Source: Candidatus Kaiserbacteria bacterium
GTDB lineage: Bacteria > Patescibacteriota > Minisyncoccia > Phycocordibacterales > Phycocordibacteraceae
Direction: 5' to 3'
DNA: 64,000 bases
NCBI GenBank assembly: GCA_023264445.1
Contig: JAHFMN010000003.1
Coordinates: forward strand, 18,421-82,420
Both the position numbers and the translations under genes were made by a program. This document shows positions 1-64,000 of this stretch, piece by piece. Below the pieces are notes generated by a model that saw only the letters and a list, made by a program, of their open reading frames with translations, made no database searches and had not been told where the DNA came from. Every line of letters starts with the position of its first letter. Within the stretch, counting starts at the first letter, position 1.

Positions 1-780
1 CACGAGATCGAACACAATATTCTTTTCGGAAGTCACCGCATTGAGAAAGCTCTGCAAGAGGCCGAACATATCATATATCGCATTGCCGTAGCTGATGCGC
101 TGCACAGCAAAACCATTCCGCTCGAGCATAGCGCGCAGACTTTCAGGCGAAAAATGAAAGAGATGCCGCGGCACATCAAGATGCAGCCAGTCTGCTGTAA
201 ACAGGCGCGCCTGCCAAGAGCGGTAGTTCGGCACTTCGATGACGAGCATGCCATCTTCCCGTAAGAGCTCAGCTATCCGCTTCAAGTACCGTTCGGGGTC
301 CTGCAGGTGTTCAAACGAGTGCCACGAGGTAATGACGTCAAAAGATGCTTCCGTAAAAGGACAGTTCGGAAGCTCATCTCTACAAATTCTCGCCGCGATG
401 TCCGGGGAGAGATGAGCGCCTTGCGCGCGCTCCGTCCCGTATACATCCCAGCCGAGCGCTGCAGCCGCCTTCAGGAACGAGCCATTTCCGCATCCGACGT
501 CCAGAAGCCGGCCCGGCGGGCGCGCCCAGGCGCGCATGACTTTCCGCATCCAGAGGTAGTTGATGAGGCCGCCCATAGCCCCCTTGCGCGAGCCGTAATA
601 CTGGTCAGCATAGTATGCACCGAGCGCCTCCGAAGTGATGTCCGGCTTCGTAACGCCGAGACCGCATAGAGGGCACTCATAGAGCTTAAACTGGTTGCCA
701 GTCCTGTATTCAGGAGCGTCGTAGCTATACGCGAGATCTGCGCGCAAGCATGCCGGACAACGATAGTGAGCATCCATCAT
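1..780 (-). CDS. Class I SAM-dependent methyltransferase with N-terminal Zn-ribbon (CxxC...CPLC); TylCIII-like sugar C-methyltransferase family. Partial: C-terminus lies beyond the window start.
   Basis: Manual translation of the minus strand from ATG at 780 gives MMDAHYRCPACL...CPLCG...GRLLDVGCGNGSF (SAM motif I) with no stop down to position 1. Absent from the ORF track because it runs off the edge. Paralog of the 9282..10253 gene. Confidence 0.7.
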   Translation of the reverse strand, partial: MMDAHYRCPACLRADLAYSYDAPEYRTGNQFKLYECPLCGLGVTKPDITSEALGAYYADQYYGSRKGAMGGLINYLWMRKVMRAWARPPGRLLDVGCGNGSFLKAAAALGWDVYGTERAQGAHLSPDIAARICRDELPNCPFTEASFDVITSWHSFEHLQDPERYLKRIAELLREDGMLVIEVPNYRSWQARLFTADWLHLDVPRHLFHFSPESLRAMLERNGFAVQRISYGNAIYDMFGLLQSFLNAVTSEKNIVFDLV

Positions 781-2216
781 CGTATGCGCTCAAAGAGCGA
801 ACTTCCCTCCATAAATTCCACCTTGCGGTAGGAAGAAGCGAGCACCGATGCATAGGCCGTTACCACGTATCGATTGCCCTCGTCCATGACGAGGAATTTT
901 GGCAGTTCGTTTAACGGGAGTGACAATGCATTCACACCGTGAACTGGGACGCCCGTCATCGAAAGATAGTGGTATCTGCTTTGAGGCGGCACGAGCGACG
1001 CGACTGCCGGGTCGTTTATGATTCCGACTGTATCGGAGCCGAGATGTGCATTCAGGTACGTAGCCGTTTGGAGAGCGGTATCAGAACGGAATACATGCGA
1101 GCTGAAGAATAGTACATACGCCTGCAACCCCACGAGTCCGGCAATACAGAGAGTCGCGTAGATACTTCTACTGAAAAAGTGGACGGAAATGTTTCGTATG
1201 AACACAGGCAGGAGCATAAGAACGCTCAATTCAAGCGGCATCAGGTACCGCAGCCAGCCGGGCGAGCGCAGGAAATAGGCAAAAGATATGATTCCCAGAA
1301 GAGAGAAGAACAGCACTATTCTTTTCTGGAACGGATCCTCTCCTTTGGCGAAGTACCACCCGACTGCGGATACACAAAGAAGGAAGAAGAAATACAGAAG
1401 GGTCGACTCTAAAGGCGCGTGCAGCACATTTGCTACGACGTTGTCGAGCATGGATGCAGAACCGAAGGGATTCTTATAAAAGCCGAGGAGCGAAGCGAAT
1501 ACTCCGGAAGTGATGGGGCGTGGCAACGTAAGTGCAAGCCAGAGAAAGATCGGCAGCGCGTACCCCATACCGAAGCGAATAAGATTGCCGAAGCGTTTTT
1601 CTTTTTGAAAGAAAAAGATATCAGCCGCTGCAGGAATACACAGCCAGAGATAGAGCGAGGGCTTAGACGCGGCAGCAAGTCCGAGCAGAAGGCCGGACGG
1701 AATGAGCCGGCCTTTGAGAAGGCACCACGCGCCAAGCAAGAGAAAGGTGAACCCCGGTATCTCTCCCGTGACCGTACGCCCGTTCGCAAAGAAAGAAGCG
1801 AATGACAGCACGAGCAAACATCCTAGAACAGCCGATCGCGTATCGAAGAATTTCCGGAGAAAGAGGAAAAGAGTGCCGACACCGGCCACACACCATGCAA
1901 GCATGTAGAACCGCGCCACGAAGAAGCTAAATCCGAACACGGCAAATGCAAACGCGAGCGGAAGCGTCACCGGATACCCATTTGAACCGGCTATCACTAC
2001 TGCGTAGGGAGAATACACGCCCGGAGCGACCGAGATATCTAGAACCTGATGCTCCGCAAAGGTGTGGGCGACTTCAATAGCAAGACCCTCGTCATACCAG
2101 AGTTTCGGCCAGGTGGTGAGCACTGGATACGATATGGCGCAAAAGACGATGGTGGCACCAATAAGTGCCCCGATGTACCACCTATCGGGAAGCGCAAACA
2201 TGCGCTTATAGTACAC
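777..2216 (-). CDS. Polytopic GT-C fold membrane glycosyltransferase (ArnT/PMT, GT39/GT83-like)
   Basis: 479 aa, more than 10 predicted TM segments. N-proximal extracytoplasmic loop has a WYDEG (DE) motif typical of PMT/ArnT-type GT-C enzymes. Immediately downstream of a Dpm1-like GT2. Confidence 0.6.
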   Translation of the reverse strand: MYYKRMFALPDRWYIGALIGATIVFCAISYPVLTTWPKLWYDEGLAIEVAHTFAEHQVLDISVAPGVYSPYAVVIAGSNGYPVTLPLAFAFAVFGFSFFVARFYMLAWCVAGVGTLFLFLRKFFDTRSAVLGCLLVLSFASFFANGRTVTGEIPGFTFLLLGAWCLLKGRLIPSGLLLGLAAASKPSLYLWLCIPAAADIFFFQKEKRFGNLIRFGMGYALPIFLWLALTLPRPITSGVFASLLGFYKNPFGSASMLDNVVANVLHAPLESTLLYFFFLLCVSAVGWYFAKGEDPFQKRIVLFFSLLGIISFAYFLRSPGWLRYLMPLELSVLMLLPVFIRNISVHFFSRSIYATLCIAGLVGLQAYVLFFSSHVFRSDTALQTATYLNAHLGSDTVGIINDPAVASLVPPQSRYHYLSMTGVPVHGVNALSLPLNELPKFLVMDEGNRYVVTAYASVLASSYRKVEFMEGSSLFERIR

Positions 2217-2973
2217 GCCCGGACGAGGAGATCAGAAATCGCGCGTCGGTCCTCACATGTGCACGGTGGAGGAGATAGTTCGCAACCACCATGAGCGTCA
2301 TGAGGCCATACTCTGCGCTTTTGAAAAAGCTCGGCGAGAGCGAATCCTTTTCGTAGCGGGTTGGAATGGGGATCTCGGTCATTCGAAAGCCGCCCGAAGC
2401 GATCTGGGCTATCATTTCAGAATCAAAGACGTAGTTGCTTGAATTCAAATGGAACGGGATAGAGCGGAGCATGCTTCCTGCATATGCTCGGTACCCCGTG
2501 TGGTATTCACTCAATTTCAACCGAAACACTAATTCCTCGAACCGGCTAAGCGCGATATTCGCGACAAAACGCCACCACGACATGCCTCCCGCGCGAGCCG
2601 ACTTCTTGGAGTGCATGCGCGAGCCAAAGCAGACGTCCGCCGTACCGTTCACTATCGGCGCGATGATATCGGGTACGAGCGCTGGATCGTATTGGAAATC
2701 CCCATGCACCATGACGATGACGTCCGCGCCACGTGCGAGCGCTTCCGCATATCCCGTTTTCTGCGAGCCGCCGTAGCCCGTGTTTTTCGGATGCGTGATG
2801 AGTACGATGCCGCTCAAGCTCTCTGCGACGGCGAGCGTCGTATCCGTGCTAGCGTCATTGATGACGATGACTTCATCAACGATATCTCGCGGAACAGCCG
2901 CGACGGTCATCGCAAGCGTTTTTTCCGCATTGTAGGTCGGTATCACGACTACTATTTTCTTATTCTGTAGCAT
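2206..2973 (-). CDS. GT2 polyprenyl-phosphate sugar synthase (Dpm1/GtrB/ArnC-like)
   Basis: MLQNKKIVVVIPTYNAEKT...VIVINDASTDTT...VMVHGDFQYDP: GT-A fold with DxD-type motifs. Start chosen at 2973 (alternative 2988). Confidence 0.8.
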   Translation of the reverse strand: MLQNKKIVVVIPTYNAEKTLAMTVAAVPRDIVDEVIVINDASTDTTLAVAESLSGIVLITHPKNTGYGGSQKTGYAEALARGADVIVMVHGDFQYDPALVPDIIAPIVNGTADVCFGSRMHSKKSARAGGMSWWRFVANIALSRFEELVFRLKLSEYHTGYRAYAGSMLRSIPFHLNSSNYVFDSEMIAQIASGGFRMTEIPIPTRYEKDSLSPSFFKSAEYGLMTLMVVANYLLHRAHVRTDARFLISSSGRVL

Positions 2974-2994
2974 GTTGCAGGCGCCCAAACTATA

Positions 2995-4755
2995 TTATGC
3001 TCGCTGCATCTTGGCAAAATAGGAACCGTGGTTCTTGAGCAGTGATTCAGGCGTTCCGTGCTCGACAATGCGCCCATGGCTCACGACGAGGATAGTATCG
3101 GCCTCGGCGACCGTGGAGGGCCGGTGCGCGATGATGAGCACGGTCACCTTGCCGTGCAGCGCGCGGATGGATTCATGGATGAGCTTTTCGGACTCATGGT
3201 CAAGCGCGCTCGTCGCCTCATCCAGGATGAGAAGTGCCGGGCGGCCCGCAAGGGCACGGGCAAGCGCGATACGCTGACGCTGGCCGCCAGAGAGCATGAC
3301 ACCGCGATCGCCCGTTATCGTTTGGAACCCTTCGGGCAGCCCCATGATGAAGTCATAAATGTTGGCTTGCTTCGCGGCATGCTCAATTTCCTCGGTGGTC
3401 AAGGTGTGATTATAAAATCGGATGTTGTCCTCAATCGTACTGTTGAGGAGAAATACGTCCTGCGACACATAGCCGATATGTCTGCGCCATGTTTCAAGCG
3501 AGATGGACTCGCTTGGTACGCCATCGAGGAGTAGTTCTCCCGCGCTCGGTTTGAAGAGCCGTAAAAGGAGATCCGCGACGGAGGTCTTCCCTGCGCCTGA
3601 AGGCCCGATAAGTCCTACCGTCTCCCCTGCACGTATGGAGAAGTCAATGCCATCTAGCACCGGCTTGCCTTCCGCATAGGCGAATGAGACTCCCTTGAAG
3701 GCGAGTTCTTTTTGGAAACTGAAAGAGGAAGTTCCTTCAGACGACTCGCGATGCAGGTCGAACTGGCGCTTGAATGCCGCGATGTTCTCGACGTACGGCA
3801 CGAGCTCGCTCACTGACTGGAGCGCGACTTGGCCGGACTCAAGATAGGTGAATATTTTTTGTATGAGATAGAGTGATGCCGCAAACGAGATGATGTTAAA
3901 GGAGTCCGAATGATACGTGAGAAGGAAGAGCACCATGGCGAGCATGATGCTGACCGGCTGGAAGAAGCTCGTACCGAGCGAATGCACGAGTGCCTGCCGG
4001 ATGGAGAGCGAGCGTAGGTGGTGGATGTGAGAGCTACCGTCGGTAATAGCGGCACGCTCCGCGCCGGCGGCCTTGATGGACTTCATGCCAATGATGTGTT
4101 CAGTGAGAAATTGCGCAAACTGCTTCTCCACTCCCGCCACCTGCCGCCCGATGCGCTGTGCGCGCCGCAGAAACGGCCGAAGCAAGAAGAGGAGGATGAC
4201 GCCGCCGAGAAGCGTGTAGAGCGTGATGCTTGGCGAGATGTTGATGATGACGAGGAGATACATGAGGAAGCCGCTGAAAGACTGGACGATCTGCGCGATG
4301 GTGCCGAGAAGCCCGCTTGTCTGGTGCACGTCCCGCACGAGCGTATTCTGCAGCGTGCCTATTTTCTGTTTCAACGAGAACGACCAAGAAGAAAGCAGCG
4401 CCCGGCGCAAGACATCCGCGCTTTCCTTACCGAGGAAGTCGGCGCTAATCCATCCGCGGATAAAGCCGAACACGACCACCGAAATCGAACGGAGTATGAA
4501 AAGGATAAGTATGAATCCAAGCAGGTAACGGAACGAAAATGGTATGTGCAGGAAGGCAAATAATCCCTGTATGGTCTGTGAGATGAAATCGGTCGCCGGG
4601 GAGCTCGCTCCGGTGAAGAAGCTTATGAGCGGGATGACGGCATTGATGCCGATACCCTCCAAGAGAGAGCTTATAATGCCAAATATGATGAGCGCCACGA
4701 TATGCCAGCGGTAGGCACGAAACGCCTGCCAGAGCGTCGTGAGGGTGTTTTTCAT
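2995..4755 (-). CDS. ABC exporter, fused permease/ATPase (MsbA/type I exporter-like)
   Basis: Six-TM N-terminal domain then Walker A GPSGAGKTS, signature LSGGQRQRIALARAL and Walker B LLILDEATSALD. Start at MKNTLTTLWQ (4755). Confidence 0.85.
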   Translation of the reverse strand: MKNTLTTLWQAFRAYRWHIVALIIFGIISSLLEGIGINAVIPLISFFTGASSPATDFISQTIQGLFAFLHIPFSFRYLLGFILILFILRSISVVVFGFIRGWISADFLGKESADVLRRALLSSWSFSLKQKIGTLQNTLVRDVHQTSGLLGTIAQIVQSFSGFLMYLLVIINISPSITLYTLLGGVILLFLLRPFLRRAQRIGRQVAGVEKQFAQFLTEHIIGMKSIKAAGAERAAITDGSSHIHHLRSLSIRQALVHSLGTSFFQPVSIMLAMVLFLLTYHSDSFNIISFAASLYLIQKIFTYLESGQVALQSVSELVPYVENIAAFKRQFDLHRESSEGTSSFSFQKELAFKGVSFAYAEGKPVLDGIDFSIRAGETVGLIGPSGAGKTSVADLLLRLFKPSAGELLLDGVPSESISLETWRRHIGYVSQDVFLLNSTIEDNIRFYNHTLTTEEIEHAAKQANIYDFIMGLPEGFQTITGDRGVMLSGGQRQRIALARALAGRPALLILDEATSALDHESEKLIHESIRALHGKVTVLIIAHRPSTVAEADTILVVSHGRIVEHGTPESLLKNHGSYFAKMQRA

Positions 4756-4810
4756 AGATGAGTCGATATCCACTATAACCTGCGCCCGCTGACAAAAGAA
4801 ACCGCCCTCA

Positions 4811-5581
4811 CTAGACACGCCCACCAATATGGTGCACGTGCGGAGCAGTAAGTGAGAGGCGCTCGAGCTGGGTGGTTGAACGGGCATTCTTTGATTCTAG
4901 GATGCGTGCAGATCGTTCGTGGCGTTTGATATTCCACCCGTACGTATTGTGGACGAGGTCGCCCTCGCGCACATGCACGAGCTTCGCTGCTGCTTTTCCC
5001 GGCCAGAGTATCTGCTGTGCGGCGATGGTTCCCATCTCCTCCATTCCTGCATTGTCCGGGTCGTTCACCGCATCGGCGGTAAGCACGAAACCGGTATGGA
5101 TAAGGTGTCCGGTCGACCACATCGCGCACGTGTTCCAGGGAATCTGCAGACCGCTCGCCCCTTCCACAAGCACACGCTCCCCGGGCGGCGCTTTAACATC
5201 ATGCCCATCGAGACGTGCACCAACGACGAGCGTTTCGTCGTCAGAATGGGATTGCAGGAGCGACACGAGCGATGGCGTCACAGGATATTCGGTGCTTGTG
5301 AAAAGGAGGTGGGTTACTTGCTTTTCTGCACATTTGAGAAGAAGCGCATTCGGCGCTTGCACCACTCTGCCCCATGGGACGACGGAAAATGCAGTGACGG
5401 TCGGATATTTTTCTCGCATGAAATCATGGCTTCCTGAAAGGTCGGCCTCGGTATTAATAGCAACGAACACCTGTTCCGCAGGGACGACCGCAAGCGCTGC
5501 ATCGACCCAGGTCGCGAGGCGCTGGACATCACCCTTGGTGAGTCCATAGAAGCGCGTTGCAATGCCTAATTTCTGCTGCAT
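4811..5581 (-). CDS. Hypothetical protein; possible nucleotide-sugar-modifying enzyme, family not recognised
   Basis: 256 aa from MQQKLGIATRFYGL. Four-nt gap to the upstream ATP-grasp stop. No recognised motif. Confidence 0.35.
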   Translation of the reverse strand: MQQKLGIATRFYGLTKGDVQRLATWVDAALAVVPAEQVFVAINTEADLSGSHDFMREKYPTVTAFSVVPWGRVVQAPNALLLKCAEKQVTHLLFTSTEYPVTPSLVSLLQSHSDDETLVVGARLDGHDVKAPPGERVLVEGASGLQIPWNTCAMWSTGHLIHTGFVLTADAVNDPDNAGMEEMGTIAAQQILWPGKAAAKLVHVREGDLVHNTYGWNIKRHERSARILESKNARSTTQLERLSLTAPHVHHIGGRV

Positions 5582-5585
5582 ATTC

Positions 5586-6794
5586 CTATTGAACGACAAA
5601 TTCCACGACCTGTACTGCCCTCTCTGCGGCTTCCACTGCCTCCGCGCGCGAGGGTGCAAGCGCTATGACATAGCCCACGCGCGATGGATGATTCACTATT
5701 GCGGGAATTTCATCTCCTACCTGCACCCACGGATCGACTTTTTTGATGAACGGCATATTCCTGGCTTCGGTAAGTCCTCGAATTTCTTTGATGACGCCTG
5801 GGGACGGAAAGAAATACCGCTGCGAAGTTGCCATATGCTTCGTCGGGACAAAACGATTCTGATCAACGCTGTTGCCGACGGTCATATCAATGAGGATATC
5901 CACGATATCAACGCCGGTAGACCACGGTACTTTGTCATAGCAGAAGTTGCCGCCGGAGAGGCGCGCCGCTATTTCAATCACGTACGCCTTGCCGTCGTCG
6001 CCCATTACCATGTCTCCTTTTGCAGGCCCCCAATCAATGCCGAGCGCGCGGACCGCCTTTTCAAACTCTTCTTCAACCAATCTTTTCTGCGCAGGGGGAA
6101 GAACCGTCGGGATATCTCCGCCATCTTCAACGAGATGCGGAGTCGTCTTTTCTACGTTCTCGTAATTGCGGTCAGCAAAGCCGGTGCAATGGAATATATT
6201 GTCGTGCATGATGCCCTCGGTGCTCACTTGGAGCCCGGGAATGTATTGCTCGGCAATCAAGTCTCCGGAATACGAATACTTCCTCGCGTACTCAAATGCC
6301 CACGAGAGGTCCGTATCGGCAGTGATGCGCAGGACGCCGCGTGCGCCGGAATTATCCACCGGTTTCAGCACCACCGGGAAGCCGGCATGTTCGATAAAGG
6401 ACTGGAGATCCGCAAGTGTCCGCACCGATGTGAATTTCGGAATGTTCACCCCGCCGCGTTCAAGTTCTTCTTTCATCTTGAATTTCTGCACGCACGTCTG
6501 CGCGACTGAAAGCGGGATATGCTTGACGCCGAGGTATTCCGCCGCCGCAGAAACGCAATGCGGGATGTCGCTTGCAATGGTCATGACGCCATCAATCTTT
6601 TTCTTGTACCCCTTCAGGAACTCAAGGATAGCCGGTACGTCTCGGGTGCTGACCAGATAGAATTCATCGGCATGCGTGGCACCGGCAGCCTTCGGATTCA
6701 TATCAAACACGACCGTATGTATGCCTTTTTCCTTCGCACGATCAATGGCATTCACTTGTTCTATCCCCGCTCCGAGAATCAGAATGGTTTTCAT
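5586..6794 (-). CDS. ATP-grasp domain ligase
   Basis: 402 aa: MKTILILGAG...VVLKPVDNSGARGV...EQYIPG...YVIEIAARLSGG, the typical ATP-grasp pre-ATP-grasp/central/C-domain layout. Confidence 0.75.
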   Translation of the reverse strand: MKTILILGAGIEQVNAIDRAKEKGIHTVVFDMNPKAAGATHADEFYLVSTRDVPAILEFLKGYKKKIDGVMTIASDIPHCVSAAAEYLGVKHIPLSVAQTCVQKFKMKEELERGGVNIPKFTSVRTLADLQSFIEHAGFPVVLKPVDNSGARGVLRITADTDLSWAFEYARKYSYSGDLIAEQYIPGLQVSTEGIMHDNIFHCTGFADRNYENVEKTTPHLVEDGGDIPTVLPPAQKRLVEEEFEKAVRALGIDWGPAKGDMVMGDDGKAYVIEIAARLSGGNFCYDKVPWSTGVDIVDILIDMTVGNSVDQNRFVPTKHMATSQRYFFPSPGVIKEIRGLTEARNMPFIKKVDPWVQVGDEIPAIVNHPSRVGYVIALAPSRAEAVEAAERAVQVVEFVVQ

Positions 6795-6795
6795 A

Positions 6796-7536
6796 CTATG
6801 AGAACAGCATACCGCCGTTTACGTTCAGCGTCTGTCCGGTGATGGATGCAGCAGAGTCCGAAGCGAGGAATGCGACTGCTGCGGCGATCTCCTCTGGTGC
6901 AGTCAATCGGCCGATAGGAATCTGCGCGGCCTTCTGCTTCCCTTCTTTTGAACCAAGCTCTTTTTTAATCATGTCCGTCTCGACGAGACCGGGAGAGACC
7001 GCGTTGCTCGTAATGCCATCTCGCGAAAAAAGCTTCGCGAGCGAGTGCGTAAAGTTGATGAGTCCTGCCTTCGCCGCGGCGTAGTGCACCTGGCGCATGC
7101 CGCCCCACTGCCCGCCGATGGAGACGATATTGATGATGCGGCCCCAGCGCTTCTTCCGCATAGCAGGTACGGTCTCTTGAGCGACAATGAATGCGCCGCG
7201 CAGATTCGTCTCCAGCATGCGGTTCCAGTCAGCATCCGTGATGCGTTCAAAGGGCTTCTCGTCCGCGATGCCGGCGTTATTGACGACGATGTCCGGAGTC
7301 TTCCCCCATTGCTTTCGTACTGCAGCAAGCGCTTTCTTTATTGAAGCTCGACTGCGGATATCGACGCGCACGGCAAGCGCTTCCGGATACTTTTTCTCCA
7401 ATTCCTCCGCACCGTTCTTATGGAGGTTATACCCGCAGGCAACGGAATATCCCTCTGCAAGCAGCTTGCTCGCGACGGCATGTCCGATGCCGCGGCTTGC
7501 GCCGGTGACGAGTGCCAGCTTAGTGTTCGTTTTCAT
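6796..7536 (-). CDS. SDR family oxidoreductase (FabG-like ketoreductase)
   Basis: TGASRGIG cofactor motif, NNAG, catalytic YAAAKAG (YxxxK). Confidence 0.85.
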   Translation of the reverse strand: MKTNTKLALVTGASRGIGHAVASKLLAEGYSVACGYNLHKNGAEELEKKYPEALAVRVDIRSRASIKKALAAVRKQWGKTPDIVVNNAGIADEKPFERITDADWNRMLETNLRGAFIVAQETVPAMRKKRWGRIINIVSIGGQWGGMRQVHYAAAKAGLINFTHSLAKLFSRDGITSNAVSPGLVETDMIKKELGSKEGKQKAAQIPIGRLTAPEEIAAAVAFLASDSAASITGQTLNVNGGMLFS

Positions 7537-7539
7537 AGG

Positions 7540-9285
7540 TTAATCGAACGATGACTCGGAATTCATGTCGTTCAGTTCTTTGCCGCCCATGAGCATAGGC
7601 AGGATGTCTTCCTGCGGATCTATCTCGCAGTGGATGAGCACCGGGCCTTTTCGTTTGAGCGCCTTCGTTATCTTTTCCTTTGCCCCGCGAACTGAAGGGA
7701 CGCTCACGGCATCGATGCCGTATGCGCGCGCGATGTCCGCGAAGTTCGGGTTGCGCTTACCGCCGGTTGCAGGATGCGACTTCCAGTTCTGTCGCTGGAA
7801 TTGCGCCACGATATTAAGAGCATGATTATCGAGGACAAGGATCTTGATATCGAGATTCCGCTCTGCGATAAATGCGAGCTCTTGTATGTTCATCTGGAAG
7901 CTCCCATCGCCCACTACGCAGAGCACCTTCGTGCGCGGGGCGGCCATCTTCGCGCCTATGGCGGCAGGAAGATCGAATCCCATCGTCCCATGACCGGAGG
8001 AAGTGAGGAGCTGACGTTCGGGATGCGAAAACGAAAAATGTCGTGGCACCCACATCTGGTGCTGGCCGACGCCGGTGGCAACGATGACATCCCCGGCGAG
8101 AGCATCGCTTGCCCATTCGATGACATGCTGCGGCTTGAGGTATGCGCCGCGCTGCTGCTCTGGCACGAGGGCGTGCGTCTTTTTCCATTCTTCAATGCTT
8201 GTGAGCCATGCCGTAGTTTTTCCTTTCGTTCGAGCCTTCTTGGAGAGAAGCGCATTGAGTGCCGTGAGTGCCTCGCCCACATCGGCATGTATTTTCAAAT
8301 CAAGCGGTACGCGGCTGTGGTCGAGCTCTTTTTCGTCCACATCTATGCGCGCAACCTTGCCTTGCGGCGTCATCCGCGCGGGCACACTGCCGGTCTGGCG
8401 GACGTGGAGCGTCGTCCCAAGCGCGATGACAAGATCAGCGTTGTAGAGAGCAAGATTCGCATACCGGCTTCCCACGTAGCCGCAGAGGCCGAGCGACAAC
8501 GGTTTATCGGAAGGGTACGCGCCCATGCCAGGGAGACTCATGGTCACTGGTATCGAGAAACGGTCTGCAAGAGAGCGCAATTGGCGCTCCGCGCGCGCCG
8601 CAATGACTCCGCCTCCGGCTAGAATGACCGGACGCTCGGCCTTCACTATCCAGTCCGCAAGCGTTGCCAGCTGTTTCTTCGGCAATGGCAGGCTTTTTGA
8701 TTTCTTTTTCGCAGGAGCTCGCACGATGCGAGGCGAAATGACGGCACGCTGGACGTTCATGGGAAGATCGACGACGACCGGACCTCCTCGCCCCTCTCGA
8801 GCAAGTGCAAACGCTTGCTCCATGACAGAGGGGAGTTCAGTTGGCTCTGTCACGAGCCATGCGGCCTTCGTGATCGGAGTGAGCACGTCAACCGTATCCA
8901 CTTCTTGAAAACCGCGCTGTTTGACGGGAATTTTCCCGCGCAAGTCGCTTGTCCCTACTTGTCCGGTAAGCACCACCATCGGCACATTATCGAAATACGC
9001 ATCTGCTATCGGCGTCACGGCGTTCGTCACGCCCGGACCTGAAGTGACCATGTAGACCGCCGGCTTCCCAGTCACCTTCGCATAGGCAAGAGCGGCAAAA
9101 CCCGCACCTTGTTCATTCTTCGGACAGATGATTTCTATATCCGTCTCCTTCTCTACTACGTCCAAAATAGGCCCAATGGTCCCGCCCGGATAGATAAATA
9201 CTTTCTCCACGCCATTGCGCTTGAATGCTTCTACGATCGCGTGCGCGCCGAACTGGTCGCGCTTTTGTGTGTGTTTCTTTTTCAT
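7540..9285 (-). CDS. Thiamine-pyrophosphate enzyme of the acetolactate synthase large-subunit family (YerE-like candidate)
   Basis: 581 aa with Pyr domain, central domain and TPP-binding domain (GDGSFQMNIQELA...NN TPP motif). ATGA overlap with the downstream Zn-ribbon methyltransferase. Confidence 0.8.
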   Translation of the reverse strand: MKKKHTQKRDQFGAHAIVEAFKRNGVEKVFIYPGGTIGPILDVVEKETDIEIICPKNEQGAGFAALAYAKVTGKPAVYMVTSGPGVTNAVTPIADAYFDNVPMVVLTGQVGTSDLRGKIPVKQRGFQEVDTVDVLTPITKAAWLVTEPTELPSVMEQAFALAREGRGGPVVVDLPMNVQRAVISPRIVRAPAKKKSKSLPLPKKQLATLADWIVKAERPVILAGGGVIAARAERQLRSLADRFSIPVTMSLPGMGAYPSDKPLSLGLCGYVGSRYANLALYNADLVIALGTTLHVRQTGSVPARMTPQGKVARIDVDEKELDHSRVPLDLKIHADVGEALTALNALLSKKARTKGKTTAWLTSIEEWKKTHALVPEQQRGAYLKPQHVIEWASDALAGDVIVATGVGQHQMWVPRHFSFSHPERQLLTSSGHGTMGFDLPAAIGAKMAAPRTKVLCVVGDGSFQMNIQELAFIAERNLDIKILVLDNHALNIVAQFQRQNWKSHPATGGKRNPNFADIARAYGIDAVSVPSVRGAKEKITKALKRKGPVLIHCEIDPQEDILPMLMGGKELNDMNSESSFD

Positions 9286-10253
9286 ATCGCTTCTCGTTTC
9301 CGCGCGACCCAGAAAATCCCGTTACCGGGCAACGCGAATGTCAGTATAAGGAAATTGAGGGGTTTGTATATCACGTAGCGCTTCAAGAGGGTCAATATCC
9401 GGTATAACCCGAGAAGGGCCTTTTTCGTTACCGTGTTCCCTTGCCTATCGATGAGCCGGTTCAGGCGGCTGCGGACGCCGAAACAGAGCGTCGGGGCAGC
9501 ATAGAGGGGGATGGTGCCGATAGAGAGGATGTCGAAACCAGAGCTCTCAAGCAGCCGCGTGAGCGCCGGCACGGTGAAATAATTGAGGTGCTCCGGCGGG
9601 ATGAGGTGATACCACTTCCTTCCGCGAAGCCGCGCGTATACGCCGCCGAAATTCGGCACGCTCCCGACATAGAGGCCGCCCGGGACGAGTCTATGCGCGA
9701 CTTCGCCCACATGCTCTCGCGGCTCCCGCACATGCTCAAGTGTCATGATTTCAGTTATGACGTCGAAATCATGAACGGCAACGTCCTCAATAGTTCCGGT
9801 CGTGATATCTACTCCTAAATGCTTCGCTCCGATGCGCTTGGCATCCGCATCCATATCCACGCCGTGCGCATCGAATCCGCACAGTTTTGCGGCATAGCAC
9901 ATGAATCCGTGGCCGCAACCGACGTCAAGAAGCCGCTTCTGGCCCGATGAACGGTACGGTTCTATAAGGGAAAGCAGAGTGAGGTTATCTTCTATGACGC
10001 TCTTGTTCGTATCGATGAAATCCTTCGCATCTCCGTGCTCATAGATATTTGATTTTGTCCTGCTCTCGCGATTCGCAGAGTAAAACTCAGCGAGTGCCGC
10101 GGCAGAAGGTAGAGGAGATACGGTCGCGAAGCCGCATGAGGCGCAGGTGATGAGGTCGTATTGCTGATTGTCGATTCCCGTAATCCCTTCGTAGGTCAGC
10201 CTGAAGTCGCCCCCAGAACACACAGGACAGACCATGGGATAGGTCCGGCTCAT
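9282..10253 (-). CDS. SAM-dependent methyltransferase with N-terminal Zn-ribbon (TylCIII-like sugar C-methyltransferase family)
   Basis: MSRTYPMVCPVCSGG...CASCGF then LLDVGCGHGF SAM motif. The long 5' ORF extension overlaps the upstream gene, so the start was set at 10253, 8 nt after the upstream stop. Confidence 0.7.
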   Translation of the reverse strand: MSRTYPMVCPVCSGGDFRLTYEGITGIDNQQYDLITCASCGFATVSPLPSAAALAEFYSANRESRTKSNIYEHGDAKDFIDTNKSVIEDNLTLLSLIEPYRSSGQKRLLDVGCGHGFMCYAAKLCGFDAHGVDMDADAKRIGAKHLGVDITTGTIEDVAVHDFDVITEIMTLEHVREPREHVGEVAHRLVPGGLYVGSVPNFGGVYARLRGRKWYHLIPPEHLNYFTVPALTRLLESSGFDILSIGTIPLYAAPTLCFGVRSRLNRLIDRQGNTVTKKALLGLYRILTLLKRYVIYKPLNFLILTFALPGNGIFWVARKREAI

Positions 10254-10260
10254 CGCGAAG

Positions 10261-11514
10261 CTAGCGCTTGCAGGCGCGAAGCGCCAAGTCTGCCTGGCGC
10301 ACGGCATTCTTCCGCAGGTGCGGAAGCTTCTTTTCAATAGTCGCAATGACGTTCTCCCGGTCATCCACGATCGCATCGAAATTCTTGCTAAGCGATTCTT
10401 TCGTCCAAAACTCCGGTTCAATGAGATAGCCCCCGAGCCAAATCTCATCAAATGCGGGCCGGACGTGCCAGCTCCCGCCAAGCGGCAACACGGGAACCTT
10501 GTGCACGGCGGCAAAAATAGCGGAGTGGCGGCGATTCGATACATGCGCCCAGAGCTTCGGGAAAATCGAGAGGATAGCGTTCAGCTTCACGCGATCCTCC
10601 AAGCAGTGGAAGGCGTTCTTATGCTTCATCCGCTTGCGTATGTCGTGAGCGATCGGACGATCATCTTCCATCGCGTGGTCGATGTCGTAGGTGCAGTTCG
10701 GTATGGAGAGGATGACTGCGTCATGTGTTTCAATGATGTGGTCGCAGAATGCCGCAAGTTCATCCGCTGTTGTTCCCCAGAAGCGTTCGCTCCACTGCCA
10801 ATAATTGTGGCGGATATTGAATCCGATGACGCGCTTCCCTTTCGGCAGCTGTGCAAAAAACTTTTTGGCCGCTGGAGACATATCCTTCAGCGGGACTGGA
10901 TTCAGCGCCCATGCGGTATCGGAGACGACAACGCAATTGTCAGTCCTGATGCCAAGCTCATGGAGCCGCGTAAGCGAGAAATCTTCCCGAAGCGTGACGA
11001 GTGCCGCATTTTCAATGCAATATTTCGTCACCTCCTTTGCATACGATGAAATGAGCTTCGAACCCATATGGATGGAGTACAGCATGACCGGCGTGCCGAC
11101 GAACTTAGCATGCGTAATGAGGAGCGCGGCATAGGAAGCAAGGCCGCGATTGAAGGAAAGCGTTATCTCCTGGAACGGATCGCCGCCGATGATGAGGAGA
11201 TCCGATTCGCGGATAATGGCGTCGAGTGCGTGCAGATGGCCGGTCGGGTCGTTCTTATTGAGCCCGTTGAACCATCTCCCTTCAGAGGCGGCTTTCGTCT
11301 CGTGCTCGAGCCCGACGACGACTCGGTCGCATCCATATTCTTTTGCGAGCCGCTCGTTCTTATGGCGGGCGACCCAGGTGATGTGGCAGTTCGGCTCGCG
11401 AACGCGCAGTTCGCGGATGAGCACCGAAAGCAGCGTCTCATCTCCGGCATTCTCAATGCCGTACACGCTCGTGCCGACGATAGTTATCTTTTTCCGCTTC
11501 TTGGAGGTAGCCAT
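10261..11514 (-). CDS. Polysaccharide pyruvyl transferase (CsaB/WcaK family)
   Basis: 417 aa; N-terminal GTSVYGIENAGDE motif and overall PS_pyruv_trans-like architecture. Confidence 0.65.
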   Translation of the reverse strand: MATSKKRKKITIVGTSVYGIENAGDETLLSVLIRELRVREPNCHITWVARHKNERLAKEYGCDRVVVGLEHETKAASEGRWFNGLNKNDPTGHLHALDAIIRESDLLIIGGDPFQEITLSFNRGLASYAALLITHAKFVGTPVMLYSIHMGSKLISSYAKEVTKYCIENAALVTLREDFSLTRLHELGIRTDNCVVVSDTAWALNPVPLKDMSPAAKKFFAQLPKGKRVIGFNIRHNYWQWSERFWGTTADELAAFCDHIIETHDAVILSIPNCTYDIDHAMEDDRPIAHDIRKRMKHKNAFHCLEDRVKLNAILSIFPKLWAHVSNRRHSAIFAAVHKVPVLPLGGSWHVRPAFDEIWLGGYLIEPEFWTKESLSKNFDAIVDDRENVIATIEKKLPHLRKNAVRQADLALRACKR

Positions 11515-11535
11515 AAATAAGAGGGTGCCGGCTGC

Positions 11536-12786
11536 TTAATGCTTCATAAGCAGATCACGTACAGCGTCGGTAGCATACGCGCATTTTCCTTCCTGCACAA
11601 GCGCACTCCGATGAACGTGTTCCGCATCCCACCCGGCGAATGCATCCGCGAGATGGGTGAGCGATGTATCCGAAAAAAGGCGATCGAATGATTTCTCATC
11701 TACGAACTCTTTCGGCGCCATGCCCAAGCTCCGATACACCTTGCCGACATGATCCTTCTCGCCGAAGAGATAGAAAGGAACCTTGAGGAGAGCCGCATAA
11801 ATGCCGCTGTGCCGTCTGTTAGACACGACATATTTTGCGTGTCTGATGCAGTAGAGAAGCTCCTCGCTTGAGAGATAGAAATCGATCGGCACGATGCTTT
11901 CCTTTTTCTCACAATGCTCGTATATCTCGTGCTGGAAGTTGATGTCGCTCTCCCAATAGTCATCCAGTTCGTATGCGCAGTGAGGAACGAGAAGGACCTT
12001 GCATCCGTAGTGTGCGGCAAGCCGATCCGCGTATGCGGCAAATTGCGCGGCATATGTTTTGGAAGTGGCGTCATTCCAGAGCCAGTAATACCCGCGCACG
12101 GTGAGTGCGATGTACTCACCGGAGGAAAGGCGGGAAAATACCTCCGAAAGTTTCTTCGACTCTATGGGCTTCGCATGCCGCAGAAGGGCGAACCCGCTAT
12201 CCGCAGAAGAAACTACCTTCTCCGATGCTGTCCCGTACGTCTGTATGAGTTCGTCTTTCGTATCGTCCTCGCGCGTCGTTATGACGTCGGCATTGTCCAG
12301 GCAGAATTTCGTGAGCGCAATGCCGTATTCGGACGTCGGTCGGCGGCCGAGATGGATGCCGAAGAGGATGACTTTCTTCTGCAGGTATTTCGCGAGCGTA
12401 ATGAGATTCGCCGTATATGGCAATATCCCGCGAAAGGGCTCCGACGCCATATTGGTATTGGAATCGTCAAATGGGTCCCCGCCGATCATGAGCGCATCGG
12501 AACTTGCGATTTCCTCCCGAATAATCCGCAGATGCTCCGTAGAATCACCGGCATTAAATCCGTGGAATCGCTTGCCGGCGCTTTCCGCTTTTGACGGGAA
12601 GTCCAGATTCCGAACGCTGCGGACGCCAAATTGCGCCTCCACCTCTTTCCCTGGATGGCGGCAGATGAGTGTGACATCAAGATGAGGCATAGCTTCTCGC
12701 ATCCCGCCAAGAAATGATTGGAGCATGGAATCATCGCTTATATTCTTGAGGCCGTAAACGCTTGCGCCCGCTATGGATAATTTCAT
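11536..12786 (-). CDS. Polysaccharide pyruvyl transferase (CsaB/WcaK family), tandem paralog
   Basis: 416 aa; GASVYGLKNISDD and IGGDPFDD motifs collinear with the preceding gene. Confidence 0.65.
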   Translation of the reverse strand: MKLSIAGASVYGLKNISDDSMLQSFLGGMREAMPHLDVTLICRHPGKEVEAQFGVRSVRNLDFPSKAESAGKRFHGFNAGDSTEHLRIIREEIASSDALMIGGDPFDDSNTNMASEPFRGILPYTANLITLAKYLQKKVILFGIHLGRRPTSEYGIALTKFCLDNADVITTREDDTKDELIQTYGTASEKVVSSADSGFALLRHAKPIESKKLSEVFSRLSSGEYIALTVRGYYWLWNDATSKTYAAQFAAYADRLAAHYGCKVLLVPHCAYELDDYWESDINFQHEIYEHCEKKESIVPIDFYLSSEELLYCIRHAKYVVSNRRHSGIYAALLKVPFYLFGEKDHVGKVYRSLGMAPKEFVDEKSFDRLFSDTSLTHLADAFAGWDAEHVHRSALVQEGKCAYATDAVRDLLMKH

Positions 12787-12792
12787 GGAGAG

Positions 12793-13941
12793 TTAGTTTG
12801 GAAAATGGAATTGAAAAATCTCTTCGCCACGAATCTGGAGCGGCATCTTCTCTTTGAGGTCTTCGCCAGCGCGCTTCCCCACCACTTCCGCATACTGAAG
12901 GGCCGAGACGCCGATATCCGGGCGTAGCAGTGATAACGATTCTGCGGTCAGAATAGTTCCCTTCGCTACGGGCGCGCGCAGATACACTCCGCGCCGCGCC
13001 CACTGGCGCTCGTCCGCTTCCCGCATGATATATGAACCTTCGACACCAGGGTGCGTGACGGTCGTGCCATGAGGCGCGGGACGCTTGATGCCATCCCCTA
13101 GTGCCTTATCGAAATCCTCCACGAACTCCTTGCGGAGCTCCTTAAGAACAACTTCTTTATCCGAGCGAGCATCGATGGCGTGAATCCTTCGTACCATATC
13201 TGCGAACTCTTCGACCGACATGGAGAAAACGTCATCAATCGAGCCGCGCGCTTTCTTTGAAGTAACGTGCTTTTCGATGACGGACGCGCCCATCGCCACC
13301 GCCATAAGCGGCACCAGTACGCCGCGTGAGCCATTGTCGGAATATCCGGCGAGCACATCGAATTCTGCAGCAAACGTCTGCATCGCTCGTACATTCGCGT
13401 CTTCAAAACTCGTCGGATAGACCGATACGCATTGCAGAAGCACGATATCCTTCGCGCCATGTGCGCGGAGCGTTTCCATCGCCATACGCACTTCTTCCAT
13501 GGTAGCCATACCGGTCGACATGATGATCGGTTTGCCGAAACTCGCGGCACGCTCCAAAAGAGGCAGATTCGTAAGCTCCCCAGAGGCTATCTTGACCGCC
13601 GGCACGCCGACACTATCCAGAAACGATGCTCCATCGACATCAAATGGCGTGCAAAGCAGGTCGATGCCTCGCTCGTCGCAAAGTGCCTTCAGCTTCGGAT
13701 ACCACTCCCGCGGCGTCTCCGTAGTCTTGAAATAGTCATAGGTTCCCTTGAGGCCGGGCGTGAGCGGCACGAGCAGTTTGTCGGCTTCAAAGAGCTGGAA
13801 CTTAACCGCGTCAGCGCCTGCGTCCGCCGCCTGGGCGACATACGACTGCGCCATTTCCCAATCATTGCCATGCGTACTCGCGACCTCAAAGATGATATAG
13901 GTCGGTCGTCCGGGTCCGAGCTCTCTGGTGCCTAGGTGCAT
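12793..13941 (-). CDS. neuB: N-acylneuraminate-type nonulosonic acid synthase (NeuB/PseI/LegI family) with C-terminal SAF domain
   Basis: TYIIFEVASTHGNDWEMAQ...KFQLF...IMSTGMAT...VLLQCVSVYPT plus C-terminal SAF (GVYLRAPVAKGTILT). Start set at MHLGTRE (13941), 17 nt after the upstream stop. Confidence 0.85.
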   Translation of the reverse strand: MHLGTRELGPGRPTYIIFEVASTHGNDWEMAQSYVAQAADAGADAVKFQLFEADKLLVPLTPGLKGTYDYFKTTETPREWYPKLKALCDERGIDLLCTPFDVDGASFLDSVGVPAVKIASGELTNLPLLERAASFGKPIIMSTGMATMEEVRMAMETLRAHGAKDIVLLQCVSVYPTSFEDANVRAMQTFAAEFDVLAGYSDNGSRGVLVPLMAVAMGASVIEKHVTSKKARGSIDDVFSMSVEEFADMVRRIHAIDARSDKEVVLKELRKEFVEDFDKALGDGIKRPAPHGTTVTHPGVEGSYIMREADERQWARRGVYLRAPVAKGTILTAESLSLLRPDIGVSALQYAEVVGKRAGEDLKEKMPLQIRGEEIFQFHFPN

Positions 13942-13957
13942 ATGCGATACCACAATC

Positions 13958-14575
13958 TTATGCCGCGCGCTCCTGTTTGTCGTGCGCCGCCGCAGAATGA
14001 TAGGTGCCTGACTTGATGGCCTCGATGCCGCGCGCCTCGGCCGCAAGACGCTCTTGATACGCTCCAGTCTGTTTGACTGCATCAAATGTTTTCTGGAAAT
14101 CAGGATTATTCTCGACAAGCACCGACTCCGCAGAGATAAACTCCGGCTGTACGGCTGGCTTCACGACATGCTCGCAGAACGTGCGCAATCGCGGGATGTG
14201 ATACTCGTTTGCGACGATGAGCACGCGCGACCATCCTTCCTTCATTGCAAGCGCAAGCGATTCCTCAAGCTGGGTTCGGCTTGTTTCCGATTTTTCCTCA
14301 AGCACGATGCTCTCGCGTGCGACGCCAAGCCCGATGAGCTCGTCTGCCGCAATGCGTGCGTGCGTCGGGAGCTCGTTTCCGCGCCTTGATGTCGTAACAA
14401 TGACGGCATCCGGGAATCGCCTTGCGAGAATCGCTGCTGCCTTGATTCGTGCGTGGCCGCCAAGCGTTCCGAACGCATCTCGATCTTCGTAGGAGGTTGA
14501 ATGCCACGCTCCGGCGCGAAGTACGGAACCGGATGTGGGGATGATGATTGCGTCGGGAATCATGACTGTTTCCAT
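13958..14575 (-). CDS. DUF218 (YdcF/SanA/ElyC family) protein
   Basis: 205 aa; IIIPTSGS...VTTSRRG...EEKSETSRTQLEES...IVANEYHIPR matches the DUF218 pattern. Confidence 0.55.
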   Translation of the reverse strand: METVMIPDAIIIPTSGSVLRAGAWHSTSYEDRDAFGTLGGHARIKAAAILARRFPDAVIVTTSRRGNELPTHARIAADELIGLGVARESIVLEEKSETSRTQLEESLALAMKEGWSRVLIVANEYHIPRLRTFCEHVVKPAVQPEFISAESVLVENNPDFQKTFDAVKQTGAYQERLAAEARGIEAIKSGTYHSAAAHDKQERAA

Positions 14576-16224
14576 AACATTGGATTCACTATCTCACGGC
14601 CGATGCCCTGAAGGCGAGCTCTGATTGCTTCAATGAAACCGTCGGGGACGCTTGCACGCGCAGATGCAAGATTCCCTTCAAGCTGTGCGAGCGTCTTTAC
14701 GCCAAATACGACACGCGCGACCGAAGTAGCATGTAATGAGAAAAGGAGCGCCGCCTCCATCTGCGAGAGATTGAACTCTCGTGCAATGCGTATGAATTCT
14801 TCAAGATACGGCCGTGCGCCCGCGATGTTTGCCGGCAATTGTTCGGGACTCATGAGCAATACGCCCTGTAGAAAAGGGCTCCGCGCAAACACAGTCGTTC
14901 CCTGCTCTTTTGCCTTTGGCCAGAAATCAGTCGCGTCTAAGCGCTGGTCAAATGCGTTGTACGGCACTTCCACGCAATCGAGGCCCTGGCGCACTGCTTC
15001 AAGCGCTTCGTCCTCGTCATATACGGAGACGCCGATCCGCTCAGCAAGGCCATCTTGCTTGATAGCGCGCAGGGCATGAAGCGCATCCTCTCGAAAAACA
15101 TACCGGGAGTTGTTGAGCAGGTAGCAGGAGAGCCGATTAAGCTTGAGCCGGCGCAAGGTCTGCTCTACATCGGCCCGTATGATTGTGGCGGCATCTACTT
15201 CTCCAGCGTGCTCACCAAGCGTGCGGGGTCCGAGTTTGGAAAGTACGCTGATTTCCCCAGCGACATTGCATGTACTCACCCATTCTCCGAGAATATCCAC
15301 TGCATTCCCGTAATCACCCGCTGTATCGAAGGTAGTGATGCCTGCGGCATATGCAGCATCCAGAATGGCGAAAGATTCTTCTTTTGTCGGCTGACCGACG
15401 TCATCTAGTCCATACGTCTTTCCGAGCTGAACGGTCCCGAGCGTTAATCTCTTCATGAGACCTTTCCAGACTTCGTCTTTTTTCTTCGTCTTCGCGAGGC
15501 CTTCGTATCCGGTCCCTCCTTTATTTATTTCCAGAAGTCCCGGCTTACGCGCAAGAAGTGCAAGGATATCGTCTTTGCCGAAGACAGGGTTTGCCGGGTA
15601 TAGCTCCTCAAATATCTTCGTCGCAAATTCGAAATCTTGCTCCGTGTCCACCGACCAATGCATCGCTGAATCATCACGTTCGCCCACCGTCCATGGCAGT
15701 CCATGGAATCGCTCTGGACGGTTCTTGAAATACTGCGCGAGATGCTCGCGCTCGGAGGGCAGCCGCCCGTTCTGCGCCGCTTCCTCAAGCGCGGAGAACG
15801 CAAAGATATCGGTATCAAGCCCTTCGGGATAATTCGCTGGCGTACCTGCATACGCGAGCGGATCGTGTGCATCGATAAAATGCCGCGTCGCCTCGTCAAT
15901 CACGGATGGGTCGTGAAGAACGCAATCTCCCGTGAGGCAGACTACGACATCCGCATCTATCTCTTTCGCCGCACGGTACACGCGATCAAGCACATCGTCC
16001 TCGCTTCCGCGGAAAACGCCGACACCAGTACGGGTAGCAAGCTCGGCGACTGCATCGTCTCTTGATTTTTCTGATGTCGCCACGATGATATGGTCAATTT
16101 CTTTTGCACGCTTCACGCGCTCGAGCATGCGCGCAAGCATCGGCTCTCCAAGAATCGGCTTCAGCACCTTGCCCGGCAACCGCGTCGAGCCCGTCCGTGC
16201 CTGGATGATTGCAACGGCCTTCAT
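14560..16224 (-). CDS. CMP-nonulosonic acid synthetase-like cytidylyltransferase (PseF/LegF/SpsF family) fused to an aldo/keto reductase domain
   Basis: N-terminus MKAVAIIQARTGSTRLPGKVLKPI (CTP_transf_3). C-terminal ~300 aa has AKR features (GITTFDTAGDYGNA...). Confidence 0.75.
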   Translation of the reverse strand: MKAVAIIQARTGSTRLPGKVLKPILGEPMLARMLERVKRAKEIDHIIVATSEKSRDDAVAELATRTGVGVFRGSEDDVLDRVYRAAKEIDADVVVCLTGDCVLHDPSVIDEATRHFIDAHDPLAYAGTPANYPEGLDTDIFAFSALEEAAQNGRLPSEREHLAQYFKNRPERFHGLPWTVGERDDSAMHWSVDTEQDFEFATKIFEELYPANPVFGKDDILALLARKPGLLEINKGGTGYEGLAKTKKKDEVWKGLMKRLTLGTVQLGKTYGLDDVGQPTKEESFAILDAAYAAGITTFDTAGDYGNAVDILGEWVSTCNVAGEISVLSKLGPRTLGEHAGEVDAATIIRADVEQTLRRLKLNRLSCYLLNNSRYVFREDALHALRAIKQDGLAERIGVSVYDEDEALEAVRQGLDCVEVPYNAFDQRLDATDFWPKAKEQGTTVFARSPFLQGVLLMSPEQLPANIAGARPYLEEFIRIAREFNLSQMEAALLFSLHATSVARVVFGVKTLAQLEGNLASARASVPDGFIEAIRARLQGIGREIVNPMLWKQS

Positions 16225-16227
16225 ACA

Positions 16228-17544
16228 TCAATTCAAGCGCTGGAATCCTGTGTGGGCGACGGGACCCTTCAGCCGCTTCATGACATCACCACGCTTGACT
16301 GCTTCTGCGATGATCTTGAACACTGCATCGACTGCATGAAGATAATTTTTGATGTGTACGGTAGTGTGCGCGGCACTTGCGAAGTAGAGATTGCTTGCGA
16401 GAAATCCGCGCTCCAGCATTTCTTGCACGAAGAGCGTCTTGAGCGCTTGTGCGTTCGGATGATTGAAAGAGAAACTGGCGATCGGCATGACACCGCCCAT
16501 AGTAATCGAGAGTCCATGTTTGCGCGCAAGGCGCTCCCATCCAGCGCGGACAGTCTGTCCGTTTTTCGCGATGCGTTCCCATACTTTTATCTTTTTCATC
16601 TTCTTCAGGGTTGCAAGCGCGGCAACGGGTCCGATGCGTTCGGTCCAGTAGGTGCTCGAGATGAAAGAACCTTGCGCCGCCTCCATAACTTTCCGACGGC
16701 CGATGATAGCCGCCATCGGATAGCCATTGCTCATCGCTTTGCTGAAGACGGCGATATCCGGATTCACTTTATAGAGAAGATGCGAACCGCCGTAGGTGAG
16801 CTTCCAACCCACTGTTATTTCATCAAATACCAGTACGGCGCCGGTTTTGTCGGCGATACGACGTACCTTTTGAAGGAAATTGTCGCGTGGCTCCTCTCCG
16901 TGTATCGGCTCCATGATAATGGCCGCGAGATTCTTTCCATGCTTGCGCACGATGGCTTCAAGTTCCTCTATCTTGTTGTAGTGGAATGGGATGACCGTAC
17001 CGCGCAGACTTTTGGGCACGCCCTTCGGGGAAAGTCCTGCGAGCAGATGCTCCTTGAGGCCATCCTTGCGCGCGAGATTCGTCGCAAGATACCAGTCGTG
17101 CCAGCCGTGGTAGCCACAAAAGGCGATGACGTCTTTACCGGTAGAGGCGCGCGCGATGCGTTCGGCTATGGCCATCGCTTCCCCGCCAGTGCGCGCATAG
17201 CGCACCATATCCGCCCATGGATGGATTTTCGTGAGTAGCTCTGCGAGCTCTACTTCCTCCGGTGCATTCAATGTGGACATGGAACCCGCGTCCACGGCTT
17301 TCTTCACTGCCTTGTTCACGTCCGCATCAGCATAGCCGAGAATACAGCTTCCCACGCCCATAATGGACATATCGGTATATTTCTCCCCATCCAGATCCCA
17401 CACCTCGCATCCCTTCGCTTTTGAGTAATATGCCGGCCAATAATCCGGCAGGAACATCTCGGGCCGCTTTGAAAGAAGCTGCGTCCCGCCCGGGATGAGC
17501 TTTTTCGCTTTTTCGTAGAGTTTTTGTCCCGTATTCTTTTTCAT
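16228..17544 (-). CDS. Class III PLP aminotransferase (glutamate-1-semialdehyde aminomutase-like)
   Basis: GYHGWHDW, VFDEITVGWK, AVFSKAMSNGYP motifs. Start at MKKNTGQKLYEKAKKLIPGG. Confidence 0.8.
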   Translation of the reverse strand: MKKNTGQKLYEKAKKLIPGGTQLLSKRPEMFLPDYWPAYYSKAKGCEVWDLDGEKYTDMSIMGVGSCILGYADADVNKAVKKAVDAGSMSTLNAPEEVELAELLTKIHPWADMVRYARTGGEAMAIAERIARASTGKDVIAFCGYHGWHDWYLATNLARKDGLKEHLLAGLSPKGVPKSLRGTVIPFHYNKIEELEAIVRKHGKNLAAIIMEPIHGEEPRDNFLQKVRRIADKTGAVLVFDEITVGWKLTYGGSHLLYKVNPDIAVFSKAMSNGYPMAAIIGRRKVMEAAQGSFISSTYWTERIGPVAALATLKKMKKIKVWERIAKNGQTVRAGWERLARKHGLSITMGGVMPIASFSFNHPNAQALKTLFVQEMLERGFLASNLYFASAAHTTVHIKNYLHAVDAVFKIIAEAVKRGDVMKRLKGPVAHTGFQRLN

Positions 17545-17548
17545 ATCA

Positions 17549-18229
17549 TCATGCGCCGGGGCGGTAACCGCCACCGATTACTTTCTTGTAGAGCGTCGCG
17601 GCGGCGCGGAAGTCATCCCGGGTTTTCGCTGTTGCATGCTTCTTTGCATCTGCCGTATAGGTATATACCCGCTCAACGCGGATATAGTTGCCGCTTGCTT
17701 CGAAGAGTGCCCCGTAATCCGCTTTATACGTGAAGACGCCGGGGCGATAGCGATACGGATTCTTGCGGGGTTCTCGAGGCAAGAAATCGCAGATGATGAG
17801 GTAGCCGCCGTCTGTAATAGCACGGTCTATTTCAGCGACAGACTGAAGAAGCGTGTCACGCGAGACCCAATGAAAGGTGAACACCGCAAGAGCCAGGTCA
17901 AACGAAGCGTCCTTGACCGGAAGTTTCGCGGCTACGCCGCGCTTGAGTTCTATGCGAGGAAATTTTTTCTTGCCGGCAGCGACAGCAGACGCAGACGGCT
18001 CCACGCCGACATACTGCGCGCGCGGACGCGCGCGACGCATGGCTTCAAGCCGCCAGCCGTTTGCGGCCCCGACATCAAGCACGCGCTTCGGATGCAACCG
18101 GTGCTTCAGGATGAGCTTCTCAACGAGGTCGCTACGCATCTCTCGTGCTTCGGGCGTAAGCGCATCCGCATTGCGCGCGTACCATGCATCAGCTTCTTTT
18201 TTACTGAAAATGTCGTCTTGGTTTTTCAT
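17549..18229 (-). CDS. Class I SAM-dependent methyltransferase
   Basis: RVLDVGAANGW motif I, 226 aa. ATGA overlap with the upstream PseC-like gene. Confidence 0.75.
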   Translation of the reverse strand: MKNQDDIFSKKEADAWYARNADALTPEAREMRSDLVEKLILKHRLHPKRVLDVGAANGWRLEAMRRARPRAQYVGVEPSASAVAAGKKKFPRIELKRGVAAKLPVKDASFDLALAVFTFHWVSRDTLLQSVAEIDRAITDGGYLIICDFLPREPRKNPYRYRPGVFTYKADYGALFEASGNYIRVERVYTYTADAKKHATAKTRDDFRAAATLYKKVIGGGYRPGA

Positions 18230-19368
18230 GCGTTCTTGAGTGCCGTGCGAAGCGCTTCTGCCACGCGCTTCTGCTGTGCAGGCGTTATCTTTGCAAACAG
18301 AGGCAACGATATCTCGGCCACGACGAACGCTTGCGTCTTTGGGCAGAGTTTCTGCGAGTATCCGAGATCCTCATAGAGAGGATGCGTGTGGACGGGGATA
18401 TGATGCACCTGCACGCCGATCCCTTGCGACCGCAAGGAATCGAAGACTGCGCGGCGCTTTGAAGGGTCTTTGAGACGCAGCGTATAGAGGTGCCAGGCAG
18501 AGCGTTCAAAGGCACGTTCATCTAGCGGGAGTACGACGCCGGGAATATTCTTCAGGAGTGAGCCGTAGCGCTTCGCCGCCGCGCGGCGCTTGGCGATGAA
18601 AGAATCAAGGCGCTTCAGCTGGCTCTCGCCGAGCGCGGCGAGAATGTCCGGCATGCGGTAATTGAAGCCGAGCGCATGCATCTCCATATGCCATCCCCCA
18701 TCCTCATTGCGTCGTAGGTACAGCTTTTCTTTCGTAATGCCATGACTACGGAAGAGCCGGAGTGTACGGGCATATTCTGCATCATTGGTGGTCACTGCCC
18801 CGCCCTCGGCAGTCGTAATCGATTTGACCGGATGGAAACTGAAGATCGTCATGTCGGCAAGTGACCCTGTCTTTTTTCCACGATACGAAGCACCCAGACT
18901 TTGAGCGCCATCCTCGATGAGGACGAGCTTGTATTTCTTCGCGAGCGCGCGGAACTCTCGCATGTCTGCAGGCCGACCCGTGTAATCAACCGGCACGATG
19001 ACCTTCGTCTTCTTCGTTATGTTTTTGCGCACATCCGCGACGCTCATATTCCCTGTCGCTGGATCTATATCAGCAAATACGGGCTTCGCACCGAGATAGA
19101 GCGCCGCATTCGCCGTAGCGGCAAAGGTGAGCGCTGGCACGATGATTTCGTCGCCCTTTGTGATACCGGCAGAAAAATACGCCGCGTGAAGCGCCGCCGT
19201 TCCGGAATTGAACGTAACGGCGAACTTCGCGCCGACTTTTTTGGCGAGTGCTTTTTCAAAACGCTCGATAGCTGGCCCTTGCGTAAGCCAGCCAGACTTC
19301 AAGGTCTGCACGACTGCCTTCACGTCGGCTTCGTTTATGTCCTGCGTGGAGTACGGGATCATGCGCAT
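18226..19368 (-). CDS. pseC: PseC-like DegT/DnrJ/EryC1/StrS sugar aminotransferase
   Basis: MRMIPYSTQDINEADVKAVVQTLKSGWLTQGP...SFHPVKSITTAEGGAV (PLP lysine). The N-terminal IPYxxQ...LTQG signature is typical of PseC-type enzymes. Confidence 0.8.
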   Translation of the reverse strand: MRMIPYSTQDINEADVKAVVQTLKSGWLTQGPAIERFEKALAKKVGAKFAVTFNSGTAALHAAYFSAGITKGDEIIVPALTFAATANAALYLGAKPVFADIDPATGNMSVADVRKNITKKTKVIVPVDYTGRPADMREFRALAKKYKLVLIEDGAQSLGASYRGKKTGSLADMTIFSFHPVKSITTAEGGAVTTNDAEYARTLRLFRSHGITKEKLYLRRNEDGGWHMEMHALGFNYRMPDILAALGESQLKRLDSFIAKRRAAAKRYGSLLKNIPGVVLPLDERAFERSAWHLYTLRLKDPSKRRAVFDSLRSQGIGVQVHHIPVHTHPLYEDLGYSQKLCPKTQAFVVAEISLPLFAKITPAQQKRVAEALRTALKNA

Positions 19369-19372
19369 AAGA

Positions 19373-20350
19373 TTACTGTGTCGTGAGCGACAGCGCCATC
19401 TCCACGACCCGTTCGGTCGCACCCGTAGGCCATACCTCGCGCAGAGGACGATTCTCGAAGGGCCAGGTACCTTCCGCATATGCCGCGAGCACCCGTTTGA
19501 GTTCTTCCGGAGAATCAATGCGGGTCGTCACGCCTGCGCGGTTGCTCACTAGCTCGTCAGGTCCCTGAAGGGAAGGCCCGTAGCAGAGCACTTTTTTCCC
19601 TGCCGCTGTGGCCTGCATGAGAACGGGAGTCGCCGGACCGATGATGAGCCCGCTTTTCGAGAGCGCTTCTTCAAGCGTCGCTTCGCTTGCCATGTGCACA
19701 CGACTATCGAGATAACGATCGTATTTGTTTCTCTCATCGCGTGGATGGAGACGAATGAAAAGATTGTAGCCTTCGGGAAGCGCCGTACGTATTGCTTCAA
19801 GCATCTGATACTCGTCCGTTGTGGGAGTAGCAAAACCCGGTAGTAATGCATCCGAACGAATTGGCTGGGATATGAAAAGAATGCGTTTCTGGTCTTCGTC
19901 CGTGCGAGTGATGCCGTCGGCAAAGTGATCGAAATGCGGATTGCCGGTGATGACAAGCCGCTCAGCAGGAAATCCTTCAGCAATCATCTCTTCCTTCGCA
20001 ATATCGTCTATCACGCATACGATATCAGGCAGATACGCGAAATCCTTGGCACCGGGATTAGAGAATCTCTGCCAATAATTCGACCAGAAATCGAGTACGG
20101 CGATTACGGGTGCTGTGCCGTGCATCGCTTCGGTCACCTGCTTTTCAATGCTTGGTCCCCCGCTTGTGCCCACAACCACCACGTCGGGGTCATGCATATC
20201 ACCTTGCGGAATATCGCGTGCAGTACACATATCGCGTGCGGCCCCTTCCACTTGCGCAACGACTTCATCACCGCGTTCTATGAATGCCTTGGCAACCGGT
20301 ATGACTGAGTTCGCGCCGCCTGGATCCTGCGCTGATATGAGTACTTTCAT
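19373..20350 (-). CDS. GT-B fold protein; PseG-like UDP-sugar hydrolase or NeuC/MurG-like
   Basis: MKVLISAQDPGGANSVIPVAKAF... two Rossmann-like halves. Sits between two DegT genes in a Pse-like operon. ATGA overlap with the upstream gene. Confidence 0.5.
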   Translation of the reverse strand: MKVLISAQDPGGANSVIPVAKAFIERGDEVVAQVEGAARDMCTARDIPQGDMHDPDVVVVGTSGGPSIEKQVTEAMHGTAPVIAVLDFWSNYWQRFSNPGAKDFAYLPDIVCVIDDIAKEEMIAEGFPAERLVITGNPHFDHFADGITRTDEDQKRILFISQPIRSDALLPGFATPTTDEYQMLEAIRTALPEGYNLFIRLHPRDERNKYDRYLDSRVHMASEATLEEALSKSGLIIGPATPVLMQATAAGKKVLCYGPSLQGPDELVSNRAGVTTRIDSPEELKRVLAAYAEGTWPFENRPLREVWPTGATERVVEMALSLTTQ

Positions 20351-21549
20351 TTTTTCTTTGCCGCTGCGATGACCTCCCGCATAGCATCGGCAAACGCATC
20401 GATATGCGCCGCAGTGTAGGGATGCTGGCATACATCCGTGCCGATAAGCTCCTGCTCATGCATGCGCTCGGTCACGGGACAGATACCTTTTCGGTACTCT
20501 TGCGTCATCCCGTCGTAATCGAATGGGAAATGCGTCGCATTGAAAGCCTGTTTCTTCTGGAAAAGCGGCAAGAGATAGAGCGGCTTCACATACCCGGCTC
20601 CGATGGGAAAACCGAGCTTCTGCAATTTCGCGACGAGCTCGGCGCGCGAGATGCCGAGTTTTTTTGCATCCATCTTCATGATGTATGAGTAATAGACATG
20701 CGTATTGCCCTTCGGGATGTGCGGCGGCGTGAGCCCAGGGATGTTTGAGAGTTTTCTGGTAAGACGATTCGCAAGAGCAACACGCTTGCGGTTCAGAAAA
20801 TCAAGCTTTGACAGCTGCACCTCGGCGATAGCGGCAGTCACTTCCGTCATGCGGTAATTACTGCCGAAGATAGGTCCCGCGGCGTAGCCGGGCATGCCGG
20901 GCACGACCGATTCGCCATGATTACGTGCGAGCTGCGCGCGAAGCGCGAATGTCTTGTTATTGGTTACTAGCACCCCGCCCTCGCCTGATTGAATCTGCTT
21001 GTGCACATTGAAGCTGAAGACGCCGATGTCTCCCACTGTGCCTGTGTACTGCCCCTGCCACGTCGCTCCGGCTGACTGTGCATTGTCCTCTATGACCGAG
21101 AGCTTGTGCTTTTTGGCGAGCGCAAGGAGCGCGCCCATGTGTCCGGTCTGGCCGAAGAGGTTGACCATCATCACCGCCTTCGTGCGCTTCGTTATCTTTT
21201 TCTCCACAGACTTCGGATCAATACAGAATGTGTCGGGGTCGATATCGGCGAATATCGGCACGGCGCCGTTCATAAGGACTGCGGTTGCAGAAGCTGACAT
21301 CGTGTAGGGCGGCACGATGACTTCGTCTCCGGGACCAATGGATAGCGCGACGACTGCGCCATGCAGCGCGGTCGTCGCAGAATTGAAGGAAACGACATGC
21401 CTGACCTTAAATTTTTTCGCGAACGCCGATTCAAATCGCTTCACGACCGGACCGCCGAAAAAATCCGCGCTCGCATCGCCGACGAAGCCGGATAGCGGAC
21501 CCTTCTTAAGCACGGCGGTTACCGCTCGTATTTCGCGTGCGTCTATCAT
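20347..21549 (-). CDS. DegT/DnrJ/EryC1/StrS family PLP sugar aminotransferase
   Basis: VIVPPYTMSASA...VIEDNAQSAGA...FSFNVHKQIQSGEGG. Start chosen at MIDAREIRAV (21549); alternative M at 21594. Confidence 0.8.
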   Translation of the reverse strand: MIDAREIRAVTAVLKKGPLSGFVGDASADFFGGPVVKRFESAFAKKFKVRHVVSFNSATTALHGAVVALSIGPGDEVIVPPYTMSASATAVLMNGAVPIFADIDPDTFCIDPKSVEKKITKRTKAVMMVNLFGQTGHMGALLALAKKHKLSVIEDNAQSAGATWQGQYTGTVGDIGVFSFNVHKQIQSGEGGVLVTNNKTFALRAQLARNHGESVVPGMPGYAAGPIFGSNYRMTEVTAAIAEVQLSKLDFLNRKRVALANRLTRKLSNIPGLTPPHIPKGNTHVYYSYIMKMDAKKLGISRAELVAKLQKLGFPIGAGYVKPLYLLPLFQKKQAFNATHFPFDYDGMTQEYRKGICPVTERMHEQELIGTDVCQHPYTAAHIDAFADAMREVIAAAKKK

Positions 21550-21574
21550 GTAGACGGGCGGAAAGGTTATCTTG

Positions 21575-22564
21575 TTATTTCTTTTTTTGCGCATGTTTTT
21601 TTATTTCTTCCAAGAGTTCCACGACGGCGCGACCGTTCTCTACGCCGCTTTCTGGCCGTTCACGATTCGTGAGGTACTGGGCGGCGCGATCAAGGGCATG
21701 TGCGGGAGCTCCGCGCCGTACCGTCGCGCGTGCGCGGTCAAGCGCGCGCTCGCCTTTGTAGGAAGATGATCGGGCGGGCGTCTCAATGAGCGCATCGCTA
21801 TTATCGAGCAATGCCCGCTCGCCTTTGCTTCCTAGTATGCGGATATCAAATATGCCGTACGCCTTCTGGTCGATACTTTGCAGGACAACGCGAGTGCCTG
21901 TTTTTGTCTCCAGAACGGCGTCTACACATGAATCGCCCGATGGATGCATCGCCTTCGGATTGGTCCGTGCCCACACTGCGTGCATGTCTTCGCCGAGGAG
22001 ATACTGAAGCGCATCCAATGCATGTCCACCATTATTGTATAACCCGTTGCTGTAGTAACAGGTCACCTGCTGTATGGTGCCGAGCGCGCCCGAATGAATA
22101 TCGCGGCGCACGCGCGCCATAAGCGGTGAGAATCGCCGCTGATAGTTGACCACGAACACTCCTTTGTCTTTGGAAACCATGCGAGCTATGGCGCGCGCGT
22201 CACGTGCGGTTTCTGCAAGCGGTTTCTCGCAGACGATAGCGCGCACGCCAGCACGAAGGCATTCCTGGATAGGGACGAGACGGACAGACGGCGGCGTTGC
22301 AATCACGACGATATCAGGACGTTCTTTCTGCAGGCACTCGCGCACGGAACGGTATCGCCCTACTTTGGGAAAAATCTTTCCCGCGCGCAGGAGCGCTTTT
22401 GCGTTCGTATCAACGAGCGCAACTAATTCAGTCTTCGGGTTTGCCTGTGCGACGCCGGCATGGCTCGCCGGCTTTCTCCGAAGTGGTTCCGCTTCGTAGA
22501 GCACTCCCACCCTTCCGCATCCGATGATGGCGACGCGATACGGGGCTGGTGTGTTGCGGCGCAT
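21575..22564 (-). CDS. Gfo/Idh/MocA family NAD(P)-dependent oxidoreductase
   Basis: VAIIGCGRVG Rossmann motif, EKP motif (IVCEKPLA), 329 aa. Confidence 0.8.
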   Translation of the reverse strand: MRRNTPAPYRVAIIGCGRVGVLYEAEPLRRKPASHAGVAQANPKTELVALVDTNAKALLRAGKIFPKVGRYRSVRECLQKERPDIVVIATPPSVRLVPIQECLRAGVRAIVCEKPLAETARDARAIARMVSKDKGVFVVNYQRRFSPLMARVRRDIHSGALGTIQQVTCYYSNGLYNNGGHALDALQYLLGEDMHAVWARTNPKAMHPSGDSCVDAVLETKTGTRVVLQSIDQKAYGIFDIRILGSKGERALLDNSDALIETPARSSSYKGERALDRARATVRRGAPAHALDRAAQYLTNRERPESGVENGRAVVELLEEIKKHAQKKK

Positions 22565-22566
22565 GA

Positions 22567-23571
22567 CTACGGCGCAAAAAGGTTCTTAGCTTCTTTTTGC
22601 GAAAGGAGGAATTTCTTATTGTTGCTCATATAGAGGAATGATTTCGGGGCGGAGCGGTAGCGCAAGAGCCAGTCGGCATTGCCTCCCCTGTGCACGATGG
22701 CGAACATGCGCGGGAGCTCGCACGTGCGATGCACTTCGTACTGCGTGAGCAATACCTCGTGCAGTTTCTCGCCCGGGCGCATACCGATGACTTGCACTTT
22801 GCATTCCGGCGCAAGTAGTTTGACGACATCCATGATGGGCATGTGCTTCATTTTCGGGACGAAGATCTCGCCGCCCTGCATGAGCGCGAGCGCTTCGAGC
22901 ACGATGTCCATCACCGACTCGATGCGTATCCAAAATCGCGTCATCTCCTTATGCGTCACGGTGATGGTGCCAGTCTGTTTCTGTCGGTCTATGAGCTCCA
23001 CGAACGAGCCCCGGCTGCCAATAACGTTGCCGTAGCGTATGACGCTGAGCGCGGTGTTGCTGTTGTCGCCGACATATGAATTTGCCGCGATGAAGAGCTT
23101 CTCTGCGGCCATCTTGGTCGCACCATAGAGATTGATGGGCTCGACCGCCTTGTCGGAAGAAATAAGTAATACCTTAGACACCTTCTTATCAAGCGCCGCA
23201 TCTATGACGTTCTTGCTTCCGATGATGTTCGTCTGTATCGCCTCAAACGGATTGTATTCGATGGAGTCCACACGCTTCAGCGCCGCCGCATGCACGACGA
23301 TGTCCACTCCCTCAAAGGCACGCCGGAGACGCTCCGGATCGCGGATGTCGCCGATAAAGAAGCGCAGGCGCGGTTCATCGCGATGCAGGGCGGCGAGCTC
23401 GCTCTGCTTGAGCTCATCGCGGCTAAACACGATGATCTTGGCGATGCCGGGGACTGCCGAGAGGCGCTTGATGAAGGCACGACCAAAGGTACCGGTGCCC
23501 CCCGTGATAAGGATGGTCTTGCCCTTCAAAAAGTCAGTGGGGGCTTGCCAGGAAGCCTTTTTTATAGCCAT
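22567..23571 (-). CDS. pseB: UDP-GlcNAc 4,6-dehydratase (PseB/FlaA1/PglF-like, Polysacc_synt_2)
   Basis: ILITGGTGTFG...YGATKMAAE (YxxxK), 334 aa, typical short PseB/FlaA1 length. Confidence 0.85.
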   Translation of the reverse strand: MAIKKASWQAPTDFLKGKTILITGGTGTFGRAFIKRLSAVPGIAKIIVFSRDELKQSELAALHRDEPRLRFFIGDIRDPERLRRAFEGVDIVVHAAALKRVDSIEYNPFEAIQTNIIGSKNVIDAALDKKVSKVLLISSDKAVEPINLYGATKMAAEKLFIAANSYVGDNSNTALSVIRYGNVIGSRGSFVELIDRQKQTGTITVTHKEMTRFWIRIESVMDIVLEALALMQGGEIFVPKMKHMPIMDVVKLLAPECKVQVIGMRPGEKLHEVLLTQYEVHRTCELPRMFAIVHRGGNADWLLRYRSAPKSFLYMSNNKKFLLSQKEAKNLFAP

Positions 23572-23634
23572 AGTCGCGGCATTGTAGCTCGTATGCTTAT
23601 AAAACTCAATAATTCTGCCTTTGGTTGCCTGAAG

Positions 23635-24645
23635 TCAGAAATCCTTTACGCCAATCCATAGAGGCACAGGGTCGCCGCCGAGATGCCGCTTGAAGTCCGC
23701 AATGGCGGCCTCTTTCTCCGTACTGCCGGTTTGCCATCCCATATCGTACCGCTCGAACCCTCGGCGTTTGAGCTCCTGCATGATCCGCCACTGAATGAAC
23801 TGGCCGATGCCGCGCAGATTGCGATACTGCGGATCGGTCGCAGCCATGCCATAGGAAGCGCAGCGCTTATATATTGTGACGAGTGCTCCGGAAAGATAGC
23901 CGCCTGCATGCTCCTGACGGAGGAGCGCCAGGAGCGCGTGCCCAGAGCGCACGCGCCCGAGCAGCTCTCGCGTGCGCTCTGGCGACCCTATCGGCCGACC
24001 CGCTGCTAACGCATAGAGGTCGGTGAATGCTGTCCACGCCTCTTCGGTGATCGTATCGCTATCAAAGAAATCTGTCTTGTATCCCTGTTTCTCCGCAAAC
24101 GTAATATCCGACCTATTTCCTTTGGAGACGCGTGAACGGAGTGTGTCCTCGTCGTGGCGCAGGTCCATGATATACGTCACCGTGCTCGTATCGGCATATC
24201 CGAACTGGAGAAAGGGATTAGTGGCGAATGCGGCATCAGTAAGCGGGTCAATGAACATCCTGCTGCGCGCGATGCCGAGCGTGAGCGCGAGTCGATCAAT
24301 CTCTTTCATGCATGCGGCGTAGATTGCTGCCTGTTCACTCGGAGAGAGTGCGTCAGCAAGCGCAGGCGAAGGGTTCGGCAAACTGTGCGTATCGGACGGG
24401 CGTGTATTGACGCTGAAGGCGAATTCCCGTCCCTTCGTAGCGATGAGTGGCTCAATGATGAGAGGCGCGATGGCGACAAGTGTTGCTCCTTCTTTCATGC
24501 CGAAAGAACGGTCCTCGCTACTCTCATCTAGCGCGAGCGCCGCGCGCCGACCGTCGCTTCGGTGACGTATCCAGGCTCCGGGCGACGCGTCGCAGAATGC
24601 ATCCCATTGTGCATCCCCTATATCCTGATGTTGAACGACCTCCAT
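23635..24645 (-). CDS. FemAB-family/GNAT-fold acyl- or aminoacyl-transferase
   Basis: 337 aa from MEVVQHQDIGDAQWDAFCD; two GNAT-like halves typical of FemABX proteins. Start chosen 5 nt after the upstream stop. Confidence 0.5.
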   Translation of the reverse strand: MEVVQHQDIGDAQWDAFCDASPGAWIRHRSDGRRAALALDESSEDRSFGMKEGATLVAIAPLIIEPLIATKGREFAFSVNTRPSDTHSLPNPSPALADALSPSEQAAIYAACMKEIDRLALTLGIARSRMFIDPLTDAAFATNPFLQFGYADTSTVTYIMDLRHDEDTLRSRVSKGNRSDITFAEKQGYKTDFFDSDTITEEAWTAFTDLYALAAGRPIGSPERTRELLGRVRSGHALLALLRQEHAGGYLSGALVTIYKRCASYGMAATDPQYRNLRGIGQFIQWRIMQELKRRGFERYDMGWQTGSTEKEAAIADFKRHLGGDPVPLWIGVKDF

Positions 24646-24649
24646 AGCG

Positions 24650-25558
24650 CTATCCCTGCGTTTTGCGTACGATCTGGATGATTCGCTCGATATCGCGGAC
24701 CGAAAGGGCCTGGTGGCACGGAAGCGCGACACATTCGACGAAGCGAGGATTGAGCATATTGCGATTGACATCGAAGTGATACACACCGCTTTCAAATCCT
24801 GCACGTTCGAGAGCGCGTGCGACCAAAGCATTTTTTGCGCCGCAAAAGAGCGGCACCATCCAAGGCACGACCGTGCTATTTGTCATGAGCTTTTCTTCTT
24901 TTGTGCCCCATACCGCCTTCCGTAGCATTTCGAAATTTCGACGACGGACCTCGACTGCTCCTTTTTTGTACTCAAGGAGAGCGACGGCTTTCGCGGCAGC
25001 CGGACATTTCGTCAGTCGGTCATAGACCGCATAAGCGCGCGCCACCTCCGTGCCGCCCTTACGCAAGCCTTGCATTACCTCGCGTTCGCAGCGCTTGTCG
25101 TGATGACGATACTCGCGTGCGACGAACTGCCGCAGTTTCCTATCTTTTGCGGAGAGCGCGCCGCCGACCGGCGTTGAAAAGAATTTCGAGAGACTCCAGA
25201 GAGCCACTCTGCCGAACGTCCCGACCCGTTTGCCGTTATAGGTGCTATCGATAGTATGCGCACAGTCTTCGATGAGGTATAGCTTGTGTGTGCGGGCAAA
25301 CTTCTCTATCGCTTCCATGTGTTGCGGGAATCCCCACTGGTGGTACACCATAAGCGCTCGGACTTTCTTGTTCATCACCATTGTCGGGAAACAATAGGCA
25401 TGCATTGTCATGTACACCCAGGTGCCGAGCCATTCGGACACGAGCACCTGCGCGCTCTTGTCGTTGAGTACCCTTTCGTGCCGTAAGAAGCGCAGTATGA
25501 CCGCAATAGCCGATTTTCCCGAAAAAATATACTGCGTTCCTTTTGGGAAAGGGCTCAT
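24650..25558 (-). CDS. Short, divergent DegT-family PLP enzyme (lacks about 40 N-terminal residues)
   Basis: LIEDCAHTIDSTYNGKRVGTFGRVALWSLSKFFSTPVGG aligns with the DegT PLP-lysine region. No room for a longer N-terminus because of the upstream methyltransferase. Confidence 0.55.
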   Translation of the reverse strand: MSPFPKGTQYIFSGKSAIAVILRFLRHERVLNDKSAQVLVSEWLGTWVYMTMHAYCFPTMVMNKKVRALMVYHQWGFPQHMEAIEKFARTHKLYLIEDCAHTIDSTYNGKRVGTFGRVALWSLSKFFSTPVGGALSAKDRKLRQFVAREYRHHDKRCEREVMQGLRKGGTEVARAYAVYDRLTKCPAAAKAVALLEYKKGAVEVRRRNFEMLRKAVWGTKEEKLMTNSTVVPWMVPLFCGAKNALVARALERAGFESGVYHFDVNRNMLNPRFVECVALPCHQALSVRDIERIIQIVRKTQG

Positions 25559-26256
25559 GGCTTCTTCGCTGATATGCCGAGATATTCGACTTCCTGTGTC
25601 ATGTCTTTGTACGTGCGCAGTACCCGCTCGATATGGATATCAACGAAGCCAGCGGCCTTGAGCATCTTCTTCGCGAGCGGCGCAGTGAGAAAGCACGTGA
25701 TGCCGTTGTTTGGATATGGCACATCCTGATTCGGCGTGTTGTCGGTCGTATAGCGATCCAGCTTTTTCCCGCCGCCTTTCTTGAAATTGATGCTTGCCGC
25801 TCCCAAGTGCCAGCTGAAGAATCTTCCGCCCGGCTTGAGACAGCGGAAAATCTCCGCGAATGTCTGCTCATGACCTTTGAGCGTCGTGTGCTCTATAGAA
25901 AAGACGTCAACGATGGCGTCGAAGAAATTGGCCTTGTACGGGAGCACTCGCATATTGCCCACGCGCAGTGTCGCGCTCGTGCCATAGCTTTTGAGCATTT
26001 CTTTACAGAGTGGCAGCGCACTCTTGGCGATGTCCAGCCCATAGGCATCAAAACCCTCCCGAGCGATGACCCAGAGGTTCGCCCCGCTTCCGCACCCGAC
26101 TTCAAGTATGCGCGTCTTCTTGCGCTCGACTCTCGGGCGTGAGAAGTAATGCTCAGCTAGAAACTGAATCATCGGCTCGTTCGGATACCGGCGCTGGGAG
26201 GCGGATCCCCTCACCTTGAAATGCGCCTCAAACTCAAGATTATCGATGGTAGACAT
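25555..26256 (-). CDS. Class I SAM-dependent methyltransferase
   Basis: ILEVGCGSGANLW motif I; start at MSTIDNLEFE (26256). Confidence 0.75.
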   Translation of the reverse strand: MSTIDNLEFEAHFKVRGSASQRRYPNEPMIQFLAEHYFSRPRVERKKTRILEVGCGSGANLWVIAREGFDAYGLDIAKSALPLCKEMLKSYGTSATLRVGNMRVLPYKANFFDAIVDVFSIEHTTLKGHEQTFAEIFRCLKPGGRFFSWHLGAASINFKKGGGKKLDRYTTDNTPNQDVPYPNNGITCFLTAPLAKKMLKAAGFVDIHIERVLRTYKDMTQEVEYLGISAKKP

Positions 26257-26279
26257 TACGAGGTAGAATACAGCGGAAG

Positions 26280-26984
26280 ATGAAAAATCTCTATTGGGTC
26301 TTCTCCAAGCTCTCTCGGGTGAAGGATATCCCGCGGTACATAGTTGAACTGCCAAGCTACCTGCGAGGTTACGCATGCGCGACGACGCGGTGGGGAGATC
26401 GCATGAAGGTTCCCTTTCCGGAGTTCCGTTCGATAGTGGAGAAGGGATATATAACCGGGCATGGAGAAGAGGGAGTATACGAATATCTTGATTCGCACCT
26501 GACGGACAACGATATCTTCTTTGATGTGGGAGCGAACGCCGGATTCTATACGCTTCTTGCCAACCACAGGGGAGCGCGCGTCTATTCTTTTGAACCGTTC
26601 CCGAGCACGTTTGAGATGCTGCACGGAAACGTGCGCACCAATTGCAATGAAAAGCGCGTGACGATACTTCCCTATGCAGTCTCCGAGCATGAAGGTACCG
26701 TGCATATGCGCAAGATGCACACGGCAGGCGTCAACCTTGTTTCTCCGGACGGGAATGTACCGGTGCAGGCAATCAGCTTGGATGGATTCGATGTCGTGCC
26801 GACAGTCATGAAGGTGGACGTCGAGGGACACGAACTAAGCGTGTTCAAAGGAGCCCAGATTATGCTACGGAAACATATGCCAGCGATAATCGCGGAAGTA
26901 TCGCCCGAGTCCCGAGACTACCTCGTCTCGCTTGGCTATACGGCGACGCTCCTCGGCAAGACGAATTATCTCTTCAGCAGATAA
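26280..26984 (+). CDS. FkbM-family methyltransferase
   Basis: FFDVGANAGFYT...MKVDVEGHELSV, characteristic of Methyltransf_21/FkbM. Alternative start 26403. Confidence 0.7.
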   Translation: MKNLYWVFSKLSRVKDIPRYIVELPSYLRGYACATTRWGDRMKVPFPEFRSIVEKGYITGHGEEGVYEYLDSHLTDNDIFFDVGANAGFYTLLANHRGARVYSFEPFPSTFEMLHGNVRTNCNEKRVTILPYAVSEHEGTVHMRKMHTAGVNLVSPDGNVPVQAISLDGFDVVPTVMKVDVEGHELSVFKGAQIMLRKHMPAIIAEVSPESRDYLVSLGYTATLLGKTNYLFSR

Positions 26985-26987
26985 TTC

Positions 26988-28061
26988 CTACGGCAGACCG
27001 AAAAACTCCTTCAGTGAACGCTCGCGTTCAGCAAGGTAGCGGCGGAGGTATGTCGCATCCAGAAATTTTTCCATACTCCATACCGCGCGTGACATTCCAC
27101 CAGAAAATCCTTCCTTGAAATCACTGATGCTACGCTCCTTATCGCTCATAATGCGCGTAAACGAAGACGGGGATGGGTAGAGCGGCATGAGGAATTCGCG
27201 GACGTCGCGGCGCTCAAGCTCCTCAAGCGCGCGCAGACGCAGCATATGCCCCACACGCTTTGGAGCGAATGCTGGATCGATGGCGACCGAATTATCGAAT
27301 GCCGCATGCTTGTAAACGGATACGAGCAACATGCCTGCAAGATTACCGGTTTCCCTATCTCGCGCGCGCACGAAGAATGCTTCCCCGGCTCGCGCGAGAT
27401 CGGCCTGACGCGCGTAACTCTCCCGAGAGCGTACCTGTTTGCCCGAATCGAGCACGTGCAAGCGGTAATACATCTCCTCCGCATCAGCATCAACTGTATG
27501 CCCTTCGAGAATATCGAAATTGAATAGTGGGGAAAATTTCCTGTCATAGCGGCGATATCGCTCGCGCGTACGCGCCACAGCGCCTTGGACCTCTACCGCA
27601 TGCAGGAGTGTTTGCGTCGCGATGTAGTGATGCACCCGTGTTGCGCGTTCCACCCGTTCTTGCTCATCCGCACGCGCGATTGGTGCAAAAAAATTTATTC
27701 CGATACAGCCCGCGCCTGCGGCGCGGGCGCGGCGTTCAAGTTCAGCAAACGCAAAATCCTCCATCTCCTCCGTGACAGTGAGTGGCCATGGCAACATGCC
27801 GTAATACGCTGCTTCAACCCATAATCCACCATATCGTTCGCGACGCTGGATGATAAGCGGACAGAGTCCAATGGGGATCTCATTCTCGTATATGAAAAAC
27901 GAATGATCCTTTGCTTCGAACGATTGTCCCGCCGCGAGCACGTATACATGCCAGTGCCAAGTGTGCCAAAACCACGAGTACGGTGAACGTTCGACAAGCG
28001 AATCCCAGAGTGCCTGAGCATCCGGTACTTCGCTAACCTCGCGTGCGGTAAATTGAGCCAT
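26988..28061 (-). CDS. FemAB-like/GNAT-fold acyltransferase (second paralog)
   Basis: 357 aa; architecture and size similar to 23635..24645. Converges on the FkbM gene with a 3-nt gap. Confidence 0.4.
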   Translation of the reverse strand: MAQFTAREVSEVPDAQALWDSLVERSPYSWFWHTWHWHVYVLAAGQSFEAKDHSFFIYENEIPIGLCPLIIQRRERYGGLWVEAAYYGMLPWPLTVTEEMEDFAFAELERRARAAGAGCIGINFFAPIARADEQERVERATRVHHYIATQTLLHAVEVQGAVARTRERYRRYDRKFSPLFNFDILEGHTVDADAEEMYYRLHVLDSGKQVRSRESYARQADLARAGEAFFVRARDRETGNLAGMLLVSVYKHAAFDNSVAIDPAFAPKRVGHMLRLRALEELERRDVREFLMPLYPSPSSFTRIMSDKERSISDFKEGFSGGMSRAVWSMEKFLDATYLRRYLAERERSLKEFFGLP

Positions 28062-28076
28062 GCTAGACAGTATGCC

Positions 28077-29963
28077 TCATGCGGGAGAGGAAGAAAGCGA
28101 GGAGCGCAATAGTGCCGCCATGCGTTCGGATGATTTTCCATCAAACGCGTAATTCTCAAGAAACCGTTTTTGCTGTGCGGCAAGCTCCGTTCGATACGTG
28201 GCATCACTGAACACTCGTGCAACCTCGTCCGCGAGCGCTTGCGCGCTATAGAGAATCGGCGCGGCGGGAGCATACATTTCCGCATGATAGGTGTCGGATG
28301 GGCGCCACGGGAAAAGTAGGAGCGGGATGCGGGCAAGCAACGCTTCGTAAATGACTGTTGAGTTCCCGCATATGGCTATATCACTTACGCACAATAGAGC
28401 AAACAAGTCTTCCTGATCCACGCAAACGGCATCCGCGCCGAATAATTCACGCACGAAGCGGCGCGGCTCTGACGCGCGCTGTCCGTTCCGGAACTTGAAA
28501 ATGACCTGGAGTCCCGGGACCCGTTCCTGCGCCTTGCACACCGCACGAAAGAGATCCGCGACTGCATATGATTCGGTCTGCAGATCAGGTACCGCGACGA
28601 GGAGCACCGGTCGCGCGCGATCAAGCCCCGCGCCCTGCAGTATCTTTTCTCCCCGTGCGTGCGCTTCATCACGCTCCAGAATGTAGCGATCAAAACGTGG
28701 CGAACCAACAGGAATGATTCGCCCGCCCGCGACTCCCATGCGCTCATACCACCCACGCACATACGGGCCGTACGAAGCCAGATAGTCCGCCTCCAGGCGT
28801 GAGAACACTGAACGCGGGTCCACATGGGCGCCGGCATGCTGGATTTCGATGGAAGGAATGCTCAATTGGCGGGCCAATCGCGCCAGTACGAAAAAATGGG
28901 TTTGGTAACTGCTGATCGATACGCGCAAAAGTATCTTGTCCGGCCGTTCGTGGCGCAGCAATTTCTCGCATGCTTCAATCTCTGCGATGACGCGCTCGGC
29001 ATACGCACAGACGAGATACTCGAACACCGGCTCCACTGACGACCACCCCAGCAGCGAAAACTGCGGGTGAACCGCAAGTGCTGCACGAGCAACGAGCCAT
29101 TTTTTGCGAAACTGCTCAAGGGCAGTACGGGCTACGCGGCGTACACTCCGATCGGTTGCATCACGCGGATGCGCCAACCGTACGCGATGCTTCCATATTT
29201 CTCGCCACGGGATGTTTCGTAACTCCCCGCGCTCCATAAGCACAAGCTCTACATCCTTCATCCGTTCCATAAACGGCGCAATATGATGCCAATACTCGGA
29301 TGCATAGATTCGTATTCTTCGGCGCGGCACCAATCCGATTACTGCGTTGTAGAGCATGACGGCCGCGGTGTGCCAGCGCGGACCGGGATGCATATGCCGT
29401 TCGGGCGGCAACGGTGCCTCGCCACGCGTATCAAAAGGCAGACCGCGCTTCATGGCCATCTCGCGTGCCGCATCCACCACCACGCGCATCTCAAAGTGCG
29501 TCAACGGGCCGGTTGCGGCCGATATCCGTGCCGCAGGATAGGGGACGATGAGATGTGCGTGCGGATTGGCGTTCAGAATCTGCTCAAATATCGCCCGATA
29601 GTAGAGTAGTCGTCCCAGATATATCGCGCATCCGGATTCAAGTGCTTCCCCAAGTGGAATATGCTTGTGCTCGAAAAACTGCATTTCCGGAATGCGATAC
29701 CATTCCCGCGCGGCAATTTGAGCCTCTTCGAGAAGCGGTCCGTCATCTTGATTTTGCGAACGATATTCAGCATAGGAATGGGCCGAGATGCCGCGATCCG
29801 CAAGCATACGCTCGGCCCAGAGATTGAGAGCGAGCACTTCCCCGCCTGCCTTCGCGTGTGCAACGGCCGCCTCGATCTGTTCAAGGTCATACACGACGAA
29901 CATGCCAGGCGTTTGCATGCTTTTCATATCAGTTGTGGAGTAAACGAGCGGCCGTTTGCGCAA
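28077..29963 (-). CDS. Large hypothetical protein with GT-B-like C-terminal half (KpsC/CDP-glycerol transferase/Maf-like); candidate nonulosonic-acid or polyol-phosphate transferase
   Basis: 628 aa; C-terminal LLVAVPDLQ...ICGNSTVIYEALLARIPLLLF resembles the nucleotide-binding half of GT-B transferases. Possible start at MKSMQTPG (29927). Confidence 0.4.
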   Translation of the reverse strand: MRKRPLVYSTTDMKSMQTPGMFVVYDLEQIEAAVAHAKAGGEVLALNLWAERMLADRGISAHSYAEYRSQNQDDGPLLEEAQIAAREWYRIPEMQFFEHKHIPLGEALESGCAIYLGRLLYYRAIFEQILNANPHAHLIVPYPAARISAATGPLTHFEMRVVVDAAREMAMKRGLPFDTRGEAPLPPERHMHPGPRWHTAAVMLYNAVIGLVPRRRIRIYASEYWHHIAPFMERMKDVELVLMERGELRNIPWREIWKHRVRLAHPRDATDRSVRRVARTALEQFRKKWLVARAALAVHPQFSLLGWSSVEPVFEYLVCAYAERVIAEIEACEKLLRHERPDKILLRVSISSYQTHFFVLARLARQLSIPSIEIQHAGAHVDPRSVFSRLEADYLASYGPYVRGWYERMGVAGGRIIPVGSPRFDRYILERDEAHARGEKILQGAGLDRARPVLLVAVPDLQTESYAVADLFRAVCKAQERVPGLQVIFKFRNGQRASEPRRFVRELFGADAVCVDQEDLFALLCVSDIAICGNSTVIYEALLARIPLLLFPWRPSDTYHAEMYAPAAPILYSAQALADEVARVFSDATYRTELAAQQKRFLENYAFDGKSSERMAALLRSSLSSSPA

Positions 29964-30927
29964 CTTCGCGGAGATCTACTGCCTCCAAACATTTCGCGAA
30001 GCTGGAATAGTCATGGCGACCCTTACAGATATCCGGACGAGTGAAAAGCGCGCTCGGTACGCCCGCACCGTACATCTCCGGAGACCACCATTGCATGCCG
30101 ACACAGCTTGCAAGCACGACGAGCGGCTTTCGCAGGTGCGCGGCGATGTGCGCGGCACCGGTATCAAGCGACACCATAAGCGCCGAGTGATTGATGAGCT
30201 CCGCAAGTTCCTGAAGCGATGTAGACGCCAAAACGACATTCGATGGAAATTCCTTCCCGAGGCTTTCACGCTCTGCATCGGAGCCAGTAAGTACCACCGC
30301 TACATCGCGCGGCAACGCCTCCGAGAGCGAGTGAATGAGCGTGCGGCGATTCTCGGGTGAAAGCCCGCGTGCATCCGCGCCGGAGAAAAGATGCAGTACG
30401 ACGTATTTCCCGTCGGAGAGCCCAAGTCGCTCCAGGAGATGCGGCTGCGGAACGTATGCGAATGTCGGGCGCTCAATAGCGGCGGGAATATCGAGTGCGC
30501 GAAGCGCATCAGTCTCAAGGAGGCGTGGCGCGCGAGCGCGCCCGACAAGCGGAATGAGTTTCGTGTACAGAAAACGATTTAGTCTTGATGAGTCGGTGTA
30601 ACCGACAAGCGTACGTGCGATAAGCCGTGCGGCTATCTTTGGTGCAAGTGGAAACACACCACCGGTATACGGAGTTATGACCACATCTTGCTGACCGCGA
30701 CCGAAAAGCGAAGAGAGTGAACCTGGCCTTTTATTCGCTTCAACAATCTCAAGCCACGGGTAGGCGGCAAACAAATCTCGTATCATTGCGATCCGGCTTG
30801 AGACAGCAAGCGCGAAACGCGCATCGGGAAATGCAACCCGAATATTTTCAAGCAGGTACTTCCCCATCAGAGAATCTCCGATGGAAGATGCGCGGAAGGT
30901 GAGTATGCTAGAGATGGTTCTGCTCAT
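29929..30927 (-). CDS. GT9 family glycosyltransferase (LPS heptosyltransferase RfaF/RfaC-like)
   Basis: FRASSIGDSLM N-terminus and LDTGAAHIAA near the C-terminus are hallmark GT9 motifs. Confidence 0.8.
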   Translation of the reverse strand: MSRTISSILTFRASSIGDSLMGKYLLENIRVAFPDARFALAVSSRIAMIRDLFAAYPWLEIVEANKRPGSLSSLFGRGQQDVVITPYTGGVFPLAPKIAARLIARTLVGYTDSSRLNRFLYTKLIPLVGRARAPRLLETDALRALDIPAAIERPTFAYVPQPHLLERLGLSDGKYVVLHLFSGADARGLSPENRRTLIHSLSEALPRDVAVVLTGSDAERESLGKEFPSNVVLASTSLQELAELINHSALMVSLDTGAAHIAAHLRKPLVVLASCVGMQWWSPEMYGAGVPSALFTRPDICKGRHDYSSFAKCLEAVDLREVAQTAARLLHN

Positions 30928-32092
30928 CGAGTGTTTTTCTTTCTATGAACGCCCGTACCGATTTCGCACGCCCTTCCCAGCTCAAGTCTTTTGCCGCCTC
31001 GCGCGCGCGACCTACTCGCACTTCTGCTTCTTGCGGCGACGCAAAGACTTCATGCACGGCGTCTGCGATAGCTTTTGCATTGTCTGGTTCGGCAAAATAG
31101 CCCATGCCTTCAAGGAGCACGTCGCGGATGCCAGGCACGTCCGAGGCGACGATCGGACGCCCCGAAGCCATGTACTCCATGAGTTTTGATGGGGATGACT
31201 CAATGGCGCCTGCCGCTTCCTTAGCGGTGTTGGGGATACTCAAGATGTCGGCCGCGCGCAGCCACAAGGGAATATCCCCATGAGGCTTACGTCCCGCGAT
31301 GACGATATTCTTCGGAGATCCGGCATCCTGCCACTTCTGCTTGAAACTCGCGATGTCTTCATCGGTACCACCGACAAAATAGATGATTTCTCCCTCCTTG
31401 AGATACTGGTGCGTATCAAACAACACGTCCACGCCTTTGACCGGAAACAGGTGCCCGACATACAGAATGATCTTTCCTTCAAGCGGCAGTCCAAGCTTCG
31501 TACGCGCCGCCGCCTGCGGCATATCGATGCCGAACCGTTCAAAGTTGACGCCGCACGGCGCGTACAGGATCTTCTCTTCCGAGACGCCGTAGTCGCGCAT
31601 GATTTCCGTTCGGAGCGGCTTGGTGGCGGCGATGATGCCGCGCATGAGATTGAAGCCGCGGCGGTTGATGAAATCAAGGCCGCTGCGGTAGTACATGTGT
31701 ATTTCAGAGAATGTATTTGTGCTCAGCCAGTGAGCGGTAAAGGCATCACGCAGGTCAAAGAAATAAAATATCGTATTCTTCCGATCCTTCAGGAAGAGCA
31801 TCTTGAAGAAGACAGAGACGACAAAGCTCCCAAGCATGAGTAAGAATCCGAACTTCCCCGCCGTAAACGGCATGATGTCGATTACCGGCAGTTTTCGTAT
31901 CGTGAAGTTGCGTTCGATGAGATGGTAGTCAAAGGGGTCGGTGTGCACGAGCTCCGGGATGTTCTGCCGGCGCGGGGCCCAGAGCTCCACCTCCATTCCC
32001 TCGCGCGCAAACGATTCGAGCACGCGCATCATATAGGGCGCCATCGTCTTTTCTGACGGAAAGCGCCAATGGGAGACACAGACGAGCTTCAT
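30908..32092 (-). CDS. GT4 glycosyltransferase (GT-B, Glycos_transf_1)
   Basis: 394 aa; E-x7-E-like C-terminal region (EYMASGRPIVASDVPG). Confidence 0.8.
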   Translation of the reverse strand: MKLVCVSHWRFPSEKTMAPYMMRVLESFAREGMEVELWAPRRQNIPELVHTDPFDYHLIERNFTIRKLPVIDIMPFTAGKFGFLLMLGSFVVSVFFKMLFLKDRKNTIFYFFDLRDAFTAHWLSTNTFSEIHMYYRSGLDFINRRGFNLMRGIIAATKPLRTEIMRDYGVSEEKILYAPCGVNFERFGIDMPQAAARTKLGLPLEGKIILYVGHLFPVKGVDVLFDTHQYLKEGEIIYFVGGTDEDIASFKQKWQDAGSPKNIVIAGRKPHGDIPLWLRAADILSIPNTAKEAAGAIESSPSKLMEYMASGRPIVASDVPGIRDVLLEGMGYFAEPDNAKAIADAVHEVFASPQEAEVRVGRAREAAKDLSWEGRAKSVRAFIERKTLDEQNHL

Positions 32093-32125
32093 AGGTGGGA
32101 TAACCTCCGCAGACGCGTCAAGGTA

Positions 32126-32803
32126 TCAGAGCCCAAGCCGCATTTTGATGAGGTATTTCAGCATGCGCCAACCGTCGCGAAAAGGGTTCAGCTTGGATTC
32201 GCCGAGCCGCGGGTGATACGGGATATGGTACTCGGCGAAACGAATTCGGGGATTAGTGGCAGCGCGCACCTTTATTTCCTGTGTGAGCGACATGCCCTTG
32301 CTTTCCTCCGTCTGTTCGAGCTTCATGTGATCAAGCGCGCTCTTACGGAAGATCCACATACCCGATTGCGCATCGTAGAGTCGTAGGTTGAACAGCACGT
32401 TGGTCGCTATCGTGAGCCCCCAGTTCCCCACTTTTCGGATGAGCGGCATCGAACCCGCATCATCAAGCGGAAATCGTGCTGCAGAAACAAAATCCAGATT
32501 ATTTTCAACGAGAAACTCCGCTATCTCTACGACCTTGTAGGGCGGATACTGGTTGTCGCCATCCAAGGTCGCGATGATGTCGCCCTGCGCATTGCGGAAG
32601 CCGCAGGCAAGCGCGGGCCCGTAGCCCTGCTTTGCTTCCGGGACCACGCGCGCACCGGCCTCTCGCGCAATCTCTGCCGTCCGATCGGTCGAATTATTGT
32701 CAACAACGAGGATTTCCAGAACGCCTTTGGGTACTGCGCCAATGACTTCTGCGATGGATTTCTCCTCGTTGTGACACGGAATGACTACCGAGATCGATGC
32801 CAT
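32126..32803 (-). CDS. GT2 polyprenyl-phosphate sugar synthase (Dpm1/GtrB-like)
   Basis: ISVVIPCHNEEKSI...VVDNNSTDRT...TLDGDNQYPP; 225 aa catalytic-domain-only form. Confidence 0.8.
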   Translation of the reverse strand: MASISVVIPCHNEEKSIAEVIGAVPKGVLEILVVDNNSTDRTAEIAREAGARVVPEAKQGYGPALACGFRNAQGDIIATLDGDNQYPPYKVVEIAEFLVENNLDFVSAARFPLDDAGSMPLIRKVGNWGLTIATNVLFNLRLYDAQSGMWIFRKSALDHMKLEQTEESKGMSLTQEIKVRAATNPRIRFAEYHIPYHPRLGESKLNPFRDGWRMLKYLIKMRLGL

Positions 32804-34152
32804 AAAGTCTTACAATACAGGAATCCATATAAAGCGAAAGGGATAATGAATGCTTCGACCGGCAAACGATATCTCGCATTTACCGTGAGTCCGACGATGA
32901 TGGTCGTAAGTGCCATATAGAAGATGGTCGCGAGTAGTGTGGCGGCGTAAGGTGTGAGACCTTCCTTCCGCACGTAATGAACTGCGCCGATACAGAAGAG
33001 AATCGTCGCAATGACCCATACAATGCGCATAAGAAGTACCAGAACAAACGGCGATTGCAGATAATGCCCGATGAACCAAAGAAATTTGAGTGGGTCGCTG
33101 AGCAGCAGGAAGAGCGCTGATGTCCCAAGAGACATGTCCGGTCGAACTTCAAGAAGTCGCAACACGTTCAACATACCGTCATGAGTGAAGAATGCTATCT
33201 CTATAGTGCCAGCTGTCAGTAGAAGCGCTATCGGATGCTGTGCGAGAAGGGTAAGTGCACGGGTCGTATAACCCTGCGCCTGATCAAGATTCGTCGCATT
33301 CGGTCCTGAGATACCCTGGGCTTCTATTTTCTTGAATTCAGTATCGAAGCTTGTACCGTGTTCTATAGACAGCACCGATGGCAGGAGATTTGCATAGAGA
33401 TTGACTCCCGTCTGCGGTGTGAGCGCAAAAACGCCGAACGCAACTTTATTTCGATACATCCACGGTGCTATCACGATGAAGAAGATGAGGAGATAGGCGG
33501 CGACATGTGTGATGATATTTTTCGTCAGATGTTTCCGTGCTTCCCAAAGAATGATGGCGGCAATAATGATGGGGAGAAATTCAGTTGTTGGGCGCGTAAG
33601 AGTTGAAAATCCGATAAGAGCCGCGGAGATGATTAGAGAGAGGAGTTGCTTTCGTTCGAAATAATCGAAGAGGTAGTAGAGCGAGAGGAAGAGGAAGAAC
33701 ATCGAAAGCATTTCGCTATAGAAAAGTATTGAGAGAAGTACGGAAACCGGCTCAAGCGCAAGGAAGATGCCGGTTCCAAGAACGACTGTCTTCGAAGGAG
33801 AGAGACGGCGTGCAAGTCGCATGGCGATAAGAGGAAGCGAACACCCGATAAGTAGAGTGAGTATGAATGGCAGCCAATAATTTCCTCCTGCAAGCCCGGC
33901 AGTCCACGCGAGGAAGTAGGGTTGTAGCGGCGCACGGAACGAGCTCGGCGTAAACGGCGGGCCACCCGCTCCCGAGAATCCATGTCCGTGCAGGAGATTC
34001 TGGCTGATGACGAAATAACCATCCGCGGCAGAACTCGTTTCTGTGAGGTTCCAATCATGGGCCTGCATCGCGAGGCCGAAATAGAACAGTCGGGCGATAA
34101 GGGCGAGAGAGAAAATAGCGACCTCGATCTTGTGCGCGCGAATGAAGTGCAT
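32785..34152 (-). CDS. GT-C fold membrane glycosyltransferase (PMT_2/ArnT-like)
   Basis: 455 aa, about 11 TM segments. Directly downstream of the Dpm1-like GT2 and divergent from the GtrA gene. Confidence 0.6.
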   Translation of the reverse strand: MHFIRAHKIEVAIFSLALIARLFYFGLAMQAHDWNLTETSSAADGYFVISQNLLHGHGFSGAGGPPFTPSSFRAPLQPYFLAWTAGLAGGNYWLPFILTLLIGCSLPLIAMRLARRLSPSKTVVLGTGIFLALEPVSVLLSILFYSEMLSMFFLFLSLYYLFDYFERKQLLSLIISAALIGFSTLTRPTTEFLPIIIAAIILWEARKHLTKNIITHVAAYLLIFFIVIAPWMYRNKVAFGVFALTPQTGVNLYANLLPSVLSIEHGTSFDTEFKKIEAQGISGPNATNLDQAQGYTTRALTLLAQHPIALLLTAGTIEIAFFTHDGMLNVLRLLEVRPDMSLGTSALFLLLSDPLKFLWFIGHYLQSPFVLVLLMRIVWVIATILFCIGAVHYVRKEGLTPYAATLLATIFYMALTTIIVGLTVNARYRLPVEAFIIPFALYGFLYCKTLWHRSR

Positions 34153-34199
34153 GAATCACATTCTACTTCATGCTAGGATGAACGCAATCAAAGCGTCCT

Positions 34200-34682
34200 A
34201 TGGACCCCATCCTGCAGTTATGCAAGAAGTTCCTGGAAATGCGCATCGTCCGCACGCTCACGGTGGGAGTCATTGCGGTTACCGTGCAGACTATAGTGTT
34301 CGAACTCCTTGCGGTGTACCTGCGGATTCTTCCTCCCAGCTCCGCCGTGATCATCGGCGCGGAAGTCGCTATTTTGACGAACTTCTACCTGAACAACCGT
34401 TTTTCTTTCGGCGACCGAAAACATGATCTCCCGCTCTTTTCACGCCTCGTGCGCTTTCATCTCGTCGTAAGCGGCTCTGTATTCTTGCAGTGGCTCTTCG
34501 TCTTCCTTGTCGAACGACAGACGTCCGATTGGCTTTTCATCCACGCTGCCTATGCAGCCGGCATTATTCTTGGCTTCTTCTGGAACTACACTTTCTACCT
34601 TCTTTTTGTCTGGCGGCATGTCCCGCCGCAAGCGGAAGATCAATCCTTGAGCCGATACAATTCAAACCGGCCGTCGCTATAG
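34200..34682 (+). CDS. GtrA-family flippase-like protein
   Basis: 160 aa, 4 TM. Positioned beside a GtrB-like GT2 and a GT-C transferase, the classic three-component Gtr layout. Confidence 0.7.
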   Translation: MDPILQLCKKFLEMRIVRTLTVGVIAVTVQTIVFELLAVYLRILPPSSAVIIGAEVAILTNFYLNNRFSFGDRKHDLPLFSRLVRFHLVVSGSVFLQWLFVFLVERQTSDWLFIHAAYAAGIILGFFWNYTFYLLFVWRHVPPQAEDQSLSRYNSNRPSL

Positions 34683-36421
34683 ACACGCACGGCGCCCAGT
34701 TTTTCCGGATGATACTGCGGGTCGAGAACGATATCCTTCAAGATGTAAGAGACGTGGTACTTCTGTAGATACGCTTGTATGTTCGGCTTGATATCGGTTT
34801 GGAATTGCCGTTCCAAGTCATTAAAGAATTTTTCGCCCATGAGTTCGGCCGATGTGGGCGGTATACCGCAGTCCTTATTTTTATCCCAGAAATACACTAT
34901 CCGGCAGATCTTGATGCCGCGTTCGATTGTCTTTGCATGATGATAGACGTCCTGCCGCCCGAGATAGGTGCCTATATCATCTTTTAGATCTTGCACGGTC
35001 GGATTATTGAAATAACTCGCGACTAAATACCGCTCCCGTATCTCTGCATTTGAAACCAAATGGAAAATGGTCGGTCCGGCGTAGAGGACGAAATGCCGGG
35101 TGAAGATGGGGAGCTCTTCCGTTGAGAAATCGTTTGGACTGCCCCAGACCACGACCGGCTGCGACTCGTGTGCATTGAGCCATGCGTAGGGTGCCGCATA
35201 GAGCTGTTGTGTCTTCCAAAATGCCGGGGCGATGTCAAAGAGAAAGCCCTTTAGATGCGTATACATAAAATTGCTTGCTCCAAACATGAGCACTGCAAAA
35301 CCGGCAATACAGAGAAGCCGCATGCCTTTCGTGATTTCGGCACGATGCCGCCATACCGGCAAAGCTGCGCCAATGCCTGCCCACACGAGCCAGGTGCCTA
35401 TGAATGGCCGCATGTGCACGGATGTTTCCAAAAGCTGGCCGGTTATGAGATTGCTTCCCTGCATGATCCAAAGTCCAAGGCCTCCAAGAACGATAAAAAA
35501 CCCGATAGATCGGAAATATACATCCCGCCGCAATGCCTCAATGCGCCAGTAGAGAATGCCGAGTAGCGCAAGAGCGGCGCCAATCCATCCACCCGAGTAG
35601 ATGACCTCGGCTTCAGGCAGATGTGTCGCTACAAGGCCAAATCGCGCGATACTTTCCCAGAAAGCGGGATTGGTATGCGAAATCCAGAGCGTATAGAGAA
35701 GAGTCGGCAGACCAATGCCGCCGCCGATGGACGAGGCAATCAAGGTGGCGCGCAGAAGAGGCCACTGCCGCCGTAGCAGAGCATAGAGCGCAAGGAGACC
35801 GAGCGTAATGACGACCGTCTGCCAGAGATAGCTAAAGACCCAGAACGTGGCGCCTGCCGCCAAGCCGAGGAAGAACGTGTTGGCCTTATTCGGATTTTTG
35901 AGGAACCGCGCAAGAACGATGTAGAAAAGGAGGAAGAAAGGATAGACCGTCTGGCGACTACTCATGCGGAAGATGAGCCCGCACGTTTGTATGAAGGCAA
36001 ATAATGCACCCGCCGCGCTGAGCCACTTCGGCGCGCGAAGCTCGCGGAGAAGCCAATAGAACAGTACGACGAAGATGATGCCCCACAGGATGTAATCGAG
36101 CGTTGCTGACGTCATAAGCGGTATGTGGAACAAAAGCGGCAGAGAAGAAAGCCACGTTCCGCCGAAAATCACCAGCGGCATATCGCCCGCATGCTCAAGG
36201 AGATACGGATTGCCGAAACCCCAATGACCCTCGGCTACGGCATGTGCTTGCGCATAGTAGAGGAACTCGTCGCCGTATGCCTGCGGTATGCCCCGCCAAT
36301 CCTCCCCGATGAACATCCACGCCTCCAGAGCCGGCGCAAGCGCGACGAGGAGCGCGAATACGAGCGCGACGAGGAGCGCGCGATGCTTCTGTACAAAATC
36401 TTTCACGTTCTCGAAGCGCAT
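34640..36421 (-). CDS. Large polytopic membrane protein, putative GT-C-type transferase or polymerase with C-terminal extracytoplasmic domain
   Basis: 593 aa, more than 10 TM segments, then a ~200 aa soluble C-terminal domain. No precise family assignable. Confidence 0.45.
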   Translation of the reverse strand: MRFENVKDFVQKHRALLVALVFALLVALAPALEAWMFIGEDWRGIPQAYGDEFLYYAQAHAVAEGHWGFGNPYLLEHAGDMPLVIFGGTWLSSLPLLFHIPLMTSATLDYILWGIIFVVLFYWLLRELRAPKWLSAAGALFAFIQTCGLIFRMSSRQTVYPFFLLFYIVLARFLKNPNKANTFFLGLAAGATFWVFSYLWQTVVITLGLLALYALLRRQWPLLRATLIASSIGGGIGLPTLLYTLWISHTNPAFWESIARFGLVATHLPEAEVIYSGGWIGAALALLGILYWRIEALRRDVYFRSIGFFIVLGGLGLWIMQGSNLITGQLLETSVHMRPFIGTWLVWAGIGAALPVWRHRAEITKGMRLLCIAGFAVLMFGASNFMYTHLKGFLFDIAPAFWKTQQLYAAPYAWLNAHESQPVVVWGSPNDFSTEELPIFTRHFVLYAGPTIFHLVSNAEIRERYLVASYFNNPTVQDLKDDIGTYLGRQDVYHHAKTIERGIKICRIVYFWDKNKDCGIPPTSAELMGEKFFNDLERQFQTDIKPNIQAYLQKYHVSYILKDIVLDPQYHPEKLGAVRVYSDGRFELYRLKD

Positions 36422-36423
36422 GA

Positions 36424-37506
36424 TTAGGACGTAAAGAGAGGAGCCAGTGATTCCTTATTAGCGATGAGCCATGCGTGGACATCGCCCATGATGGTTTCAA
36501 TATTTCGCTTCGGTTTCCAGCCGGAAAGCTTCTCGAACTTCGAGAAGTCCGAAATATATAACTTCACGTCCCCAAAACTATTTTCCGGAACCGAACCAAT
36601 GGCAATCTGTTGCCCGCTTATCCGCTCGCACACGCGCGTCAGCTCCCGGAGCGAAGCGCTGTTTGCGACTCCTCCACCCAGATTGAACGTACTCCCTGCA
36701 AGCGTGTCGAAGTGGTCGAGCTGATACGACAGCGCATCGAAGAGGTCATCGGGATGGAGGAAATCCCGCACTTGCTTCCCTTCCCCGCCCCAACCGAAAT
36801 ACGCGAGCTTCTGGTTCGGGAACACATGCCGCGCCATCCAGAGGACGGCAAGGCCTTGGTCCACCTTCCCGAATTGCCAGGGTCCCCCGATGATGCCGCA
36901 CCGATTGATGATGGCGCGCGTGCCATAGAGAAGTCCGTACTCTTTGATGAGGATTTCCGAGGCAAGCTTTGTGCCTCCATAGAGCGTCCTTTCTCCATCT
37001 ATACCCATGGGGAACGACTCAGCAATGCCCCGCTCCGTAATGCCGGACATTGTCTGATCGGGTGCAACGGCAAATCGCGTGTCCGTCTCGATAGTTCTGA
37101 TTTCGTTCAGTTCGCGTACCGGATATATCCGGCTCGTTGACAGGAACAGCACTGATGCAGTTGTACGCCGCGCAAGCTCGAGTACATTGACGGTTCCCCA
37201 GAGATTCGTCTCAAGCACATACATGGGCGAGCCGCCTTTCCCTGCCATCACCGACGGCTCGGCGGCACAATCAATGATGAGGTCAACCGTATCAAACGGT
37301 GTGAATGTCTCTATGTTTCGTACGTCGCCTTTGATGCACTCGATCCCGGCCGCGGTAAGCCGCGGTACATTCAGTTCGGATCCCTTGCGGATGAAATTAT
37401 CAACGGCCGTAACCCGGCTATCCGGAAATTTTTCCTTGAGCCTAAGCGCGAGCGAGGATCCGACGAATCCGCATCCGCCCGTGATGAGTATGTGGTGGAA
37501 GGTCAT
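36424..37506 (-). CDS. NAD-dependent epimerase/dehydratase (CDP-paratose 2-epimerase-like)
   Basis: ILITGGCGFVGSSL, YGGTKLASE (YxxxK). Confidence 0.8.
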   Translation of the reverse strand: MTFHHILITGGCGFVGSSLALRLKEKFPDSRVTAVDNFIRKGSELNVPRLTAAGIECIKGDVRNIETFTPFDTVDLIIDCAAEPSVMAGKGGSPMYVLETNLWGTVNVLELARRTTASVLFLSTSRIYPVRELNEIRTIETDTRFAVAPDQTMSGITERGIAESFPMGIDGERTLYGGTKLASEILIKEYGLLYGTRAIINRCGIIGGPWQFGKVDQGLAVLWMARHVFPNQKLAYFGWGGEGKQVRDFLHPDDLFDALSYQLDHFDTLAGSTFNLGGGVANSASLRELTRVCERISGQQIAIGSVPENSFGDVKLYISDFSKFEKLSGWKPKRNIETIMGDVHAWLIANKESLAPLFTS

Positions 37507-37512
37507 AGAAGA

Positions 37513-38565
37513 CTATTCTCGCACATGCGCGCACAGATCTCGGAGGGTCGCGTCTATGTCGTAGGTAATGTCCCATTCCGGATAATGGGATTTGAATTTC
37601 CCGAGGTCGGTGATGTACCAGATATGGTCTCCGACGCGCGGCGTGTCGTCGTAGACGACATTCGCCTTCTTGCCGGTAAGCTTCTCTATCTTCTCAATCG
37701 CTTCTAGCATGGAGACGTTTGCCTGACGCCCGCCGCCTGCGTTGTAGACCTCGCCAGGATGAGGATTCTGATGGAAATGCCAGAACATGTTGACGAGGTC
37801 GCGTGCGTGAATATTGTCGCGTACCTGTTTCCCTTTGTAACCGAATATCGTATACGGAGCACCCGTTGCGATGCACTTCACTAGATAGGAGAGGAATCCA
37901 TGCAATTGCGCCCCGCTATGATTCGGGCCCGTGAGACATCCGCCGCGGAATACGCCGGTCTTGAGGCCAAAGTATTTCCCGTATTCCTGTACCATCACGT
38001 CGGCGGCGACTTTTGAAGCGCCGAAAACGCTGTGGAGCGTCTGGTCAATGCTCATAGACTCGTTGATACCTGCATGAAATGCATGCGCCGGATCAATCTC
38101 CCACCGCGTATCGGTCTCTATGAGCGGCAAGTAGTTCGGCTGATCACCGTACACTTTATTCGTTGAGGTAAAGATGAAGGTCGCCTGTGGTACGAATTGC
38201 CGCACGCTTTCAAGGAGCACGAGCGTCCCAATCGCATTCACGGAAAAATCAGTATGCGGCTCTTTCGCGGCCCAATCGTGACTTGGCTGGGCTGCTGTGT
38301 GGATGACGATGTCGGGAATATATTCCTTGATGAGTTCCTCCATCTGCGCGCGATTGCGGATGTCGGCGACATAATGCCGGTACTGCGCTCCTAAGTCCTT
38401 GGCGAGCTGTTCTTGGTTCCACGTCGTGCTTGCGCCTTCGCCAAAGAAATATTTGCGCATGTCATTGTCCACGCCGACTATCTGGTATCCTTTTCCAGCA
38501 AAAAACCGAGCTGATTCAGAGCCGATTAACCCCGCGGAGCCGGTAATGAGAGCGACTTTTGCCAT
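37513..38565 (-). CDS. NAD-dependent epimerase/dehydratase (tandem paralog)
   Basis: [22 protein letters not shown] (YxxxK equivalent), 350 aa. Confidence 0.8.
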
Positions 38566-38611
38566 ACAATATCGCGATTATGCTAACACAGAACTATGAT
38601 AGAGTCCTGTC

Positions 38612-39367
38612 ATGCAAACGACGCTTAGCGTGGTGATTCCGGCCCACAATGAAGAAGGTTCTGTTAGAGAAACGGTGAAGTCCATATCTGGCGCGCTCAC
38701 GCGGGAACACATTCCGTTTGAAATTGTCGTGGTGAATGACCACTCCACCGATGCGACAACAACCGTACTCGCCGAGCTCGTCCAAGAGATACCGCAACTA
38801 CGAGCCGTAGACAATAAACAGTTGCCGGGTTATGGAAGAACAGTCGTGAGCGGTATCAACGCCGCGCACGGCGACTATGTTGCCATTATGATGGCCGACC
38901 TCTCGGATGATCCAGAAGATCTCGTCCGTTTCTACCGAAAGGCACAGGAGACCGGAGCGGACTGCGTATTTGGTAGCCGATTCATAAAAGGCGGGGCGAC
39001 CTATGACTACCCTCAATTCAAATTATTGCTCAACCGTTTTGCCAATACGCTCGTGCGCGTACTGTTCGGCTTCCGCTATAACGACTGCACCAATGCATTC
39101 AAGCTTTTCAAGCGAGACACCCTTGAGGGATTGCGTCCTTTCCTTTCTCCGCACTTCAATCTTACGCTTGAATTGCCGCTTAAAGCTATCGTGCGCGGAT
39201 ATTCGTATGTCGTGCTTCCCAATTCATGGCACAACCGTAAAAGTGGTGTCTCAAAACTCAAGATAAAGGAGATGGGGAGCCGATATCTGTTCGTACTGCT
39301 GTATTGTCTCATTGAACGCCACTTCAGCCGTGGAGATTTTAAGAAAAGCGATCCAGTACTATCATGA
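38612..39367 (+). CDS. GT2 polyprenyl-phosphate sugar synthase (Dpm1-like), third copy
   Basis: LSVVIPAHNEEGSV...VVVNDHSTDAT...MMADLSDDP. Confidence 0.8.
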   Translation: MQTTLSVVIPAHNEEGSVRETVKSISGALTREHIPFEIVVVNDHSTDATTTVLAELVQEIPQLRAVDNKQLPGYGRTVVSGINAAHGDYVAIMMADLSDDPEDLVRFYRKAQETGADCVFGSRFIKGGATYDYPQFKLLLNRFANTLVRVLFGFRYNDCTNAFKLFKRDTLEGLRPFLSPHFNLTLELPLKAIVRGYSYVVLPNSWHNRKSGVSKLKIKEMGSRYLFVLLYCLIERHFSRGDFKKSDPVLS

Positions 39368-40197
39368 GGCTCTTCAGGTTTATTGGGTATTTTTTGCAAC
39401 TGCAGAGACTAATCGGTCTTCGAGCGGCAAGTGCTTTTGCACTCGTGCATGCACGGAATAAGCGCAATCCCCCTCATGACGGGGAGCTAGCGCATGTTCC
39501 CGTAGGACCGTATGTGTTTTATTTTCCATCACTTCCCTACTTTGAGGGACTCTTTACTGAAATATTTTTTAAGGGAACGTATCGGCTTGCCGCCACGCGC
39601 AATCCCATTCGCGTCATCGATTGCGGGGCAAATATCGGCGTATCGCTCCTCTACTTCAAGATACGTGCACCGCAGGCGCGCGTGCTGTGCTTCGAACCCA
39701 ACCCCGCCGCGCGAGCAGTGCTTGAGAAAAATATCGAAGCAAATGGATGGAAAAAGGATGTGCAGGTATTTCCGTACGCGCTCGGAAAGGAAAAAGGTAT
39801 GATGCGATTCTTTGTCGAGAAAAACGCACCGACCAGCAGCGGAGGGAGCGCTACAAACTATCTGAAGGAAGAAGGCCGCGAGCTTGATGTGTACGACGTG
39901 GAGATGACGACGCTCTCGCAGTACATCGACAGCGATATTGCTCTGCTTAAGATAGACATTGAGGGTGCAGAATTCGACGTTCTGGAGGAATTAGCCACAC
40001 AAGACAGCATGCGCCATATTGCCGCGATACAGCTCGAGTATCATTACATTCCCGGATTCTTCACGAGACCGCTCTCTGACCTGCTCGCTCTACTTGAGTC
40101 ACATGGGTTCCATACGTCCGTGCAATCAAATGCACCAACCAATCACATAGCTGATCCTGCGGCCATACAAACTTCCATGGTCTTTGCACAGCGCTAG
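39364..40197 (+). CDS. FkbM-family methyltransferase
   Basis: VIDCGANIGVS...LKIDIEGAEFDV; ATGA overlap with the preceding GT2. Confidence 0.7.
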   Translation: MRLFRFIGYFLQLQRLIGLRAASAFALVHARNKRNPPHDGELAHVPVGPYVFYFPSLPYFEGLFTEIFFKGTYRLAATRNPIRVIDCGANIGVSLLYFKIRAPQARVLCFEPNPAARAVLEKNIEANGWKKDVQVFPYALGKEKGMMRFFVEKNAPTSSGGSATNYLKEEGRELDVYDVEMTTLSQYIDSDIALLKIDIEGAEFDVLEELATQDSMRHIAAIQLEYHYIPGFFTRPLSDLLALLESHGFHTSVQSNAPTNHIADPAAIQTSMVFAQR

Positions 40198-40228
40198 CAA
40201 CAAAAAAACGCCCCTCATACGAGGGGCG
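40198..40228. terminator. Bidirectional intrinsic terminator between convergent genes
   Basis: A-tract caacaaaaaaa, 8-bp GC stem cgcccctc/gaggggcg with atac loop. On the minus strand the hairpin (containing the rSAM stop codon) is followed by a T-tract. Confidence 0.65.
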
Positions 40229-41711
40229 AAGAACTGCGAAGGATGTGGGACGGTGGAGACTGCCCCATCGAGTGCTCATAGAGCGCTGCGGGGCGGCTCT
40301 GATTGAACGGGATGCCGAGTCCTTTGCGGACGTCTGCTTCCAATTCGTTACGGCGTACTACGAGCGTTGCGGCGTCCAGATAATCAGTCCACACGTGTGA
40401 GGCGTATCCATCATCCGGATCGCCCTTGTAGTAGTCCGCTTCCCTGCTGTAGTCGACTTCCTCCTGGTAGAGGCGGTCTCCGTTTTTGCAGGAGTAGACC
40501 CACACCGGTTTCCCGTTTGCCTCCCCGAAAGGAAGCGCCTGGTCATAGTAGGGCGAACCAGGATACGGCGTGATGATTGATGCGTCGAAGTCGAACGGCT
40601 TGACCTCCATGAGCCACTTGCGTGTCTCCTGAATCGTCTCCTCGGACTCGCCCGGGTGACCGAGCGACATGAGCGCCTTCACCTTGAGTCCGTGACGACG
40701 CGCAATCTCCACACAGCGGGTGTTGTCGTCGCGCGTCGCGATCTTCTGGATGTTCTCCAGAATACGCGGCGAACCCGACTCGAACCCGATCAGGAGCTGC
40801 CGAAAGCCGGCTTCGAACATCGCCTGCGCCTGTTCATCGGTGAACCGCTCCGATTTGACGAACCCGCGTAACTTCCACTCCGTCTTCAGGTCGCGTTGCG
40901 CCTGTGCGATCTTCTGCATCAGGGTGACCATCTTCGGATTGACGTTGAGCTCGTCATCGTAGAACATGAAGCCCTTGTAACCGCGTAGCTGATACAAGAA
41001 CGACATTTCTTCGACGATGCTCTCATCGCTTCTCGTACGGATGTTGCGCAGCATGGGCGAAGCCCGTCCTGCACAGAACCCGCACTTGTACGGACACCCG
41101 AGCTGGGCGATGAGCGAAAGCGCGGGAACGCCGTCGATGGTGTAGCGGTAGCTTGCAAGGTCGATAAGATGCCGCGCCGGAAATGGCGTTGCATCGAGCC
41201 GCGCATCGGTGAGGAAATGCGGAGATTTGCGATCATCCGCATCGATGAGCTTCGGTGCATCGTCTTCTGCGGCGAGAAAGATAGTCTCTTCCCCGTCGCC
41301 GGCAACGATAACGTCGAAGTGCTCCTCAAGCTGGCGATAGGCTTCGTGGGCCCTACCAACCCTCTGATGCTGGTTCTCGTACTTGCGCGCGGCGACGACG
41401 AGCGTCGCATGCGTGCCACCGATGATGATCCGAGCATCGGACTTCACCGAACGAATTGCGGCAGCGATCTGCACTGCTGCAGGAAACTGCGGCGTCGTTG
41501 CGGTGATACCGAAGTGTCGTGCTACTGAACCGCGAACATGATCTTCGACCGCATCGGTGAAGTTCTTGATGCCGGAGAGGTCGAGTACTTCGACCGGCCA
41601 ATCCGCCTCCTCGAGCATTGCCGCTACTTTCAGCGGTCCAAGGAAGGGAAACACCCGCTCGTCCAAAAGGAATGGAGAGGGCGGGATGATAAGGCAGACA
41701 GTGTGTGCCAT
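40215..41711 (-). CDS. B12-binding domain radical SAM protein (class B rSAM, putative methylase)
   Basis: N-terminal B12-binding-like region, then CPYKCGFC (CxxxCxxC) radical SAM motif; 498 aa. Confidence 0.75.
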   Translation of the reverse strand: MAHTVCLIIPPSPFLLDERVFPFLGPLKVAAMLEEADWPVEVLDLSGIKNFTDAVEDHVRGSVARHFGITATTPQFPAAVQIAAAIRSVKSDARIIIGGTHATLVVAARKYENQHQRVGRAHEAYRQLEEHFDVIVAGDGEETIFLAAEDDAPKLIDADDRKSPHFLTDARLDATPFPARHLIDLASYRYTIDGVPALSLIAQLGCPYKCGFCAGRASPMLRNIRTRSDESIVEEMSFLYQLRGYKGFMFYDDELNVNPKMVTLMQKIAQAQRDLKTEWKLRGFVKSERFTDEQAQAMFEAGFRQLLIGFESGSPRILENIQKIATRDDNTRCVEIARRHGLKVKALMSLGHPGESEETIQETRKWLMEVKPFDFDASIITPYPGSPYYDQALPFGEANGKPVWVYSCKNGDRLYQEEVDYSREADYYKGDPDDGYASHVWTDYLDAATLVVRRNELEADVRKGLGIPFNQSRPAALYEHSMGQSPPSHILRSSSPLV

Positions 41712-41801
41712 CTCGATATCCTTTCGTAATAGGTTGTTGAAGGAGCTCCGTAGCGGAGCATACCATTTTCTCTTTTGTCAAGAAAGATTGACAATTGAGG
41801 T

Positions 41802-42917
41802 TTACGGCATCTTATTTTGCACGAGACGTTGTGCACGTAATTCTTCCACGATGAGGGGCATAAGCGCTTCAATGCGGAAATACTTGACGTAGGCATCGCG
41901 GGCATTTCTCTGCATCTGTTTGTAGCGCTCCGGCGAAATCTTCGCATGGAACTCGGCGATGATTTCCGGCAAGCGTTCGACATCGCGGAAGTCTACGGTA
42001 AGCGCAAAGGAAGAATAATCCACCTTATCGCTAAACGGAAAATTGCGTTCGGTATCCACAATGACGGGAATGCGCCCGAGCGATAGTATCTCGAAGAGCC
42101 GGGTTGAATCATTCGCATCTCCGCGCACATCGAGCGCATAATCGCTCTCAAGGATGGTGTTGACCATTTCCTCGCGAAGCTTCTGCATATCGCCCATCGC
42201 CGTTTTCGGGCTGGCAGAAAATGACATGCGCGCATGAAGATTGAGCGTTACAAGCGGCGAGCGCTGCAATATCCCTATCGCCTTCTGGCGCCACAGCACC
42301 CCTTTGATGCAGGCGCGGTACCGCTTGTCGAAGATGCTCTTGAAGCGCACTGGCAATTCTTTCATCACCGTGCGGACATACTGCATCGGAGAAAGCTTCG
42401 CCCAGCCGGCAAATCCTATGATGGGTTTCCCTTCTCTCTTTGCGCGAATCTCGAGCGTCCCGCCACGGTATCGCTCCAAGAAATCATCCGCAATGGGCGG
42501 TATTTGGGTTCTCCCGCGCTCGGGCAAGAAATGATATCCGCCATATCGCAGGATATGGGCGTTTTCTATATTGATTGGATAGTCCACATCTCCCACGCCA
42601 TCGACGAGGAGCGGCAATCCTGCTTCCTTCGCTGTCCGCACGCATTCGTCGAAGAGCGCCGTATCATGCCGGAGGAACCATATGTGCGGATACGGCGGCA
42701 GTACCATGTCGGCCGCATGTACATCATCAGTGATGGTGTAGTACTTCGTATCGAATGAGTGGGCATCGAACATCTGCTTGGGAAAAATCGCTTCGTCTTC
42801 GTAAGGATTGCCCCACCAGGGATTGAGGAGCGGGGTGTGAATACGCCCGCGATGCCACGCGGGATTGACGTACAGCCGGAGCGGCTGAAATTTAACGGAG
42901 TTTTGAGAGACGTTCAT
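41802..42917 (-). CDS. Putative glycosyltransferase, exostosin (GT47)-like C-terminal motif
   Basis: LDVRGDANDSTRLFEILSLGRIPVIVD...FPFSDKVDYSSF resembles the conserved exostosin-family C-terminal block. Confidence 0.45.
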   Translation of the reverse strand: MNVSQNSVKFQPLRLYVNPAWHRGRIHTPLLNPWWGNPYEDEAIFPKQMFDAHSFDTKYYTITDDVHAADMVLPPYPHIWFLRHDTALFDECVRTAKEAGLPLLVDGVGDVDYPINIENAHILRYGGYHFLPERGRTQIPPIADDFLERYRGGTLEIRAKREGKPIIGFAGWAKLSPMQYVRTVMKELPVRFKSIFDKRYRACIKGVLWRQKAIGILQRSPLVTLNLHARMSFSASPKTAMGDMQKLREEMVNTILESDYALDVRGDANDSTRLFEILSLGRIPVIVDTERNFPFSDKVDYSSFALTVDFRDVERLPEIIAEFHAKISPERYKQMQRNARDAYVKYFRIEALMPLIVEELRAQRLVQNKMP

Positions 42918-43914
42918 AGTCGGCTTTTGCCATCATCTCCGCTAGTCCGTCGAAGGTAACTTCTGGGCTCCATCCGAGCTCAGTACGCGCCTTGGTACTG
43001 TCGCCCATTAGATGATGCACTTCATTGGGACGATAATACTCTTTATTTATAGTGAGAATGACCTTGCCTTTGTCATCTCTTGCAACCTCATCGAGACCGG
43101 AACCGCTCCATGAAAGATTTATGCCAAGTGCGCGGGCGGCCGCCTCAACGAATTCACGCACGGTATGGCTAATCCCGGTCGAAATAACATAATCAGCTGG
43201 TGTCTTCCGTCCGAGCATCAGATGCATGGCCTTTATATAATCCCCGGCAAAGCCCCAATCGCGTTTGGCCTCTAGATTCCCGAGCGAGAAGCTGTCTTGC
43301 ATGCCAAGCTTTATTTTTGAAAGTGAGATGGTGATTTTACGCGTGACGAAATGCTCACCACGATGCGGTGATTCATGATTGAACAGGATGCCGGAACAAA
43401 TGAAAAGTCCGTGTTTCTCCCTGTATCCTTTGACGAAATGTTCATGTGCTAATAGTTTTGCTTCCCCGTAAGGACTCACCGGTTGAAAGGAAGAAAGTTC
43501 ATTTTGCGGGGGCTTTGTCTTACCGAACATCTCACTCGTTGATGCTTGGTAGATCCGTACGTCCGGACGTACTCTCACCGCCTCATGTACCAAACGACCG
43601 AGTCCGTGATAATTGATTTCCATTGTTTCATCCGGACATTTGAAAGAAATCCCTACGTCGGACTGCGCCGCAAGGTTGTATATCTCGTCGGGTTTGCTTT
43701 CCTCGAGCGCAAAACGCAATGTGCCGCTGTCGCGCAAATTCCCATAGTTGATATGCATCCCTGTATGTTTGGTAAGCTCGCCAAGCCGCAGCATTGGATC
43801 GAGGCTTGTCCTGCGCACGAGTCCCCACACCTCATAGCCAAGACCGAGGAGATAGTCCGCTAGATAGGAGCCGTCCTGGCCAGTGATACCCGTGATGAGA
43901 GCTCTTTTTTTCAT
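42892..43914 (-). CDS. gmd: GDP-mannose 4,6-dehydratase
   Basis: MKKRALITGITGQDGSYLADYLL...YGEAKL...GILFNHESPHRG, canonical Gmd. Start at 43914 (the ORF-track start at 43977 is an upstream extension). Confidence 0.9.
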   Translation of the reverse strand: MKKRALITGITGQDGSYLADYLLGLGYEVWGLVRRTSLDPMLRLGELTKHTGMHINYGNLRDSGTLRFALEESKPDEIYNLAAQSDVGISFKCPDETMEINYHGLGRLVHEAVRVRPDVRIYQASTSEMFGKTKPPQNELSSFQPVSPYGEAKLLAHEHFVKGYREKHGLFICSGILFNHESPHRGEHFVTRKITISLSKIKLGMQDSFSLGNLEAKRDWGFAGDYIKAMHLMLGRKTPADYVISTGISHTVREFVEAAARALGINLSWSGSGLDEVARDDKGKVILTINKEYYRPNEVHHLMGDSTKARTELGWSPEVTFDGLAEMMAKADYERLSKLR

Positions 43915-43922
43915 CGACTGTT

Positions 43923-45020
43923 TCAGAGTACTTTCTTTTCCAAAAAGAGCAAATATTCGTGCGCGGTTTTTTCCCAAGAGAATTTTTTCGCCTGTGCATG
44001 CCCTTTTTCGATCATCTCTGCGCGCAATCTGCGATCGGAAAAGATCTTTTCCATAGCGCGGCTGATATCTTCGACATTATATGGGTCGACGAGTAACCCG
44101 GCATCGCCTGCCGCTTCGGGCAAAGACGATAGAGAAGAAGTGATGACTGGCGTACCGAGGTGCATCGCCTCCACTACCGGCATGCCGAATCCTTCGTTTA
44201 GCGAAGGGAAAACGAATGCTACTGCATGCATATAGTACGAACAGAGCGATTCTGTCGGCACATAGCCGACAAAAAATACATCGTTTCGTAATCCGTTTCT
44301 TGTAAGTTCTTCGGTCATTGAACGGTAGTATCCATCGCCCGTCTTACCGGCTATCACGAGCTTGCAATCGGCGTTCGTCCGCTTCTTGAATTGTATGAAC
44401 GCAGACACTATACCGTGTACGTTCTTGCGCGGTTTGACCCTTCCCGTAAAAAAGAAGTATGGCTTCATGTGTTCATCGACCGGCGGTGCGGTTTCCCTAT
44501 AGGGAGTCAAATCTTGAAAGCCGACATATATGATGGTAATGCTTCCTGAAGGGACCCTATAATACTTCATAATGTCCTGCATGGTAGCCTGCGAGATAGT
44601 AATGATTGAAGTGGCGCGACGGAAACATATCGGCATAAGGAGGTGATCGCGGACGAATGCCACTAGCTTATCTCCGAGTGAACCGGGGGTTATTTTTTGG
44701 CTCACCAATTCTGGGCAAATAGGCACCGCTTTGATACGACTCGGCAGTATAAGCGGTAAAAGCGGCGTAATGAACAAAAGCACGTCGATATCTTCCTTCG
44801 TCCATAAGAACCAGAATAATTTCCCCACTAGGCCTCGCGGCACAATAACGTTGCGTATCGGCACGTTCACCAGACCGCTTTGGATGGGGCGCGAAGAGTA
44901 GATGGTAAATTCGTGCTGTTTCCCCGCCGCCGGTAAGTGCTTCAAAAGTTCCCAAACCATATACCCCATGCCGGAGGCACCGGACTCTTCATAGGGTTCC
45001 GCGACAAATCCGATCTTCAT
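43923..45020 (-). CDS. GT4 glycosyltransferase
   Basis: 365 aa; C-terminal EGFGMPVVEAMHLGTPVI. Confidence 0.8.
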   Translation of the reverse strand: MKIGFVAEPYEESGASGMGYMVWELLKHLPAAGKQHEFTIYSSRPIQSGLVNVPIRNVIVPRGLVGKLFWFLWTKEDIDVLLFITPLLPLILPSRIKAVPICPELVSQKITPGSLGDKLVAFVRDHLLMPICFRRATSIITISQATMQDIMKYYRVPSGSITIIYVGFQDLTPYRETAPPVDEHMKPYFFFTGRVKPRKNVHGIVSAFIQFKKRTNADCKLVIAGKTGDGYYRSMTEELTRNGLRNDVFFVGYVPTESLCSYYMHAVAFVFPSLNEGFGMPVVEAMHLGTPVITSSLSSLPEAAGDAGLLVDPYNVEDISRAMEKIFSDRRLRAEMIEKGHAQAKKFSWEKTAHEYLLFLEKKVL

Positions 45021-45922
45021 ATTCCTTGTATGGTGCCTAGTATCGCAGGAATGAGATTCTGGAGCGAGTGATGCTTCCGAACGTACTCGGGACCTTCTGC
45101 CTCAAGCGGTTTGAGCGCTAGGTCATTCGTCCTGATGTGCAATCCGCAGGCAAGCGCTTCGAGCACGACCTTGTCCAAGCTTCCCGTCTCACTCGTATGT
45201 ATCAGATACGCGGCTCTGCGGTATTCATCACGCAATTGCGTTTGGGTAAGGCCACCCAGAAATTGAACATCAGCATGCAGGTCATAGGCCATGGCTTCCA
45301 AGTACGCACGCTCGGGACCTTCGCCTGCAATGCGCAACGCTCTTCCTTCCTGTACTGCCCGCTCTATAGCGAGGTCGTGACGCTTGCTCGGCATGAGTCG
45401 CCCAACAGAAAGAATCCAATTGCCGCGCGCAACGCTCTCATCAGGAGAAAAGAAATTAGTATCTATGCCGTGTCCCATCACGCGCACTTTTGAACTTGCA
45501 AGACGGAAACTTTCTTTTGATGCAGTGAAAACGACGTTTGAAAGAAAAGTCGCGATGCGAAGCTGTAGGTTGACGCTCTTGTGCGTATACCATAAGGCGA
45601 TGCGCTTATGCAGGAGACGCCAGAGAGGACCGGCGACAACGATATATTCCGGATTCATATGCACGAATACGGCATCATATTCGTGTCGGAGTTTCCACGC
45701 CAAGTATTTGAATCGCATAGCGTAGGTGAGTGCGGAGGATCTTCCCTTCTCCTTTCCGAGCGAGTGCACCCGTACGTTTGCCGGCAGTGTATGAGTACCT
45801 TCATACAAACATATGACCTCCACGCGCTTCGTGTGTCTTGCGAACTCTTCTACCCAACGCACGAAGAATCCAAGATCAGAATCCCCGGCATCAACTACTT
45901 GTGTGCAGATGAGTAATTTCAT
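45017..45922 (-). CDS. GT4-like glycosyltransferase (short)
   Basis: 301 aa; DKVVLEALACG motif region. ATGA overlaps on both sides. Confidence 0.65.
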   Translation of the reverse strand: MKLLICTQVVDAGDSDLGFFVRWVEEFARHTKRVEVICLYEGTHTLPANVRVHSLGKEKGRSSALTYAMRFKYLAWKLRHEYDAVFVHMNPEYIVVAGPLWRLLHKRIALWYTHKSVNLQLRIATFLSNVVFTASKESFRLASSKVRVMGHGIDTNFFSPDESVARGNWILSVGRLMPSKRHDLAIERAVQEGRALRIAGEGPERAYLEAMAYDLHADVQFLGGLTQTQLRDEYRRAAYLIHTSETGSLDKVVLEALACGLHIRTNDLALKPLEAEGPEYVRKHHSLQNLIPAILGTIQGI

Positions 45923-47004
45923 ACGTGAGATTCAAGCCAGTCTACAAGATTCCCGACGACGGCGTGCGGGGAAAAGTCGCTCTCCGAGCGTGCACGAGCC
46001 CGCTCCCCGAGCCGACCGCGCAAGGTTGGATCACGCTTCAACGCGATAATTTTCTCCGCAAGGGCGGCGGCATCCCCAGGCGGTACCATGCACACGTCCT
46101 CTCCATCGTGGAGCATCTCAAGTGCCGCCGGTGAGCGTTCGGTAATCACCGGCTTCCCGCAACTCATGCATTCGTACACCTTATTTGGAATGACGCGGAG
46201 CGCCTTTTCGGATGTGCCGAATATGCCAAGACACACGTCGCCACGCGCAATGGAGTGCGGAAGCTCCTGCAGGGGGCTCCTATCGAGGAACTTCATGTTC
46301 GTAAGGCCAAGCTGTTCCGCCAAGCGGGTCATGGCGGCAAAAAGCTGTCCCATGCCGGTCATCTCGAAATGCACCTGTTCTCCGCAGTCCTGAATAATCT
46401 TTGCCGCATGGATGATGTGTTCTACGCCTTGGAGGGGACTGAACCCTCCGTGGAATTCAACGATGAAACCGTCGCCGGGTGCCTGCAAAGAAGGCAATGG
46501 TTTGAAAAGGTCAGAACGGCATCCGACGCGCGCAACGATTATTTTTCCCGGACTCACGAAAAACCGTTCGGCGAAAAATCTCTTGTGCTCAAGCGTATCC
46601 ACGACGATAGCATCGGCAAGAAAGCAGGATATGGCGTCCGCGCTCCAGAGAAACCATGCGCGCGGACTGAAGCGCGAGACGCGTTTTCGATCATTGACCT
46701 CGGTGTCGTACTGCGACACGAGCGTATCGAGAATTACCGGAATCCCCCGCCGGCGTGCGAGAAACCACGCAAGCGGCATGAGGTAGTACCCCATAAAAAT
46801 GACATACACCGCATCGACAGGGCTAGTGATTTCATTCCATTTCCGATAGAGGTCTCGATACTTTGCGAAAAATCCGTTAACGAGTGTCTGGCAACGCTGT
46901 ACCTCGATACCGCGCTCAACGAGTCCTGTCCGTATCGCCCATGCCCGCCCGCCCTCGTCCTGCTCATCGAATCCGAAGAAACAGACGGAAAGTTGTTTTT
47001 TCAT
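45919..47004 (-). CDS. GT4 glycosyltransferase
   Basis: 361 aa; NKVYECMSCGKPVI region. Confidence 0.75.
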   Translation of the reverse strand: MKKQLSVCFFGFDEQDEGGRAWAIRTGLVERGIEVQRCQTLVNGFFAKYRDLYRKWNEITSPVDAVYVIFMGYYLMPLAWFLARRRGIPVILDTLVSQYDTEVNDRKRVSRFSPRAWFLWSADAISCFLADAIVVDTLEHKRFFAERFFVSPGKIIVARVGCRSDLFKPLPSLQAPGDGFIVEFHGGFSPLQGVEHIIHAAKIIQDCGEQVHFEMTGMGQLFAAMTRLAEQLGLTNMKFLDRSPLQELPHSIARGDVCLGIFGTSEKALRVIPNKVYECMSCGKPVITERSPAALEMLHDGEDVCMVPPGDAAALAEKIIALKRDPTLRGRLGERARARSESDFSPHAVVGNLVDWLESHV

Positions 47005-48140
47005 ACCTTCTGCAACGCGCGTTGAAGGTCATCTCGGATGCGCTCCACGAGATTCCCCTGTGCTGCAAGATGCGCGCGTGCGGTCGCTTCAGCATGAATC
47101 GGCAGCTGGAGCCGCACCGAGGTGTCTTCGATAAATCCAACGATGGCAAGCGAGAGCGCCGTAGGGTCGGCGACTGGCACGGCAAGCACATCTTCGTATC
47201 CTTTGAACACTTCACCGACGATCCCGACATCAGTCGTGATAATCGGGACTTTGGCGAGCGCCGCTTCGATGAGCGTGCGGCCGTACCCTTCGTACGCACT
47301 CGCTTGGATAAATGCTTGTGCATGCGCCATCAAACCTCGCGCGTCCGAACGATTGCCAAGGAAAACAACGTTATTCGTGAGACCAAGTGAACGCGTCATA
47401 CGTTCGAGTTTTCCGCGCTCGCTTCCCTCCCCAGCAATGAAGAGTCCGACCATCGGATAGTGTGCTACCACGAGCTTGAGGGCGGCAAGAATATCTTCAA
47501 TGCGTTTTTCCGGCTCGAGACGCCCGACTGCAATGAGCGCGAAGGTAAATGCGGGGTGCACGGGCAATCGCACAGGAGCAGGTGATGCTGCGTCAACTGC
47601 GATCGGGATGACTGATGGCTCGGGAATGTGGGAGCCGTACCTCGCGATGAGCGATTCTTTAATGCGCTCGGAGACGACGCGGATGCCGCTTGCCGCCGGT
47701 AAAACGCGATCGGCGAAACGCTGGCGGAAGCGATTCAAAAGCGGCATGCGCACGGAGGGCGAACGCCAATTGCCGCGCCTCGTGAACCATGAGGAAAGGA
47801 AATCCGTGTGTACTTGCACATGAAGCTTTGCGCTCGTCCCTCGGATGGCTCGAAGCGCGGCAAGACCATGCTCAAAAGGATCCTGTGCGGAGACGATATC
47901 AATTCCCTGCTCCAGAATGAGCGCATGGGCGCGCTTCTCAAGCGCTCGCATCCGAAACGGCTTCCAGGAATACACGGGGTAGAGAAACAGGTTCCCGTCC
48001 TGCGCTTCGCGCGCGCCTGGACGCGCGGAAGATACGATATGCAGTGTGCCTATTTCCGCGGCATACACGCGCATGCGCGCGCGAGCCGCACTCGCTTCAT
48101 CGAATATGGTCGGGTCGTTCGAGATGAAAAGGACTTTCAT
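47001..48140 (-). CDS. GT4 glycosyltransferase
   Basis: 379 aa; EGYGRTLIEAALAKVPIITTD. Confidence 0.8.
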   Translation of the reverse strand: MKVLFISNDPTIFDEASAARARMRVYAAEIGTLHIVSSARPGAREAQDGNLFLYPVYSWKPFRMRALEKRAHALILEQGIDIVSAQDPFEHGLAALRAIRGTSAKLHVQVHTDFLSSWFTRRGNWRSPSVRMPLLNRFRQRFADRVLPAASGIRVVSERIKESLIARYGSHIPEPSVIPIAVDAASPAPVRLPVHPAFTFALIAVGRLEPEKRIEDILAALKLVVAHYPMVGLFIAGEGSERGKLERMTRSLGLTNNVVFLGNRSDARGLMAHAQAFIQASAYEGYGRTLIEAALAKVPIITTDVGIVGEVFKGYEDVLAVPVADPTALSLAIVGFIEDTSVRLQLPIHAEATARAHLAAQGNLVERIRDDLQRALQKV

Positions 48141-49150
48141 AGAGAATGTGTGAGAAGCGATGCAGTGAGCTCAACCATGCGCGAAGATGAGAACACTTCT
48201 CTGTTCTTTTGTGCAAGTTGAGCACGATTCTTAGCCGCGCCTGGATCATGTTCCGTATTTGTCAGCGCTTCTTCAAGTGCGTCATCATCCTTCGACGGGA
48301 TAAGAATTCCCGTCTTTCCATTCTCGATAAGAAAAGGGTTTCCGCCTACATTCGTAGCGATGACAGGAGTACCGAGCATCATCGCTTCAATGAGCACATG
48401 CGAGAGGCCTTCATAGGTGGAATTGAGCACGAACACATCGGCTGCTTGCATCCAAGCAAGCATTTCGATGCGCGGAAGTCCAGATGCGATGAATACTTGC
48501 CAGTGGGGATGTTTTTCCGCTACGCACTCGATCGCTTCAAACCCTTTCCACGGGACACGCCGGCCAGCAGAAACGATAAGGAATTTCCCTTCCTCTTTTT
48601 CGCGAACAGGAATCTCTTTCGGCAATTCGACGCTGTTGTAAATCGGGACAATCTTTTCCTCCGAGACTCCCCAATGCGAGACGATGCCCTTAAGGTACGG
48701 GCTCGGCACGATGATTTTTACCGCTCCCTTCGCAACACGGGTCTGGATTTTCTGAAGCAACTGCACGAACAGCGATCTCTGCTTAGTACGTACGAATTCA
48801 TCGAGTTCCTGGGTCACGCCAAAGCGCTGTCTGCCCTGCTCCCAAGCATAATCGCCAACTATTTTCACGATGAGCGGTTTCTTGAGCTTCTTAGCCGCGC
48901 AATGCGCTGGATACCCGACCGATACTGGATCGAGCGCAAGAACGGCATCCGCATTGCGGAGCGCTTTAAGCACGCGGCGGTAATAGACATAATGCCGCAG
49001 AAACTTTGGCAAGTGCCGGACCTCCGAGAACTTTACGATGGAAATATCCTTAATTCCGTGAGATGGCAGACCTTTCTCAAGCTCTTTGATATAGGTCGCT
49101 GGCCCGCCTATCTCGGGCGGGTACAGCGGCGTCGCAATAACAAGTCTCAT
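48137..49150 (-). CDS. GT4 glycosyltransferase
   Basis: 337 aa; EGLSHVLIEAMMLGTPVIATN. Confidence 0.8.
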   Translation of the reverse strand: MRLVIATPLYPPEIGGPATYIKELEKGLPSHGIKDISIVKFSEVRHLPKFLRHYVYYRRVLKALRNADAVLALDPVSVGYPAHCAAKKLKKPLIVKIVGDYAWEQGRQRFGVTQELDEFVRTKQRSLFVQLLQKIQTRVAKGAVKIIVPSPYLKGIVSHWGVSEEKIVPIYNSVELPKEIPVREKEEGKFLIVSAGRRVPWKGFEAIECVAEKHPHWQVFIASGLPRIEMLAWMQAADVFVLNSTYEGLSHVLIEAMMLGTPVIATNVGGNPFLIENGKTGILIPSKDDDALEEALTNTEHDPGAAKNRAQLAQKNREVFSSSRMVELTASLLTHSL

Positions 49151-50367
49151 ATACCCAGTGTAGCGAATAATGACTGCATTTGTTTTGTGATAATAGTCCA
49201 GTCATACTTTTCTTGAACCATTTTCTTCGCAGTGATGGTCACTTCCTTTGCCTTCTCCGGATGTGCAACTATGTCCTGCACCGCTTCCGCTATCTGCTTG
49301 GGCGAGTCCTTATCTACTGCCCAGCCAGTCGTTTCCGTATCAGGATTGCGCTTCGCGTCAAAGAGGAAATCTGCGATGCCACCCTCTTGTGTCCCGATGA
49401 CCGGCAATCCGGCCACCATCGCCTCTATGAAAGAGTTTCCCATACCTTCGGAGCGTGATGGCCGGATGAAGATATCGCACGCACTAAATACAAGCGGTAT
49501 ATCGGGATGCTGAAGCTGTCCCTTGAAATGAACGCGGGAAATGAGACCAAGTTCCTTTGCAAGATGTTTCAGCATGGATTCGCTGGGGCCAATGCCATAC
49601 ACGAGGAATTGTATGTTGTCCGGCATCAGCTGGAGTGCACGTATCACGTCATCAATACCGTTCTTGTGCACCAATCTCGATGTCGTGACGAGGAATATGT
49701 CGCCGGGATTCTTGGAAAGCTTTTCTCGCATCGAGCTGATTTCTTTTTCCGTATGGGCATGGGCAAAATGCCGTGCATCGACGCCGTTTGGAATCACTTC
49801 CGCATGCCCTGCAAATCCCATGCGGCGACCCCATGCGAGGAGGAAATGAGAGATACATTGAAGCCCATCTGCTTTCGTGAAGCCGCGTTTGAAAAGCGGC
49901 CATACCGGTAGTGCAAGTCGTTCTATATACCGCGGTGGATCGCCTTCCTGGAGCGTAAGCAGATACGTTACTTCTGGATGGAGCGTCTTAAACATGCCGG
50001 CCGGAATGCCGCACGAATGCGCCATCATCGCCCAGATACCATCGAAATGGTATTCGCGATGGAGCCGCGAAGCGATAAACGGCGTCACGAACTGGAACCA
50101 ATATTTATTCAGGAAAAGCGGGAATTTCTTTAGGTCTTGTATGGTCGGCGATGGTCTCGAGAATCCGATTCGGTGCACTATCACATTCCCTACCTTCTCC
50201 GTTCTTGGCAGCTTCGAGTCGAATCGGAGCGTTATCATGTGAAATTCAAACTCTTCCGGAGAGAGCCGGTCAGTAATTTCTTTTATCGCGACTTCCGCTC
50301 CGCCAACGAAATTCGGATAATACGCGAGTGAGAAGATGAGGATCTTCTTGACCTTTTTATCTAACAT
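49147..50367 (-). CDS. GT4 glycosyltransferase
   Basis: Start at MLDKKVKKILIFSLAYYPNFVGGAEV (50367); C-terminal EGMGNSFIEAMVAGLPVI. Confidence 0.8.
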   Translation of the reverse strand: MLDKKVKKILIFSLAYYPNFVGGAEVAIKEITDRLSPEEFEFHMITLRFDSKLPRTEKVGNVIVHRIGFSRPSPTIQDLKKFPLFLNKYWFQFVTPFIASRLHREYHFDGIWAMMAHSCGIPAGMFKTLHPEVTYLLTLQEGDPPRYIERLALPVWPLFKRGFTKADGLQCISHFLLAWGRRMGFAGHAEVIPNGVDARHFAHAHTEKEISSMREKLSKNPGDIFLVTTSRLVHKNGIDDVIRALQLMPDNIQFLVYGIGPSESMLKHLAKELGLISRVHFKGQLQHPDIPLVFSACDIFIRPSRSEGMGNSFIEAMVAGLPVIGTQEGGIADFLFDAKRNPDTETTGWAVDKDSPKQIAEAVQDIVAHPEKAKEVTITAKKMVQEKYDWTIITKQMQSLFATLGI

Positions 50368-50392
50368 TGTCCCTATGATAACCTCTTCCGTA

Positions 50393-50433
50393 CAAAAAAA
50401 GAAACGCACGGGACTTGGGGTCCAATGCGTTCC
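50393..50433 (-). terminator. Candidate intrinsic terminator after the epimerase-fusion gene
   Basis: On the minus strand: imperfect hairpin (aacgca...tgcgtt around ggac/gtcc) followed by TTTTTTT. Lies between the 50547 stop and the GT4 array start. Confidence 0.4.
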
Positions 50434-50546
50434 TATTACGGGAGAATTTCGTCTCACCATCTTTCCTTCCACCTGCCGATCTCGAAATCTTTCGCGAAAT
50501 AATCTCAGGCACGACGTATGGCTCCAACGATCAGAGCTGCACCTGC

Positions 50547-51992
50547 TTATTTCTTACTCATATTACGCAGGATGGCAGAATACGCGAAGCGGATCTGGTT
50601 GGCGAAGGAGTCACCCGCACCGAGTGATTTACGAGCGCGCATACGCTTCTCGAGTGAGAGAAGTTTCTCACCCTGCTCGGGAGTCGAGGTGTAGACCTGG
50701 TCAGTCTGCGAGAGAATAAGGCGTAGGAAGAGCCGCTCGTACCACGAGAGCGATTGGTCGGCGAGCGTCACCAGAAGCGGGATGAGCTTCCCTTTCCGCA
50801 CGATGAGCGCAGGGAGCGTGCCGTAGCTCGCCATAATAGACCATGAGAAGAGGTACCTATGTTTGTCGGCCAGATTGAGCGCTTTACTGGTTCCGAGAAA
50901 TGGCAGGAGGAACTTATCGAAGCGATTACCGAAGCCAACGCGATACACCGTGCCATTAGGGACGATACAGGGAATACCAAGTGCCTCTTTTGCATGAGCG
51001 GCGGTGATGATATCGAAGTGCACATCGGGCATCTTCTCCATGAGTTCGCAGAGTGCATCCTCGGCAGGACCCGAGATAGGGTGAAAGGTGGTGGTGAAGA
51101 CGAGAATACGCTTCTCGGGTGCGGGCTCAGGTTTAGCATCTTTCACGAACGCTGCGATATCGTCAGCAAGCGAGCGACGTGGTGCCCAGCCCAGCTGACG
51201 CGTCTTTTCGGTATCCACCATTGCCTGCATACGATTCCCTTGCCGTTCAGGAAGCATGACGACATCCCTTCCGAACAGTTTTGCGAGCCCAAGAATAGAG
51301 AAGGTGTCATTGCTTCCGATGCCATAGCCGTCACCGACTCCCTTCTCTCCAACCAAAACGAGACCGTCGACGATATCGTGCACGTGCGTAAAGATGCGCT
51401 CCTGTGTACCAGGAGCGACCACACCGAGCGAAAGCCCACGGCGGTACTGTTCTTTAAAAATAGCGACGACCGTCCCCATCGCACCAGTGCGTTCGTTCGG
51501 TCCATACACATTATAAAAATAGGTGATCGCGTAGTTAATGCCGAACCAATCGCCATAATTTCTCACGAGCTCGGTCATACTTGCCTTGCTCCATGCATAG
51601 GGGCTCTGATCGCGCCCGAGACCACCATCGCTGAACTTAGTGGAGGAGCCGGCGTACACGAGCTTCGCTCCGCGACGACGAGCGAATTCGAGCACCGCAA
51701 AGGTGCCATATTGATTTAAGTCCCACACCTGCTCTACGTCTTCAAAACTCTTCTCGACGCGTGAGTATTCGCCGAGGTGAAAGATGAGGTCGGGTGTCTC
51801 GGGAATGTGCTTTTCGATATCCTTGGTATGACCTTCGCGATAGTCTACGCCCGGGACATGATTCTCTCGGCTTCCAGCAAAGTAGTTGTCGAGCGAGATG
51901 ACTTTGTGACCCTCTTTTATCAGACGCGTGCAGAGATGCGTGCCGATGAAGCCCGCGCCACCGGTGACGAGGATTATTTTTTTATCCGCCAT
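50547..51992 (-). CDS. NAD-dependent epimerase/dehydratase (UDP-glucuronate decarboxylase-like) fused to a ~180 aa C-terminal domain resembling a GT4 N-terminal half
   Basis: ILVTGGAGFIGTHL...YAWSKAS (YxxxK) for ~300 aa, then ILVFTTTFHPISGPAEDAL... The unusual fusion gives 481 aa. Confidence 0.7.
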   Translation of the reverse strand: MADKKIILVTGGAGFIGTHLCTRLIKEGHKVISLDNYFAGSRENHVPGVDYREGHTKDIEKHIPETPDLIFHLGEYSRVEKSFEDVEQVWDLNQYGTFAVLEFARRRGAKLVYAGSSTKFSDGGLGRDQSPYAWSKASMTELVRNYGDWFGINYAITYFYNVYGPNERTGAMGTVVAIFKEQYRRGLSLGVVAPGTQERIFTHVHDIVDGLVLVGEKGVGDGYGIGSNDTFSILGLAKLFGRDVVMLPERQGNRMQAMVDTEKTRQLGWAPRRSLADDIAAFVKDAKPEPAPEKRILVFTTTFHPISGPAEDALCELMEKMPDVHFDIITAAHAKEALGIPCIVPNGTVYRVGFGNRFDKFLLPFLGTSKALNLADKHRYLFSWSIMASYGTLPALIVRKGKLIPLLVTLADQSLSWYERLFLRLILSQTDQVYTSTPEQGEKLLSLEKRMRARKSLGAGDSFANQIRFAYSAILRNMSKK

Positions 51993-52031
51993 AGTATGAG
52001 ACTAGTATAAAAAAGGTTGAAATGCGAACTA

Positions 52032-53417
52032 TCACAGAAGTATGAATGCAGTCCCCGCAAGGGCAACAACGCCGAGGAAACTAAGGGCCCAGGGGGACTT
52101 GAAGATTCCCGTGGCGCGTGAGGTCGACGATGCTGGCAATGCCGCCCCCGCAGCGGCGAGCTCTGTCGCCGCTGCGGGGGCGCGTACTGCTGTAATTTCA
52201 TGCGCCGTGCCGCTTACGCCCTTACTCAAAGCAGGTTCGACTGTCTGCTTCTCATTAAAACTCATTCCGGGGGCAGAAGGTTGCACAGAGGCAGCCACCG
52301 AAATGGCTCCTTCGGGAAAGCGAGCTGCCACTTCTCCGCTTGGGAACAGGAGGGAGGCACTGCTCGCTATCGGCAGCTCAATAACCTGCGATGGGAAAAG
52401 GATAGTCCGGCCAGCAAGAATCTGTGTATCTGCGGGAATCGTGAACTCCTGCCCTCCCTCCGACAATCGCCAGAACGAGAGGTCCAGCGTTCGCGTACCG
52501 CTGTTGGCAAGAGTGATACCGCGAGGCGTGACCGAAGTAATCTTGATGTTCGCATCCTGCACCGTGATTATATTCTCGGCGAGCGCATCACCGCCATCAG
52601 CGGTAGTCGCGTGCACCACAACGACATATTCGCCCGAGCTGTAATACCGATGGAAGACACTTGCGCCCGTTCTGCGCATTCCATCGCCGAACGCATAGGT
52701 AATGATGGCGTCATCTCGTTTATTGCTTTTGCTGTCATATACGGCGGCAGAGAAAGCAACGTCCGCGCCGGAAGACAGTGTACGATTGCCGCCACTCACG
52801 ATACGAAGCGTCGGTATGGGCAGGTATTCCGGCACACCCAGGCTTGAGTGTACGATTGACGCACTTTCGGTCGTACTCGCCGCAACGGAAGAAGTTGTTG
52901 GAGTGCTTCCTGTGTTTGAGTTCGATTGAATCGAGACTCCCGCATTTACCGCGTGCGGTGTTGCAGCAGCTGTCTCCCAGCCGGAAGCCGTACGCTGTGC
53001 AGTCTCCTTGTTCGCATTATCCCCTCCGATGTCTACCCAATTTGCACCGCCTATCACTTGGTCAATAGTGTTCCCGCTTGTGTCCGTAAGCGTCAGTGTC
53101 GCACCGCTATTGGTAAGCGCCCCGGTATATATCTGGTCGGCAGTGACGCTCGGCACTGAAGCGTCTGATGTGCGTTCAAGCAAGAAAAAGCCGGAGGCGG
53201 CGATAGTTCCTGCAAGCGTTATGGAAGGGGAACCGTTGCTAGCGACAAGGTGCCAGCCGGTTATATCCACTGGCGCACTGCCGGTATTCTCGAGCTCCAT
53301 CCATTCTGCGTTCGCGCTGGCTGCTGTTCCCATCCATGCGATTTCGTTTATGGCGACCGCTGCATGCGCGAACACGGGGAAAAGAACGGCGAGCGCAAGG
53401 AAAGAGACAAAACGCAT
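52032..53417 (-). CDS. Secreted, C-terminally membrane-anchored protein with lamin-tail domains (LTD)
   Basis: Signal peptide MRFVSFLALAVLFPVFAHA; LTD signature AINEIAWMG...AEWMELENTG...ITGWHL; second LTD-like block SFWRLSEGGQEF; Ser/Thr-rich linker; C-terminal TM helix. Confidence 0.7.
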   Translation of the reverse strand: MRFVSFLALAVLFPVFAHAAVAINEIAWMGTAASANAEWMELENTGSAPVDITGWHLVASNGSPSITLAGTIAASGFFLLERTSDASVPSVTADQIYTGALTNSGATLTLTDTSGNTIDQVIGGANWVDIGGDNANKETAQRTASGWETAAATPHAVNAGVSIQSNSNTGSTPTTSSVAASTTESASIVHSSLGVPEYLPIPTLRIVSGGNRTLSSGADVAFSAAVYDSKSNKRDDAIITYAFGDGMRRTGASVFHRYYSSGEYVVVVHATTADGGDALAENIITVQDANIKITSVTPRGITLANSGTRTLDLSFWRLSEGGQEFTIPADTQILAGRTILFPSQVIELPIASSASLLFPSGEVAARFPEGAISVAASVQPSAPGMSFNEKQTVEPALSKGVSGTAHEITAVRAPAAATELAAAGAALPASSTSRATGIFKSPWALSFLGVVALAGTAFILL

Positions 53418-53423
53418 ACGGGG

Positions 53424-55190
53424 TCAGGATTCTCCTTTGAGCACGTTGCGGAGCGCATCTTCGGGAACTTCAAACGGTTTCTTTTCTTCCGCTGCTGGCT
53501 TTGGCATTTCCTGCTTTCTGCTTTCCACTTTCTGCTCTTTAGGTGGTGCCTCCTGCTTGTTTTTCTGAAGCACCTCGGCAAGTGCTCCCTTGAGCGACTG
53601 CTGCTGCTGTTCTTGCTTCTTTTCCTTTTCTGCACCAGTCTTCGCGGCCATAGTGCGCAAGATTGACTTCAGGTCTTCAGCGCTCTTTGATGGCGGCGCT
53701 GGACGATTGATTGGAGGGCGGGGTACAAAATCACGACGCTCCTCCCGCTCAGGCGAACGCGGTACAGAAGGGCGGTAGGGCGGAACTTCGGGAGCTCTCT
53801 GCGGAACACTTGGCATCTGGGCTGCAAACGGCTTTGGCGCGGGAGGCAAGGGCGCCGGTTTCCGCTTCATCCGCGCATCGCGTGGCGCTTCGGACGCGGC
53901 GCTTGCGGCAAGCTCGTCGATAATCGATTTCTCGATGCTTGCGCGCGGTGCGGTAAACTGCTTGCGCGAAGAGGCAATGACCTGCTCCCTATAAGAAACA
54001 GGTGGCGCCTCTATGGGCGGGATCGTCACCGCGGAAAATGGAGCTGACCCGACGCCGTCTATCATGAGCGTCAGGTATATCTGCCGGCGGTCGAGACCGA
54101 CCACGTCCTCCTTTGTGAATCGGGGCATGAAAATAGTTTCAAGCACCTCGGCATCGAACGGTCCGACGCGAAAGACGACTGTGGTGCCGACGTTGCCGAA
54201 CACGGCATCGCGCACCTCTTCTTCCATCTGCTCGATGTATTGGTGCGCGATGACAAGGTTCAGTTTATATTTGCGAGCTTCGGAAAGTATTTCTGCGAAC
54301 GTTTCGTTCGCGAAGTTCTGGAACTCGTCAACATAAAAATAGAGATGCGGAAGTCGCGTAAGCTCGGGTGCGGCAAGGTTTGCCCTACTCATCGCCGCGA
54401 GAAAGATGCGCGTTGTAAGCATCGAGCCCAAGAGGCGCATATTGGTCTCGCCGACGAGTCCTTTGGAGAGATTGATGATGAGGATCTTCTTTTCGTCCAT
54501 CATCGTACGGATGTCAAAGGAAGATTTCGGCTGACCGATGATGTTCCGGATGAGCGGATTGCCGGTGAACTGCCCGATTTTGTTCTGGATGGCAGGGGTC
54601 GCTTCTTGGGTATACCGGTCGCCGTAATTTGCGAATTCCTTTGTCCAGAAATCCTTTACGACCGGGTCCTTCACGTTATCCACGACCTTTGTTCGGTACT
54701 CCTTATCGGTATACATGCGATTCACACCAAGTAGAGTTGCATCCGGATACTCGAGGAGGGCAAGGAGCGTATTCGTAAGGATGTATTCCATGCGGGCGCT
54801 CCACGCGTCTTCCCATATCTTCTTGAAGGTCGCCATGAGGCCGCTTACCACGAGGTGGCGTTTGTCATAGCCGACGTCCTCCATCACATTGAAGGCAATA
54901 GGGTGCTCGAGATCGAAGGGAGCGAAGTAGACGACATCTTTTATTCGGTTTTCGGGAATGTATTCGAGGAGTCGCTCAACGGTGCCGCCATGCGGGTCGA
55001 TAAAGGCGAGCCCTTCGCCATTCCTGATATCCTGAATCGCCATATTCTCGAGCAAGGTGGACTTGCCCATACCGGTCTTGCCGATGACATACATGTGGCG
55101 ATCGCGGTCTTTTGACTTGATGCCGAAAGGGACATACTTTCCCCGCGCGTCAGTCGCCGCGAAGTAAGTCACGCGCTCGGGATTCTCCAT
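53424..55190 (-). CDS. P-loop NTPase of the TraD/TraG/VirD4 coupling-protein (AAA_10/DUF87) type with disordered Pro/Lys/Glu-rich C-terminal tail
   Basis: Walker A VIGKTGMGKST, Walker B LYFYVDEFQNF; C-terminal ~170 aa low complexity (PAPLPPAPKP...EKEKKQEQQQQ). Confidence 0.6.
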   Translation of the reverse strand: MENPERVTYFAATDARGKYVPFGIKSKDRDRHMYVIGKTGMGKSTLLENMAIQDIRNGEGLAFIDPHGGTVERLLEYIPENRIKDVVYFAPFDLEHPIAFNVMEDVGYDKRHLVVSGLMATFKKIWEDAWSARMEYILTNTLLALLEYPDATLLGVNRMYTDKEYRTKVVDNVKDPVVKDFWTKEFANYGDRYTQEATPAIQNKIGQFTGNPLIRNIIGQPKSSFDIRTMMDEKKILIINLSKGLVGETNMRLLGSMLTTRIFLAAMSRANLAAPELTRLPHLYFYVDEFQNFANETFAEILSEARKYKLNLVIAHQYIEQMEEEVRDAVFGNVGTTVVFRVGPFDAEVLETIFMPRFTKEDVVGLDRRQIYLTLMIDGVGSAPFSAVTIPPIEAPPVSYREQVIASSRKQFTAPRASIEKSIIDELAASAASEAPRDARMKRKPAPLPPAPKPFAAQMPSVPQRAPEVPPYRPSVPRSPEREERRDFVPRPPINRPAPPSKSAEDLKSILRTMAAKTGAEKEKKQEQQQQSLKGALAEVLQKNKQEAPPKEQKVESRKQEMPKPAAEEKKPFEVPEDALRNVLKGES

Positions 55191-55238
55191 TAGTATTCAG
55201 TATAACAAATCCCGCTTGACGCAGGATTTACATACACA

Positions 55239-55460
55239 TCAGATGGGAGAAATTTCGGAGGGAGGAGTTGGTTCGGATGTGGGAGCTTCCTTGGGCGGCT
55301 GTGCGCTTTTGGCCTCCCGTGCACGAAGCATGAGACCGATGCCGAGAATGGAGGCACCGCATGCAACGGTAAGGAGCGAGCGGAGCGCCATCGGGAGGCC
55401 TGAAAACGGCGTAATGAGCGTCAGAATACCAAGGACGATGAGTGCGCTGGTGCGGGACAT
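55239..55460 (-). CDS. Small membrane protein (2 TM) with Pro-rich tail, hypothetical
   Basis: 73 aa ORF filling the gap between rsmI and the ATPase; hydrophobic helices LIVLGILTLITPF and ILGIGLML. Confidence 0.35.
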   Translation of the reverse strand: MSRTSALIVLGILTLITPFSGLPMALRSLLTVACGASILGIGLMLRAREAKSAQPPKEAPTSEPTPPSEISPI

Positions 55461-55472
55461 GGAAAAAGTATA

Positions 55473-56138
55473 TCAGGGTGTCACGATGACGACAAACTCA
55501 CCCCGTATCGTGTCTGGATGCGAAGCGAAATGGGCAGACACGTCTTGCGGCGTGCCCGAAACAACCTCTTCATGAATCTTCGTAAGCTCGCGGGCGACGG
55601 TAATGCGCGATACGCCTTCCAATTCTTTCAGCAGCTTCTCTATACGGTGCGGTGACTCATAGAGCACCACCGGTATTTCGCTCACAACAATCTTCTTTAA
55701 CGCTGTCTGACGACCCTTCTTGTGGGGCAGGAATCCAAGAAAGGTAAAAGCGGTAGCATCCAGTCCGGCGATAGAAAGCGCAGTCGCGAGCGCAGAAGGA
55801 CCCGGTATCGCTTCAATCTTTGCGTCAGGCAATTCCTTGCGTACATGTGCAACAAGACGCGCACCAGGGTCAGAGATGCCTGGGGTGCCCGCGTCGCTTA
55901 CGAACGCGACACGCTCGCCATTCTCAAGGCGAGCGATGACCTCATCAGCCTTCTTGATTTCCTTCGCCGCATCAAGCCGCTGGAGCGGCTTTGCAATGGA
56001 GTAGCGCGCAAGAAGCTTCGAGATGACGCGTGTGTCTTCGGCATATATCACATCGCATTCTTTCAGCGTCCGCAAAGCACGGAGCGTAATATCCTCCAAA
56101 TTTCCTATCGGCGTCGCGACGATCGAGAGCGTTCCCAT
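55473..56138 (-). CDS. rsmI: 16S rRNA (cytidine1402-2'-O)-methyltransferase
   Basis: MGTLSIVATPIGNLEDITLRA...DAGTPGISDPG, canonical RsmI/tetrapyrrole-methylase fold. Confidence 0.9.
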   Translation of the reverse strand: MGTLSIVATPIGNLEDITLRALRTLKECDVIYAEDTRVISKLLARYSIAKPLQRLDAAKEIKKADEVIARLENGERVAFVSDAGTPGISDPGARLVAHVRKELPDAKIEAIPGPSALATALSIAGLDATAFTFLGFLPHKKGRQTALKKIVVSEIPVVLYESPHRIEKLLKELEGVSRITVARELTKIHEEVVSGTPQDVSAHFASHPDTIRGEFVVIVTP

Positions 56139-56139
56139 A

Positions 56140-57408
56140 TTATGTTGTCACTAACTCATCAGCGACTTTATAGATGTCGCCGGCACCCATCGTTATCACT
56201 GTGTCGCCCTCCCTCGCTTCGCTTAGAGCTTTTAGAATTGCATCAAATGAGAGAGCTTGTGTACTCGTACCGGTCGCGCGAATGCGCTCGGCAAGTATCT
56301 CGCTCGAGATAGAACCATCGTCTGCCTCGCGGGCGGCATAGATGGGGGCAATGTAGACTTGATCAGCATCGCTGAAAGCAGCTGCGAATTCATCAAGCAG
56401 ATCTCGTGTGCGGCTGTAGAGGTGGGGATGGAAGGCAACGATGATGTTTCCTTTTGCTTGTGCGCGAAGCGCCTTGAGCGTTTCTCGCACGGCCGTCGGG
56501 TGGTGTGCATAGTCGTCGTACACGTCTGCCCCATTTTTATTTTTTCCTTTGTATTCAAATCGGCGCCACGTGCCGTGGAAATCAGCGAGAGACTCGGCGA
56601 TGGTCGCATCTGAAATCATTGGGAGCACGGCACGGGCGGCGGAGGCAGCCGCTCGTGCATTATTCTGATTAAACTCTCCCGGCAAACGGAGGTCGTATGC
56701 GGTCTCCTTGGTGTAATCGACCACGCGCGCTTTTGCGCCCGCCAAAAGGGAAGTGATGTTTCTATTATTTTGGTCCGTTACGATTGCTCCGTCTGCGGGC
56801 ACCCGCTCAATCGCTTTCTTAAATGTTTCCTGAAGGGAAGTGAGAGAGGGGAAATAGTCGGTATGGTCCCATTCGAGATTCGTGATAACTAAAACCTTCG
56901 GCGATAATTCGAGCAAATGGTCCTTGTATTCGCACGCTTCTACCACAAGCATGTTTGCATCTCCATGAAGATAGTTCGATTGGAAGTCCTTCACGATCGA
57001 GCCGATAATTGCGGTCTCGTTTGCCCCAGCATCGTGGAGAATCTTGGCGAGCATTCCTGTCGTCGTGGTCTTGCCGTGAGTCCCAGCGACTGCAATCGTA
57101 TACCTATCTGCCGATACCTTTCCGAGCATTGCAAAATACGACATTTGTGGTGTCCCCAGTTCGGCTGCGCGAACGCGTTCAGAGTTATCCACAGGTACCG
57201 CATCGCTGTAGACGACCATCTCTGCGTCGGCTGGAACATTTTCTGCCTTCTGCCCGATAGACACCTGTATTCCCTTCTTTTCAAGCAGATCGGTAGTAGG
57301 GCTTGCTTCCCTATCCGATCCGGTTACGGATGACCCGTGATCAATAAAATATTGCGCGAGCGCGCTCATCCCTATCCCCCCGATGCCGATGAAGTAGATT
57401 TTCTTCAT
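56140..57408 (-). CDS. murC: UDP-N-acetylmuramate--L-alanine ligase
   Basis: IYFIGIGGIGMSALA...AVAGTHGKTTTT...; 422 aa. Confidence 0.9.
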   Translation of the reverse strand: MKKIYFIGIGGIGMSALAQYFIDHGSSVTGSDREASPTTDLLEKKGIQVSIGQKAENVPADAEMVVYSDAVPVDNSERVRAAELGTPQMSYFAMLGKVSADRYTIAVAGTHGKTTTTGMLAKILHDAGANETAIIGSIVKDFQSNYLHGDANMLVVEACEYKDHLLELSPKVLVITNLEWDHTDYFPSLTSLQETFKKAIERVPADGAIVTDQNNRNITSLLAGAKARVVDYTKETAYDLRLPGEFNQNNARAAASAARAVLPMISDATIAESLADFHGTWRRFEYKGKNKNGADVYDDYAHHPTAVRETLKALRAQAKGNIIVAFHPHLYSRTRDLLDEFAAAFSDADQVYIAPIYAAREADDGSISSEILAERIRATGTSTQALSFDAILKALSEAREGDTVITMGAGDIYKVADELVTT

Positions 57409-57986
57409 GGATAATTGGGCAGCGTATCGGGTCGATAGTCGAAATGGAAATACTCACGTTTCGTACCGATACGGAAACCGTTAAGCATCATTAATTTACC
57501 GAGATAGTCTTGTAATTCCTGGCATTGCTGTGACCCTTCGTCTTTTTTATTTTTATAAAAGTCGATGAAGAGCGCTGGTACACCATCTTCGCTACGCCGC
57601 ATATGAATTTCTTTATTTTCTTTGGTATCCCAGATCGCTACGTCTACCGAAAGACCAAGAGCGTGGGGCATTGTATTCATATTTAGGATGGAGTCTGTTA
57701 CTTCTTTACCGTATTTCTCCACGCGCCGCTGGTATACGATTTTGTAGATTTCCTCCGATCGATACCCTTCTTTTATGTATAAACGCCATCCTTTTTCTTG
57801 GAGTTTTTGGTCTATCGCCGCCAGTTTATCAATAATTTGCTTGCTCACCCGAACTCGATCATCTTTAAGGCCAGCTTGCATAATATCCTCCTTAGTAAGG
57901 CCGTGTGTAGCGTATTTATGCCAATAAAAATTGCTACCGAGGAGGCCATAGTCGTCTATATATACGAGGTCGGTAGGCGTGGTCAT
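57405..57986 (-). CDS. M15-family zinc metallopeptidase (VanX/D-Ala-D-Ala dipeptidase or LD-carboxypeptidase-like)
   Basis: HALGLSVD (HxxGxAxD) motif and 193 aa size. GC content clearly lower (about 43-45%) than the flanking ~60%. Confidence 0.6.
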   Translation of the reverse strand: MTTPTDLVYIDDYGLLGSNFYWHKYATHGLTKEDIMQAGLKDDRVRVSKQIIDKLAAIDQKLQEKGWRLYIKEGYRSEEIYKIVYQRRVEKYGKEVTDSILNMNTMPHALGLSVDVAIWDTKENKEIHMRRSEDGVPALFIDFYKNKKDEGSQQCQELQDYLGKLMMLNGFRIGTKREYFHFDYRPDTLPNYP

Positions 57987-59293
57987 AGCTTCCCTACTAT
58001 CGCATTGAACTGGTCGCCGCGATCATACTCGTTCTTGAACATACCAAAGGAGGCGAAGGCGGGAGAAAAGAGAATGGTGTCGCCCAACTCGGCAGAGGAG
58101 AAAGCTTCAGCTATGGCTTTATCAAGAGTATCAAAGACAGAGGCGCCGGGAATAAATTCAAGTACGCGACTCGTACCAGTCCCCGCGAGCAGGATAGTGC
58201 GCTTCACCCCCCCAAGCTTTGCGAGAAGCGCATTCATATCAAGGCCCTTATCTGCGCCGCCCATGATAAGTACCGTTCGCGCTGGGTCGAGTGCCGCGAG
58301 CGCGGCAAGGGTCGCTTCGGGCGTGGTCGCAGTGGTGTCGTTGTAAATTTTGACCCCATTCACTTCCCTCACGAGTTCGAGCCGGCCGGGGACGCCCTTA
58401 AATGATTCAAGCGTCTTACGGCTTATCGAGTCGTCAATATCGAGTGTGCGAGCGACAGCGAGCGCGAGGGCAGCATTGTAGCGGTTATGGAGGCCCGGGA
58501 CACGAAGCGTCCACGTGTCAGGAAGCTTCGTCTCGTCTACCACGAGCGTTTTTGACTCTATCTGCTCTCCGTATCTATCAATGACTGTCGGCGCGCATTG
58601 TTTACCCAAGATGAGTGTGTCTTCTGGCTTCTGGTATAAAAAGATATTCGCCTTGTCAGCAAGATATACGTCAATATCGTTTTTATAATAGTTCAAATGG
58701 TCGGGATACAGTGTTGTGAAGACTGCAATATGCGGACTCATCCTCGCCTCACCGAAGCCCTGGCACTGCCACGAATCCAGCTCGAGAACTGCGACGTGTT
58801 GGGAAGTCGTTTCTGGCAAAAGAGAAAGTGTAGAGACGCCGCGCACATTTCCGCCAAGCAATACCTTCTTCCCTGCCCCTTTCAAGATGGCATGAATCAT
58901 GTGCGCTACGGTTGACTTGCCGCGGGTACCCGTCACGCCGATTATCGGAATCCCAGAAATTTCTGCGAAGAGGTCCGCGCTCATGCGTACCGGTATCTCA
59001 TGCTTCTTTGCCTCCGCGATATAGGGAGAATCAAGCGGCACGCCGGCCGCTTTCAGAATGAGATCGCGATTATTAAAATCTTCCAGCCGGTGCTCGCCAA
59101 GAACGAACGTGATGTTTGTAAACTGTTCAAGCTGGGCAACCGATTCAGCGAGCTCCTCGCGCGACTTCAAGTCAGTCACAATAAGCTCCGCTCCGCACTC
59201 CGCGAGATAAGCGGCATCGCCTACGCCTCGACCCAAAAGGCCGAGTCCCATGATAGTTATCTTTTTGCCCCGAAAATGAGATGAGGCGTCCAT
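57983..59293 (-). CDS. murD: UDP-N-acetylmuramoylalanine--D-glutamate ligase
   Basis: MDASSHFRGKKITIMGLGLLGRGVG...GVTGTRGKST...; start set at 59293 because the longer ORF-track start would overlap tRNA-Ile. Confidence 0.88.
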   Translation of the reverse strand: MDASSHFRGKKITIMGLGLLGRGVGDAAYLAECGAELIVTDLKSREELAESVAQLEQFTNITFVLGEHRLEDFNNRDLILKAAGVPLDSPYIAEAKKHEIPVRMSADLFAEISGIPIIGVTGTRGKSTVAHMIHAILKGAGKKVLLGGNVRGVSTLSLLPETTSQHVAVLELDSWQCQGFGEARMSPHIAVFTTLYPDHLNYYKNDIDVYLADKANIFLYQKPEDTLILGKQCAPTVIDRYGEQIESKTLVVDETKLPDTWTLRVPGLHNRYNAALALAVARTLDIDDSISRKTLESFKGVPGRLELVREVNGVKIYNDTTATTPEATLAALAALDPARTVLIMGGADKGLDMNALLAKLGGVKRTILLAGTGTSRVLEFIPGASVFDTLDKAIAEAFSSAELGDTILFSPAFASFGMFKNEYDRGDQFNAIVGKL

Positions 59294-59298
59294 GTGGG

Positions 59299-59371
59299 TG
59301 CACGCTCTAGGAGTCGAACCTAGGACCGCCCGAGTATCAGTCGGGTGCTCTACCAACTGAGCTAAGCGTGC
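59299..59371 (-). tRNA. tRNA-Ile (anticodon GAT)
   Basis: Manual fold: acceptor GCACGCT/AGCGTGC, D-arm GCTC-AGTTGGTA-GAGC, anticodon arm CCCGA-CTGATAC-TCGGG (GAT), T-arm CTAGG-TTCGACT-CCTAG, discriminator A. CCA not encoded. Confidence 0.9.
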
Positions 59372-59408
59372 ATCTGTGGATATTATCAAAAAACCTCTTT
59401 AGTTTCCA

Positions 59409-59447
59409 CTCAAACAAAAACACCCTTCTCGGGCGTTTTTGTTTGAG
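59409..59447. repeat. 39-nt near-perfect palindrome with flanking A- and T-runs in the 16S-tRNA spacer
   Basis: ctcaaacaaaaac-a-ccc-ttctc-ggg-c-gtttttgtttgag; terminator-like in both orientations. Confidence 0.7.
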
Positions 59448-59452
59448 TTTAA

Positions 59453-59488
59453 GAAAAGATGTGATGCGCTCTTTTGTTCCGCCTATTC
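59453..59488 (-). promoter_or_regulatory. 3' half of the 16S rRNA processing stem (pairs with 61105..61139)
   Basis: gaaaagatgtg...cttttgttccgcctattc is the exact reverse complement of 61105-61122 plus 61129-61139, bracketing the 16S gene. Confidence 0.7.
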
Positions 59489-59639
59489 TGTCTCGCTTGA
59501 GAGCTCATATGTGGCTCTCAAACGACCACCGGATTACGTTCCCCGGCACTCGAGCATCGGTTAGAGACGAATGCTATCTCTCGTGATTCTTTCGAATCAC
59601 ATCGACATGATTTTCCTTTCGGGAAAATCGGTTCCAATT

Positions 59640-61102
<1,463 letters not shown>

Positions 61103-61104
61103 AA

Positions 61105-61139
61105 GAATAGGCGGAACAAAAGAATTCACACATCTTTTC
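61105..61139 (-). promoter_or_regulatory. 5' half of the 16S rRNA processing stem (leader)
   Basis: Complementary to 59453..59488. An adjacent perfect hairpin gcccggcac-tcgc-gtgccgggc lies at 61141..61162. Confidence 0.7.
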
Positions 61140-61273
61140 TGCCCGGCACTCGCGTGCCGGGCGTTCACGTATGTAATTGTCAAAAAACATTCCGGGAAAC
61201 AAAAAGAACTCCTACGAGTCCGTCTTTGCTTCGACGTCCTGCCTACCTACTCTCTTCAGGTGGCAGTAAACCT

Positions 61274-61302
61274 ATACTATATGAGCCCCCGAGGGGCGTC
61301 AA
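61274..61302 (-). promoter_or_regulatory. Candidate sigma70-type rRNA promoter
   Basis: Minus-strand TTGACG, 17-nt spacer, TAGTAT, about 165 nt upstream of the 16S 5' end and just after an upstream terminator hairpin. Confidence 0.3.
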
Positions 61303-61321
61303 TAGCCTTGCCAGAAACAAG

Positions 61322-61356
61322 AAGCCCACGAGAAGAATGGGCCTTCTCGTGGGCTT
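61322..61356 (-). terminator. Intrinsic terminator of the small membrane-protein gene
   Basis: Perfect 14-bp stem aagcccacgagaag/cttctcgtgggctt with 7-nt loop, followed on the minus strand by CTTGTTTCTGG. Confidence 0.55.
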
Positions 61357-61374
61357 AGGTAGATTCTCTGGGAA

Positions 61375-61662
61375 TCAATAGTCCCAATCTTCAGGTCTAC
61401 CGATAAGCGCTAGGATGATCATCGCGGCAATCACCAAGGAGCAAAGGACGCCGACGCCGAAGTCACCGCCTATCGCCCCTATGCCCTTACTGGCCATTTC
61501 AGGCCCTCCTCCAATGAAGAACGGCGCAATGAAAAACATTACCGCTCCTACAATGAAGAGAATCAAAATAGGACCGAGAACAAGACGCAGTTCTTCGTAG
61601 ATATCCCCCCAGGATTGCCGCCTATAACGGGGAAACATCGACCATAACTTCTTAATAATCAT
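61375..61662 (-). CDS. Small hypothetical membrane protein (2 TM)
   Basis: 95 aa; two hydrophobic helices. Own terminator downstream and an AT-rich promoter region upstream. Confidence 0.5.
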   Translation of the reverse strand: MIIKKLWSMFPRYRRQSWGDIYEELRLVLGPILILFIVGAVMFFIAPFFIGGGPEMASKGIGAIGGDFGVGVLCSLVIAAMIILALIGRPEDWDY

Positions 61663-61871
61663 CGGACTCTCCCATAAATGAAATCAACGATCCCTAGAAA
61701 CTGAAAACAGTGTATCATTGAAAGTACAACATGTCAATAATCATGAAAACCCCGATGGATGGGGGAGGAATGGGGACATCCACCATTTAGCGCGCTAACA
61801 GCTCATGCAAAAGCCGAACGGCTCAAACCAGCCATCCCCATTTGGGTCCTATAGGGTCATTATTGGGATAC

Positions 61872-61900
61872 TTGGATATTTTTTCATTAGCGACTATCAA
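61872..61900 (+). promoter_or_regulatory. Candidate sigma70-like promoter for the plus-strand operon
   Basis: TTGGAT - 17 nt - TATCAA inside the AT-rich 415-nt intergenic region, about 35 nt upstream of the small-ORF ATG. Confidence 0.3.
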
Positions 61901-61932
61901 AAATAGAAGATTACCTATTGTTGGGATGGTAG

Positions 61933-61955
61933 CATATGAGGCATATGAGGCATAT
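61933..61955 (+). repeat. Tandem 9-nt repeat (catatgagg x2.5) containing duplicated in-frame ATG codons
   Basis: Read directly: catatgagg catatgagg catat. Confidence 0.8.
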
Positions 61956-62082
61956 TCTTACAGAGGAATTTGCACGTGCGGCGTGTGATCCGGACATGAT
62001 TGAACTCGCCGAGTGGAGCATCGACGATTACAAACAGCTTTTAGATGACGTGCCAGAGGAGACCGTAACGCTACAAATATGA
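61936..62082 (+). CDS. Unannotated 48-aa small ORF, translationally coupled (ATGA) to the downstream nucleotidyltransferase
   Basis: MRHMRHILTEEFARAACDPDMIELAEWSIDDYKQLLDDVPEETVTLQI; acidic, protein-like composition. Its stop TGA overlaps the ATG at 62079. Below the ORF-track length cutoff. Confidence 0.35.
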   Translation: MRHMRHILTEEFARAACDPDMIELAEWSIDDYKQLLDDVPEETVTLQI

Positions 62083-62540
62083 AAAATCCCGTCATCGTAG
62101 CGGTGTCTGGTGGTTTTGACCCCATCCATATCGGACATATCAGGATGTTCCAGGCGGCGAAGGCGCTCGGGGATGAGCTCGTGGTGATTCTAAATAATGA
62201 TGACTGGCTGTCCCACAAAAAAGGGGCGCCCTTTATGCACGAGCAGGAACGCAAGGAAATTATCGAGTCCATCAAAGGGGTTGACCGCGTCGTGATCACT
62301 GACCACTCGCCCAAAGATCCTGACCGGAGCGTGTGCCGCGCCCTGCGAGACATTCATCCCGATATTTTTGCGAATGGCGGCGACCGCCACCCCGAGGGGG
62401 ACCCTGTGCCCGAAGTAGAGCTCTGTAAAGAGCTTGGAATTGAGATGGTATACAACGTCGGCCACGGCGGCAAGGTCCAATCCTCCTCGTGGCTTATCAA
62501 GAAAATCACAAAAGATACTCCCGACACAAAAAGCAACTAG
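62079..62540 (+). CDS. Cytidylyl/adenylyltransferase-like nucleotidyltransferase (RfaE domain II/TagD family)
   Basis: VIVAVSGGFDPIHIGHIRMFQAAKALGDELVVILNND: HxGH nucleotidyltransferase motif; 153 aa. Confidence 0.65.
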   Translation: MKNPVIVAVSGGFDPIHIGHIRMFQAAKALGDELVVILNNDDWLSHKKGAPFMHEQERKEIIESIKGVDRVVITDHSPKDPDRSVCRALRDIHPDIFANGGDRHPEGDPVPEVELCKELGIEMVYNVGHGGKVQSSSWLIKKITKDTPDTKSN

Positions 62541-62598
62541 TACAAGTTGCACTTCCCTTTCAACAGACTATGATAGAGGGAGCCGTCACCCTTGCCTT

Positions 62599-63291
62599 AT
62601 GAACGCGAACGAGCGGGAGCGAATTGTTGTGTCCGTTGGAGGTTCACTTATCGTTCCTGATGGAATTGATACCGACTTTCTCTCTCGCTTCAGAGCGCTT
62701 ATTCTTGAAAAAATAGAGGCTGGGTTCTCCTTCTCCATTATTTCCGGCGGTGGAAAAACCGCACGTCGATACCAAGATGCCGCGCGTGCGGTTACCACGC
62801 TTTCACGTACCGACCTCGACTGGATTGGCATTCATGCGACGCGTCTCAACGCACAGCTCCTGCGCAACATCTTCGTCGAGCAGGCGTACCCGCATGTCGT
62901 AAAGAATCCGACCATCGATATTGAGGCCGATGAACCCATTATCATCGCTTCCGGCTGGCAGCCCGGCTGGTCTACCGACTATGTAGCGGTACTCATGGCA
63001 AAGAATCTCGGCGCACGACGCCTCGTGAACCTTTCTAACATTGACTATGTGTATGACAGCGACCCGCACAAAAATCCTGATGCAAAAAAGATTGAGGAAA
63101 TAGGTTGGGCTGACTTTAGAAAGTTAATTCCTGAAGAGTGGGATCCGGGACTCTCCTCCCCATTTGATCCCATCGCCGCAAAAGAGGCCGAGACCCTCGG
63201 TCTTGAAGTCGCCATCATGAACGGCGCAAAGCTCGAAGAATTTTCAAACTACCTCGACGGCAAGCCGTTCGTTGGAACAGTTATTTCTTAG
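62599..63291 (+). CDS. Amino-acid-kinase family protein, archaeal-type UMP kinase (PyrH)-like
   Basis: RIVVSVGGSLIV...ISGGGKTARRY...ASGWQPGWSTD. Start at MNANERER (62599); the ORF-track start at 62434 overlaps the upstream gene. Confidence 0.55.
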   Translation: MNANERERIVVSVGGSLIVPDGIDTDFLSRFRALILEKIEAGFSFSIISGGGKTARRYQDAARAVTTLSRTDLDWIGIHATRLNAQLLRNIFVEQAYPHVVKNPTIDIEADEPIIIASGWQPGWSTDYVAVLMAKNLGARRLVNLSNIDYVYDSDPHKNPDAKKIEEIGWADFRKLIPEEWDPGLSSPFDPIAAKEAETLGLEVAIMNGAKLEEFSNYLDGKPFVGTVIS

Positions 63292-64000
63292 CGAACCAGT
63301 TCGCGATAGGGATGAGGAGCGGAGCGGAGCGGCAGATGGAGGAGAAGGTGCCGGCGACAACGCCGACGAGCATCACGAGTGCAAAATTTTTGGTCGCCTC
63401 GGCACCGAAGTAGATGAGCGCCAGAAGAGCGAGCACGACTGTGAGTGCTGTGTTGATGGAACGAGTCATGGTCTCATTGATAGACTTCCCTATCGTGTCT
63501 TCGAACGATTCCTTGAGGCCAGTCTTCTCATTATTATTCAAATGCTCGCGAATGCGATCGAAGATGACGATGATGTCGTTCACACAGTAGCCCAAGAGAG
63601 CGAGCAGAGCGACGACGAAGAGCGAATCTACCTCAGCCCCCGAGAAATGAGCGTACGCGGCAAAGAATCCGGTCGGTACGATGATATCAATCGCGAGCAT
63701 TGCGATAACCGTGAGTCCGTAACCCCAGCTCGGTACTGGTCGAGATACCTTGCGGAAGGCAAAGGCGATATAGAGCACGATGACAAGCATTACGGCTCCG
63801 ATAGCCCAGAGTGCCTTGTCAGTGAACTGACTCCCAAGTGCAGGACCGACCGACGTATACGCAATTTCAGTTATGGGTACACTCGAAGAAAGAGCGGCAA
63901 AGATGGCCTCATGCTCCTCCGGTGTCATGGTGCGTGCGCGGATGGAGACATCGTTCGTCCCAACCGTGCGGACCGAGACCATGCCCTCGTGAACGAGGGC
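63281..64000 (-). CDS. secF: Protein translocase subunit SecF (or SecDF) C-terminal part; partial, N-terminus beyond window end
   Basis: Periplasmic domain then TM helices with the SecF-type ...LGYCVNDIIVIFDRIRE... motif. The reading frame is open through position 64000. Confidence 0.7.
   Translation of the reverse strand, partial: ALVHEGMVSVRTVGTNDVSIRARTMTPEEHEAIFAALSSSVPITEIAYTSVGPALGSQFTDKALWAIGAVMLVIVLYIAFAFRKVSRPVPSWGYGLTVIAMLAIDIIVPTGFFAAYAHFSGAEVDSLFVVALLALLGYCVNDIIVIFDRIREHLNNNEKTGLKESFEDTIGKSINETMTRSINTALTVVLALLALIYFGAEATKNFALVMLVGVVAGTFSSICRSAPLLIPIANWFAKK

Follow-up and report, generated by a model that had tools for sequence, protein, structure and literature searches.

Zinc-ribbon methyltransferases without a C-methyltransferase domain in a glycan gene cluster of a Candidatus Kaiserbacteria bacterium

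The window, a 64,000-nucleotide stretch of a Candidatus Kaiserbacteria contig (JAHFMN010000003.1), carries two genes for zinc-ribbon class I SAM methyltransferases, to which we refer as MT1 and MT2. A preliminary description had presented them as paralogues of the TylCIII type; both genes are real and lie on the minus strand at 1..780 and 9282..10253, and in both proteins a CxxC...CxxC zinc ribbon precedes a class I SAM motif, as it had proposed. Conservation is given below from an alignment of MT2 and MT1 sequences together (A1, n = 54) and from an MT1-family alignment (A2, n = 41).

1..780, minus strand: MT1, zinc-ribbon class I SAM methyltransferase (stop-free translation)
664..759, minus strand: MT1 zinc ribbon, Cys8/Cys11 and Cys36/Cys39 (cysteines invariant or nearly so in A2)
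481..507, minus strand: MT1 SAM-binding motif LLDVGCGNG, residues 92–100 (D94, G96, G98 and G100 invariant in A2)
163..180, minus strand: MT1 LDVPRH motif, residues 201–206 (invariant in A2)
9282..10253, minus strand: MT2, zinc-ribbon class I SAM methyltransferase, 323 amino acids
10134..10229, minus strand: MT2 zinc ribbon, Cys9/Cys12 and Cys37/Cys40 (kept in 51–53 of 54 A1 sequences)
9906..9932, minus strand: MT2 SAM-binding motif LLDVGCGHG, residues 108–116 (D110, G112 and G116 invariant in A1)
9588..9599, minus strand: MT2 PPEH motif, residues 219–222 (H222 invariant in A1)
9297..9434, minus strand: MT2 C-terminal long amphipathic helix (residues 274–305) and terminal beta-strand (312–319), from the secondary structure of the model

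The MT1 translation (MMDAHYRCPAC...YECPLCG...RLLDVGCGNG) covers residues 1–260 of 319; the last 59 amino acids, including a hydrophobic C-terminal helix, lie beyond the start of the window, and the full-length protein (P0032, 319 amino acids) is 100% identical across the 260 residues visible here. For MT2 (MSRTYPMVCPVC...TCASCG...RLLDVGCGHG), the mechanical open reading frame reaches upstream to 10544, its extra stretch overlapping the preceding pyruvyl-transferase gene; homologues begin at or close to the ATG at 10253, and translation from a second possible start, at 10235, would yield 317 amino acids, as in P0001.

MT1 and MT2 are 28% identical over 245 residues that include the zinc ribbon (E = 8e-30), and both match Methyltransf_23 (PF13489), at 111.4 and 76.6 bits (Pfam gathering cutoff, 27). 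Each of the four cysteines is retained in 40–41 of the 41 MT1-family sequences, and the exceptions in both alignments are gaps. Judged from sequence, the CxxC...CxxC motif is not a chance occurrence, MT1 and MT2 are old paralogues, which bears out the relationship claimed earlier, and both are true SAM-dependent methyltransferases that belong to a single, very large family of proteins of about 320 amino acids. A recent duplication was rejected because of the 28% identity and because each protein has far closer relatives elsewhere. At E ≤ 1e-30 the family comprises 24,263 cluster representatives (50% identity), annotated merely as ‘class I SAM-dependent methyltransferase’; the best 150 of these are nearly all 300–340 amino acids long and cover the profile end to end.

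Proteins of this family carry a four-cysteine zinc ribbon at the N-terminus, then a Rossmann core of the Methyltransf_23 type, in which Tyr, Glu-His and His residues are invariant, and finally a long C-terminal helix and one terminal beta-strand. The helix is hydrophobic in the MT1 branch, in which 37 of 41 members have a C-terminal 19-residue stretch with a Kyte–Doolittle hydropathy of at least 1.6, and amphipathic in the MT2 branch. Both structure models place the strand after the helix and suggest that it packs onto the catalytic domain; if it does, the hydrophobic helix is no simple membrane-spanning anchor, and might serve as a lid or in dimerisation.

Upstream of MT1 lie two glycosyltransferase genes.

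777..2216, minus strand: polytopic GT-C glycosyltransferase (PMT_2, 31.5 bits against a cutoff of 26.1; about eight hydrophobic segments)
2206..2988, minus strand: small GT2 of the polyprenyl-phosphate-sugar-synthase size class (Pfam Glycos_transf_2, 6.7e-22)

The GT2 gene is the first of a GT2/GT-C/MT1 module, and the stop of the GT-C gene overlaps the MT1 start by 4 nucleotides (ATGA). The same triad occurs beside MT1 homologues at two other loci (L009 and L011). More broadly, a small GT2 (250–306 amino acids) lies within two genes in 9 of the 10 Pfam-annotated neighbourhoods of MT1 homologues, which represent different lineages. In 8 of these 10, counted with no formal background control, a PMT/PMT_2 protein or an unannotated polytopic protein (480–540 amino acids, 7–9 predicted membrane segments) adjoins the methyltransferase. 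Among 80 metagenome loci, 31 have at least 900 bp on both sides; the GT2 subfamily of 2206..2988 is found within 2.6 kb in 7 of these, and a polytopic protein in 17 by a crude tally of hydrophobic segments, again with no formal background control. About half of the metagenome loci with sufficient flanking sequence lack the GT2/GT-C association. Searches for GT-C neighbours by phmmer and an iterated HMM detected one across the 80 loci, a failure that we attribute to the divergence of these proteins.

This arrangement resembles the three-component extracytoplasmic glycosylation systems (Gtr-type and pentofuranose), which consist of a polyprenyl-phosphate-sugar synthase GT2, a flippase and a GT-C. 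MT1 shares its operon with the predicted small GT2 and PMT_2-type GT-C, whereas the systems described so far have no methyltransferase component. No GtrA-like flippase was found among the window ORFs of at least 200 amino acids scanned against Pfam.

The surroundings of MT2, and further methyltransferase and radical SAM genes of the window, are as follows.

7540..9285, minus strand: acetolactate-synthase-like ThDP enzyme (TIGR00118, 528 bits against a cutoff of 538; synteny)
10261..12786, minus strand: two tandem polysaccharide pyruvyl-transferase-family genes (PF04230), directly upstream of MT2
12793..23571, minus strand: genes of pseudaminic-acid-type nonulosonic acid synthesis, comprising a NeuB/PseI-like synthase, DUF218, a CMP-transferase fused to an aldo-keto reductase, a class III aminotransferase, a 226-amino-acid methyltransferase, PseC, a second DegT-family aminotransferase, a GFO/IDH oxidoreductase and a PseB-like dehydratase
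17549..18229 and 25555..26376: two further class I methyltransferases
26280..26984, plus strand: FkbM-type methyltransferase
39364..40197, plus strand: second FkbM-type methyltransferase
40215..41711: B12-binding radical SAM enzyme

The radical SAM enzyme and the two FkbM enzymes that had been listed as neighbours are thus all in the window. The ThDP gene shares its first 4 nucleotides with the end of MT2, and the enzyme belongs to a conserved block of MT2, TPP enzyme, SDR and ATP-grasp protein, the last with an L-amino-acid-ligase C-terminal domain. The full conserved order runs from two pyruvyl transferases through MT2, the TPP enzyme, the SDR and the ATP-grasp protein to an unknown gene and an ABC exporter; the pyruvyl-transferase pair keeps its place upstream of MT2 in three related contigs (L001, L003 and L005). 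In independent contigs of uncultured Candidate Phyla Radiation (CPR) bacteria, where MT2 orthologues are 50–69% identical to MT2, this block adjoins PseC, NeuB and CMP-transferase genes. Within the cluster, PseC passes its NCBIfam cutoff (476.6 bits against 423.5), whereas PseB (384 against 408), NeuB (268) and PseI (253) fall below theirs; a CTP_transf_3 domain is present, and no PseG- or PseH-type equivalog was identified in the cluster. A literature search on nonulosonic acids in Patescibacteria returned nothing relevant. Scanning positions 1..12000 for promoters and terminators yielded a number of sites no higher than in shuffled sequence, and this fits a single long operon.

The TylCIII comparison holds for the first two domains and breaks down at the third. 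NDP-hexose C3-methyltransferases such as TcaB9 (3ndi), KijD1 (5t64), MtmC (4rv9) and TylCIII combine PF08421, PF13489 and PF08484, and share with MT1 and MT2 an N-terminal four-cysteine zinc domain that leads into a Methyltransf_23-type SAM domain. MtmC, KijD1 and TcaB9 take the top Foldseek ranks, and both models match TcaB9 best in structure. The family profile matches TcaB9 at 1e-19 (profile positions 29–235 to TcaB9 49–255, beginning at the second CxxC and ending at the His225 motif), and hhalign against a true three-domain enzyme gives 97.8% probability over its residues 41–240 only; hhalign and HMMER alignments alike end at about residue 240–255 of the three-domain enzymes. In their zinc ribbon and core, MT1 and MT2 are homologous to the first two domains of these enzymes. 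Sequence identity is merely 14–18%, however, and MT1 and MT2 are, at 319 and 323 amino acids, some 80–100 amino acids shorter than C3-methyltransferases (about 390–420), their helix and strand replacing the whole third domain. In the MT2 model, which has no PF08484 match, these elements sit where the C-methyltransferase domain would be. Neither MT1 nor MT2 matches PF08421 or PF08484 (Methyltransf_13/14) even at E ≤ 1, full-length MT1 has no match at E ≤ 0.01, and neither domain appears among the precomputed domains of 31 MT2 homologues and the best 120 MT1 homologues. This is not a matter of sensitivity, because the same tool finds both on a 393-amino-acid TylCIII-type control (L009:2654-3835), with PF08421 at 2.4e-14 and PF08484 at 3.1e-36, the latter over residues 238–388. 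MT1 and MT2 lie outside the NDP-hexose C3-methyltransferase family, because the third domain (PF08484, about 160 amino acids) is missing.

The reading in which both proteins are TylCIII-like NDP-hexose C-methyltransferases, adding a methyl branch to a nucleotide-sugar intermediate at a carbon adjacent to its 4-keto group, draws on this structural likeness and on active-site residues. Five TcaB9 residues are named in the titles of mutant PDB entries (Y76, H181, Y222, E224 and H225, the last of which we take to be catalytic); in the profile alignment, Y76, H181 and H225 correspond to near-invariant residues of MT2 (Y58, H174 and H222) and MT1 (Y57, H158 and H206). MT2 alone keeps an equivalent of E224 (E221), so that its Glu221-His222 pairs with Glu224-His225, and Y222 has a conserved equivalent in neither protein. 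The PseB-like dehydratase and GDP-mannose-4,6-dehydratase-like genes also lead us to expect 4-keto sugar intermediates in the cluster. Two of the three shared residues, however, recur in 3cc8, which has no zinc ribbon, and the short form is common to all listed homologues. At L009 an MT1 homologue has the gene of the control, a genuine three-domain C-methyltransferase, as its neighbour; because the two stand side by side, they are not interchangeable. The TylCIII assignment made earlier fails because the best sequence matches are generic and the C-terminal C-methyltransferase domain is missing, and we regard this reading as improbable. C-methylation itself is still conceivable for MT1 and MT2, and the shared Tyr, His and His are equally compatible with it.

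Those generic matches could be taken to mean that MT1 and MT2 are housekeeping methyltransferases (quinone or UbiG-like, lipid, protein or RNA) that merely sit in a glycan cluster. Single-sequence PDB searches return generic methyltransferases only, including UbiG, cyclopropane fatty-acid synthase and tRNA methyltransferases, TcaB9 having emerged through the family profile and fold comparison, and the best NCBIfam match of both proteins is UbiG (TIGR01983). That match scores 42.8 and 44.1 bits against a cutoff of 102.95, though, and the NCBIfam scan gave no equivalog, all matches lying far below cutoffs; UbiG (4kdr, 5dpm) shares the Rossmann core and SAM motifs but has no zinc ribbon and another genomic context. 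The best sequence-level PDB match of the family profile (2.7e-26), 3cc8, is BCE_1332 of Bacillus cereus, a 230-amino-acid uncharacterised ‘putative methyltransferase’ that shares the LEH and His-containing post-core motifs, lacks the C-terminal helix and strand, and gives no functional lead. Both genes, moreover, overlap glycan-gene neighbours by 4 nucleotides in a long co-directional operon, and their neighbourhoods are conserved across lineages, which makes a housekeeping role very unlikely indeed. A proposal specific to MT2 fares somewhat better, although we still think it rather unlikely: MT2 would methylate, at O or C, an acyl or keto-acid block made by the ThDP enzyme and the SDR, which the ATP-grasp ligase would attach to an amino group of the nonulosonic acid. 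Class I methyltransferases that use SAM to methylate 2-keto acids at carbon are well established, and the stop–start overlap with the ThDP gene, the near-cutoff acetolactate synthase score, the ligase domain and the invariant order of the block in related contigs all fit. Its basis is gene order, however, the two pyruvyl-transferase-family genes are equally adjacent to MT2, and the link of the MT1 branch to GT2 and GT-C points to carbohydrate substrates.

Limited literature searches found no characterised member of the two-domain (about 320 amino acids) family, and therefore substrate and regiochemistry are read from gene neighbourhood only. The interpretation we favour, and consider probable, is that MT1 and MT2 are membrane-proximal glycan-tailoring methyltransferases of a large family that lacks the C-methyltransferase domain. 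They would tailor cell-surface glycans on the cytoplasmic side of the membrane, a placement for which the C-terminal helix and strand, hydrophobic in most members of the MT1 branch, are our support. MT1, apparently translationally coupled to the small GT2 and the polytopic GT-C, most likely methylates a polyprenyl-phosphate-linked sugar or lipid-linked glycan, which the GT-C would then use outside the cell. MT2 is probably a dedicated step of a CPR-conserved pathway to a pseudaminic-acid-type nonulosonic acid, methylating the sugar or an unusual side chain produced by the acetolactate-synthase-like, SDR and ATP-grasp enzymes encoded next to it. We take O-methylation as the default for both, as a prior and not a result; C-methylation of a keto intermediate is possible, more so for MT2 because it keeps the Glu-His pair of TcaB9.

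Modification of a lipid-linked donor before transfer has a precedent in pentofuranose systems, in which the Ribf donor is epimerised (PMC11127046), and AglP is a methyltransferase of the lipid-linked glycan pathway of the archaeon Haloferax volcanii (PMC3871713). AglP and WbdD of Escherichia coli O9a are like our proposal for MT1 and MT2 in that SAM-dependent methylation serves to tailor a surface glycan that is built up on a lipid carrier. The analogy is functional only: both have no zinc ribbon and an unrelated architecture, and WbdD, unlike MT1 and MT2, has kinase and coiled-coil domains. A broader, tentative possibility, to which we give clearly less weight than to the tailoring role, is that the zinc-ribbon methyltransferases of about 320 amino acids are an unrecognised, widespread, membrane-associated extra component of GT2/GT-C systems that methylates the polyprenyl-phosphate-linked donor on the cytoplasmic side, with the C3-methyltransferases as a three-domain offshoot. 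If so, GT2/GT-C systems would deliver a pre-methylated sugar to surface glycans, and the C3-methyltransferases would have gained their nucleotide-sugar-binding domain within this lineage.

For annotation, a zinc ribbon and a class I SAM motif are insufficient to call a sugar C-methyltransferase, which requires PF08484; labelling MT1 and MT2 as TylCIII-like would predict branched-chain sugars without supporting evidence. The pseudaminic-acid-type cluster around MT2, which includes an acetolactate-synthase-like enzyme, is conserved in ultra-small CPR bacteria, whose surface chemistry is, to our knowledge, almost wholly unexplored. The recurrent pairing of GT2 and GT-C genes with these methyltransferases suggests, as a hypothesis, a route by which methylated sugars may reach extracytoplasmic glycans.

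The genes around MT1 and MT2, the two zinc-ribbon methyltransferase genes, form a single long co-directional run on the minus strand.

Methyltransferase genes (window positions)
1..780 (-), MT1: stop-free translation MMDAHYRCPAC...YECPLCG...RLLDVGCGNG, truncated by the window edge
9282..10253 (-), MT2: 323 aa, MSRTYPMVCPVC...TCASCG...RLLDVGCGHG

A full-length protein identical to MT1 (P0032) has 319 aa. The mechanical MT2 ORF reaches 10544, its extra part running into the pyruvyl-transferase gene upstream; homologues start at or shortly after the ATG of the 9282..10253 gene call. The preliminary description had seen a zinc ribbon and a class I SAM motif in both genes, and this is borne out by the translations, by Pfam Methyltransf_23 scores of 111.4 and 76.6 bits (cutoff 27) and by four cysteines present in all sequences ungapped at those columns, both in an alignment of the MT1 and MT2 branches (n = 54) and in one of the MT1 branch (n = 41). 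The D/G residues of the SAM motif, one E–H pair and one later His are likewise invariant. Because this pattern is conserved in both alignments, it is a family feature rather than a chance pattern. MT1 and MT2 share 28% identity over 245 aligned residues that include the zinc ribbon (E = 8e-30).

The further claim that both proteins are TylCIII-like sugar C-methyltransferases was to be checked with PF08421. Neither PF08421 nor PF08484 was matched by MT1, MT2 or full-length MT1 in a Pfam search, and both domains are absent from the precomputed annotation of 31 MT2 relatives and of the best 120 MT1 relatives. The same tool detected a 393-aa control protein (L009:2654-3835) with PF08421 at 2.4e-14, PF13489 at 2.7e-16 and PF08484 at 3.1e-36, so the test was sensitive. 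This control, encoded on an unrelated metagenome contig, is a true TylCIII-type C-methyltransferase with all three domains, and its gene sits immediately upstream of a GT2/PMT_2/zinc-ribbon-methyltransferase triad. NCBIfam gave only sub-threshold generic matches (UbiG at 43–44 bits versus a cutoff of 103), and single-sequence searches of the PDB returned UbiG and the uncharacterised 3cc8, with TcaB9 no better than E ~0.006.

Despite the failed Pfam check, the likeness to NDP-hexose C3-methyltransferases is real. Against the PDB, the family profile matched 3cc8 (2.7e-26), TcaB9 (1e-19), KijD1 (7e-18) and MtmC (6e-15), in that order, and Foldseek ranked MtmC, KijD1 and TcaB9 at the top by a narrow lead. 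The alignment with TcaB9 covers residues 49–255 of 416, running from the second CxxC (RCDSCE in TcaB9) through a linker and the entire Rossmann core to the IYDEHFFLFS motif; hhalign of the family profile with the three-domain control protein from L009 gave 97.8% probability, confined to residues 41–240 of the latter. We compared the TcaB9 residues that PDB titles name as mutated, allowing for the +2 offset of SEQRES numbering in these entries (seen from the Y222F entry).

Equivalents of mutated TcaB9 residues
Y76: MT2 Y58, MT1 Y57; invariant or nearly so
H181: MT2 H174, MT1 H158; invariant
H225: MT2 H222, MT1 H206; invariant
E224: MT2 E221, MT1 R205; retained in MT2 only
Y222: MT2 P219, MT1 V203; not retained

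Of the three conserved positions, those matching H181 and H225 recur in 3cc8, a protein lacking a zinc ribbon, so they probably mark this type of core rather than C-methylation. What stands of the TylCIII-like reading is a true structural relationship to domains 1 and 2 of the C3-methyltransferases; PF08484, a PF08421 match and the appropriate length are missing. Membership in the sugar C3-methyltransferase family itself must be given up, a real member coexisting with an MT1 homologue on L009, and it is improbable that MT1 or MT2 catalyses C-methylation.

Rather, MT1 and MT2 are members of a large and uncharacterised two-domain family whose tail is predicted to associate with the membrane. In both structure models, a long helix and then a last β-strand come after the core.

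C-terminal tails (residues, structure models)
MT2: helix 274–305, strand 312–319
MT1: helix 271–298, strand 303–310

The helix of the MT1 branch is strongly hydrophobic (for example, VLTILFFIPAGVLAGILWL), and in 37 of its 41 aligned members the last 90 residues contain a run of 19 with Kyte–Doolittle hydropathy ≥1.6; the helix of the MT2 branch is more amphipathic. At E ≤ 1e-30, a full-library profile search found 24,263 family representatives. Of the top 150, almost all are 300–340 aa long and cover profile positions ~5 to 311, a near-uniformity that makes the short three-part architecture the norm of a very large family. Where family members are named, the label is only 'class I SAM-dependent methyltransferase' or a generic UbiG type. 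Fusions and tandem duplications of the methyltransferase core also occur (contigs L013, 6657..8219 (-), and L012, 7560..9329 (-); proteins P0152, P0153 and P0158), including one GT2–methyltransferase fusion without a zinc ribbon, and several proteins of 570–700 aa carry two copies of the core.

MT1 lies in a compact set of overlapping genes.

Genes adjoining MT1
777..2216 (-), polytopic PMT_2-type GT-C; stop overlaps the MT1 start in ATGA
2206..2988 (-), GT2, 260 aa; overlapped by the GT-C gene

Outside the window, the genes downstream of MT1 encode a Wzy_C/TPR protein and MurB. Related CPR contigs place the Wzy_C/TPR gene directly after the ABC exporter, and GT2/GT-C/MT1 thus behaves as an inserted three-gene module. 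Contigs L009 and L011 carry the same triad, again with overlapping genes. Ten neighbourhoods with Pfam annotation were compared, all around family members of different lineages: in nine, a GT2 of 250–306 aa is at most two genes away, and in eight the methyltransferase is adjoined by PMT/PMT_2 or by an unannotated 480–540-aa protein with 7–9 hydrophobic segments. A blind metagenome scan recovered at least 597 relatives; 80 loci were retained, and 31 of these have 900 bp or more of flank on each side. The same GT2 subfamily occurs in 7 of the 31 and a polytopic protein in 17, within 2.6 kb. As raw counts, these describe an association that is recurrent, not universal. Three-component extracytoplasmic glycosylation systems are characterised by a GT2/GT-C pair that works with a lipid-linked sugar donor, and the MT1 locus has a GT2 and a GT-C gene; within these systems there is a precedent for an enzyme that alters the lipid-linked donor (PMC11127046).

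The surroundings of MT2 are of another kind. Its stop overlaps the start of an acetolactate-synthase-like ThDP enzyme gene (528 bits versus the TIGR00118 cutoff of 538), and two pyruvyl-transferase-family genes precede it.

Genes of the MT2 cluster
5586..9285 (-), acetolactate-synthase-like ThDP enzyme, FabG-like SDR and L-amino-acid-ligase-type ATP-grasp; conserved in CPR contigs
10261..12786 (-), two polysaccharide pyruvyl-transferase-family genes, ~416 aa each; tandem, divergent, paired in all related contigs
14560..16224 (-), CTP_transf_3 CMP-sugar synthetase domain fused to an aldo-keto reductase domain; one 554-aa ORF

The conserved block comprises PseC, a 220-aa methyltransferase, a class III aminotransferase, the CMP-transferase/aldo-keto reductase (also fused in contig L005, 519 aa), DUF218, NeuB, the two pyruvyl transferases, MT2, the TPP enzyme, SDR, ATP-grasp, an unknown protein and an ABC exporter. 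Independent CPR contigs from groundwater preserve this block gene for gene, among them MAGs with the labels Ca. Kaiserbacteria and Ca. Saccharibacteria. At E ≤ 1e-3, no more than ~30 relatives of MT2 are detectable; its close relatives are 41–72% identical and all ~320 aa. PseC scores above its NCBIfam cutoff, PseB just below, and the synthase is NeuB/PseI-like; judged by these genes, the predicted pathway is of the pseudaminic-acid type. Together with the gene-for-gene conservation, this would make MT2 a fixed step of that pathway. The ThDP/SDR/ATP-grasp set suggests that the nonulosonic acid bears an unusual side chain, N-acyl or branched, and MT2 could act either on the sugar or on the side chain that these enzymes would build. 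In contig L003, from a Ca. Kaiserbacteria CG10 MAG, the MT2 orthologue (9950..11011) is spread across four reading frames, and the gene for the CMP-transferase/aldo-keto reductase (3975..5682) is in two pieces; frameshifts from assembly, or decay of the genes, may be the cause.

Three ORFs of the glycan region, 4811..5659 (-), 19373..20431 (-) and 34640..36421 (-), have no Pfam or NCBIfam match; the first two are kept in syntenic CPR contigs (E = 1e-115 to 1e-145 versus L001 and L003). Adjoining the region (52032..55190 (-)) are a lamin-tail-domain/PKD protein and a type IV secretion coupling-protein-like ATPase (TrwB/TraG).

RNA genes
59638..61105 (-), complete bacterial 16S rRNA gene; 1352 bits, model positions 1–1533
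59295..59372 (-), tRNA-Ile(GAT), after the 16S rRNA gene

The mechanical ORF 57983..59389 overlaps this tRNA and must in fact start further downstream.

Gene content supports the wider claim of a methylation-rich locus, which encodes four class I methyltransferases, two FkbM-type enzymes and one B12 radical SAM enzyme. We propose that MT1 and MT2 would tailor glycans at the membrane face, MT1 as the partner of the GT2/GT-C module and MT2 within the pseudaminic-acid-type pathway.

Follow-up and report, generated by a model that had tools for sequence, protein, structure and literature searches.

Three putative modules for extracytoplasmic glycosylation in a cell-surface glycan island of a Kaiserbacteria-like bacterium

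Encoded in the window (the whole 64,000-nucleotide stretch of DNA analysed here) are three GT2s of the Dpm1 type, three polytopic membrane proteins of large size, and a single GtrA. ORFs were found at all coordinates given in a preliminary description of this DNA. They lie in an island for cell-surface glycans, about 50 kb long, with the following features.

777..2216, minus strand: GTC1, a 479-residue GT-C transferase, PMT_2/GT39-like (PMT_2, 31.5 bits; cutoff 26.1)
2206..2988, minus strand: GT2_1, a TM-less Dpm1-like GT2 (PF00535, 78.6 bits, E 7e-22)
2995..4887, minus strand: ABC exporter with TMD and NBD, MsbA/PglK/HepA-like (ABC_membrane and ABC_tran)
32126..32803, minus strand: GT2_2, a TM-less Dpm1-like GT2 of 225 residues (PF00535, 98.8 bits, E 4e-28)
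32785..34152, minus strand: GTC2, a 455-residue GT-C, PMT_2/GT39-like (PMT_2, 47 bits)
34200..34682, plus strand: GtrA, a 4-TM GtrA-family protein (PF04138, 59.9 bits)
34640..36421, minus strand: MP593, a 593-residue protein with a GT-C fold in its model, of a family without annotation
36424..37506, minus strand: EpiA, an extended SDR of the NDP-sugar epimerase/dehydratase type (PF01370, 105 bits)
37513..38565, minus strand: EpiB, a second extended SDR, NDP-sugar 4,6-dehydratase/epimerase-like (PF01370, 143 bits)
38612..39367, plus strand: GT2_3, a TM-less Dpm1-like GT2 of 251 residues (PF00535, 101.8 bits, E 5e-29)
39364..40197, plus strand: FkbM methyltransferase (PF05050, 72.6 bits; TIGR01444, 107 bits, above cutoff)
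40215..41711, minus strand: B12-binding radical SAM enzyme (PF04055 and PF02310)

These genes probably form three modules. Module 1 would consist of GT2_1 and GTC1 beside the ABC exporter, module 2 of GTC2 and GT2_2, and module 3 of GT2_3 and MP593 with the two SDRs, the FkbM methyltransferase, and the B12-radical-SAM enzyme. The window includes a bacterial 16S gene, and the homologues of GTC1, GTC2, and MP593 all come from Kaiserbacteria, Parcubacteria, Paceibacterota, or Minisyncoccia. Judging from the sequence, the source is a tiny uncultured CPR (Patescibacteria, Kaiserbacteria-like) bacterium.

All three GT2 genes match PF00535, and the GtrA gene matches PF04138. The GT2 genes had all been placed on the plus strand, which is true of the third only (38612..39367); those at 2206..2988 (or 2973) and 32126..32803 lie on the minus strand. 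GT2_1 has 260 residues from a TTG start or 255 from the ATG at position 2973. The best PDB match of every GT2 is the Pyrococcus furiosus dolichyl-phosphate mannose synthase PfDPMS (5mlz), with E values of 4.6e-10 (GT2_1), 7.7e-14 (GT2_2), and 2.4e-20 (GT2_3, aligned over residues 4-222); GtrB and ArnC were also matched by GT2_3. A profile of 10 GT2 sequences matched PfDPMS at E 8.9e-41 over chain positions 23-236, that is, the whole catalytic domain with the interface helices and the A-loop, and the same profile gave 3.7e-32 for ArnC and 1.9e-20 for GtrB. The best NCBIfam matches were AglJ, Dol-P-hexose transferase, PpgS, and PgfS (AglJ and PpgS on top for GT2_1; AglJ at 121 bits and Dol-P-hexose transferase at 109 bits for GT2_2). 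As none of these scores comes near its equivalog cutoff, the donor sugars cannot be named.

In the GT2 alignment, the equivalents of the PfDPMS arginine R117 ('GSR' motif), which binds the Dol-P phosphate, and of D91, which binds the metal, are invariant. GT2_2 and GT2_3 retain R202/K208 of the A-loop (PfDPMS numbering). The motifs of GT2_2 are DGDNQ, the GSR arginine, and an A-loop R..G.SKL. GT2_1 is divergent; HGDFQ replaces DXDxQ, so that the first Asp of DXD is missing, and the A-loop R..SK is absent. The DXD site varies among the GT2s as DGD, HGD, and MAD. In a natural fusion with a GTC1-type protein (P0145), the GT2 half shares 45% identity with GT2_1, and the GT2 adjoining a GTC1 orthologue (L037) shares 64%. 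GT2_1 is predicted to be the polyprenyl-phosphate sugar synthase of module 1. A hydropathy scan found no TM segment in the three GT2s (225-260 residues), and the GT2 ORFs of related loci are mostly 225-280 residues in length. The C-terminal TM anchor of the GtrB, ArnC, and CsbB style is absent, and the architecture is nearer to those of PpgS, Ppm1, and eukaryotic DPM1.

GtrA (160 residues, or 147 if Met14 is the start) is the sole match to its family HMM in the window. It sits between modules 2 and 3, with none within 30 kb of module 1, and a single GtrA for three modules counts against the main reading developed below. It had been described as divergently transcribed, which holds relative to GTC2 (32785..34152); with MP593 (34640..36421) it is convergent, with a 43-nt overlap. 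The label of flippase was an assumption. Since the GT2s have no TM helices, GtrA may equally be their membrane partner. According to a substantial, if less probable, alternative for this one step, GtrA would be no flippase but would supply the membrane domain that the GT2s lack, like a split PfDPMS (compare Rv3632/PpgS), and translocation would fall to the ABC exporter or to the GT-C itself, or would occur spontaneously or through a scramblase. In favor of such an anchor, PF04138 is now defined in Pfam as 'GtrA/DPMS transmembrane domain', all three GT2s are devoid of TM helices, the Mycobacterium tuberculosis GT2 PpgS has a small membrane protein Rv3632 in an arrangement analogous to Ppm1 D2/D1 (PMC3485146), and GtrA adjoins a GT2 inside modules of relatives (L003). 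However, the PfDPMS catalytic domain without the TM domain is still membrane-targeted and active (PMC5526996), and thus an anchor is not strictly needed. Moreover, five GtrA::GT-C fusions link GtrA to the enzyme acting outside, as would suit the hand-over of a translocated donor. The two roles need not exclude each other, as a 2026 paper proposes that flipping of the product may be a task of the DPMS TM domain itself (PMC12992685).

As for the membrane proteins, GTC1 and GTC2 match only PF13231 (PMT_2) in Pfam; neither PF02366 (PMT) nor an MIR domain, as in protein O-mannosyltransferases, was matched, while a few distant homologues do have PF02366. Homologues of GTC2 in Kaiserbacteria and Paceibacterota carry the name 'glycosyltransferase family 39', although NCBI 'GT39' names are family-level labels only. 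Among the HMMs recommended beforehand, PMT_2 was thus found in two proteins, and YfhO (PF09586), DUF2142, and the ArnT equivalog in none of the three. The WYDEG motif noted earlier is real. It occupies residues 40-44 of GTC1, directly after TM1 in the first external loop, and its D42 and E43 are invariant across 20 homologues; GTC1 also has a C-terminal external domain of about 100 residues. The corresponding loop of GTC2 has D44-G45-Y46, invariant across 8 homologues. The DE motif in loop 1, a trait of protein O-mannosyltransferases, is D42-E43 in GTC1 and D51-E52 in MP593, while GTC2 has D44-G45 instead. Conserved acidic residues after TM1, which the preliminary description had proposed to look for, are therefore present in all three GT-Cs.

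The MP593 sequence has no match in Pfam, NCBIfam, or PDB. It has about 11 TM helices with D51-E52 after TM1, and the model has a GT-C fold and an alpha/beta external domain of about 195 residues after the last TM helix. As modelled, MP593 represents a new, unannotated GT-C family. NCBI labels one homologue 'DUF2029', a label to which Pfam gives no support. An identity as a Wzy, O-antigen polymerase or ligase, or transporter was rejected, as there was no Wzy_C, O-antigen ligase, or transporter match in Pfam/NCBIfam, and Foldseek retrieved transporter folds for MP593 only at a probability of ≤0.25. All three proteins are GT-Cs by Pfam and/or fold, rather than the transporters or Wzy proteins that had been considered. 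The best Foldseek matches of the MP593 model are PglB and STT3, a resemblance of fold only. It is conceivable, and I consider it improbable, that MP593, and perhaps also GTC1 or GTC2, acts as a ligase or oligosaccharyltransferase and, like PglB, AglB, and STT3, transfers the whole island glycan en bloc from polyprenyl diphosphate to protein or wall, with no single-sugar polyprenyl-monophosphate donor. The WWDxG motif of STT3/PglB/AglB is absent from MP593, GTC1, GTC2, and all 28 sequences of the MP593 family.

How are the GT2 and GT-C genes coupled? GT2_1 and GTC1 overlap by 11 nt or are 4 nt apart, depending on the start chosen, and GT2_2 shares 19 nt with the 3′ end of GTC2. The claim that each GT2 adjoins its membrane partner is correct for these two pairs but not for the third, because GT2_3 and MP593 are divergent and 2.2 kb apart with the two SDR genes (36424..37506, 37513..38565) in between. 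GT2_3 is separated from the divergent EpiB-EpiA-MP593 operon by a 46-bp spacer and has a 4-nt overlap with the downstream FkbM gene. The GT2/GT-C neighborhood is conserved in about 30 Patescibacteria genomes. A Dpm1-like GT2 lies within 1 kb in 21 of about 29 distinct MP593 loci (within 4 bp in 12 and fused in one), and GtrA lies within 2.7 kb in about 24 of them. The exact divergent arrangement of module 3 recurs in four loci (L005, L006, L010, and L033), the GTC2-GT2 order is retained in L001, L005, L033, and L034, and the position of GtrA between both GT-C genes in L005, L033, and L034. Fusions were found of GT2 with a GTC1-type protein (P0145, on 3 contigs), with a GTC2-type protein (P0427), and with MP593 (P0068, P0191, P0241, and P0263), as well as of GtrA with MP593 (P0190, P0230, P0232, P0284, and P0288).

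The pairing of GT2_3 with MP593 is tentative, resting on closest-relative synteny and weak best-match evidence; among the window GT2s, it is GT2_3 that comes closest to the GT2 domains of two fused MP593 homologues (P0191 and P0241). The pairing is less secure since the place directly upstream of MP593 is often taken by another GT2 paralogue in orthologous loci. The modules had been called triplicated. Three modules are indeed present, but they are not copies; since the GT2s are 23-31% identical and the GT-Cs show no BLAST similarity among themselves, a recent triplication is rejected, and the modules are divergent and look unrelated.

It is very unlikely that the GT2s are ordinary cytoplasmic enzymes extending a lipid- or protein-linked glycan, with their closeness to the GT-Cs a mere co-location in the island. 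PF00535 is very broad, no equivalog of a specific polyprenyl-P transferase is matched at a score near its cutoff, some proximity is expected in an island dense in GT genes, and GT2_1 departs from the norm in the DXD motif and the A-loop. Yet the full-length profile prefers PfDPMS and ArnC (E 1e-40 and 1e-32) over GT2s that are processive or extend glycans (≤1e-26, for a partial chondroitin synthase match), and its alignment takes in both the A-loop and the interface helices. In addition, start codons overlap stop codons, each of the three GT-C types has in-frame fusions with a GT2 (one on three independent contigs), and the GT2/GT-C adjacency persists where other locus genes differ.

The flanking genes may add to this picture. 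The ABC exporter lies 6 bp upstream of GT2_1, and the island encodes no other exporter-type protein (NCBIfam HepA-family 338 bits, MsbA 319, and PglK 248, all under the equivalog cutoffs). The exporter is a candidate flippase for a lipid-linked glycan and may belong to module 1. EpiB is the first gene of the EpiB-EpiA-MP593 operon, in which EpiA precedes MP593 by a 2-nt gap. Both are conserved neighbors (EpiA in L005, L010, and L033), and their NCBIfam matches (dTDP-glucose dehydratase and GalE for EpiA) are all below cutoff. The FkbM gene is co-transcribed with GT2_3, recurs beside MP593 loci, and has a probable role in sugar O-methylation. Orthologues of the B12-radical-SAM enzyme flank GT2_3 or MP593 in L005, L010, L024, and L034, and the enzyme may perform a methyltransferase-type sugar modification. 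Because MP593 travels with SDR sugar-nucleotide enzymes, the FkbM methyltransferase, and the B12-radical-SAM enzyme, this suggests that the sugar of module 3 is modified, being deoxy and/or methylated.

Taken as a whole, the island likely contains the known three-component logic of extracytoplasmic glycosylation three times as independent modules. First, a TM-less Dpm1-like GT2, held at the inner membrane face by amphipathic interface helices and a partner protein, would load polyprenyl phosphate with one sugar taken from a nucleotide sugar. The lipid-phospho-sugar would then reach the outer leaflet, for which GtrA is the likely route as a flippase, as a GT2 membrane partner, or as both. Finally, the GT-C would use the conserved Asp/Glu of its first external loop to pass the sugar to an external acceptor. 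The core of this reading (a polyprenyl-phosphate sugar synthase GT2 and an outside-acting GT-C, three times, with GtrA) was already in the preliminary description and passed every computational test applied. The family and fold assignments, the gene coupling, the conserved synteny, and the domain fusions are shown by the sequences; I infer which lipid, sugars, and acceptors take part and what GtrA does. The acceptor may be a protein of the S-layer or of a pilus, or else the nonulosonic-acid glycan that the island itself encodes, and it is reasonable to suppose that each module uses its own distinct sugar. Isoprenoid synthesis is often reported to be missing from CPR genomes (PMC5220378), which counts against this reading.

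Three-component glycosylation systems are already established (PMC11127046, PMC8035078). The earlier analogies with O-antigen, teichoic-acid, and actinobacterial systems hold for the mechanism only, as the host is a CPR bacterium. Gtr O-antigen glucosylation (GtrA/GtrB/Gtr*) and the CsbB or GtlA/GtcA/YfhO or GtlB systems likewise have clustered genes for a Dpm1-like GT2 making a polyprenyl-P-sugar, a 4-TM GtrA-family protein, and a GT-C that acts outside with an acidic first-loop residue (PMC11127046, PMC8035078). In contrast to the window GT2s, GtrB, CsbB, and ArnC have C-terminal TM helices; the window GT-Cs match neither YfhO nor any Gtr* model, one GtrA serves three modules, and CPR relatives are reported to lack LPS (PMC5220378). 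In the Arn pathway (ArnC/ArnT), ArnE/F stands in the place of GtrA; homologues of ArnA, ArnB, and ArnD are absent from the module, and a lipid A acceptor is not expected. The mycobacterial PpgS (Rv3631)/Rv3632/Rv3779 and Ppm1/Ppm2 plus Pmt systems also combine a TM-less GT2 synthase with a separate membrane partner, small or polytopic, and a GT-C (PMC3485146). PpgS is among the best NCBIfam matches of GT2_1 and GT2_2, yet at 70-73 bits against a cutoff of 370, and AftA and Pmt are among the top structural matches of the window GT-Cs. Unlike these systems, the modules have no Lnt-like Ppm2 domain, and arabinogalactan and lipomannan acceptors are not expected in CPR. The type III PfDPMS is the best solved relative of the GT2s, with which it aligns in the GT-A core, the interface helices, and the A-loop, and the metal-binding Asp and phosphate-binding Arg117 have conserved equivalents. 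The PfDPMS residue S135 is replaced by Asn in the window GT2s, K178 is not conserved, and the 4-TM GtrA-like domain that is fused in PfDPMS is here a separate gene or absent. The GT136-type pentofuranose systems (Kelly et al. 2024) start from PRPP via a UbiA-like synthase, which is absent here, instead of a Dpm1-like GT2, but they too revealed a new GT-C family in a three-component module with an auxiliary SDR epimerase (PMC11127046). The modules described here add further members to this known type of system, including one unclassified GT-C family.

It was found that ORFs exist at every coordinate named in the preliminary description of the three modules, each of which combines a Dpm1-like GT2 with a GT-C membrane protein (GT2_1 and GTC1 in module 1, GT2_2 and GTC2 in module 2, GT2_3 and MP593 in module 3).

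Genes of the three modules and the GtrA gene
2206..2988, minus strand, GT2_1, Pfam PF00535
32126..32803, minus strand, GT2_2, Pfam PF00535
38612..39367, plus strand, GT2_3, Pfam PF00535
777..2216, minus strand, GTC1, PF13231 (PMT_2), 31.5 bits (cutoff 26.1)
32785..34152, minus strand, GTC2, PF13231 (PMT_2), 47 bits
34200..34682, plus strand, GtrA, PF04138 (GtrA/DPMS_TM), 59.9 bits
34640..36421, minus strand, MP593, a 593-aa ORF without a Pfam match

All three GT2s had been placed on the plus strand, which holds for GT2_3 only; GT2_1 and GT2_2 are both on the minus strand. Each GT2 had also been set beside its membrane protein. The first two pairs are indeed tightly coupled, GT2_1 overlapping with GTC1 by 11 nt (or lying 4 nt apart with the database start) and GTC2 with GT2_2 by 19 nt, but GT2_3 is divergent from MP593 and 2.2 kb away, with two SDR genes (EpiA and EpiB) in between. 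The GtrA gene is divergently transcribed, as described, relative to GTC2, but is convergent with MP593. The term "triplicated" overstated the relatedness of the modules, since the GT2s are only 23-31% identical and the GT-Cs have no pairwise BLAST similarity; a recent triplication was ruled out on the same grounds. The divergent spacers are very short: 46 bp (38566..38611) between the GT2_3-FkbM and EpiB-EpiA-MP593 operons, and 47 bp (34153..34199) between GtrA and GTC2-GT2_2, the latter lengthening to 86 bp with a GtrA start at Met14, which would match the 147-aa GtrA orthologues.

Are the membrane proteins truly GT-C enzymes? In the HMM check, GTC1 and GTC2 exceeded the Pfam threshold for PMT_2. 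For MP593, neither Pfam nor NCBIfam nor PDB gave a match by sequence, and Pfam searches at E<=1 with 28 members of its family gave no GT-C model, only noise (CTD9, DUF7654, and LrgB). Searches of the PDB with the membrane proteins, by single sequence and by family profile, found nothing, and only fold comparison succeeded. The structure model of MP593 is confident (pLDDT 88.6, pTM 0.87), and its first Foldseek ranks are PglB, STT3, AftA, DPY19, AglB, and ArnT. None of the three membrane proteins proved to be a transporter or a Wzy polymerase, the outcome that would have spoken against the preliminary description. In each GT-C family, an acidic residue follows soon after TM1. The WYDEG motif noted earlier occupies residues 40-44 of the 479-aa GTC1, directly after the first hydrophobic segment, and D42/E43 are invariant within that family, as are D44-G45-Y46 in the GTC2 family; the MP593 family has D51 in at least 90% of members, followed by E52. 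Judging from the predicted fold, MP593 is a GT-C of an unclassified family outside the current HMM libraries. The family profile retrieved about 965 clusters (at 50% identity) at E<=1e-3 and 247 at E<=1e-30, and all members named so far are Patescibacteria. MP593, GTC1, and GTC2 have their homologues in MAGs of Candidatus Kaiserbacteria, Parcubacteria, Paceibacterota, and Minisyncoccia, which places the host among the CPR/Patescibacteria; one relative with an MP593 homologue locus is a complete 993-kb chromosome.

The best solved relative of each GT2 is the dolichyl-phosphate mannose synthase of P. furiosus (PfDPMS, 5mlz), with E values of 4.6e-10, 7.7e-14, and 2.4e-20 for GT2_1, GT2_2, and GT2_3, respectively. 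A profile of the three GT2s and seven CPR homologues matched PfDPMS at E 8.9e-41 over chain residues 23-236, a span which takes in the GT-A core, both interface helices, and the acceptor loop. The same profile matched ArnC (E 3.7e-32) and GtrB (E 1.9e-20), while its match to glycan-extending GT2s was confined to the N-terminal half. When the functional residues of PfDPMS (PMC5526996) were mapped onto the alignments, the equivalents of the metal-binding Asp91 and the Dol-P phosphate ligand Arg117 ("GSR") were invariant. The Arg131 position is Arg or Lys, the Ser135 position is Asn, and the A-loop Arg202/Lys208 ("R..G.SKL") is present in GT2_2 and GT2_3 and absent from GT2_1. The top NCBIfam matches (AglJ, Dol-P-hexose transferase, PpgS, PgfS, and ArnC) are all far below the equivalog cutoffs, and thus support the clade but cannot name the donor sugars. 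All three GT2s lack TM segments, and related GT2 ORFs are mostly 225-280 aa. In this they resemble mycobacterial PpgS/Ppm1 or eukaryotic DPM1 rather than GtrB or ArnC.

To what extent are these genes coupled in other genomes? I surveyed 30 genome loci with MP593 homologues and several metagenome contigs, whose ORFs were searched with the profiles built here. A Dpm1-like GT2 lies within 1 kb of MP593 in 21 of the approximately 29 distinct evaluable loci (within 4 bp or overlapping in 12 of the 21, fused in one) and within 2.2 kb in about 25, and a GtrA lies within 2.7 kb in about 24. The closest relatives of the window (L005/L006, with 64% identity, L033, and L010) share with it the order B12-radical-SAM gene, GT2_3 (divergent), EpiB-EpiA-MP593, GtrA, and GTC2-GT2_2. 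Gene fusions, found for each module, are a separate line of evidence for the coupling. P0145, a 740-aa protein on three contigs of separate assemblies, consists of a GT2 (45% identical to GT2_1) and a GT-C (37% identical to GTC1), and P0427 is a complete GT2 joined to a GTC2-like protein. The 150 top-ranking cluster representatives of the MP593 family include three GT2::MP593 fusions (P0191, P0241, and P0263) and five GtrA::MP593 fusions (P0190, P0230, P0232, P0284, and P0288); the initial search for homologues had given a fourth GT2::MP593 fusion, P0068. In both P0191 and P0241, the fused GT2 domain is closer to GT2_3 than to GT2_1 or GT2_2. In all fusions whose order was checked (P0068, P0145, P0191, P0241, P0263, and P0427), the GT2 is N-terminal, before the first TM helix of the GT-C, which is topologically consistent with a cytoplasmic GT2. 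Some GT-Cs of CPR relatives are fused to a polysaccharide deacetylase (P0405) or SAM methyltransferases (P0235 and P0179), and a 624-aa GT-C protein at the start of one locus (L035:1-1145) is fused to GtrA. These fusions suggest tailoring of the lipid-linked sugar at the membrane.

The modules belong to a glycan island at window positions of approximately 780-52,000, in a window of about 54% GC.

Nonulosonic acid genes
4900..32100, minus strand, heavily tailored nonulosonic acid run of about 27 genes
22567..23571, minus strand, PseB-like dehydratase
12793..14118, minus strand, NeuB/PseI-like synthase
14560..16224, minus strand, cytidylyltransferase::aldo-keto-reductase fusion (CMP-transferase fusion)

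The run also encodes three DegT-type and one class-III aminotransferase, two pyruvyl transferases, a TPP enzyme, an ATP-grasp L-amino-acid ligase, two FemAB-like proteins, and several methyltransferases; such a run stands out in genomes of this type, which measure about 1 Mb. A 628-aa protein (28077..29963, minus strand), a candidate nonulosonic-acid transferase, weakly matches the models for BFO_1060-family glycosyltransferase, Glyphos_transf, and Epimerase_2, and its orthologue occupies the same place in two related loci (L001 and L003). Other island genes include seven GT4, one GT9-like, one GT47-like, and a GDP-mannose dehydratase. A 481-aa protein (50547..51992, minus strand) has an NAD-dependent epimerase/dehydratase in its N-terminal 260 residues or so, while its C-terminal 200 or so have no Pfam match. 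The only island membrane proteins are an MsbA/PglK-like ABC exporter (2995..4887), GtrA, GTC1, GTC2, and MP593; no recognisable Wzx, Wzy, initiating phosphoglycosyltransferase, O-antigen ligase, or PglB/PglL-type transferase was found in 777..52000. Directly downstream of the island, a surface protein with a lamin-tail domain and PKD adjoins a TrwB/HerA-like P-loop ATPase (52032..55190, minus strand). Further on, a VanY-like peptidase gene lies between two Mur-ligase-family genes (56140..59389, minus strand). An archaeal (pseudomurein) origin of the window, considered in view of the Mur-ligase-like genes, was ruled out by the bacterial 16S rRNA and the CPR origin of the homologues.

rRNA locus
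59299..61105, minus strand, bacterial 16S rRNA gene, then tRNA-Ile

The upstream end of the longer Mur-ligase ORF overlaps with the tRNA-Ile gene, and thus its true start lies further downstream. Since no 23S rRNA gene was found adjacent to or downstream of the 16S-tRNA-Ile pair and a Mur-ligase-like ORF comes next, the rRNA genes appear unlinked.

Taken together, family, fold, synteny, and fusions bear out the earlier view of extracytoplasmic glycosylation, and the best-supported reading is three parallel pathways of the three-component type. The top ranks of PglB and STT3 in Foldseek, and an island without any other enzyme of final transfer, suggest instead that MP593 might be an en bloc oligosaccharyltransferase. 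However, the MP593 family has no WWDxG motif anywhere, and its constant association with a Dpm1-like GT2 and GtrA argues for a monophosphate donor. That the GT2s are ordinary glycan-extending enzymes merely co-located with GT-Cs is contradicted by their full-length DPMS/ArnC profile match and by the GT2::GT-C fusions.

In the three-component pathways, the peripheral GT2 would put one sugar on polyprenyl phosphate at the inner leaflet, the lipid-linked sugar would cross the membrane, and the GT-C would pass it to an external acceptor; I infer the sugars, acceptors, and flippase step. The two extended SDRs, the FkbM methyltransferase, and the B12-radical-SAM enzyme accompanying module 3 suggest a tailored sugar, although the NCBIfam matches of the SDRs, all below cutoff, are too weak to name it. 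Candidate acceptors are an S-layer protein, a pilus protein, or the nonulosonic-acid glycan of the island. No further GtrA or other small flippase was found in the window by the family HMM (with --max) or a hydropathy scan of all stop-to-stop ORFs. No GtrA lies near module 1. The ABC exporter directly beside it might flip either the module 1 donor or the main lipid-linked glycan of the island. In Pfam, GtrA and the DPMS TM domain are now treated as one, and M. tuberculosis PpgS has a small membrane protein, Rv3632, as its partner (PMC3485146). Together with the absence of TM helices from the GT2s, these points speak for GtrA as a possible partner or anchor of the GT2s. The GtrA::GT-C fusions also favour a role in handing the donor over to the outside-acting GT-C. 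A 2026 paper raises the idea of product flipping by the TM domain of DPMS itself (PMC12992685). The anchor and flippase roles may thus coincide.

Either partner is fused to MP593 in different lineages, and thus MP593 may act in a physically coupled GT2-GtrA-GT-C assembly. The joint reading, that MP593 founds a new GT-C family, acts in such an assembly, and adds a tailored (deoxy/methylated) sugar to the CPR surface, is tentative, its chances being somewhat short of even. If true, CPR bacteria with genomes of roughly 1 Mb would devote about 5% of them to a surface glycan that may govern host attachment or phage evasion. CPR organisms live attached to other cells, and surface chemistry is therefore central to their biology. 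In literature searches on CPR/Patescibacteria with GtrA, GT39, or mannosyltransferases, no linking paper was found; a CPR genome paper notes only abundant glycosyltransferases and calls the envelope composition unclear (PMC5220378). Here, a Kaiserbacteria-type genome has three complete routes for sugar addition outside the membrane as well as a large nonulosonic-acid pathway, and a conserved, unannotated GT-C family is defined with partners that recurrent gene fusions identify. The MP593 family suggests a new Pfam or CAZy model, and the GT2, GtrA, and GT-C sets are concrete, expressible targets for heterologous assays.

The concept of three-component glycosylation is well established and widespread (PMC11127046, PMC8035078), and its known mechanism is unchanged by these modules, which follow the same logic as the Gtr, CsbB/GtcA/YfhO, Arn, and mycobacterial Ppm/PpgS systems. 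They differ from these in the TM-less GT2s, in one GtrA common to three divergent modules, in the CPR host, and in having one GT-C of a family not covered by HMM libraries.

Follow-up and report, generated by a model that had tools for sequence, protein, structure and literature searches.

The span examined here, part of a 64,000-nucleotide stretch of a Candidatus Kaiserbacteria (CPR) contig (the window), is the biosynthetic core of a minus-strand operon for a pseudaminic-acid (Pse)-type nonulosonic acid (Table 1). Four of its genes had been flagged beforehand, encoding an ATP-grasp ligase, a class III aminotransferase and two FemAB-like transferases (Fem1 and Fem2), and they fall into three conserved modules; three of the four belong to recurring, biochemically uncharacterised modules that probably decorate the sugar with unusual acyl groups or amino acids. 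Profile searches and gene calls on related contigs place all four where the first-pass annotation had put them, on the minus strand; the gene calls of the window are repeated on independent metagenome contigs, with homologues at 50-83% identity, indicating that the flagged genes are real rather than chance ORFs. We give roughly even odds (about 0.5) to a three-module model in which a Pse derivative receives a hydroxy-acid N-acyl group (module A, 5586-10253), Fem-dependent aminoacyl groups (module B, 23635-28061) and an extra amine (module C, 14560-19404); donors and acceptors are inferred from gene context throughout.

Table 1. Features of the Pse-type operon and its flanks, with positions in the window.
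Feature	Position	Strand	Evidence
Conserved protein, 256 aa, directly downstream of ATP-grasp	4811..5581	-	No family match
ATP-grasp carboxylate-amine ligase, L-amino-acid-ligase type, SfmE-like, 402 aa	5586..6794	-	LAL_C2, ATP-grasp_3
FabG-like short-chain ketoreductase, SfmC-like	6796..7536	-	adh_short_C2 E 9e-62
AHAS-like ThDP-dependent carboligase, SfmB-like, 581 aa	7540..9285	-	Three TPP_enzyme domains
SAM methyltransferase, SfmD-like position	9282..10253	-	Methyltransf_23 E 4e-21
Polysaccharide pyruvyl transferase paralogues (two)	10261..11514, 11536..12786	-	PS_pyruv_trans E 1e-21, 4e-26
NeuB-family nonulosonic acid synthase with SAF domain, 382 aa	12793..13941	-	PF03102 E 3e-74; SAF
DUF218 protein	13958..14575	-	PF02698 E 1e-14
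Cytidylyltransferase (KdsB/SpsF-like) and aldo-keto reductase fusion	14560..16224	-	CTP_transf_3, Aldo_ket_red
Class III (GSA-aminomutase-like) PLP aminotransferase, 438 aa	16228..17544	-	PF00202 E 1.7e-46
SAM methyltransferase between PseC and class III aminotransferase	17549..18229	-	Methyltransf_11 E 6e-16
PseC, UDP-4-amino-4,6-dideoxy-N-acetyl-beta-L-altrosamine transaminase	18226..19404	-	TIGR03588 476.6 bits (cut-off 423.5)
Conserved protein, 323 aa, third of GFO-DegT-unknown triplet	19373..20344	-	Faint GT-B-type matches, E 0.02-0.03
Second DegT-family sugar aminotransferase	20347..21594	-	DegT_DnrJ_EryC1 E 7e-92
GFO/IDH/MocA oxidoreductase paired with second DegT	21575..22564	-	PF01408 E 3e-17
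PseB-like inverting UDP-GlcNAc 4,6-dehydratase	22567..23571	-	TIGR03589 top match; Polysacc_synt_2 E 4e-90
Fem1, FemX-type double-GNAT transferase, 336 aa	23635..24645	-	PF13480, PF02388
Short DegT-like PLP enzyme, PLP_IMCC1989-like, 302 aa	24650..25558	-	DegT E 2.4e-20
SAM methyltransferase, 233 aa on L063	25555..26256	-	Methyltransf_25 and Methyltransf_11, E 1e-18
FkbM-type methyltransferase	26280..26984	+	Methyltransf_21 E 2.9e-15; called on L063
Fem2, Fem1 paralogue, FemX-type double GNAT, 357 aa	26988..28061	-	Full-length BLASTP to Fem1 E 7e-15
Large GT-B-like glycosyltransferase, candidate nonulosonic-acid transferase	28077..29903	-	C-terminal domain weakly BFO_1060 family (35.9 bits), Epimerase_2

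The nonulosonic acid core and its neighbours

The identification as a nonulosonic-acid locus stands on a PseC above its equivalog cut-off, a dehydratase whose top match is PseB (TIGR03589, 384 bits; cut-off 408) and the presence of NeuB and a cytidylyltransferase. The NeuB protein scores 268 bits with the NeuB model and 253 bits with the PseI model, each under its own cut-off, and shares only 31-37% identity with the short NeuB of non-CPR loci resembling sfmABCDE of Shewanella oneidensis (below). Neither PseH nor PseG was found in a Pfam scan of 50 long ORFs, or in the window by tblastn with the Bacillus thuringiensis proteins; either gene could lie in another part of the genome. With no PseH-type acetyltransferase in the window, non-acetyl N-acylation is a reasonable expectation. 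The 323-aa protein, syntenic in four related loci (L064, L066, L073 and L079), has no relation to PseG or the PseG-like family, and a PDB sequence search returned no match. Judged from this protein and the divergent NeuB, the CPR pathway may differ from the sfm-like loci in further steps.

The first-pass annotation correctly counted four PLP enzymes (PseC, its DegT paralogue, the short DegT-like protein and the class III enzyme), and the "poly-aminated" glycan that it proposed is only a reading of that count; none of the results points to more amino groups on the nonulosonic acid than the usual two. Its description of the flagged genes as unusual in glycan loci holds only for the Fem-like pair, whereas both the class III enzyme and the ATP-grasp recur in Pse-type loci. 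Among the flanking genes, homologues of the pyruvyl transferases at 64-81% identity were confined to L009-L011 and L079, with weaker ones (26-30%) in L054; in this analysis the pair was limited to CPR and CPR-like loci. Similarly, the 256-aa protein is 62-81% identical in L008-L011, L085 and L098, and, apart from a few unassigned contigs from metagenomes, its homologues were found in CPR-like loci only. BFO_1060, whose family the large glycosyltransferase weakly resembles, is a homologue of the Tannerella forsythia transferases for Pse/Leg derivatives (PMC5420450).

The second DegT enzyme reaches 227 bits with the PseC model, under its cut-off, and its partner oxidoreductase weakly matches UDP-GlcNAc 3-dehydrogenase (51 bits). 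UDP-GlcNAc-type sugars are usually aminated at C3 by such a combination of GFO-type oxidoreductase and DegT enzyme, and the pair may serve a sugar other than the nonulosonic acid. More broadly, there is a real, if minority, possibility that the accessory genes serve to decorate heteroglycan sugars other than the nonulosonic acid, for example a 3-amino hexose made by this pair and acylated by the Fem proteins. Such a hexose would not be expected to yield a normal pyranose nonulosonic acid, and the more than 15 glycosyltransferases found in the window by family searches imply a complex glycan. In L066, however, the GFO-DegT-unknown triplet lies between NeuB and a cytidylyltransferase and no other sugar aminotransferase is present, suggesting a role in the nonulosonic acid pathway, and Fem1 abuts PseB in all three distinct loci in which both genes are visible (window/L063, L064/L065 and L082/L083; about 2 kb apart in L066). 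This alternative overlaps the remaining explanations and does not exclude them.

Class III aminotransferase and Fem-like transferases

Far from being an oddity, the class III aminotransferase is highly conserved in Pse-type loci as the neighbour of the cytidylyltransferase, as seen from relatives at 59-83% identity (the best 80 of 323 found in a metagenome scan). In relatives' loci of at least 12 kb (n=38), NeuB was present in 36/38, PseB in 32/38 and PseC in 30/38, and in 28 of 43 loci the adjoining gene encoded a cytidylyltransferase. The enzyme scores 218 bits with the HemL model (cut-off 527), 275 bits with PRK06209 and 246 bits with GntE; motifs point to Lys269 and Asp241 as candidate catalytic residues, and its ORF as listed reaches a GTG at 17574, while gene callers on related contigs take an ATG. 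The neighbouring fusion protein (CTP_transf_3 E 4e-31; Aldo_ket_red E 1e-27; PseF model only 37 bits) is split into separate cytidylyltransferase and aldo-keto reductase genes in most related loci, and the DUF218 protein beside it is common to alphaproteobacterial and CPR relatives. The methyltransferase following PseC weakly matches the Pse-associated methylase TIGR03587 (39 bits) and keeps its position in L064. In module C, comprising PseC, this methyltransferase, the aminotransferase and the fusion, the aminotransferase would act on a non-nucleotide carbonyl near CMP-activation and so provide either an additional amine or a substituent that bears one.

Neither Fem-like protein is an unrelated DUF: their predicted structures adopt a FemX-type double-GNAT fold (TM 0.66-0.70). 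Fem1 exceeds the cut-offs of PF13480 (37.8 bits; cut-off 22) and PF02388 FemAB (33.6 bits; cut-off 24), and the best PDB match of its AF2 model (pLDDT 91.3) is FemX (E 7e-16, TM 0.70). Fem2 is weaker by HMM (PF00583, 22.0 bits against 20.7; TIGR04421, 48.7 bits against 250); its AF2 model (pLDDT 87.5), built on an alignment of mostly Fem1 relatives, best matches FemX of Weissella viridescens (E 2.8e-14). The Phe-Lys motif, invariant in Fem1 (Phe318-Lys319) and conserved in Fem2 (Phe315-Lys316), corresponds to the catalytic Lys of FemX and DhpH-C. The family is small: Fem1 drew 17 word-index matches, and Fem2 has 428 representatives among 1.84 billion.

Other Parcubacteria share the gene order Fem2-DegT-Fem1-PseB, and in the related loci examined that carry a homologue of the short DegT-like enzyme (42-68% identity), it adjoins homologues of Fem1, Fem2 or both. 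This enzyme, whose DegT match spans profile positions 109-308 (TIGR04422, 31 bits; PF27889 weak), keeps the PLP lysine (K125) and Asp98 when aligned with PseC. A minus-strand ORF at 26256-26831, overlapping the FkbM-type gene, has no family match and was not called.

Fem1 and Fem2 might instead be acyl-CoA-dependent tandem GNATs that replace PseH and transfer acetyl or short acyl groups independently of aminoacyl-tRNA. The lack of PseH in the window, the contact of Fem1 with PseB, the acetyl-CoA-binding tandem GNATs among the fold matches (E 1e-10 to 1e-12) and the match of Fem2 to the plain GNAT family would suit such a role. Nevertheless, we consider it unlikely, given that the top fold and profile matches are all aminoacyl-tRNA-dependent enzymes (FemX, FemA, aminoacyl-PG synthases, and the peptide synthases Sba18 and Sbb17, matched by Fem1 and bound to the amino sugar streptothrisamine) and that the Phe-Lys motif of this class is invariant. 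In module B, made up of Fem2, the short PLP enzyme and Fem1 beside PseB, Fem1 and Fem2 would move aminoacyl groups, probably from aminoacyl-tRNA, to an amino group of the sugar, possibly one installed by the short PLP enzyme. The Clostridioides difficile type B flagellin locus, taken up below, speaks for this reading too, with its FemAB-like gene among those for a peptidylamido sugar (PMC5207246).

The ATP-grasp cassette and its donor

The ATP-grasp, which had been read as a lone amino-acid ligase, is the last member of a conserved cassette of methyltransferase, AHAS-like ThDP enzyme, FabG-like reductase and ATP-grasp. It matches LAL_C2 (PF18603, E 8e-21, 74.5 bits) and ATP-grasp_3 (PF02655, E 1.7e-11), and is neither a purine nor a biotin-carboxylase enzyme of the housekeeping kind: its closest solved relative is the L-amino-acid ligase BL00235 (3vot) at 95 bits, whereas biotin carboxylase reaches about 34 bits. 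CPR and Alphaproteobacteria have relatives at 64-76% identity, many other phyla at 35-41%. The ThDP enzyme falls just short of TIGR00118 (528 bits; cut-off 538), resembles AHAS catalytic subunits most closely in the PDB (about 360 bits) and carries the GDG...N motif at 459-487, with no small subunit nearby; the reductase exceeds the FabG subfamily model NF009466 (247 bits; cut-off 222) and has YxxxK at 152-156.

The reductase and ATP-grasp occur together in most loci, and nearly all related loci that extend far enough couple the ATP-grasp to both a ThDP enzyme and an SDR. A split transketolase replaces the AHAS-like gene in some of these, making a ThDP enzyme of some kind a near-constant partner. 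Ahead of the ThDP gene, related loci carry one to three such methyltransferases; the window's own is called as 323 aa on the identical contig L001. The ThDP-SDR-ATP-grasp triad is 61-69% identical between the window and Alphaproteobacteria, and 35-56% in Bacteroidota, Verrucomicrobiota, Desulfocapsa, Chloroflexota, and Gamma- and Betaproteobacteria, in loci that usually have NeuB and often PseB and PseC. Methylobacter locus L149 runs PseB, PseC, PseF (539, 576 and 335 bits against cut-offs of 408, 423 and 206), methyltransferase, AHAS-like, SDR, ATP-grasp, NeuB, PseG-like (97% to PseG in hhalign), GH57-like and flagellin, and has no PseH. In the cps locus of Enterococcus hirae, a 34%-identical ATP-grasp stands beside a 4,6-dehydratase, a DegT enzyme and an initiating transferase, and that gene run has no annotated acetyltransferase.

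Of the systems with this gene set, only sfmABCDE of S. oneidensis has been characterised; it is needed for flagellin modification, adds a nitrogen-free moiety to a Pse-like flagellin sugar and encodes products of 290, 581, 255, 395 and 412 aa (PMC3765264). The window cassette has the same five gene types at near-identical sizes; this likeness to SO_3261-3265 is one of gene type and size, as neither homologue search returned a named Shewanella protein. The Shewanella genome has no clear PseH, PseG, PseI or PseF orthologues, and its flagellin glycan combines a mono-acetyl Pse-like unit of 274 Da, fitting an unbranched mono-acetyl diamino nonulosonic acid (C11H18N2O6), with a nitrogen-free methylated moiety of 236-264 Da, the 236 Da form being C9H16O7; its only nitrogens are the two of the Pse core (PMC3765264). 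Mutants in the ThDP, SDR and methyltransferase genes lose all modification, whereas the ATP-grasp mutant retains a smaller one (PMC3765264).

The ATP-grasp could alternatively be a true amino-acid ligase that, with the Fem-like enzymes, builds a peptidyl-amido nonulosonic acid bearing an amino acid or dipeptide. LAL_C2 is typical of amino-acid ligases, BacD joins BL00235 among the best solved relatives, and the FemAB-like, ATP-grasp and aminotransferase gene types recur in the Clostridioides difficile type B flagellin locus, where GT3, ATP-grasp and ornithine-cyclodeaminase mutants lose the terminal peptidylamido sugar and FemAB-like and aminotransferase mutants could not be made (PMC5207246). 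We nonetheless find this rather improbable: an amino-acid donor would make the coupling to a ThDP enzyme and ketoreductase needless, and the matching Shewanella genes yield a glycan with nitrogen in its Pse core only. This coupling and the nitrogen-free C9H16O7 make a hydroxy-acid donor more likely. Amino-acid-derived acyl decoration, as first proposed, is partly supported: the FemX-type folds and the absence of PseH from the window favour it, and the ATP-grasp is the less likely agent of it.

Branched-chain sugars are made with a ThDP enzyme and an SDR, and in yersiniose synthesis YerE and YerF add and reduce a two-carbon branch. That the cassette likewise branches the 4-keto intermediate of the adjacent PseB, with an unrelated ATP-grasp step later, would account for the total glycan loss in Shewanella ThDP and SDR mutants, as expected of core-pathway steps, but is very unlikely given the unbranched Shewanella core, the presence in most such loci of PseC, which needs the same 4-keto group, and the PseH role left unfilled.

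Predicted route to the surface glycan

In the hydroxy-acid reading of module A, the ThDP enzyme would transfer a two-carbon unit from a 2-oxo acid onto an acceptor; reduction of the new keto group would fall to the reductase, and O-methylation by the methyltransferase may follow. The ATP-grasp would then convert the hydroxy acid to an acyl phosphate and link it, as an amide, to the 4-amino group that PseC installs (N7 in the finished sugar), filling the role of PseH without acetyl-CoA. Three observations count against this scheme: the LAL_C2 domain; C9H16O7, which exceeds any acid expected from one carboligation and reduction; and the partial loss in the Shewanella ATP-grasp mutant alone, which a simple "make acid, then ligate" sequence does not predict. 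Under the three-module model, the operon would supply a heavily N-acylated, methylated Pse derivative to the neighbouring glycosyltransferases and ABC exporter.

The pseudaminic-acid-type core and its surroundings

Positions 777-34152 of the window form a single long minus-strand operon of glycan genes, and more glycosyltransferases follow up to ~52 kb. Within this operon, the first-pass annotation had singled out an ATP-grasp enzyme, a class III aminotransferase and two FemAB-like proteins (referred to here as Fem1 and Fem2) as a possible apparatus for amino-acid or peptide decoration of the sugar. Mapping of the flagged span by Pfam and NCBIfam scans bore out the coordinates and family labels of these four genes, as well as a tally of four PLP enzymes, on which the proposal of a poly-aminated glycan had rested, and the gene calls of the window recur on independent metagenome contigs. 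ArnT-like GT-C enzymes and an ABC exporter are also encoded in the window, alongside many glycosyltransferases, and the ORFs scanned include no flagellin or Maf gene.

Genes of the flagged span of the operon, as mapped by Pfam and NCBIfam scans
Feature	Coordinates	Strand	Basis
Conserved protein, 256 aa	4811-5581	-	Pfam/NCBIfam map
ATP-grasp with L-amino-acid-ligase C-terminal domain	5586-6794	-	Pfam/NCBIfam
FabG-like reductase	6796-7536	-	Pfam/NCBIfam
AHAS-like ThDP enzyme, 581 aa	7540-9285	-	Pfam/NCBIfam
SAM methyltransferase	9282-10253	-	Pfam/NCBIfam
Two pyruvyl transferases	10261-12786	-	Pfam/NCBIfam
NeuB with SAF domain	12793-13941	-	Pfam/NCBIfam
DUF218	13958-14575	-	Pfam/NCBIfam
Cytidylyltransferase-aldo-keto reductase fusion	14560-16224	-	Pfam/NCBIfam
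Class III aminotransferase	16228-17544	-	Pfam/NCBIfam
Methyltransferase	17549-18229	-	Pfam/NCBIfam
PseC	18226-19404	-	TIGR03588
Conserved protein, 323 aa	19373-20344	-	Pfam/NCBIfam map
Second DegT aminotransferase	20347-21594	-	Pfam/NCBIfam
GFO/IDH/MocA oxidoreductase	21575-22564	-	Pfam/NCBIfam
PseB-like dehydratase	22567-23571	-	TIGR03589
Fem1, FemAB-like	23635-24645	-	Pfam/NCBIfam
Short DegT-like protein	24650-25558	-	Pfam/NCBIfam
Methyltransferase	25555-26256	-	Pfam/NCBIfam
FkbM methyltransferase	26280-26984	+	Pfam/NCBIfam
Fem2, FemAB-like	26988-28061	-	Pfam/NCBIfam
Large GT-B-like glycosyltransferase, 608 aa	28077-29903	-	Pfam/NCBIfam

As in the canonical pseudaminic acid (Pse) pathway (PseB-PseC-PseH-PseG-PseI-PseF), the window encodes a PseC that passes the equivalog cut-off (476.6 bits vs. 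423.5), a PseB-like dehydratase whose top match falls just under it (384.2 bits vs. 407.75), a NeuB-family synthase (Pfam NeuB, 250 bits; PseI model, 253 vs. a cut-off of 340) and a cytidylyltransferase (CTP_transf_3, 109 bits). It differs from that pathway in having a cytidylyltransferase that is not PseF-like (only 37 bits to the PseF model vs. 206), in lacking PseH and a recognizable PseG, and in carrying three accessory modules instead. No PseH family was found among the window ORFs scanned, a tblastn search with B. thuringiensis PseH returned no match in the window, and there was no match to TIGR03590, the PseG model; a PseH gene may lie elsewhere in the genome. The 323-aa protein, which has only faint GT-B matches in the family scan, no PDB sequence match and no detectable family, was considered as a PseG, as were the 256-aa protein and the 608-aa glycosyltransferase, and all three were rejected, with hhalign probabilities of ≤1.3% in comparisons with PseG of B. 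thuringiensis or with the PseG-like family from loci resembling the Shewanella oneidensis sfm operon.

The GFO/IDH/MocA oxidoreductase, the second DegT aminotransferase and the 323-aa protein (323-343 aa among relatives) travel as a triplet with PseB and NeuB, both here and in four of the numbered loci fetched from other genomes and metagenome contigs for comparison (L064, L066, L073, and L079). In L066 the triplet lies between NeuB and a cytidylyltransferase, and its DegT is the sole sugar aminotransferase of the locus. The three genes may serve to aminate a different sugar, or may be part of a variant route to nonulosonic acid.

Several other features of the window are recorded here. The two pyruvyl transferase paralogues are inserted between the SAM methyltransferase and NeuB; counterparts with 64-81% identity occur only in the closest relatives (L009-L011, L079), with copies at 26-30% in L054, and the window glycan is probably pyruvylated as well. 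The FkbM-type methyltransferase between Fem2 and a methyltransferase is a plus-strand gene within the minus-strand operon, and a minus-strand ORF overlapping it (26256-26831) was rejected as a gene. Further along, an ORF of 593 aa at 34640-36421 (minus strand) has no Pfam match and, by tblastn, matched one fetched locus besides the window. The block of glycosyltransferases downstream includes a B12-binding radical SAM enzyme (40215-41711) and an FkbM methyltransferase (39364-40197), which suggest that the glycan is modified by C-methylation or by some other radical chemistry. Just past the glycan genes, a lamin-tail and PKD-domain protein and a TraD/VirD4-like coupling ATPase (52032-55190) may have surface or type IV secretion-related functions.

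The ThDP enzyme, reductase and ATP-grasp cassette

The ATP-grasp protein carries the L-amino-acid-ligase C-terminal domain 2 (PF18603, 74.5 bits vs. 29.4) together with PF02655 (44.9 vs. 23.2). Among PDB entries it is closest to the L-amino-acid ligase BL00235 (95 bits), with biotin carboxylases at ~34 bits, and assignments to PurK, PurT or biotin carboxylase were rejected at ≤42 bits; the housekeeping purine or biotin carboxylase identity that the first-pass annotation had held open thus falls away. The closest relatives (70-76% identity) are labelled Kaiserbacteria or Parcubacteria, and two more contigs with a 76%-identical ATP-grasp sit in bins labelled Saccharibacteria and Bacteriovoracaceae; a CPR origin of the window is thus most likely. 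The latter two loci (L009 and L010) are matching 15.9-kb stretches with equal per-gene identities to the window across 12 of 12 shared genes, and at least one of the two bin assignments is probably wrong.

The ATP-grasp gene belongs to a cassette with a methyltransferase, an AHAS-like ThDP enzyme and a FabG-like reductase, and with NeuB these make up all five gene types of the S. oneidensis sfmABCDE operon (SO_3261-SO_3265), which encodes a NeuB of 290 aa, an IlvB-like ThDP enzyme of 581 aa, a 3-oxoacyl-ACP-reductase-like protein of 255 aa, a SAM methyltransferase of 395 aa and an ATP-grasp protein of 412 aa (PMC3765264). The window proteins are near-equal in size (382, 581, 246, 323, and 402 aa, respectively), the likeness being one of architecture and not of a sequence comparison with Shewanella. 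PseB and PseC are encoded in both cases. The window set differs in several respects: it comes from a candidate-phylum (CPR) bacterium, the scanned ORFs of the window include no flagellin, the gene order is another, two pyruvyl transferases are inserted, and the NeuB is long and divergent, with a SAF domain. No named Shewanella protein appeared among the 120 mostly unnamed matches listed in each of the ATP-grasp search and the distant-relative profile search, and a search of a plasmid collection found other informative loci, none of them from Shewanella.

In S. oneidensis, all five Sfm proteins are needed for normal flagellin modification, and the ATP-grasp mutant is still motile and retains a smaller modification (PMC3765264). 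In the glycan, a Pse-like unit of 274 Da, which contains a single acetyl group and a basic nitrogen, is accompanied by a nitrogen-free 236 Da unit (C9H16O7) with up to two methyl groups; according to the authors, the genome has PseB and PseC and no clear orthologues of PseH, PseG, PseI, or PseF (PMC3765264). The product is a Pse-like sugar with one acetyl and a methylated substituent. We considered whether the NeuB-like enzyme could produce the C9H16O7 unit as a 2-reduced 3,9-dideoxy-nonulosonic acid. The formula agrees with this idea; we do not adopt it, given that the window encodes a single NeuB and that the mutant phenotypes do not match.

A cassette of this kind is widespread. In Rhizomicrobium and other Alphaproteobacteria it has the conserved order of methyltransferase, ThDP enzyme (581 aa), reductase, ATP-grasp, short NeuB and aldo-keto reductase, with identities to the window of 64-69% for the ATP-grasp, 64-69% for the reductase, 61-64% for the ThDP enzyme and only 31-36% for NeuB; PseB and PseC, where present in cassette loci L004-L036, are 30-46% identical. 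Thus the triad is 61-69% identical between the window and Rhizomicrobium/Stellaceae despite the divergence of NeuB, PseB and PseC. Such comparisons suggest that the cassette has passed horizontally between very distant phyla. More distant ATP-grasp relatives (35-41%) occur in Bacteroidota, Verrucomicrobiota, Desulfocapsa, Chloroflexota, and Gamma- and Betaproteobacteria, in the order ThDP enzyme, reductase, ATP-grasp, NeuB, often with PseB and PseC alongside.

Loci that lack the AHAS-like gene have a split transketolase in its stead, among them those of a Kaiserbacteria relative and of plasmid pDCAR1 from Solidesulfovibrio carbinolicus. The split transketolase (~278 + 310 aa) precedes the reductase and ATP-grasp in L008 (Parcubacteria GW2011_GWA1_56_13), L037, L038, L040, L044, L058, and L061. 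Judged by gene content, one kind of ThDP partner can stand in for the other even between closely related loci. Because a ThDP enzyme, AHAS-like or transketolase, is found in nearly all related loci that extend far enough to show it, ThDP-dependent two-carbon transfer, a ketoreductase and a ligase would constitute one functional unit. The window ThDP enzyme falls short of the acetohydroxyacid synthase model (TIGR00118, 528 bits vs. 538.35), and, because it lies in a glycan operon beside a reductase and a methyltransferase with no small regulatory subunit, we regard it as AHAS-like and reject the housekeeping biosynthetic role.

Two further proteins accompany the cassette elsewhere. A GH57-like protein of ~650 aa occurs with it in 26 fetched loci, often directly after a PseG-like gene (L149, 13083-15056; L150, 13080-15068; L004, 1602-3539; L061, 15230-17200); neither the window nor its CPR-like relatives have it. 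In 21 loci a 583-aa TPR protein, which may be an FlmG-like flagellin glycosyltransferase, is divergent to the alphaproteobacterial cassette (L004-L007, ~3542-5293, minus strand). The literature search returned nothing joining an ATP-grasp enzyme and acetolactate synthase to pseudaminic acid, or acetolactate synthase to flagellin glycosylation islands.

The setting of the cassette in a complete locus is seen on a Methylobacter contig (L149), where PseB (539 bits vs. 408), PseC (576 vs. 423), and PseF (335 vs. 206) are followed by the methyltransferase, AHAS-like enzyme, reductase, ATP-grasp, short NeuB, a 328-aa protein, the GH57-like protein and flagellin. The 328-aa family is PseG-like by profile comparison, matching B. 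thuringiensis PseG with an hhalign probability of 97.2% (E 4.6e-11) and a common GxGH motif. On these assignments, all Pse steps are covered in L149 except the 4-amino acetylation by PseH, and the cassette is the only chemistry there left without an assigned role. In a capsule locus of Enterococcus hirae, a 34%-identical ATP-grasp adjoins a 4,6-dehydratase, a DegT aminotransferase and an initiating transferase, with no acetyltransferase annotated in that gene run. From the locus lacking only the PseH step, together with the Enterococcus arrangement, we infer that the ligase may N-acylate the PseC product, with the acid supplied by the ThDP enzyme and the reductase, possibly with the methyltransferase, so that one enzyme set appears to replace PseH.

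The observation that S. oneidensis ThDP enzyme, reductase and methyltransferase mutants lose all modification stands against this model, as does the 236 Da unit, which exceeds a single carboligation product. Ligation of two free amino acids by the ATP-grasp enzyme, the reaction of the L-amino-acid ligase family, is in turn argued against by the genomic context and by analogy with S. oneidensis, because its partners are a ThDP enzyme and a reductase and the S. oneidensis adduct is nitrogen-free. We give a probability of roughly 0.3 to a PseH-independent Pse branch in which the N7 acyl group would be made de novo by the ThDP carboligase and ketoreductase and be installed by the ATP-grasp ligase, with the CPR lineage adding two putatively tRNA-dependent FemX-like transferases and an extra transamination.

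The class III aminotransferase and the Fem pair

The class III enzyme keeps a candidate catalytic lysine (FSKAMSNG) and aspartate (DEIT). Assignment as HemL was rejected on both scores (TIGR00713, 218 bits vs. 527; PRK06209, 275 vs. 486) and on a context of nonulosonic acid rather than haem synthesis. A metagenome scan found 323 relatives, the best 80 of which are 59-83% identical. Among loci of at least 12 kb, NeuB is present in 36 of 38, PseB in 32, PseC in 30, and a cytidylyltransferase/aldo-keto reductase in 21; the commonest immediate neighbor is a cytidylyltransferase of ~255 aa (28 of 43 loci), and a separate aldo-keto reductase lies close by in 13 loci. In L150, a DegT gene, an aldo-keto reductase, a cytidylyltransferase and the class III gene are followed by three methyltransferases and the full ThDP enzyme, reductase, ATP-grasp, NeuB and PseG-like set. 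The enzyme had been described as unusual in glycan loci; this co-occurrence and these neighbor counts instead point to a common, conserved and uncharacterized accessory of Pse-type loci that is tied to the activation step. Speculatively, it might act on a carbonyl of the free or CMP-linked sugar or of a substituent, with the aldo-keto reductase as redox partner. Nothing joining glutamate-1-semialdehyde enzymes to pseudaminic acid and flagellin was found in the literature search.

The two Fem proteins are paralogous, with 23% identity along their full length (E 7e-15). The Fem1 family is very small, with 17 matches, the single named one being from a Parcubacteria genome, and several of them are on contigs whose lengths equal those of contigs with ATP-grasp homologues; for Fem2, 428 relatives were found among 1.84 billion representatives. 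The predicted model of Fem1 (pLDDT 91.3) matches FemX of S. aureus (E 7e-16) and of W. viridescens (TM 0.70), as well as the aminoacyl-tRNA-dependent peptide synthases Sba18 and Sbb17, which were crystallized with the amino sugar streptothrisamine, followed by FemA and aminoacyl-phosphatidylglycerol synthases, with acetyl-CoA-binding tandem GNATs lower. The Fem2 model (pLDDT 87.5), built on an alignment consisting mostly of Fem1 relatives, gives the same fold picture (TM 0.66-0.69 to W. viridescens FemX; E 1e-14 to 1e-16 for the pair). Rather than unrelated DUFs, both proteins are thus predicted to be FemX-type double-GNAT proteins. Designed TIM barrels topped a Fem1-profile search of the PDB through one matched helical stretch; they were discarded as an artefact and the C-terminal domain was re-searched.

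Like the FemABX, Orf11, and Sba18-type enzymes (PDB 1ne9, 6snr, and 9wqy; PMC12945691), the Fem proteins have a predicted double-GNAT fold, a length of ~335 aa and, close to the C-terminal end, a conserved Phe-Lys motif that may be equivalent to the one in those enzymes; like W. viridescens FemX, they are without a coiled-coil arm. The Phe-Lys pair is invariant in both Fem families, and its alignment with the FK-GFGG motif of Sba18 is weak (E 0.2). The putatively equivalent residues of the characterized enzymes (FemX Lys305; DhpH-C Phe328 and Lys329) are the catalytic site, and Orf11 is a Gly-tRNA-dependent enzyme that aminoacylates an amino sugar (PMC12945691). The Fem proteins differ in being only 13-18% identical to these enzymes, with Fem1 just above the Pfam FemAB threshold (PF02388, 33.6 bits vs. 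a gathering score of 24) and Fem2 below it with no match, and in lying in a surface-glycan operon rather than in peptidoglycan or antibiotic synthesis; their use of tRNA is putative.

Encoded between Fem1 and Fem2, the short DegT-like protein retains the PLP lysine and aspartate and weakly matches PLP_IMCC1989 (TIGR04422), which NCBIfam pairs with FemAB_IMCC1989 (TIGR04421) as hypothetical equivalogs. These two models are the sole or best NCBIfam matches for Fem2, its relatives and the short DegT, TIGR04421 being the best, sub-cut-off match in 10 of 10 Fem2 relatives sampled. The window resembles that pair in having a FemAB-like protein adjoining a short (~300-315 aa) DegT-related PLP enzyme, and differs in scores far below the cut-offs (30-49 vs. 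250; 31 vs. 75) and in possessing two Fem paralogues. One other Parcubacteria genome has the gene order Fem2, short DegT, Fem1, PseB, GFO, DegT, 323-aa protein, DUF218, PseC, methyltransferase, class III aminotransferase, cytidylyltransferase-reductase; the block from Fem2 to the cytidylyltransferase-reductase is therefore conserved. Nothing joining FemAB to nonulosonic acids was found in the literature search. It is thus the Fem pair, with its predicted FemX-type folds and conserved block, and not the ATP-grasp enzyme, for which amino-acid decoration has the best support; of the first-pass annotation, the genes, coordinates and families stand, and the interpretation is supported in part.

Related systems and implications

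Two characterized systems offer partial parallels. The C. difficile type B flagellin locus (CDR20291_0244-0247) encodes a FemAB-like protein, an ATP-grasp and a sugar aminotransferase and yields a peptidylamido sugar, the terminal one of which is lost in mutants of the ATP-grasp (0245), ornithine cyclodeaminase (0246) and GT3 genes (PMC5207246). The FemAB-like, ATP-grasp and aminotransferase combination is shared with the window at the level of gene type; the C. difficile sugar is not a nonulosonic acid, and the locus has no ThDP enzyme, reductase, or NeuB. In T. forsythia, a non-acetyl (glyceroyl) N7 acyl group is added before transfer in the Pse5Am7Gra and Leg-derivative system, and the enzymes modifying Pse5Am7Gra are unknown (PMC5420450). 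The 608-aa glycosyltransferase adjoining Fem2 weakly matches the BFO_1060 family (36 bits vs. 200), whose members are homologous to the transferases for Pse/Leg derivatives in T. forsythia.

As a product, an N-acyl-decorated Pse-type sugar belongs to a known kind; it is the enzyme sets that are uncharacterized. Nonulosonic acids with unusual N-acyl groups affect flagellar assembly, immune recognition and phage adsorption, and to our knowledge the enzymes that place non-acetyl groups on them are mostly unknown. The present analysis ties the ATP-grasp enzyme to a widespread ThDP enzyme, reductase and ligase cassette found where there is no PseH, the class III aminotransferase to the step carried out by the cytidylyltransferase, and the FemX-like pair to a short PLP enzyme. 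Three defined enzyme sets that may diversify nonulosonic acids are thereby open to testing, and the sfm operon of S. oneidensis gains a possible biochemical interpretation. If the proposed branch is correct, an ultrasmall episymbiont would display on its surface a nonulosonic acid decorated with peptidyl or hydroxyacyl groups, and the 61-69% identity to Alphaproteobacteria would mark the cassette as horizontally acquired. Since no paper in the literature searched combines Patescibacteria with pseudaminic or other nonulosonic acids, this large Pse-type operon in a CPR bacterium may bear on how episymbionts present their surface.
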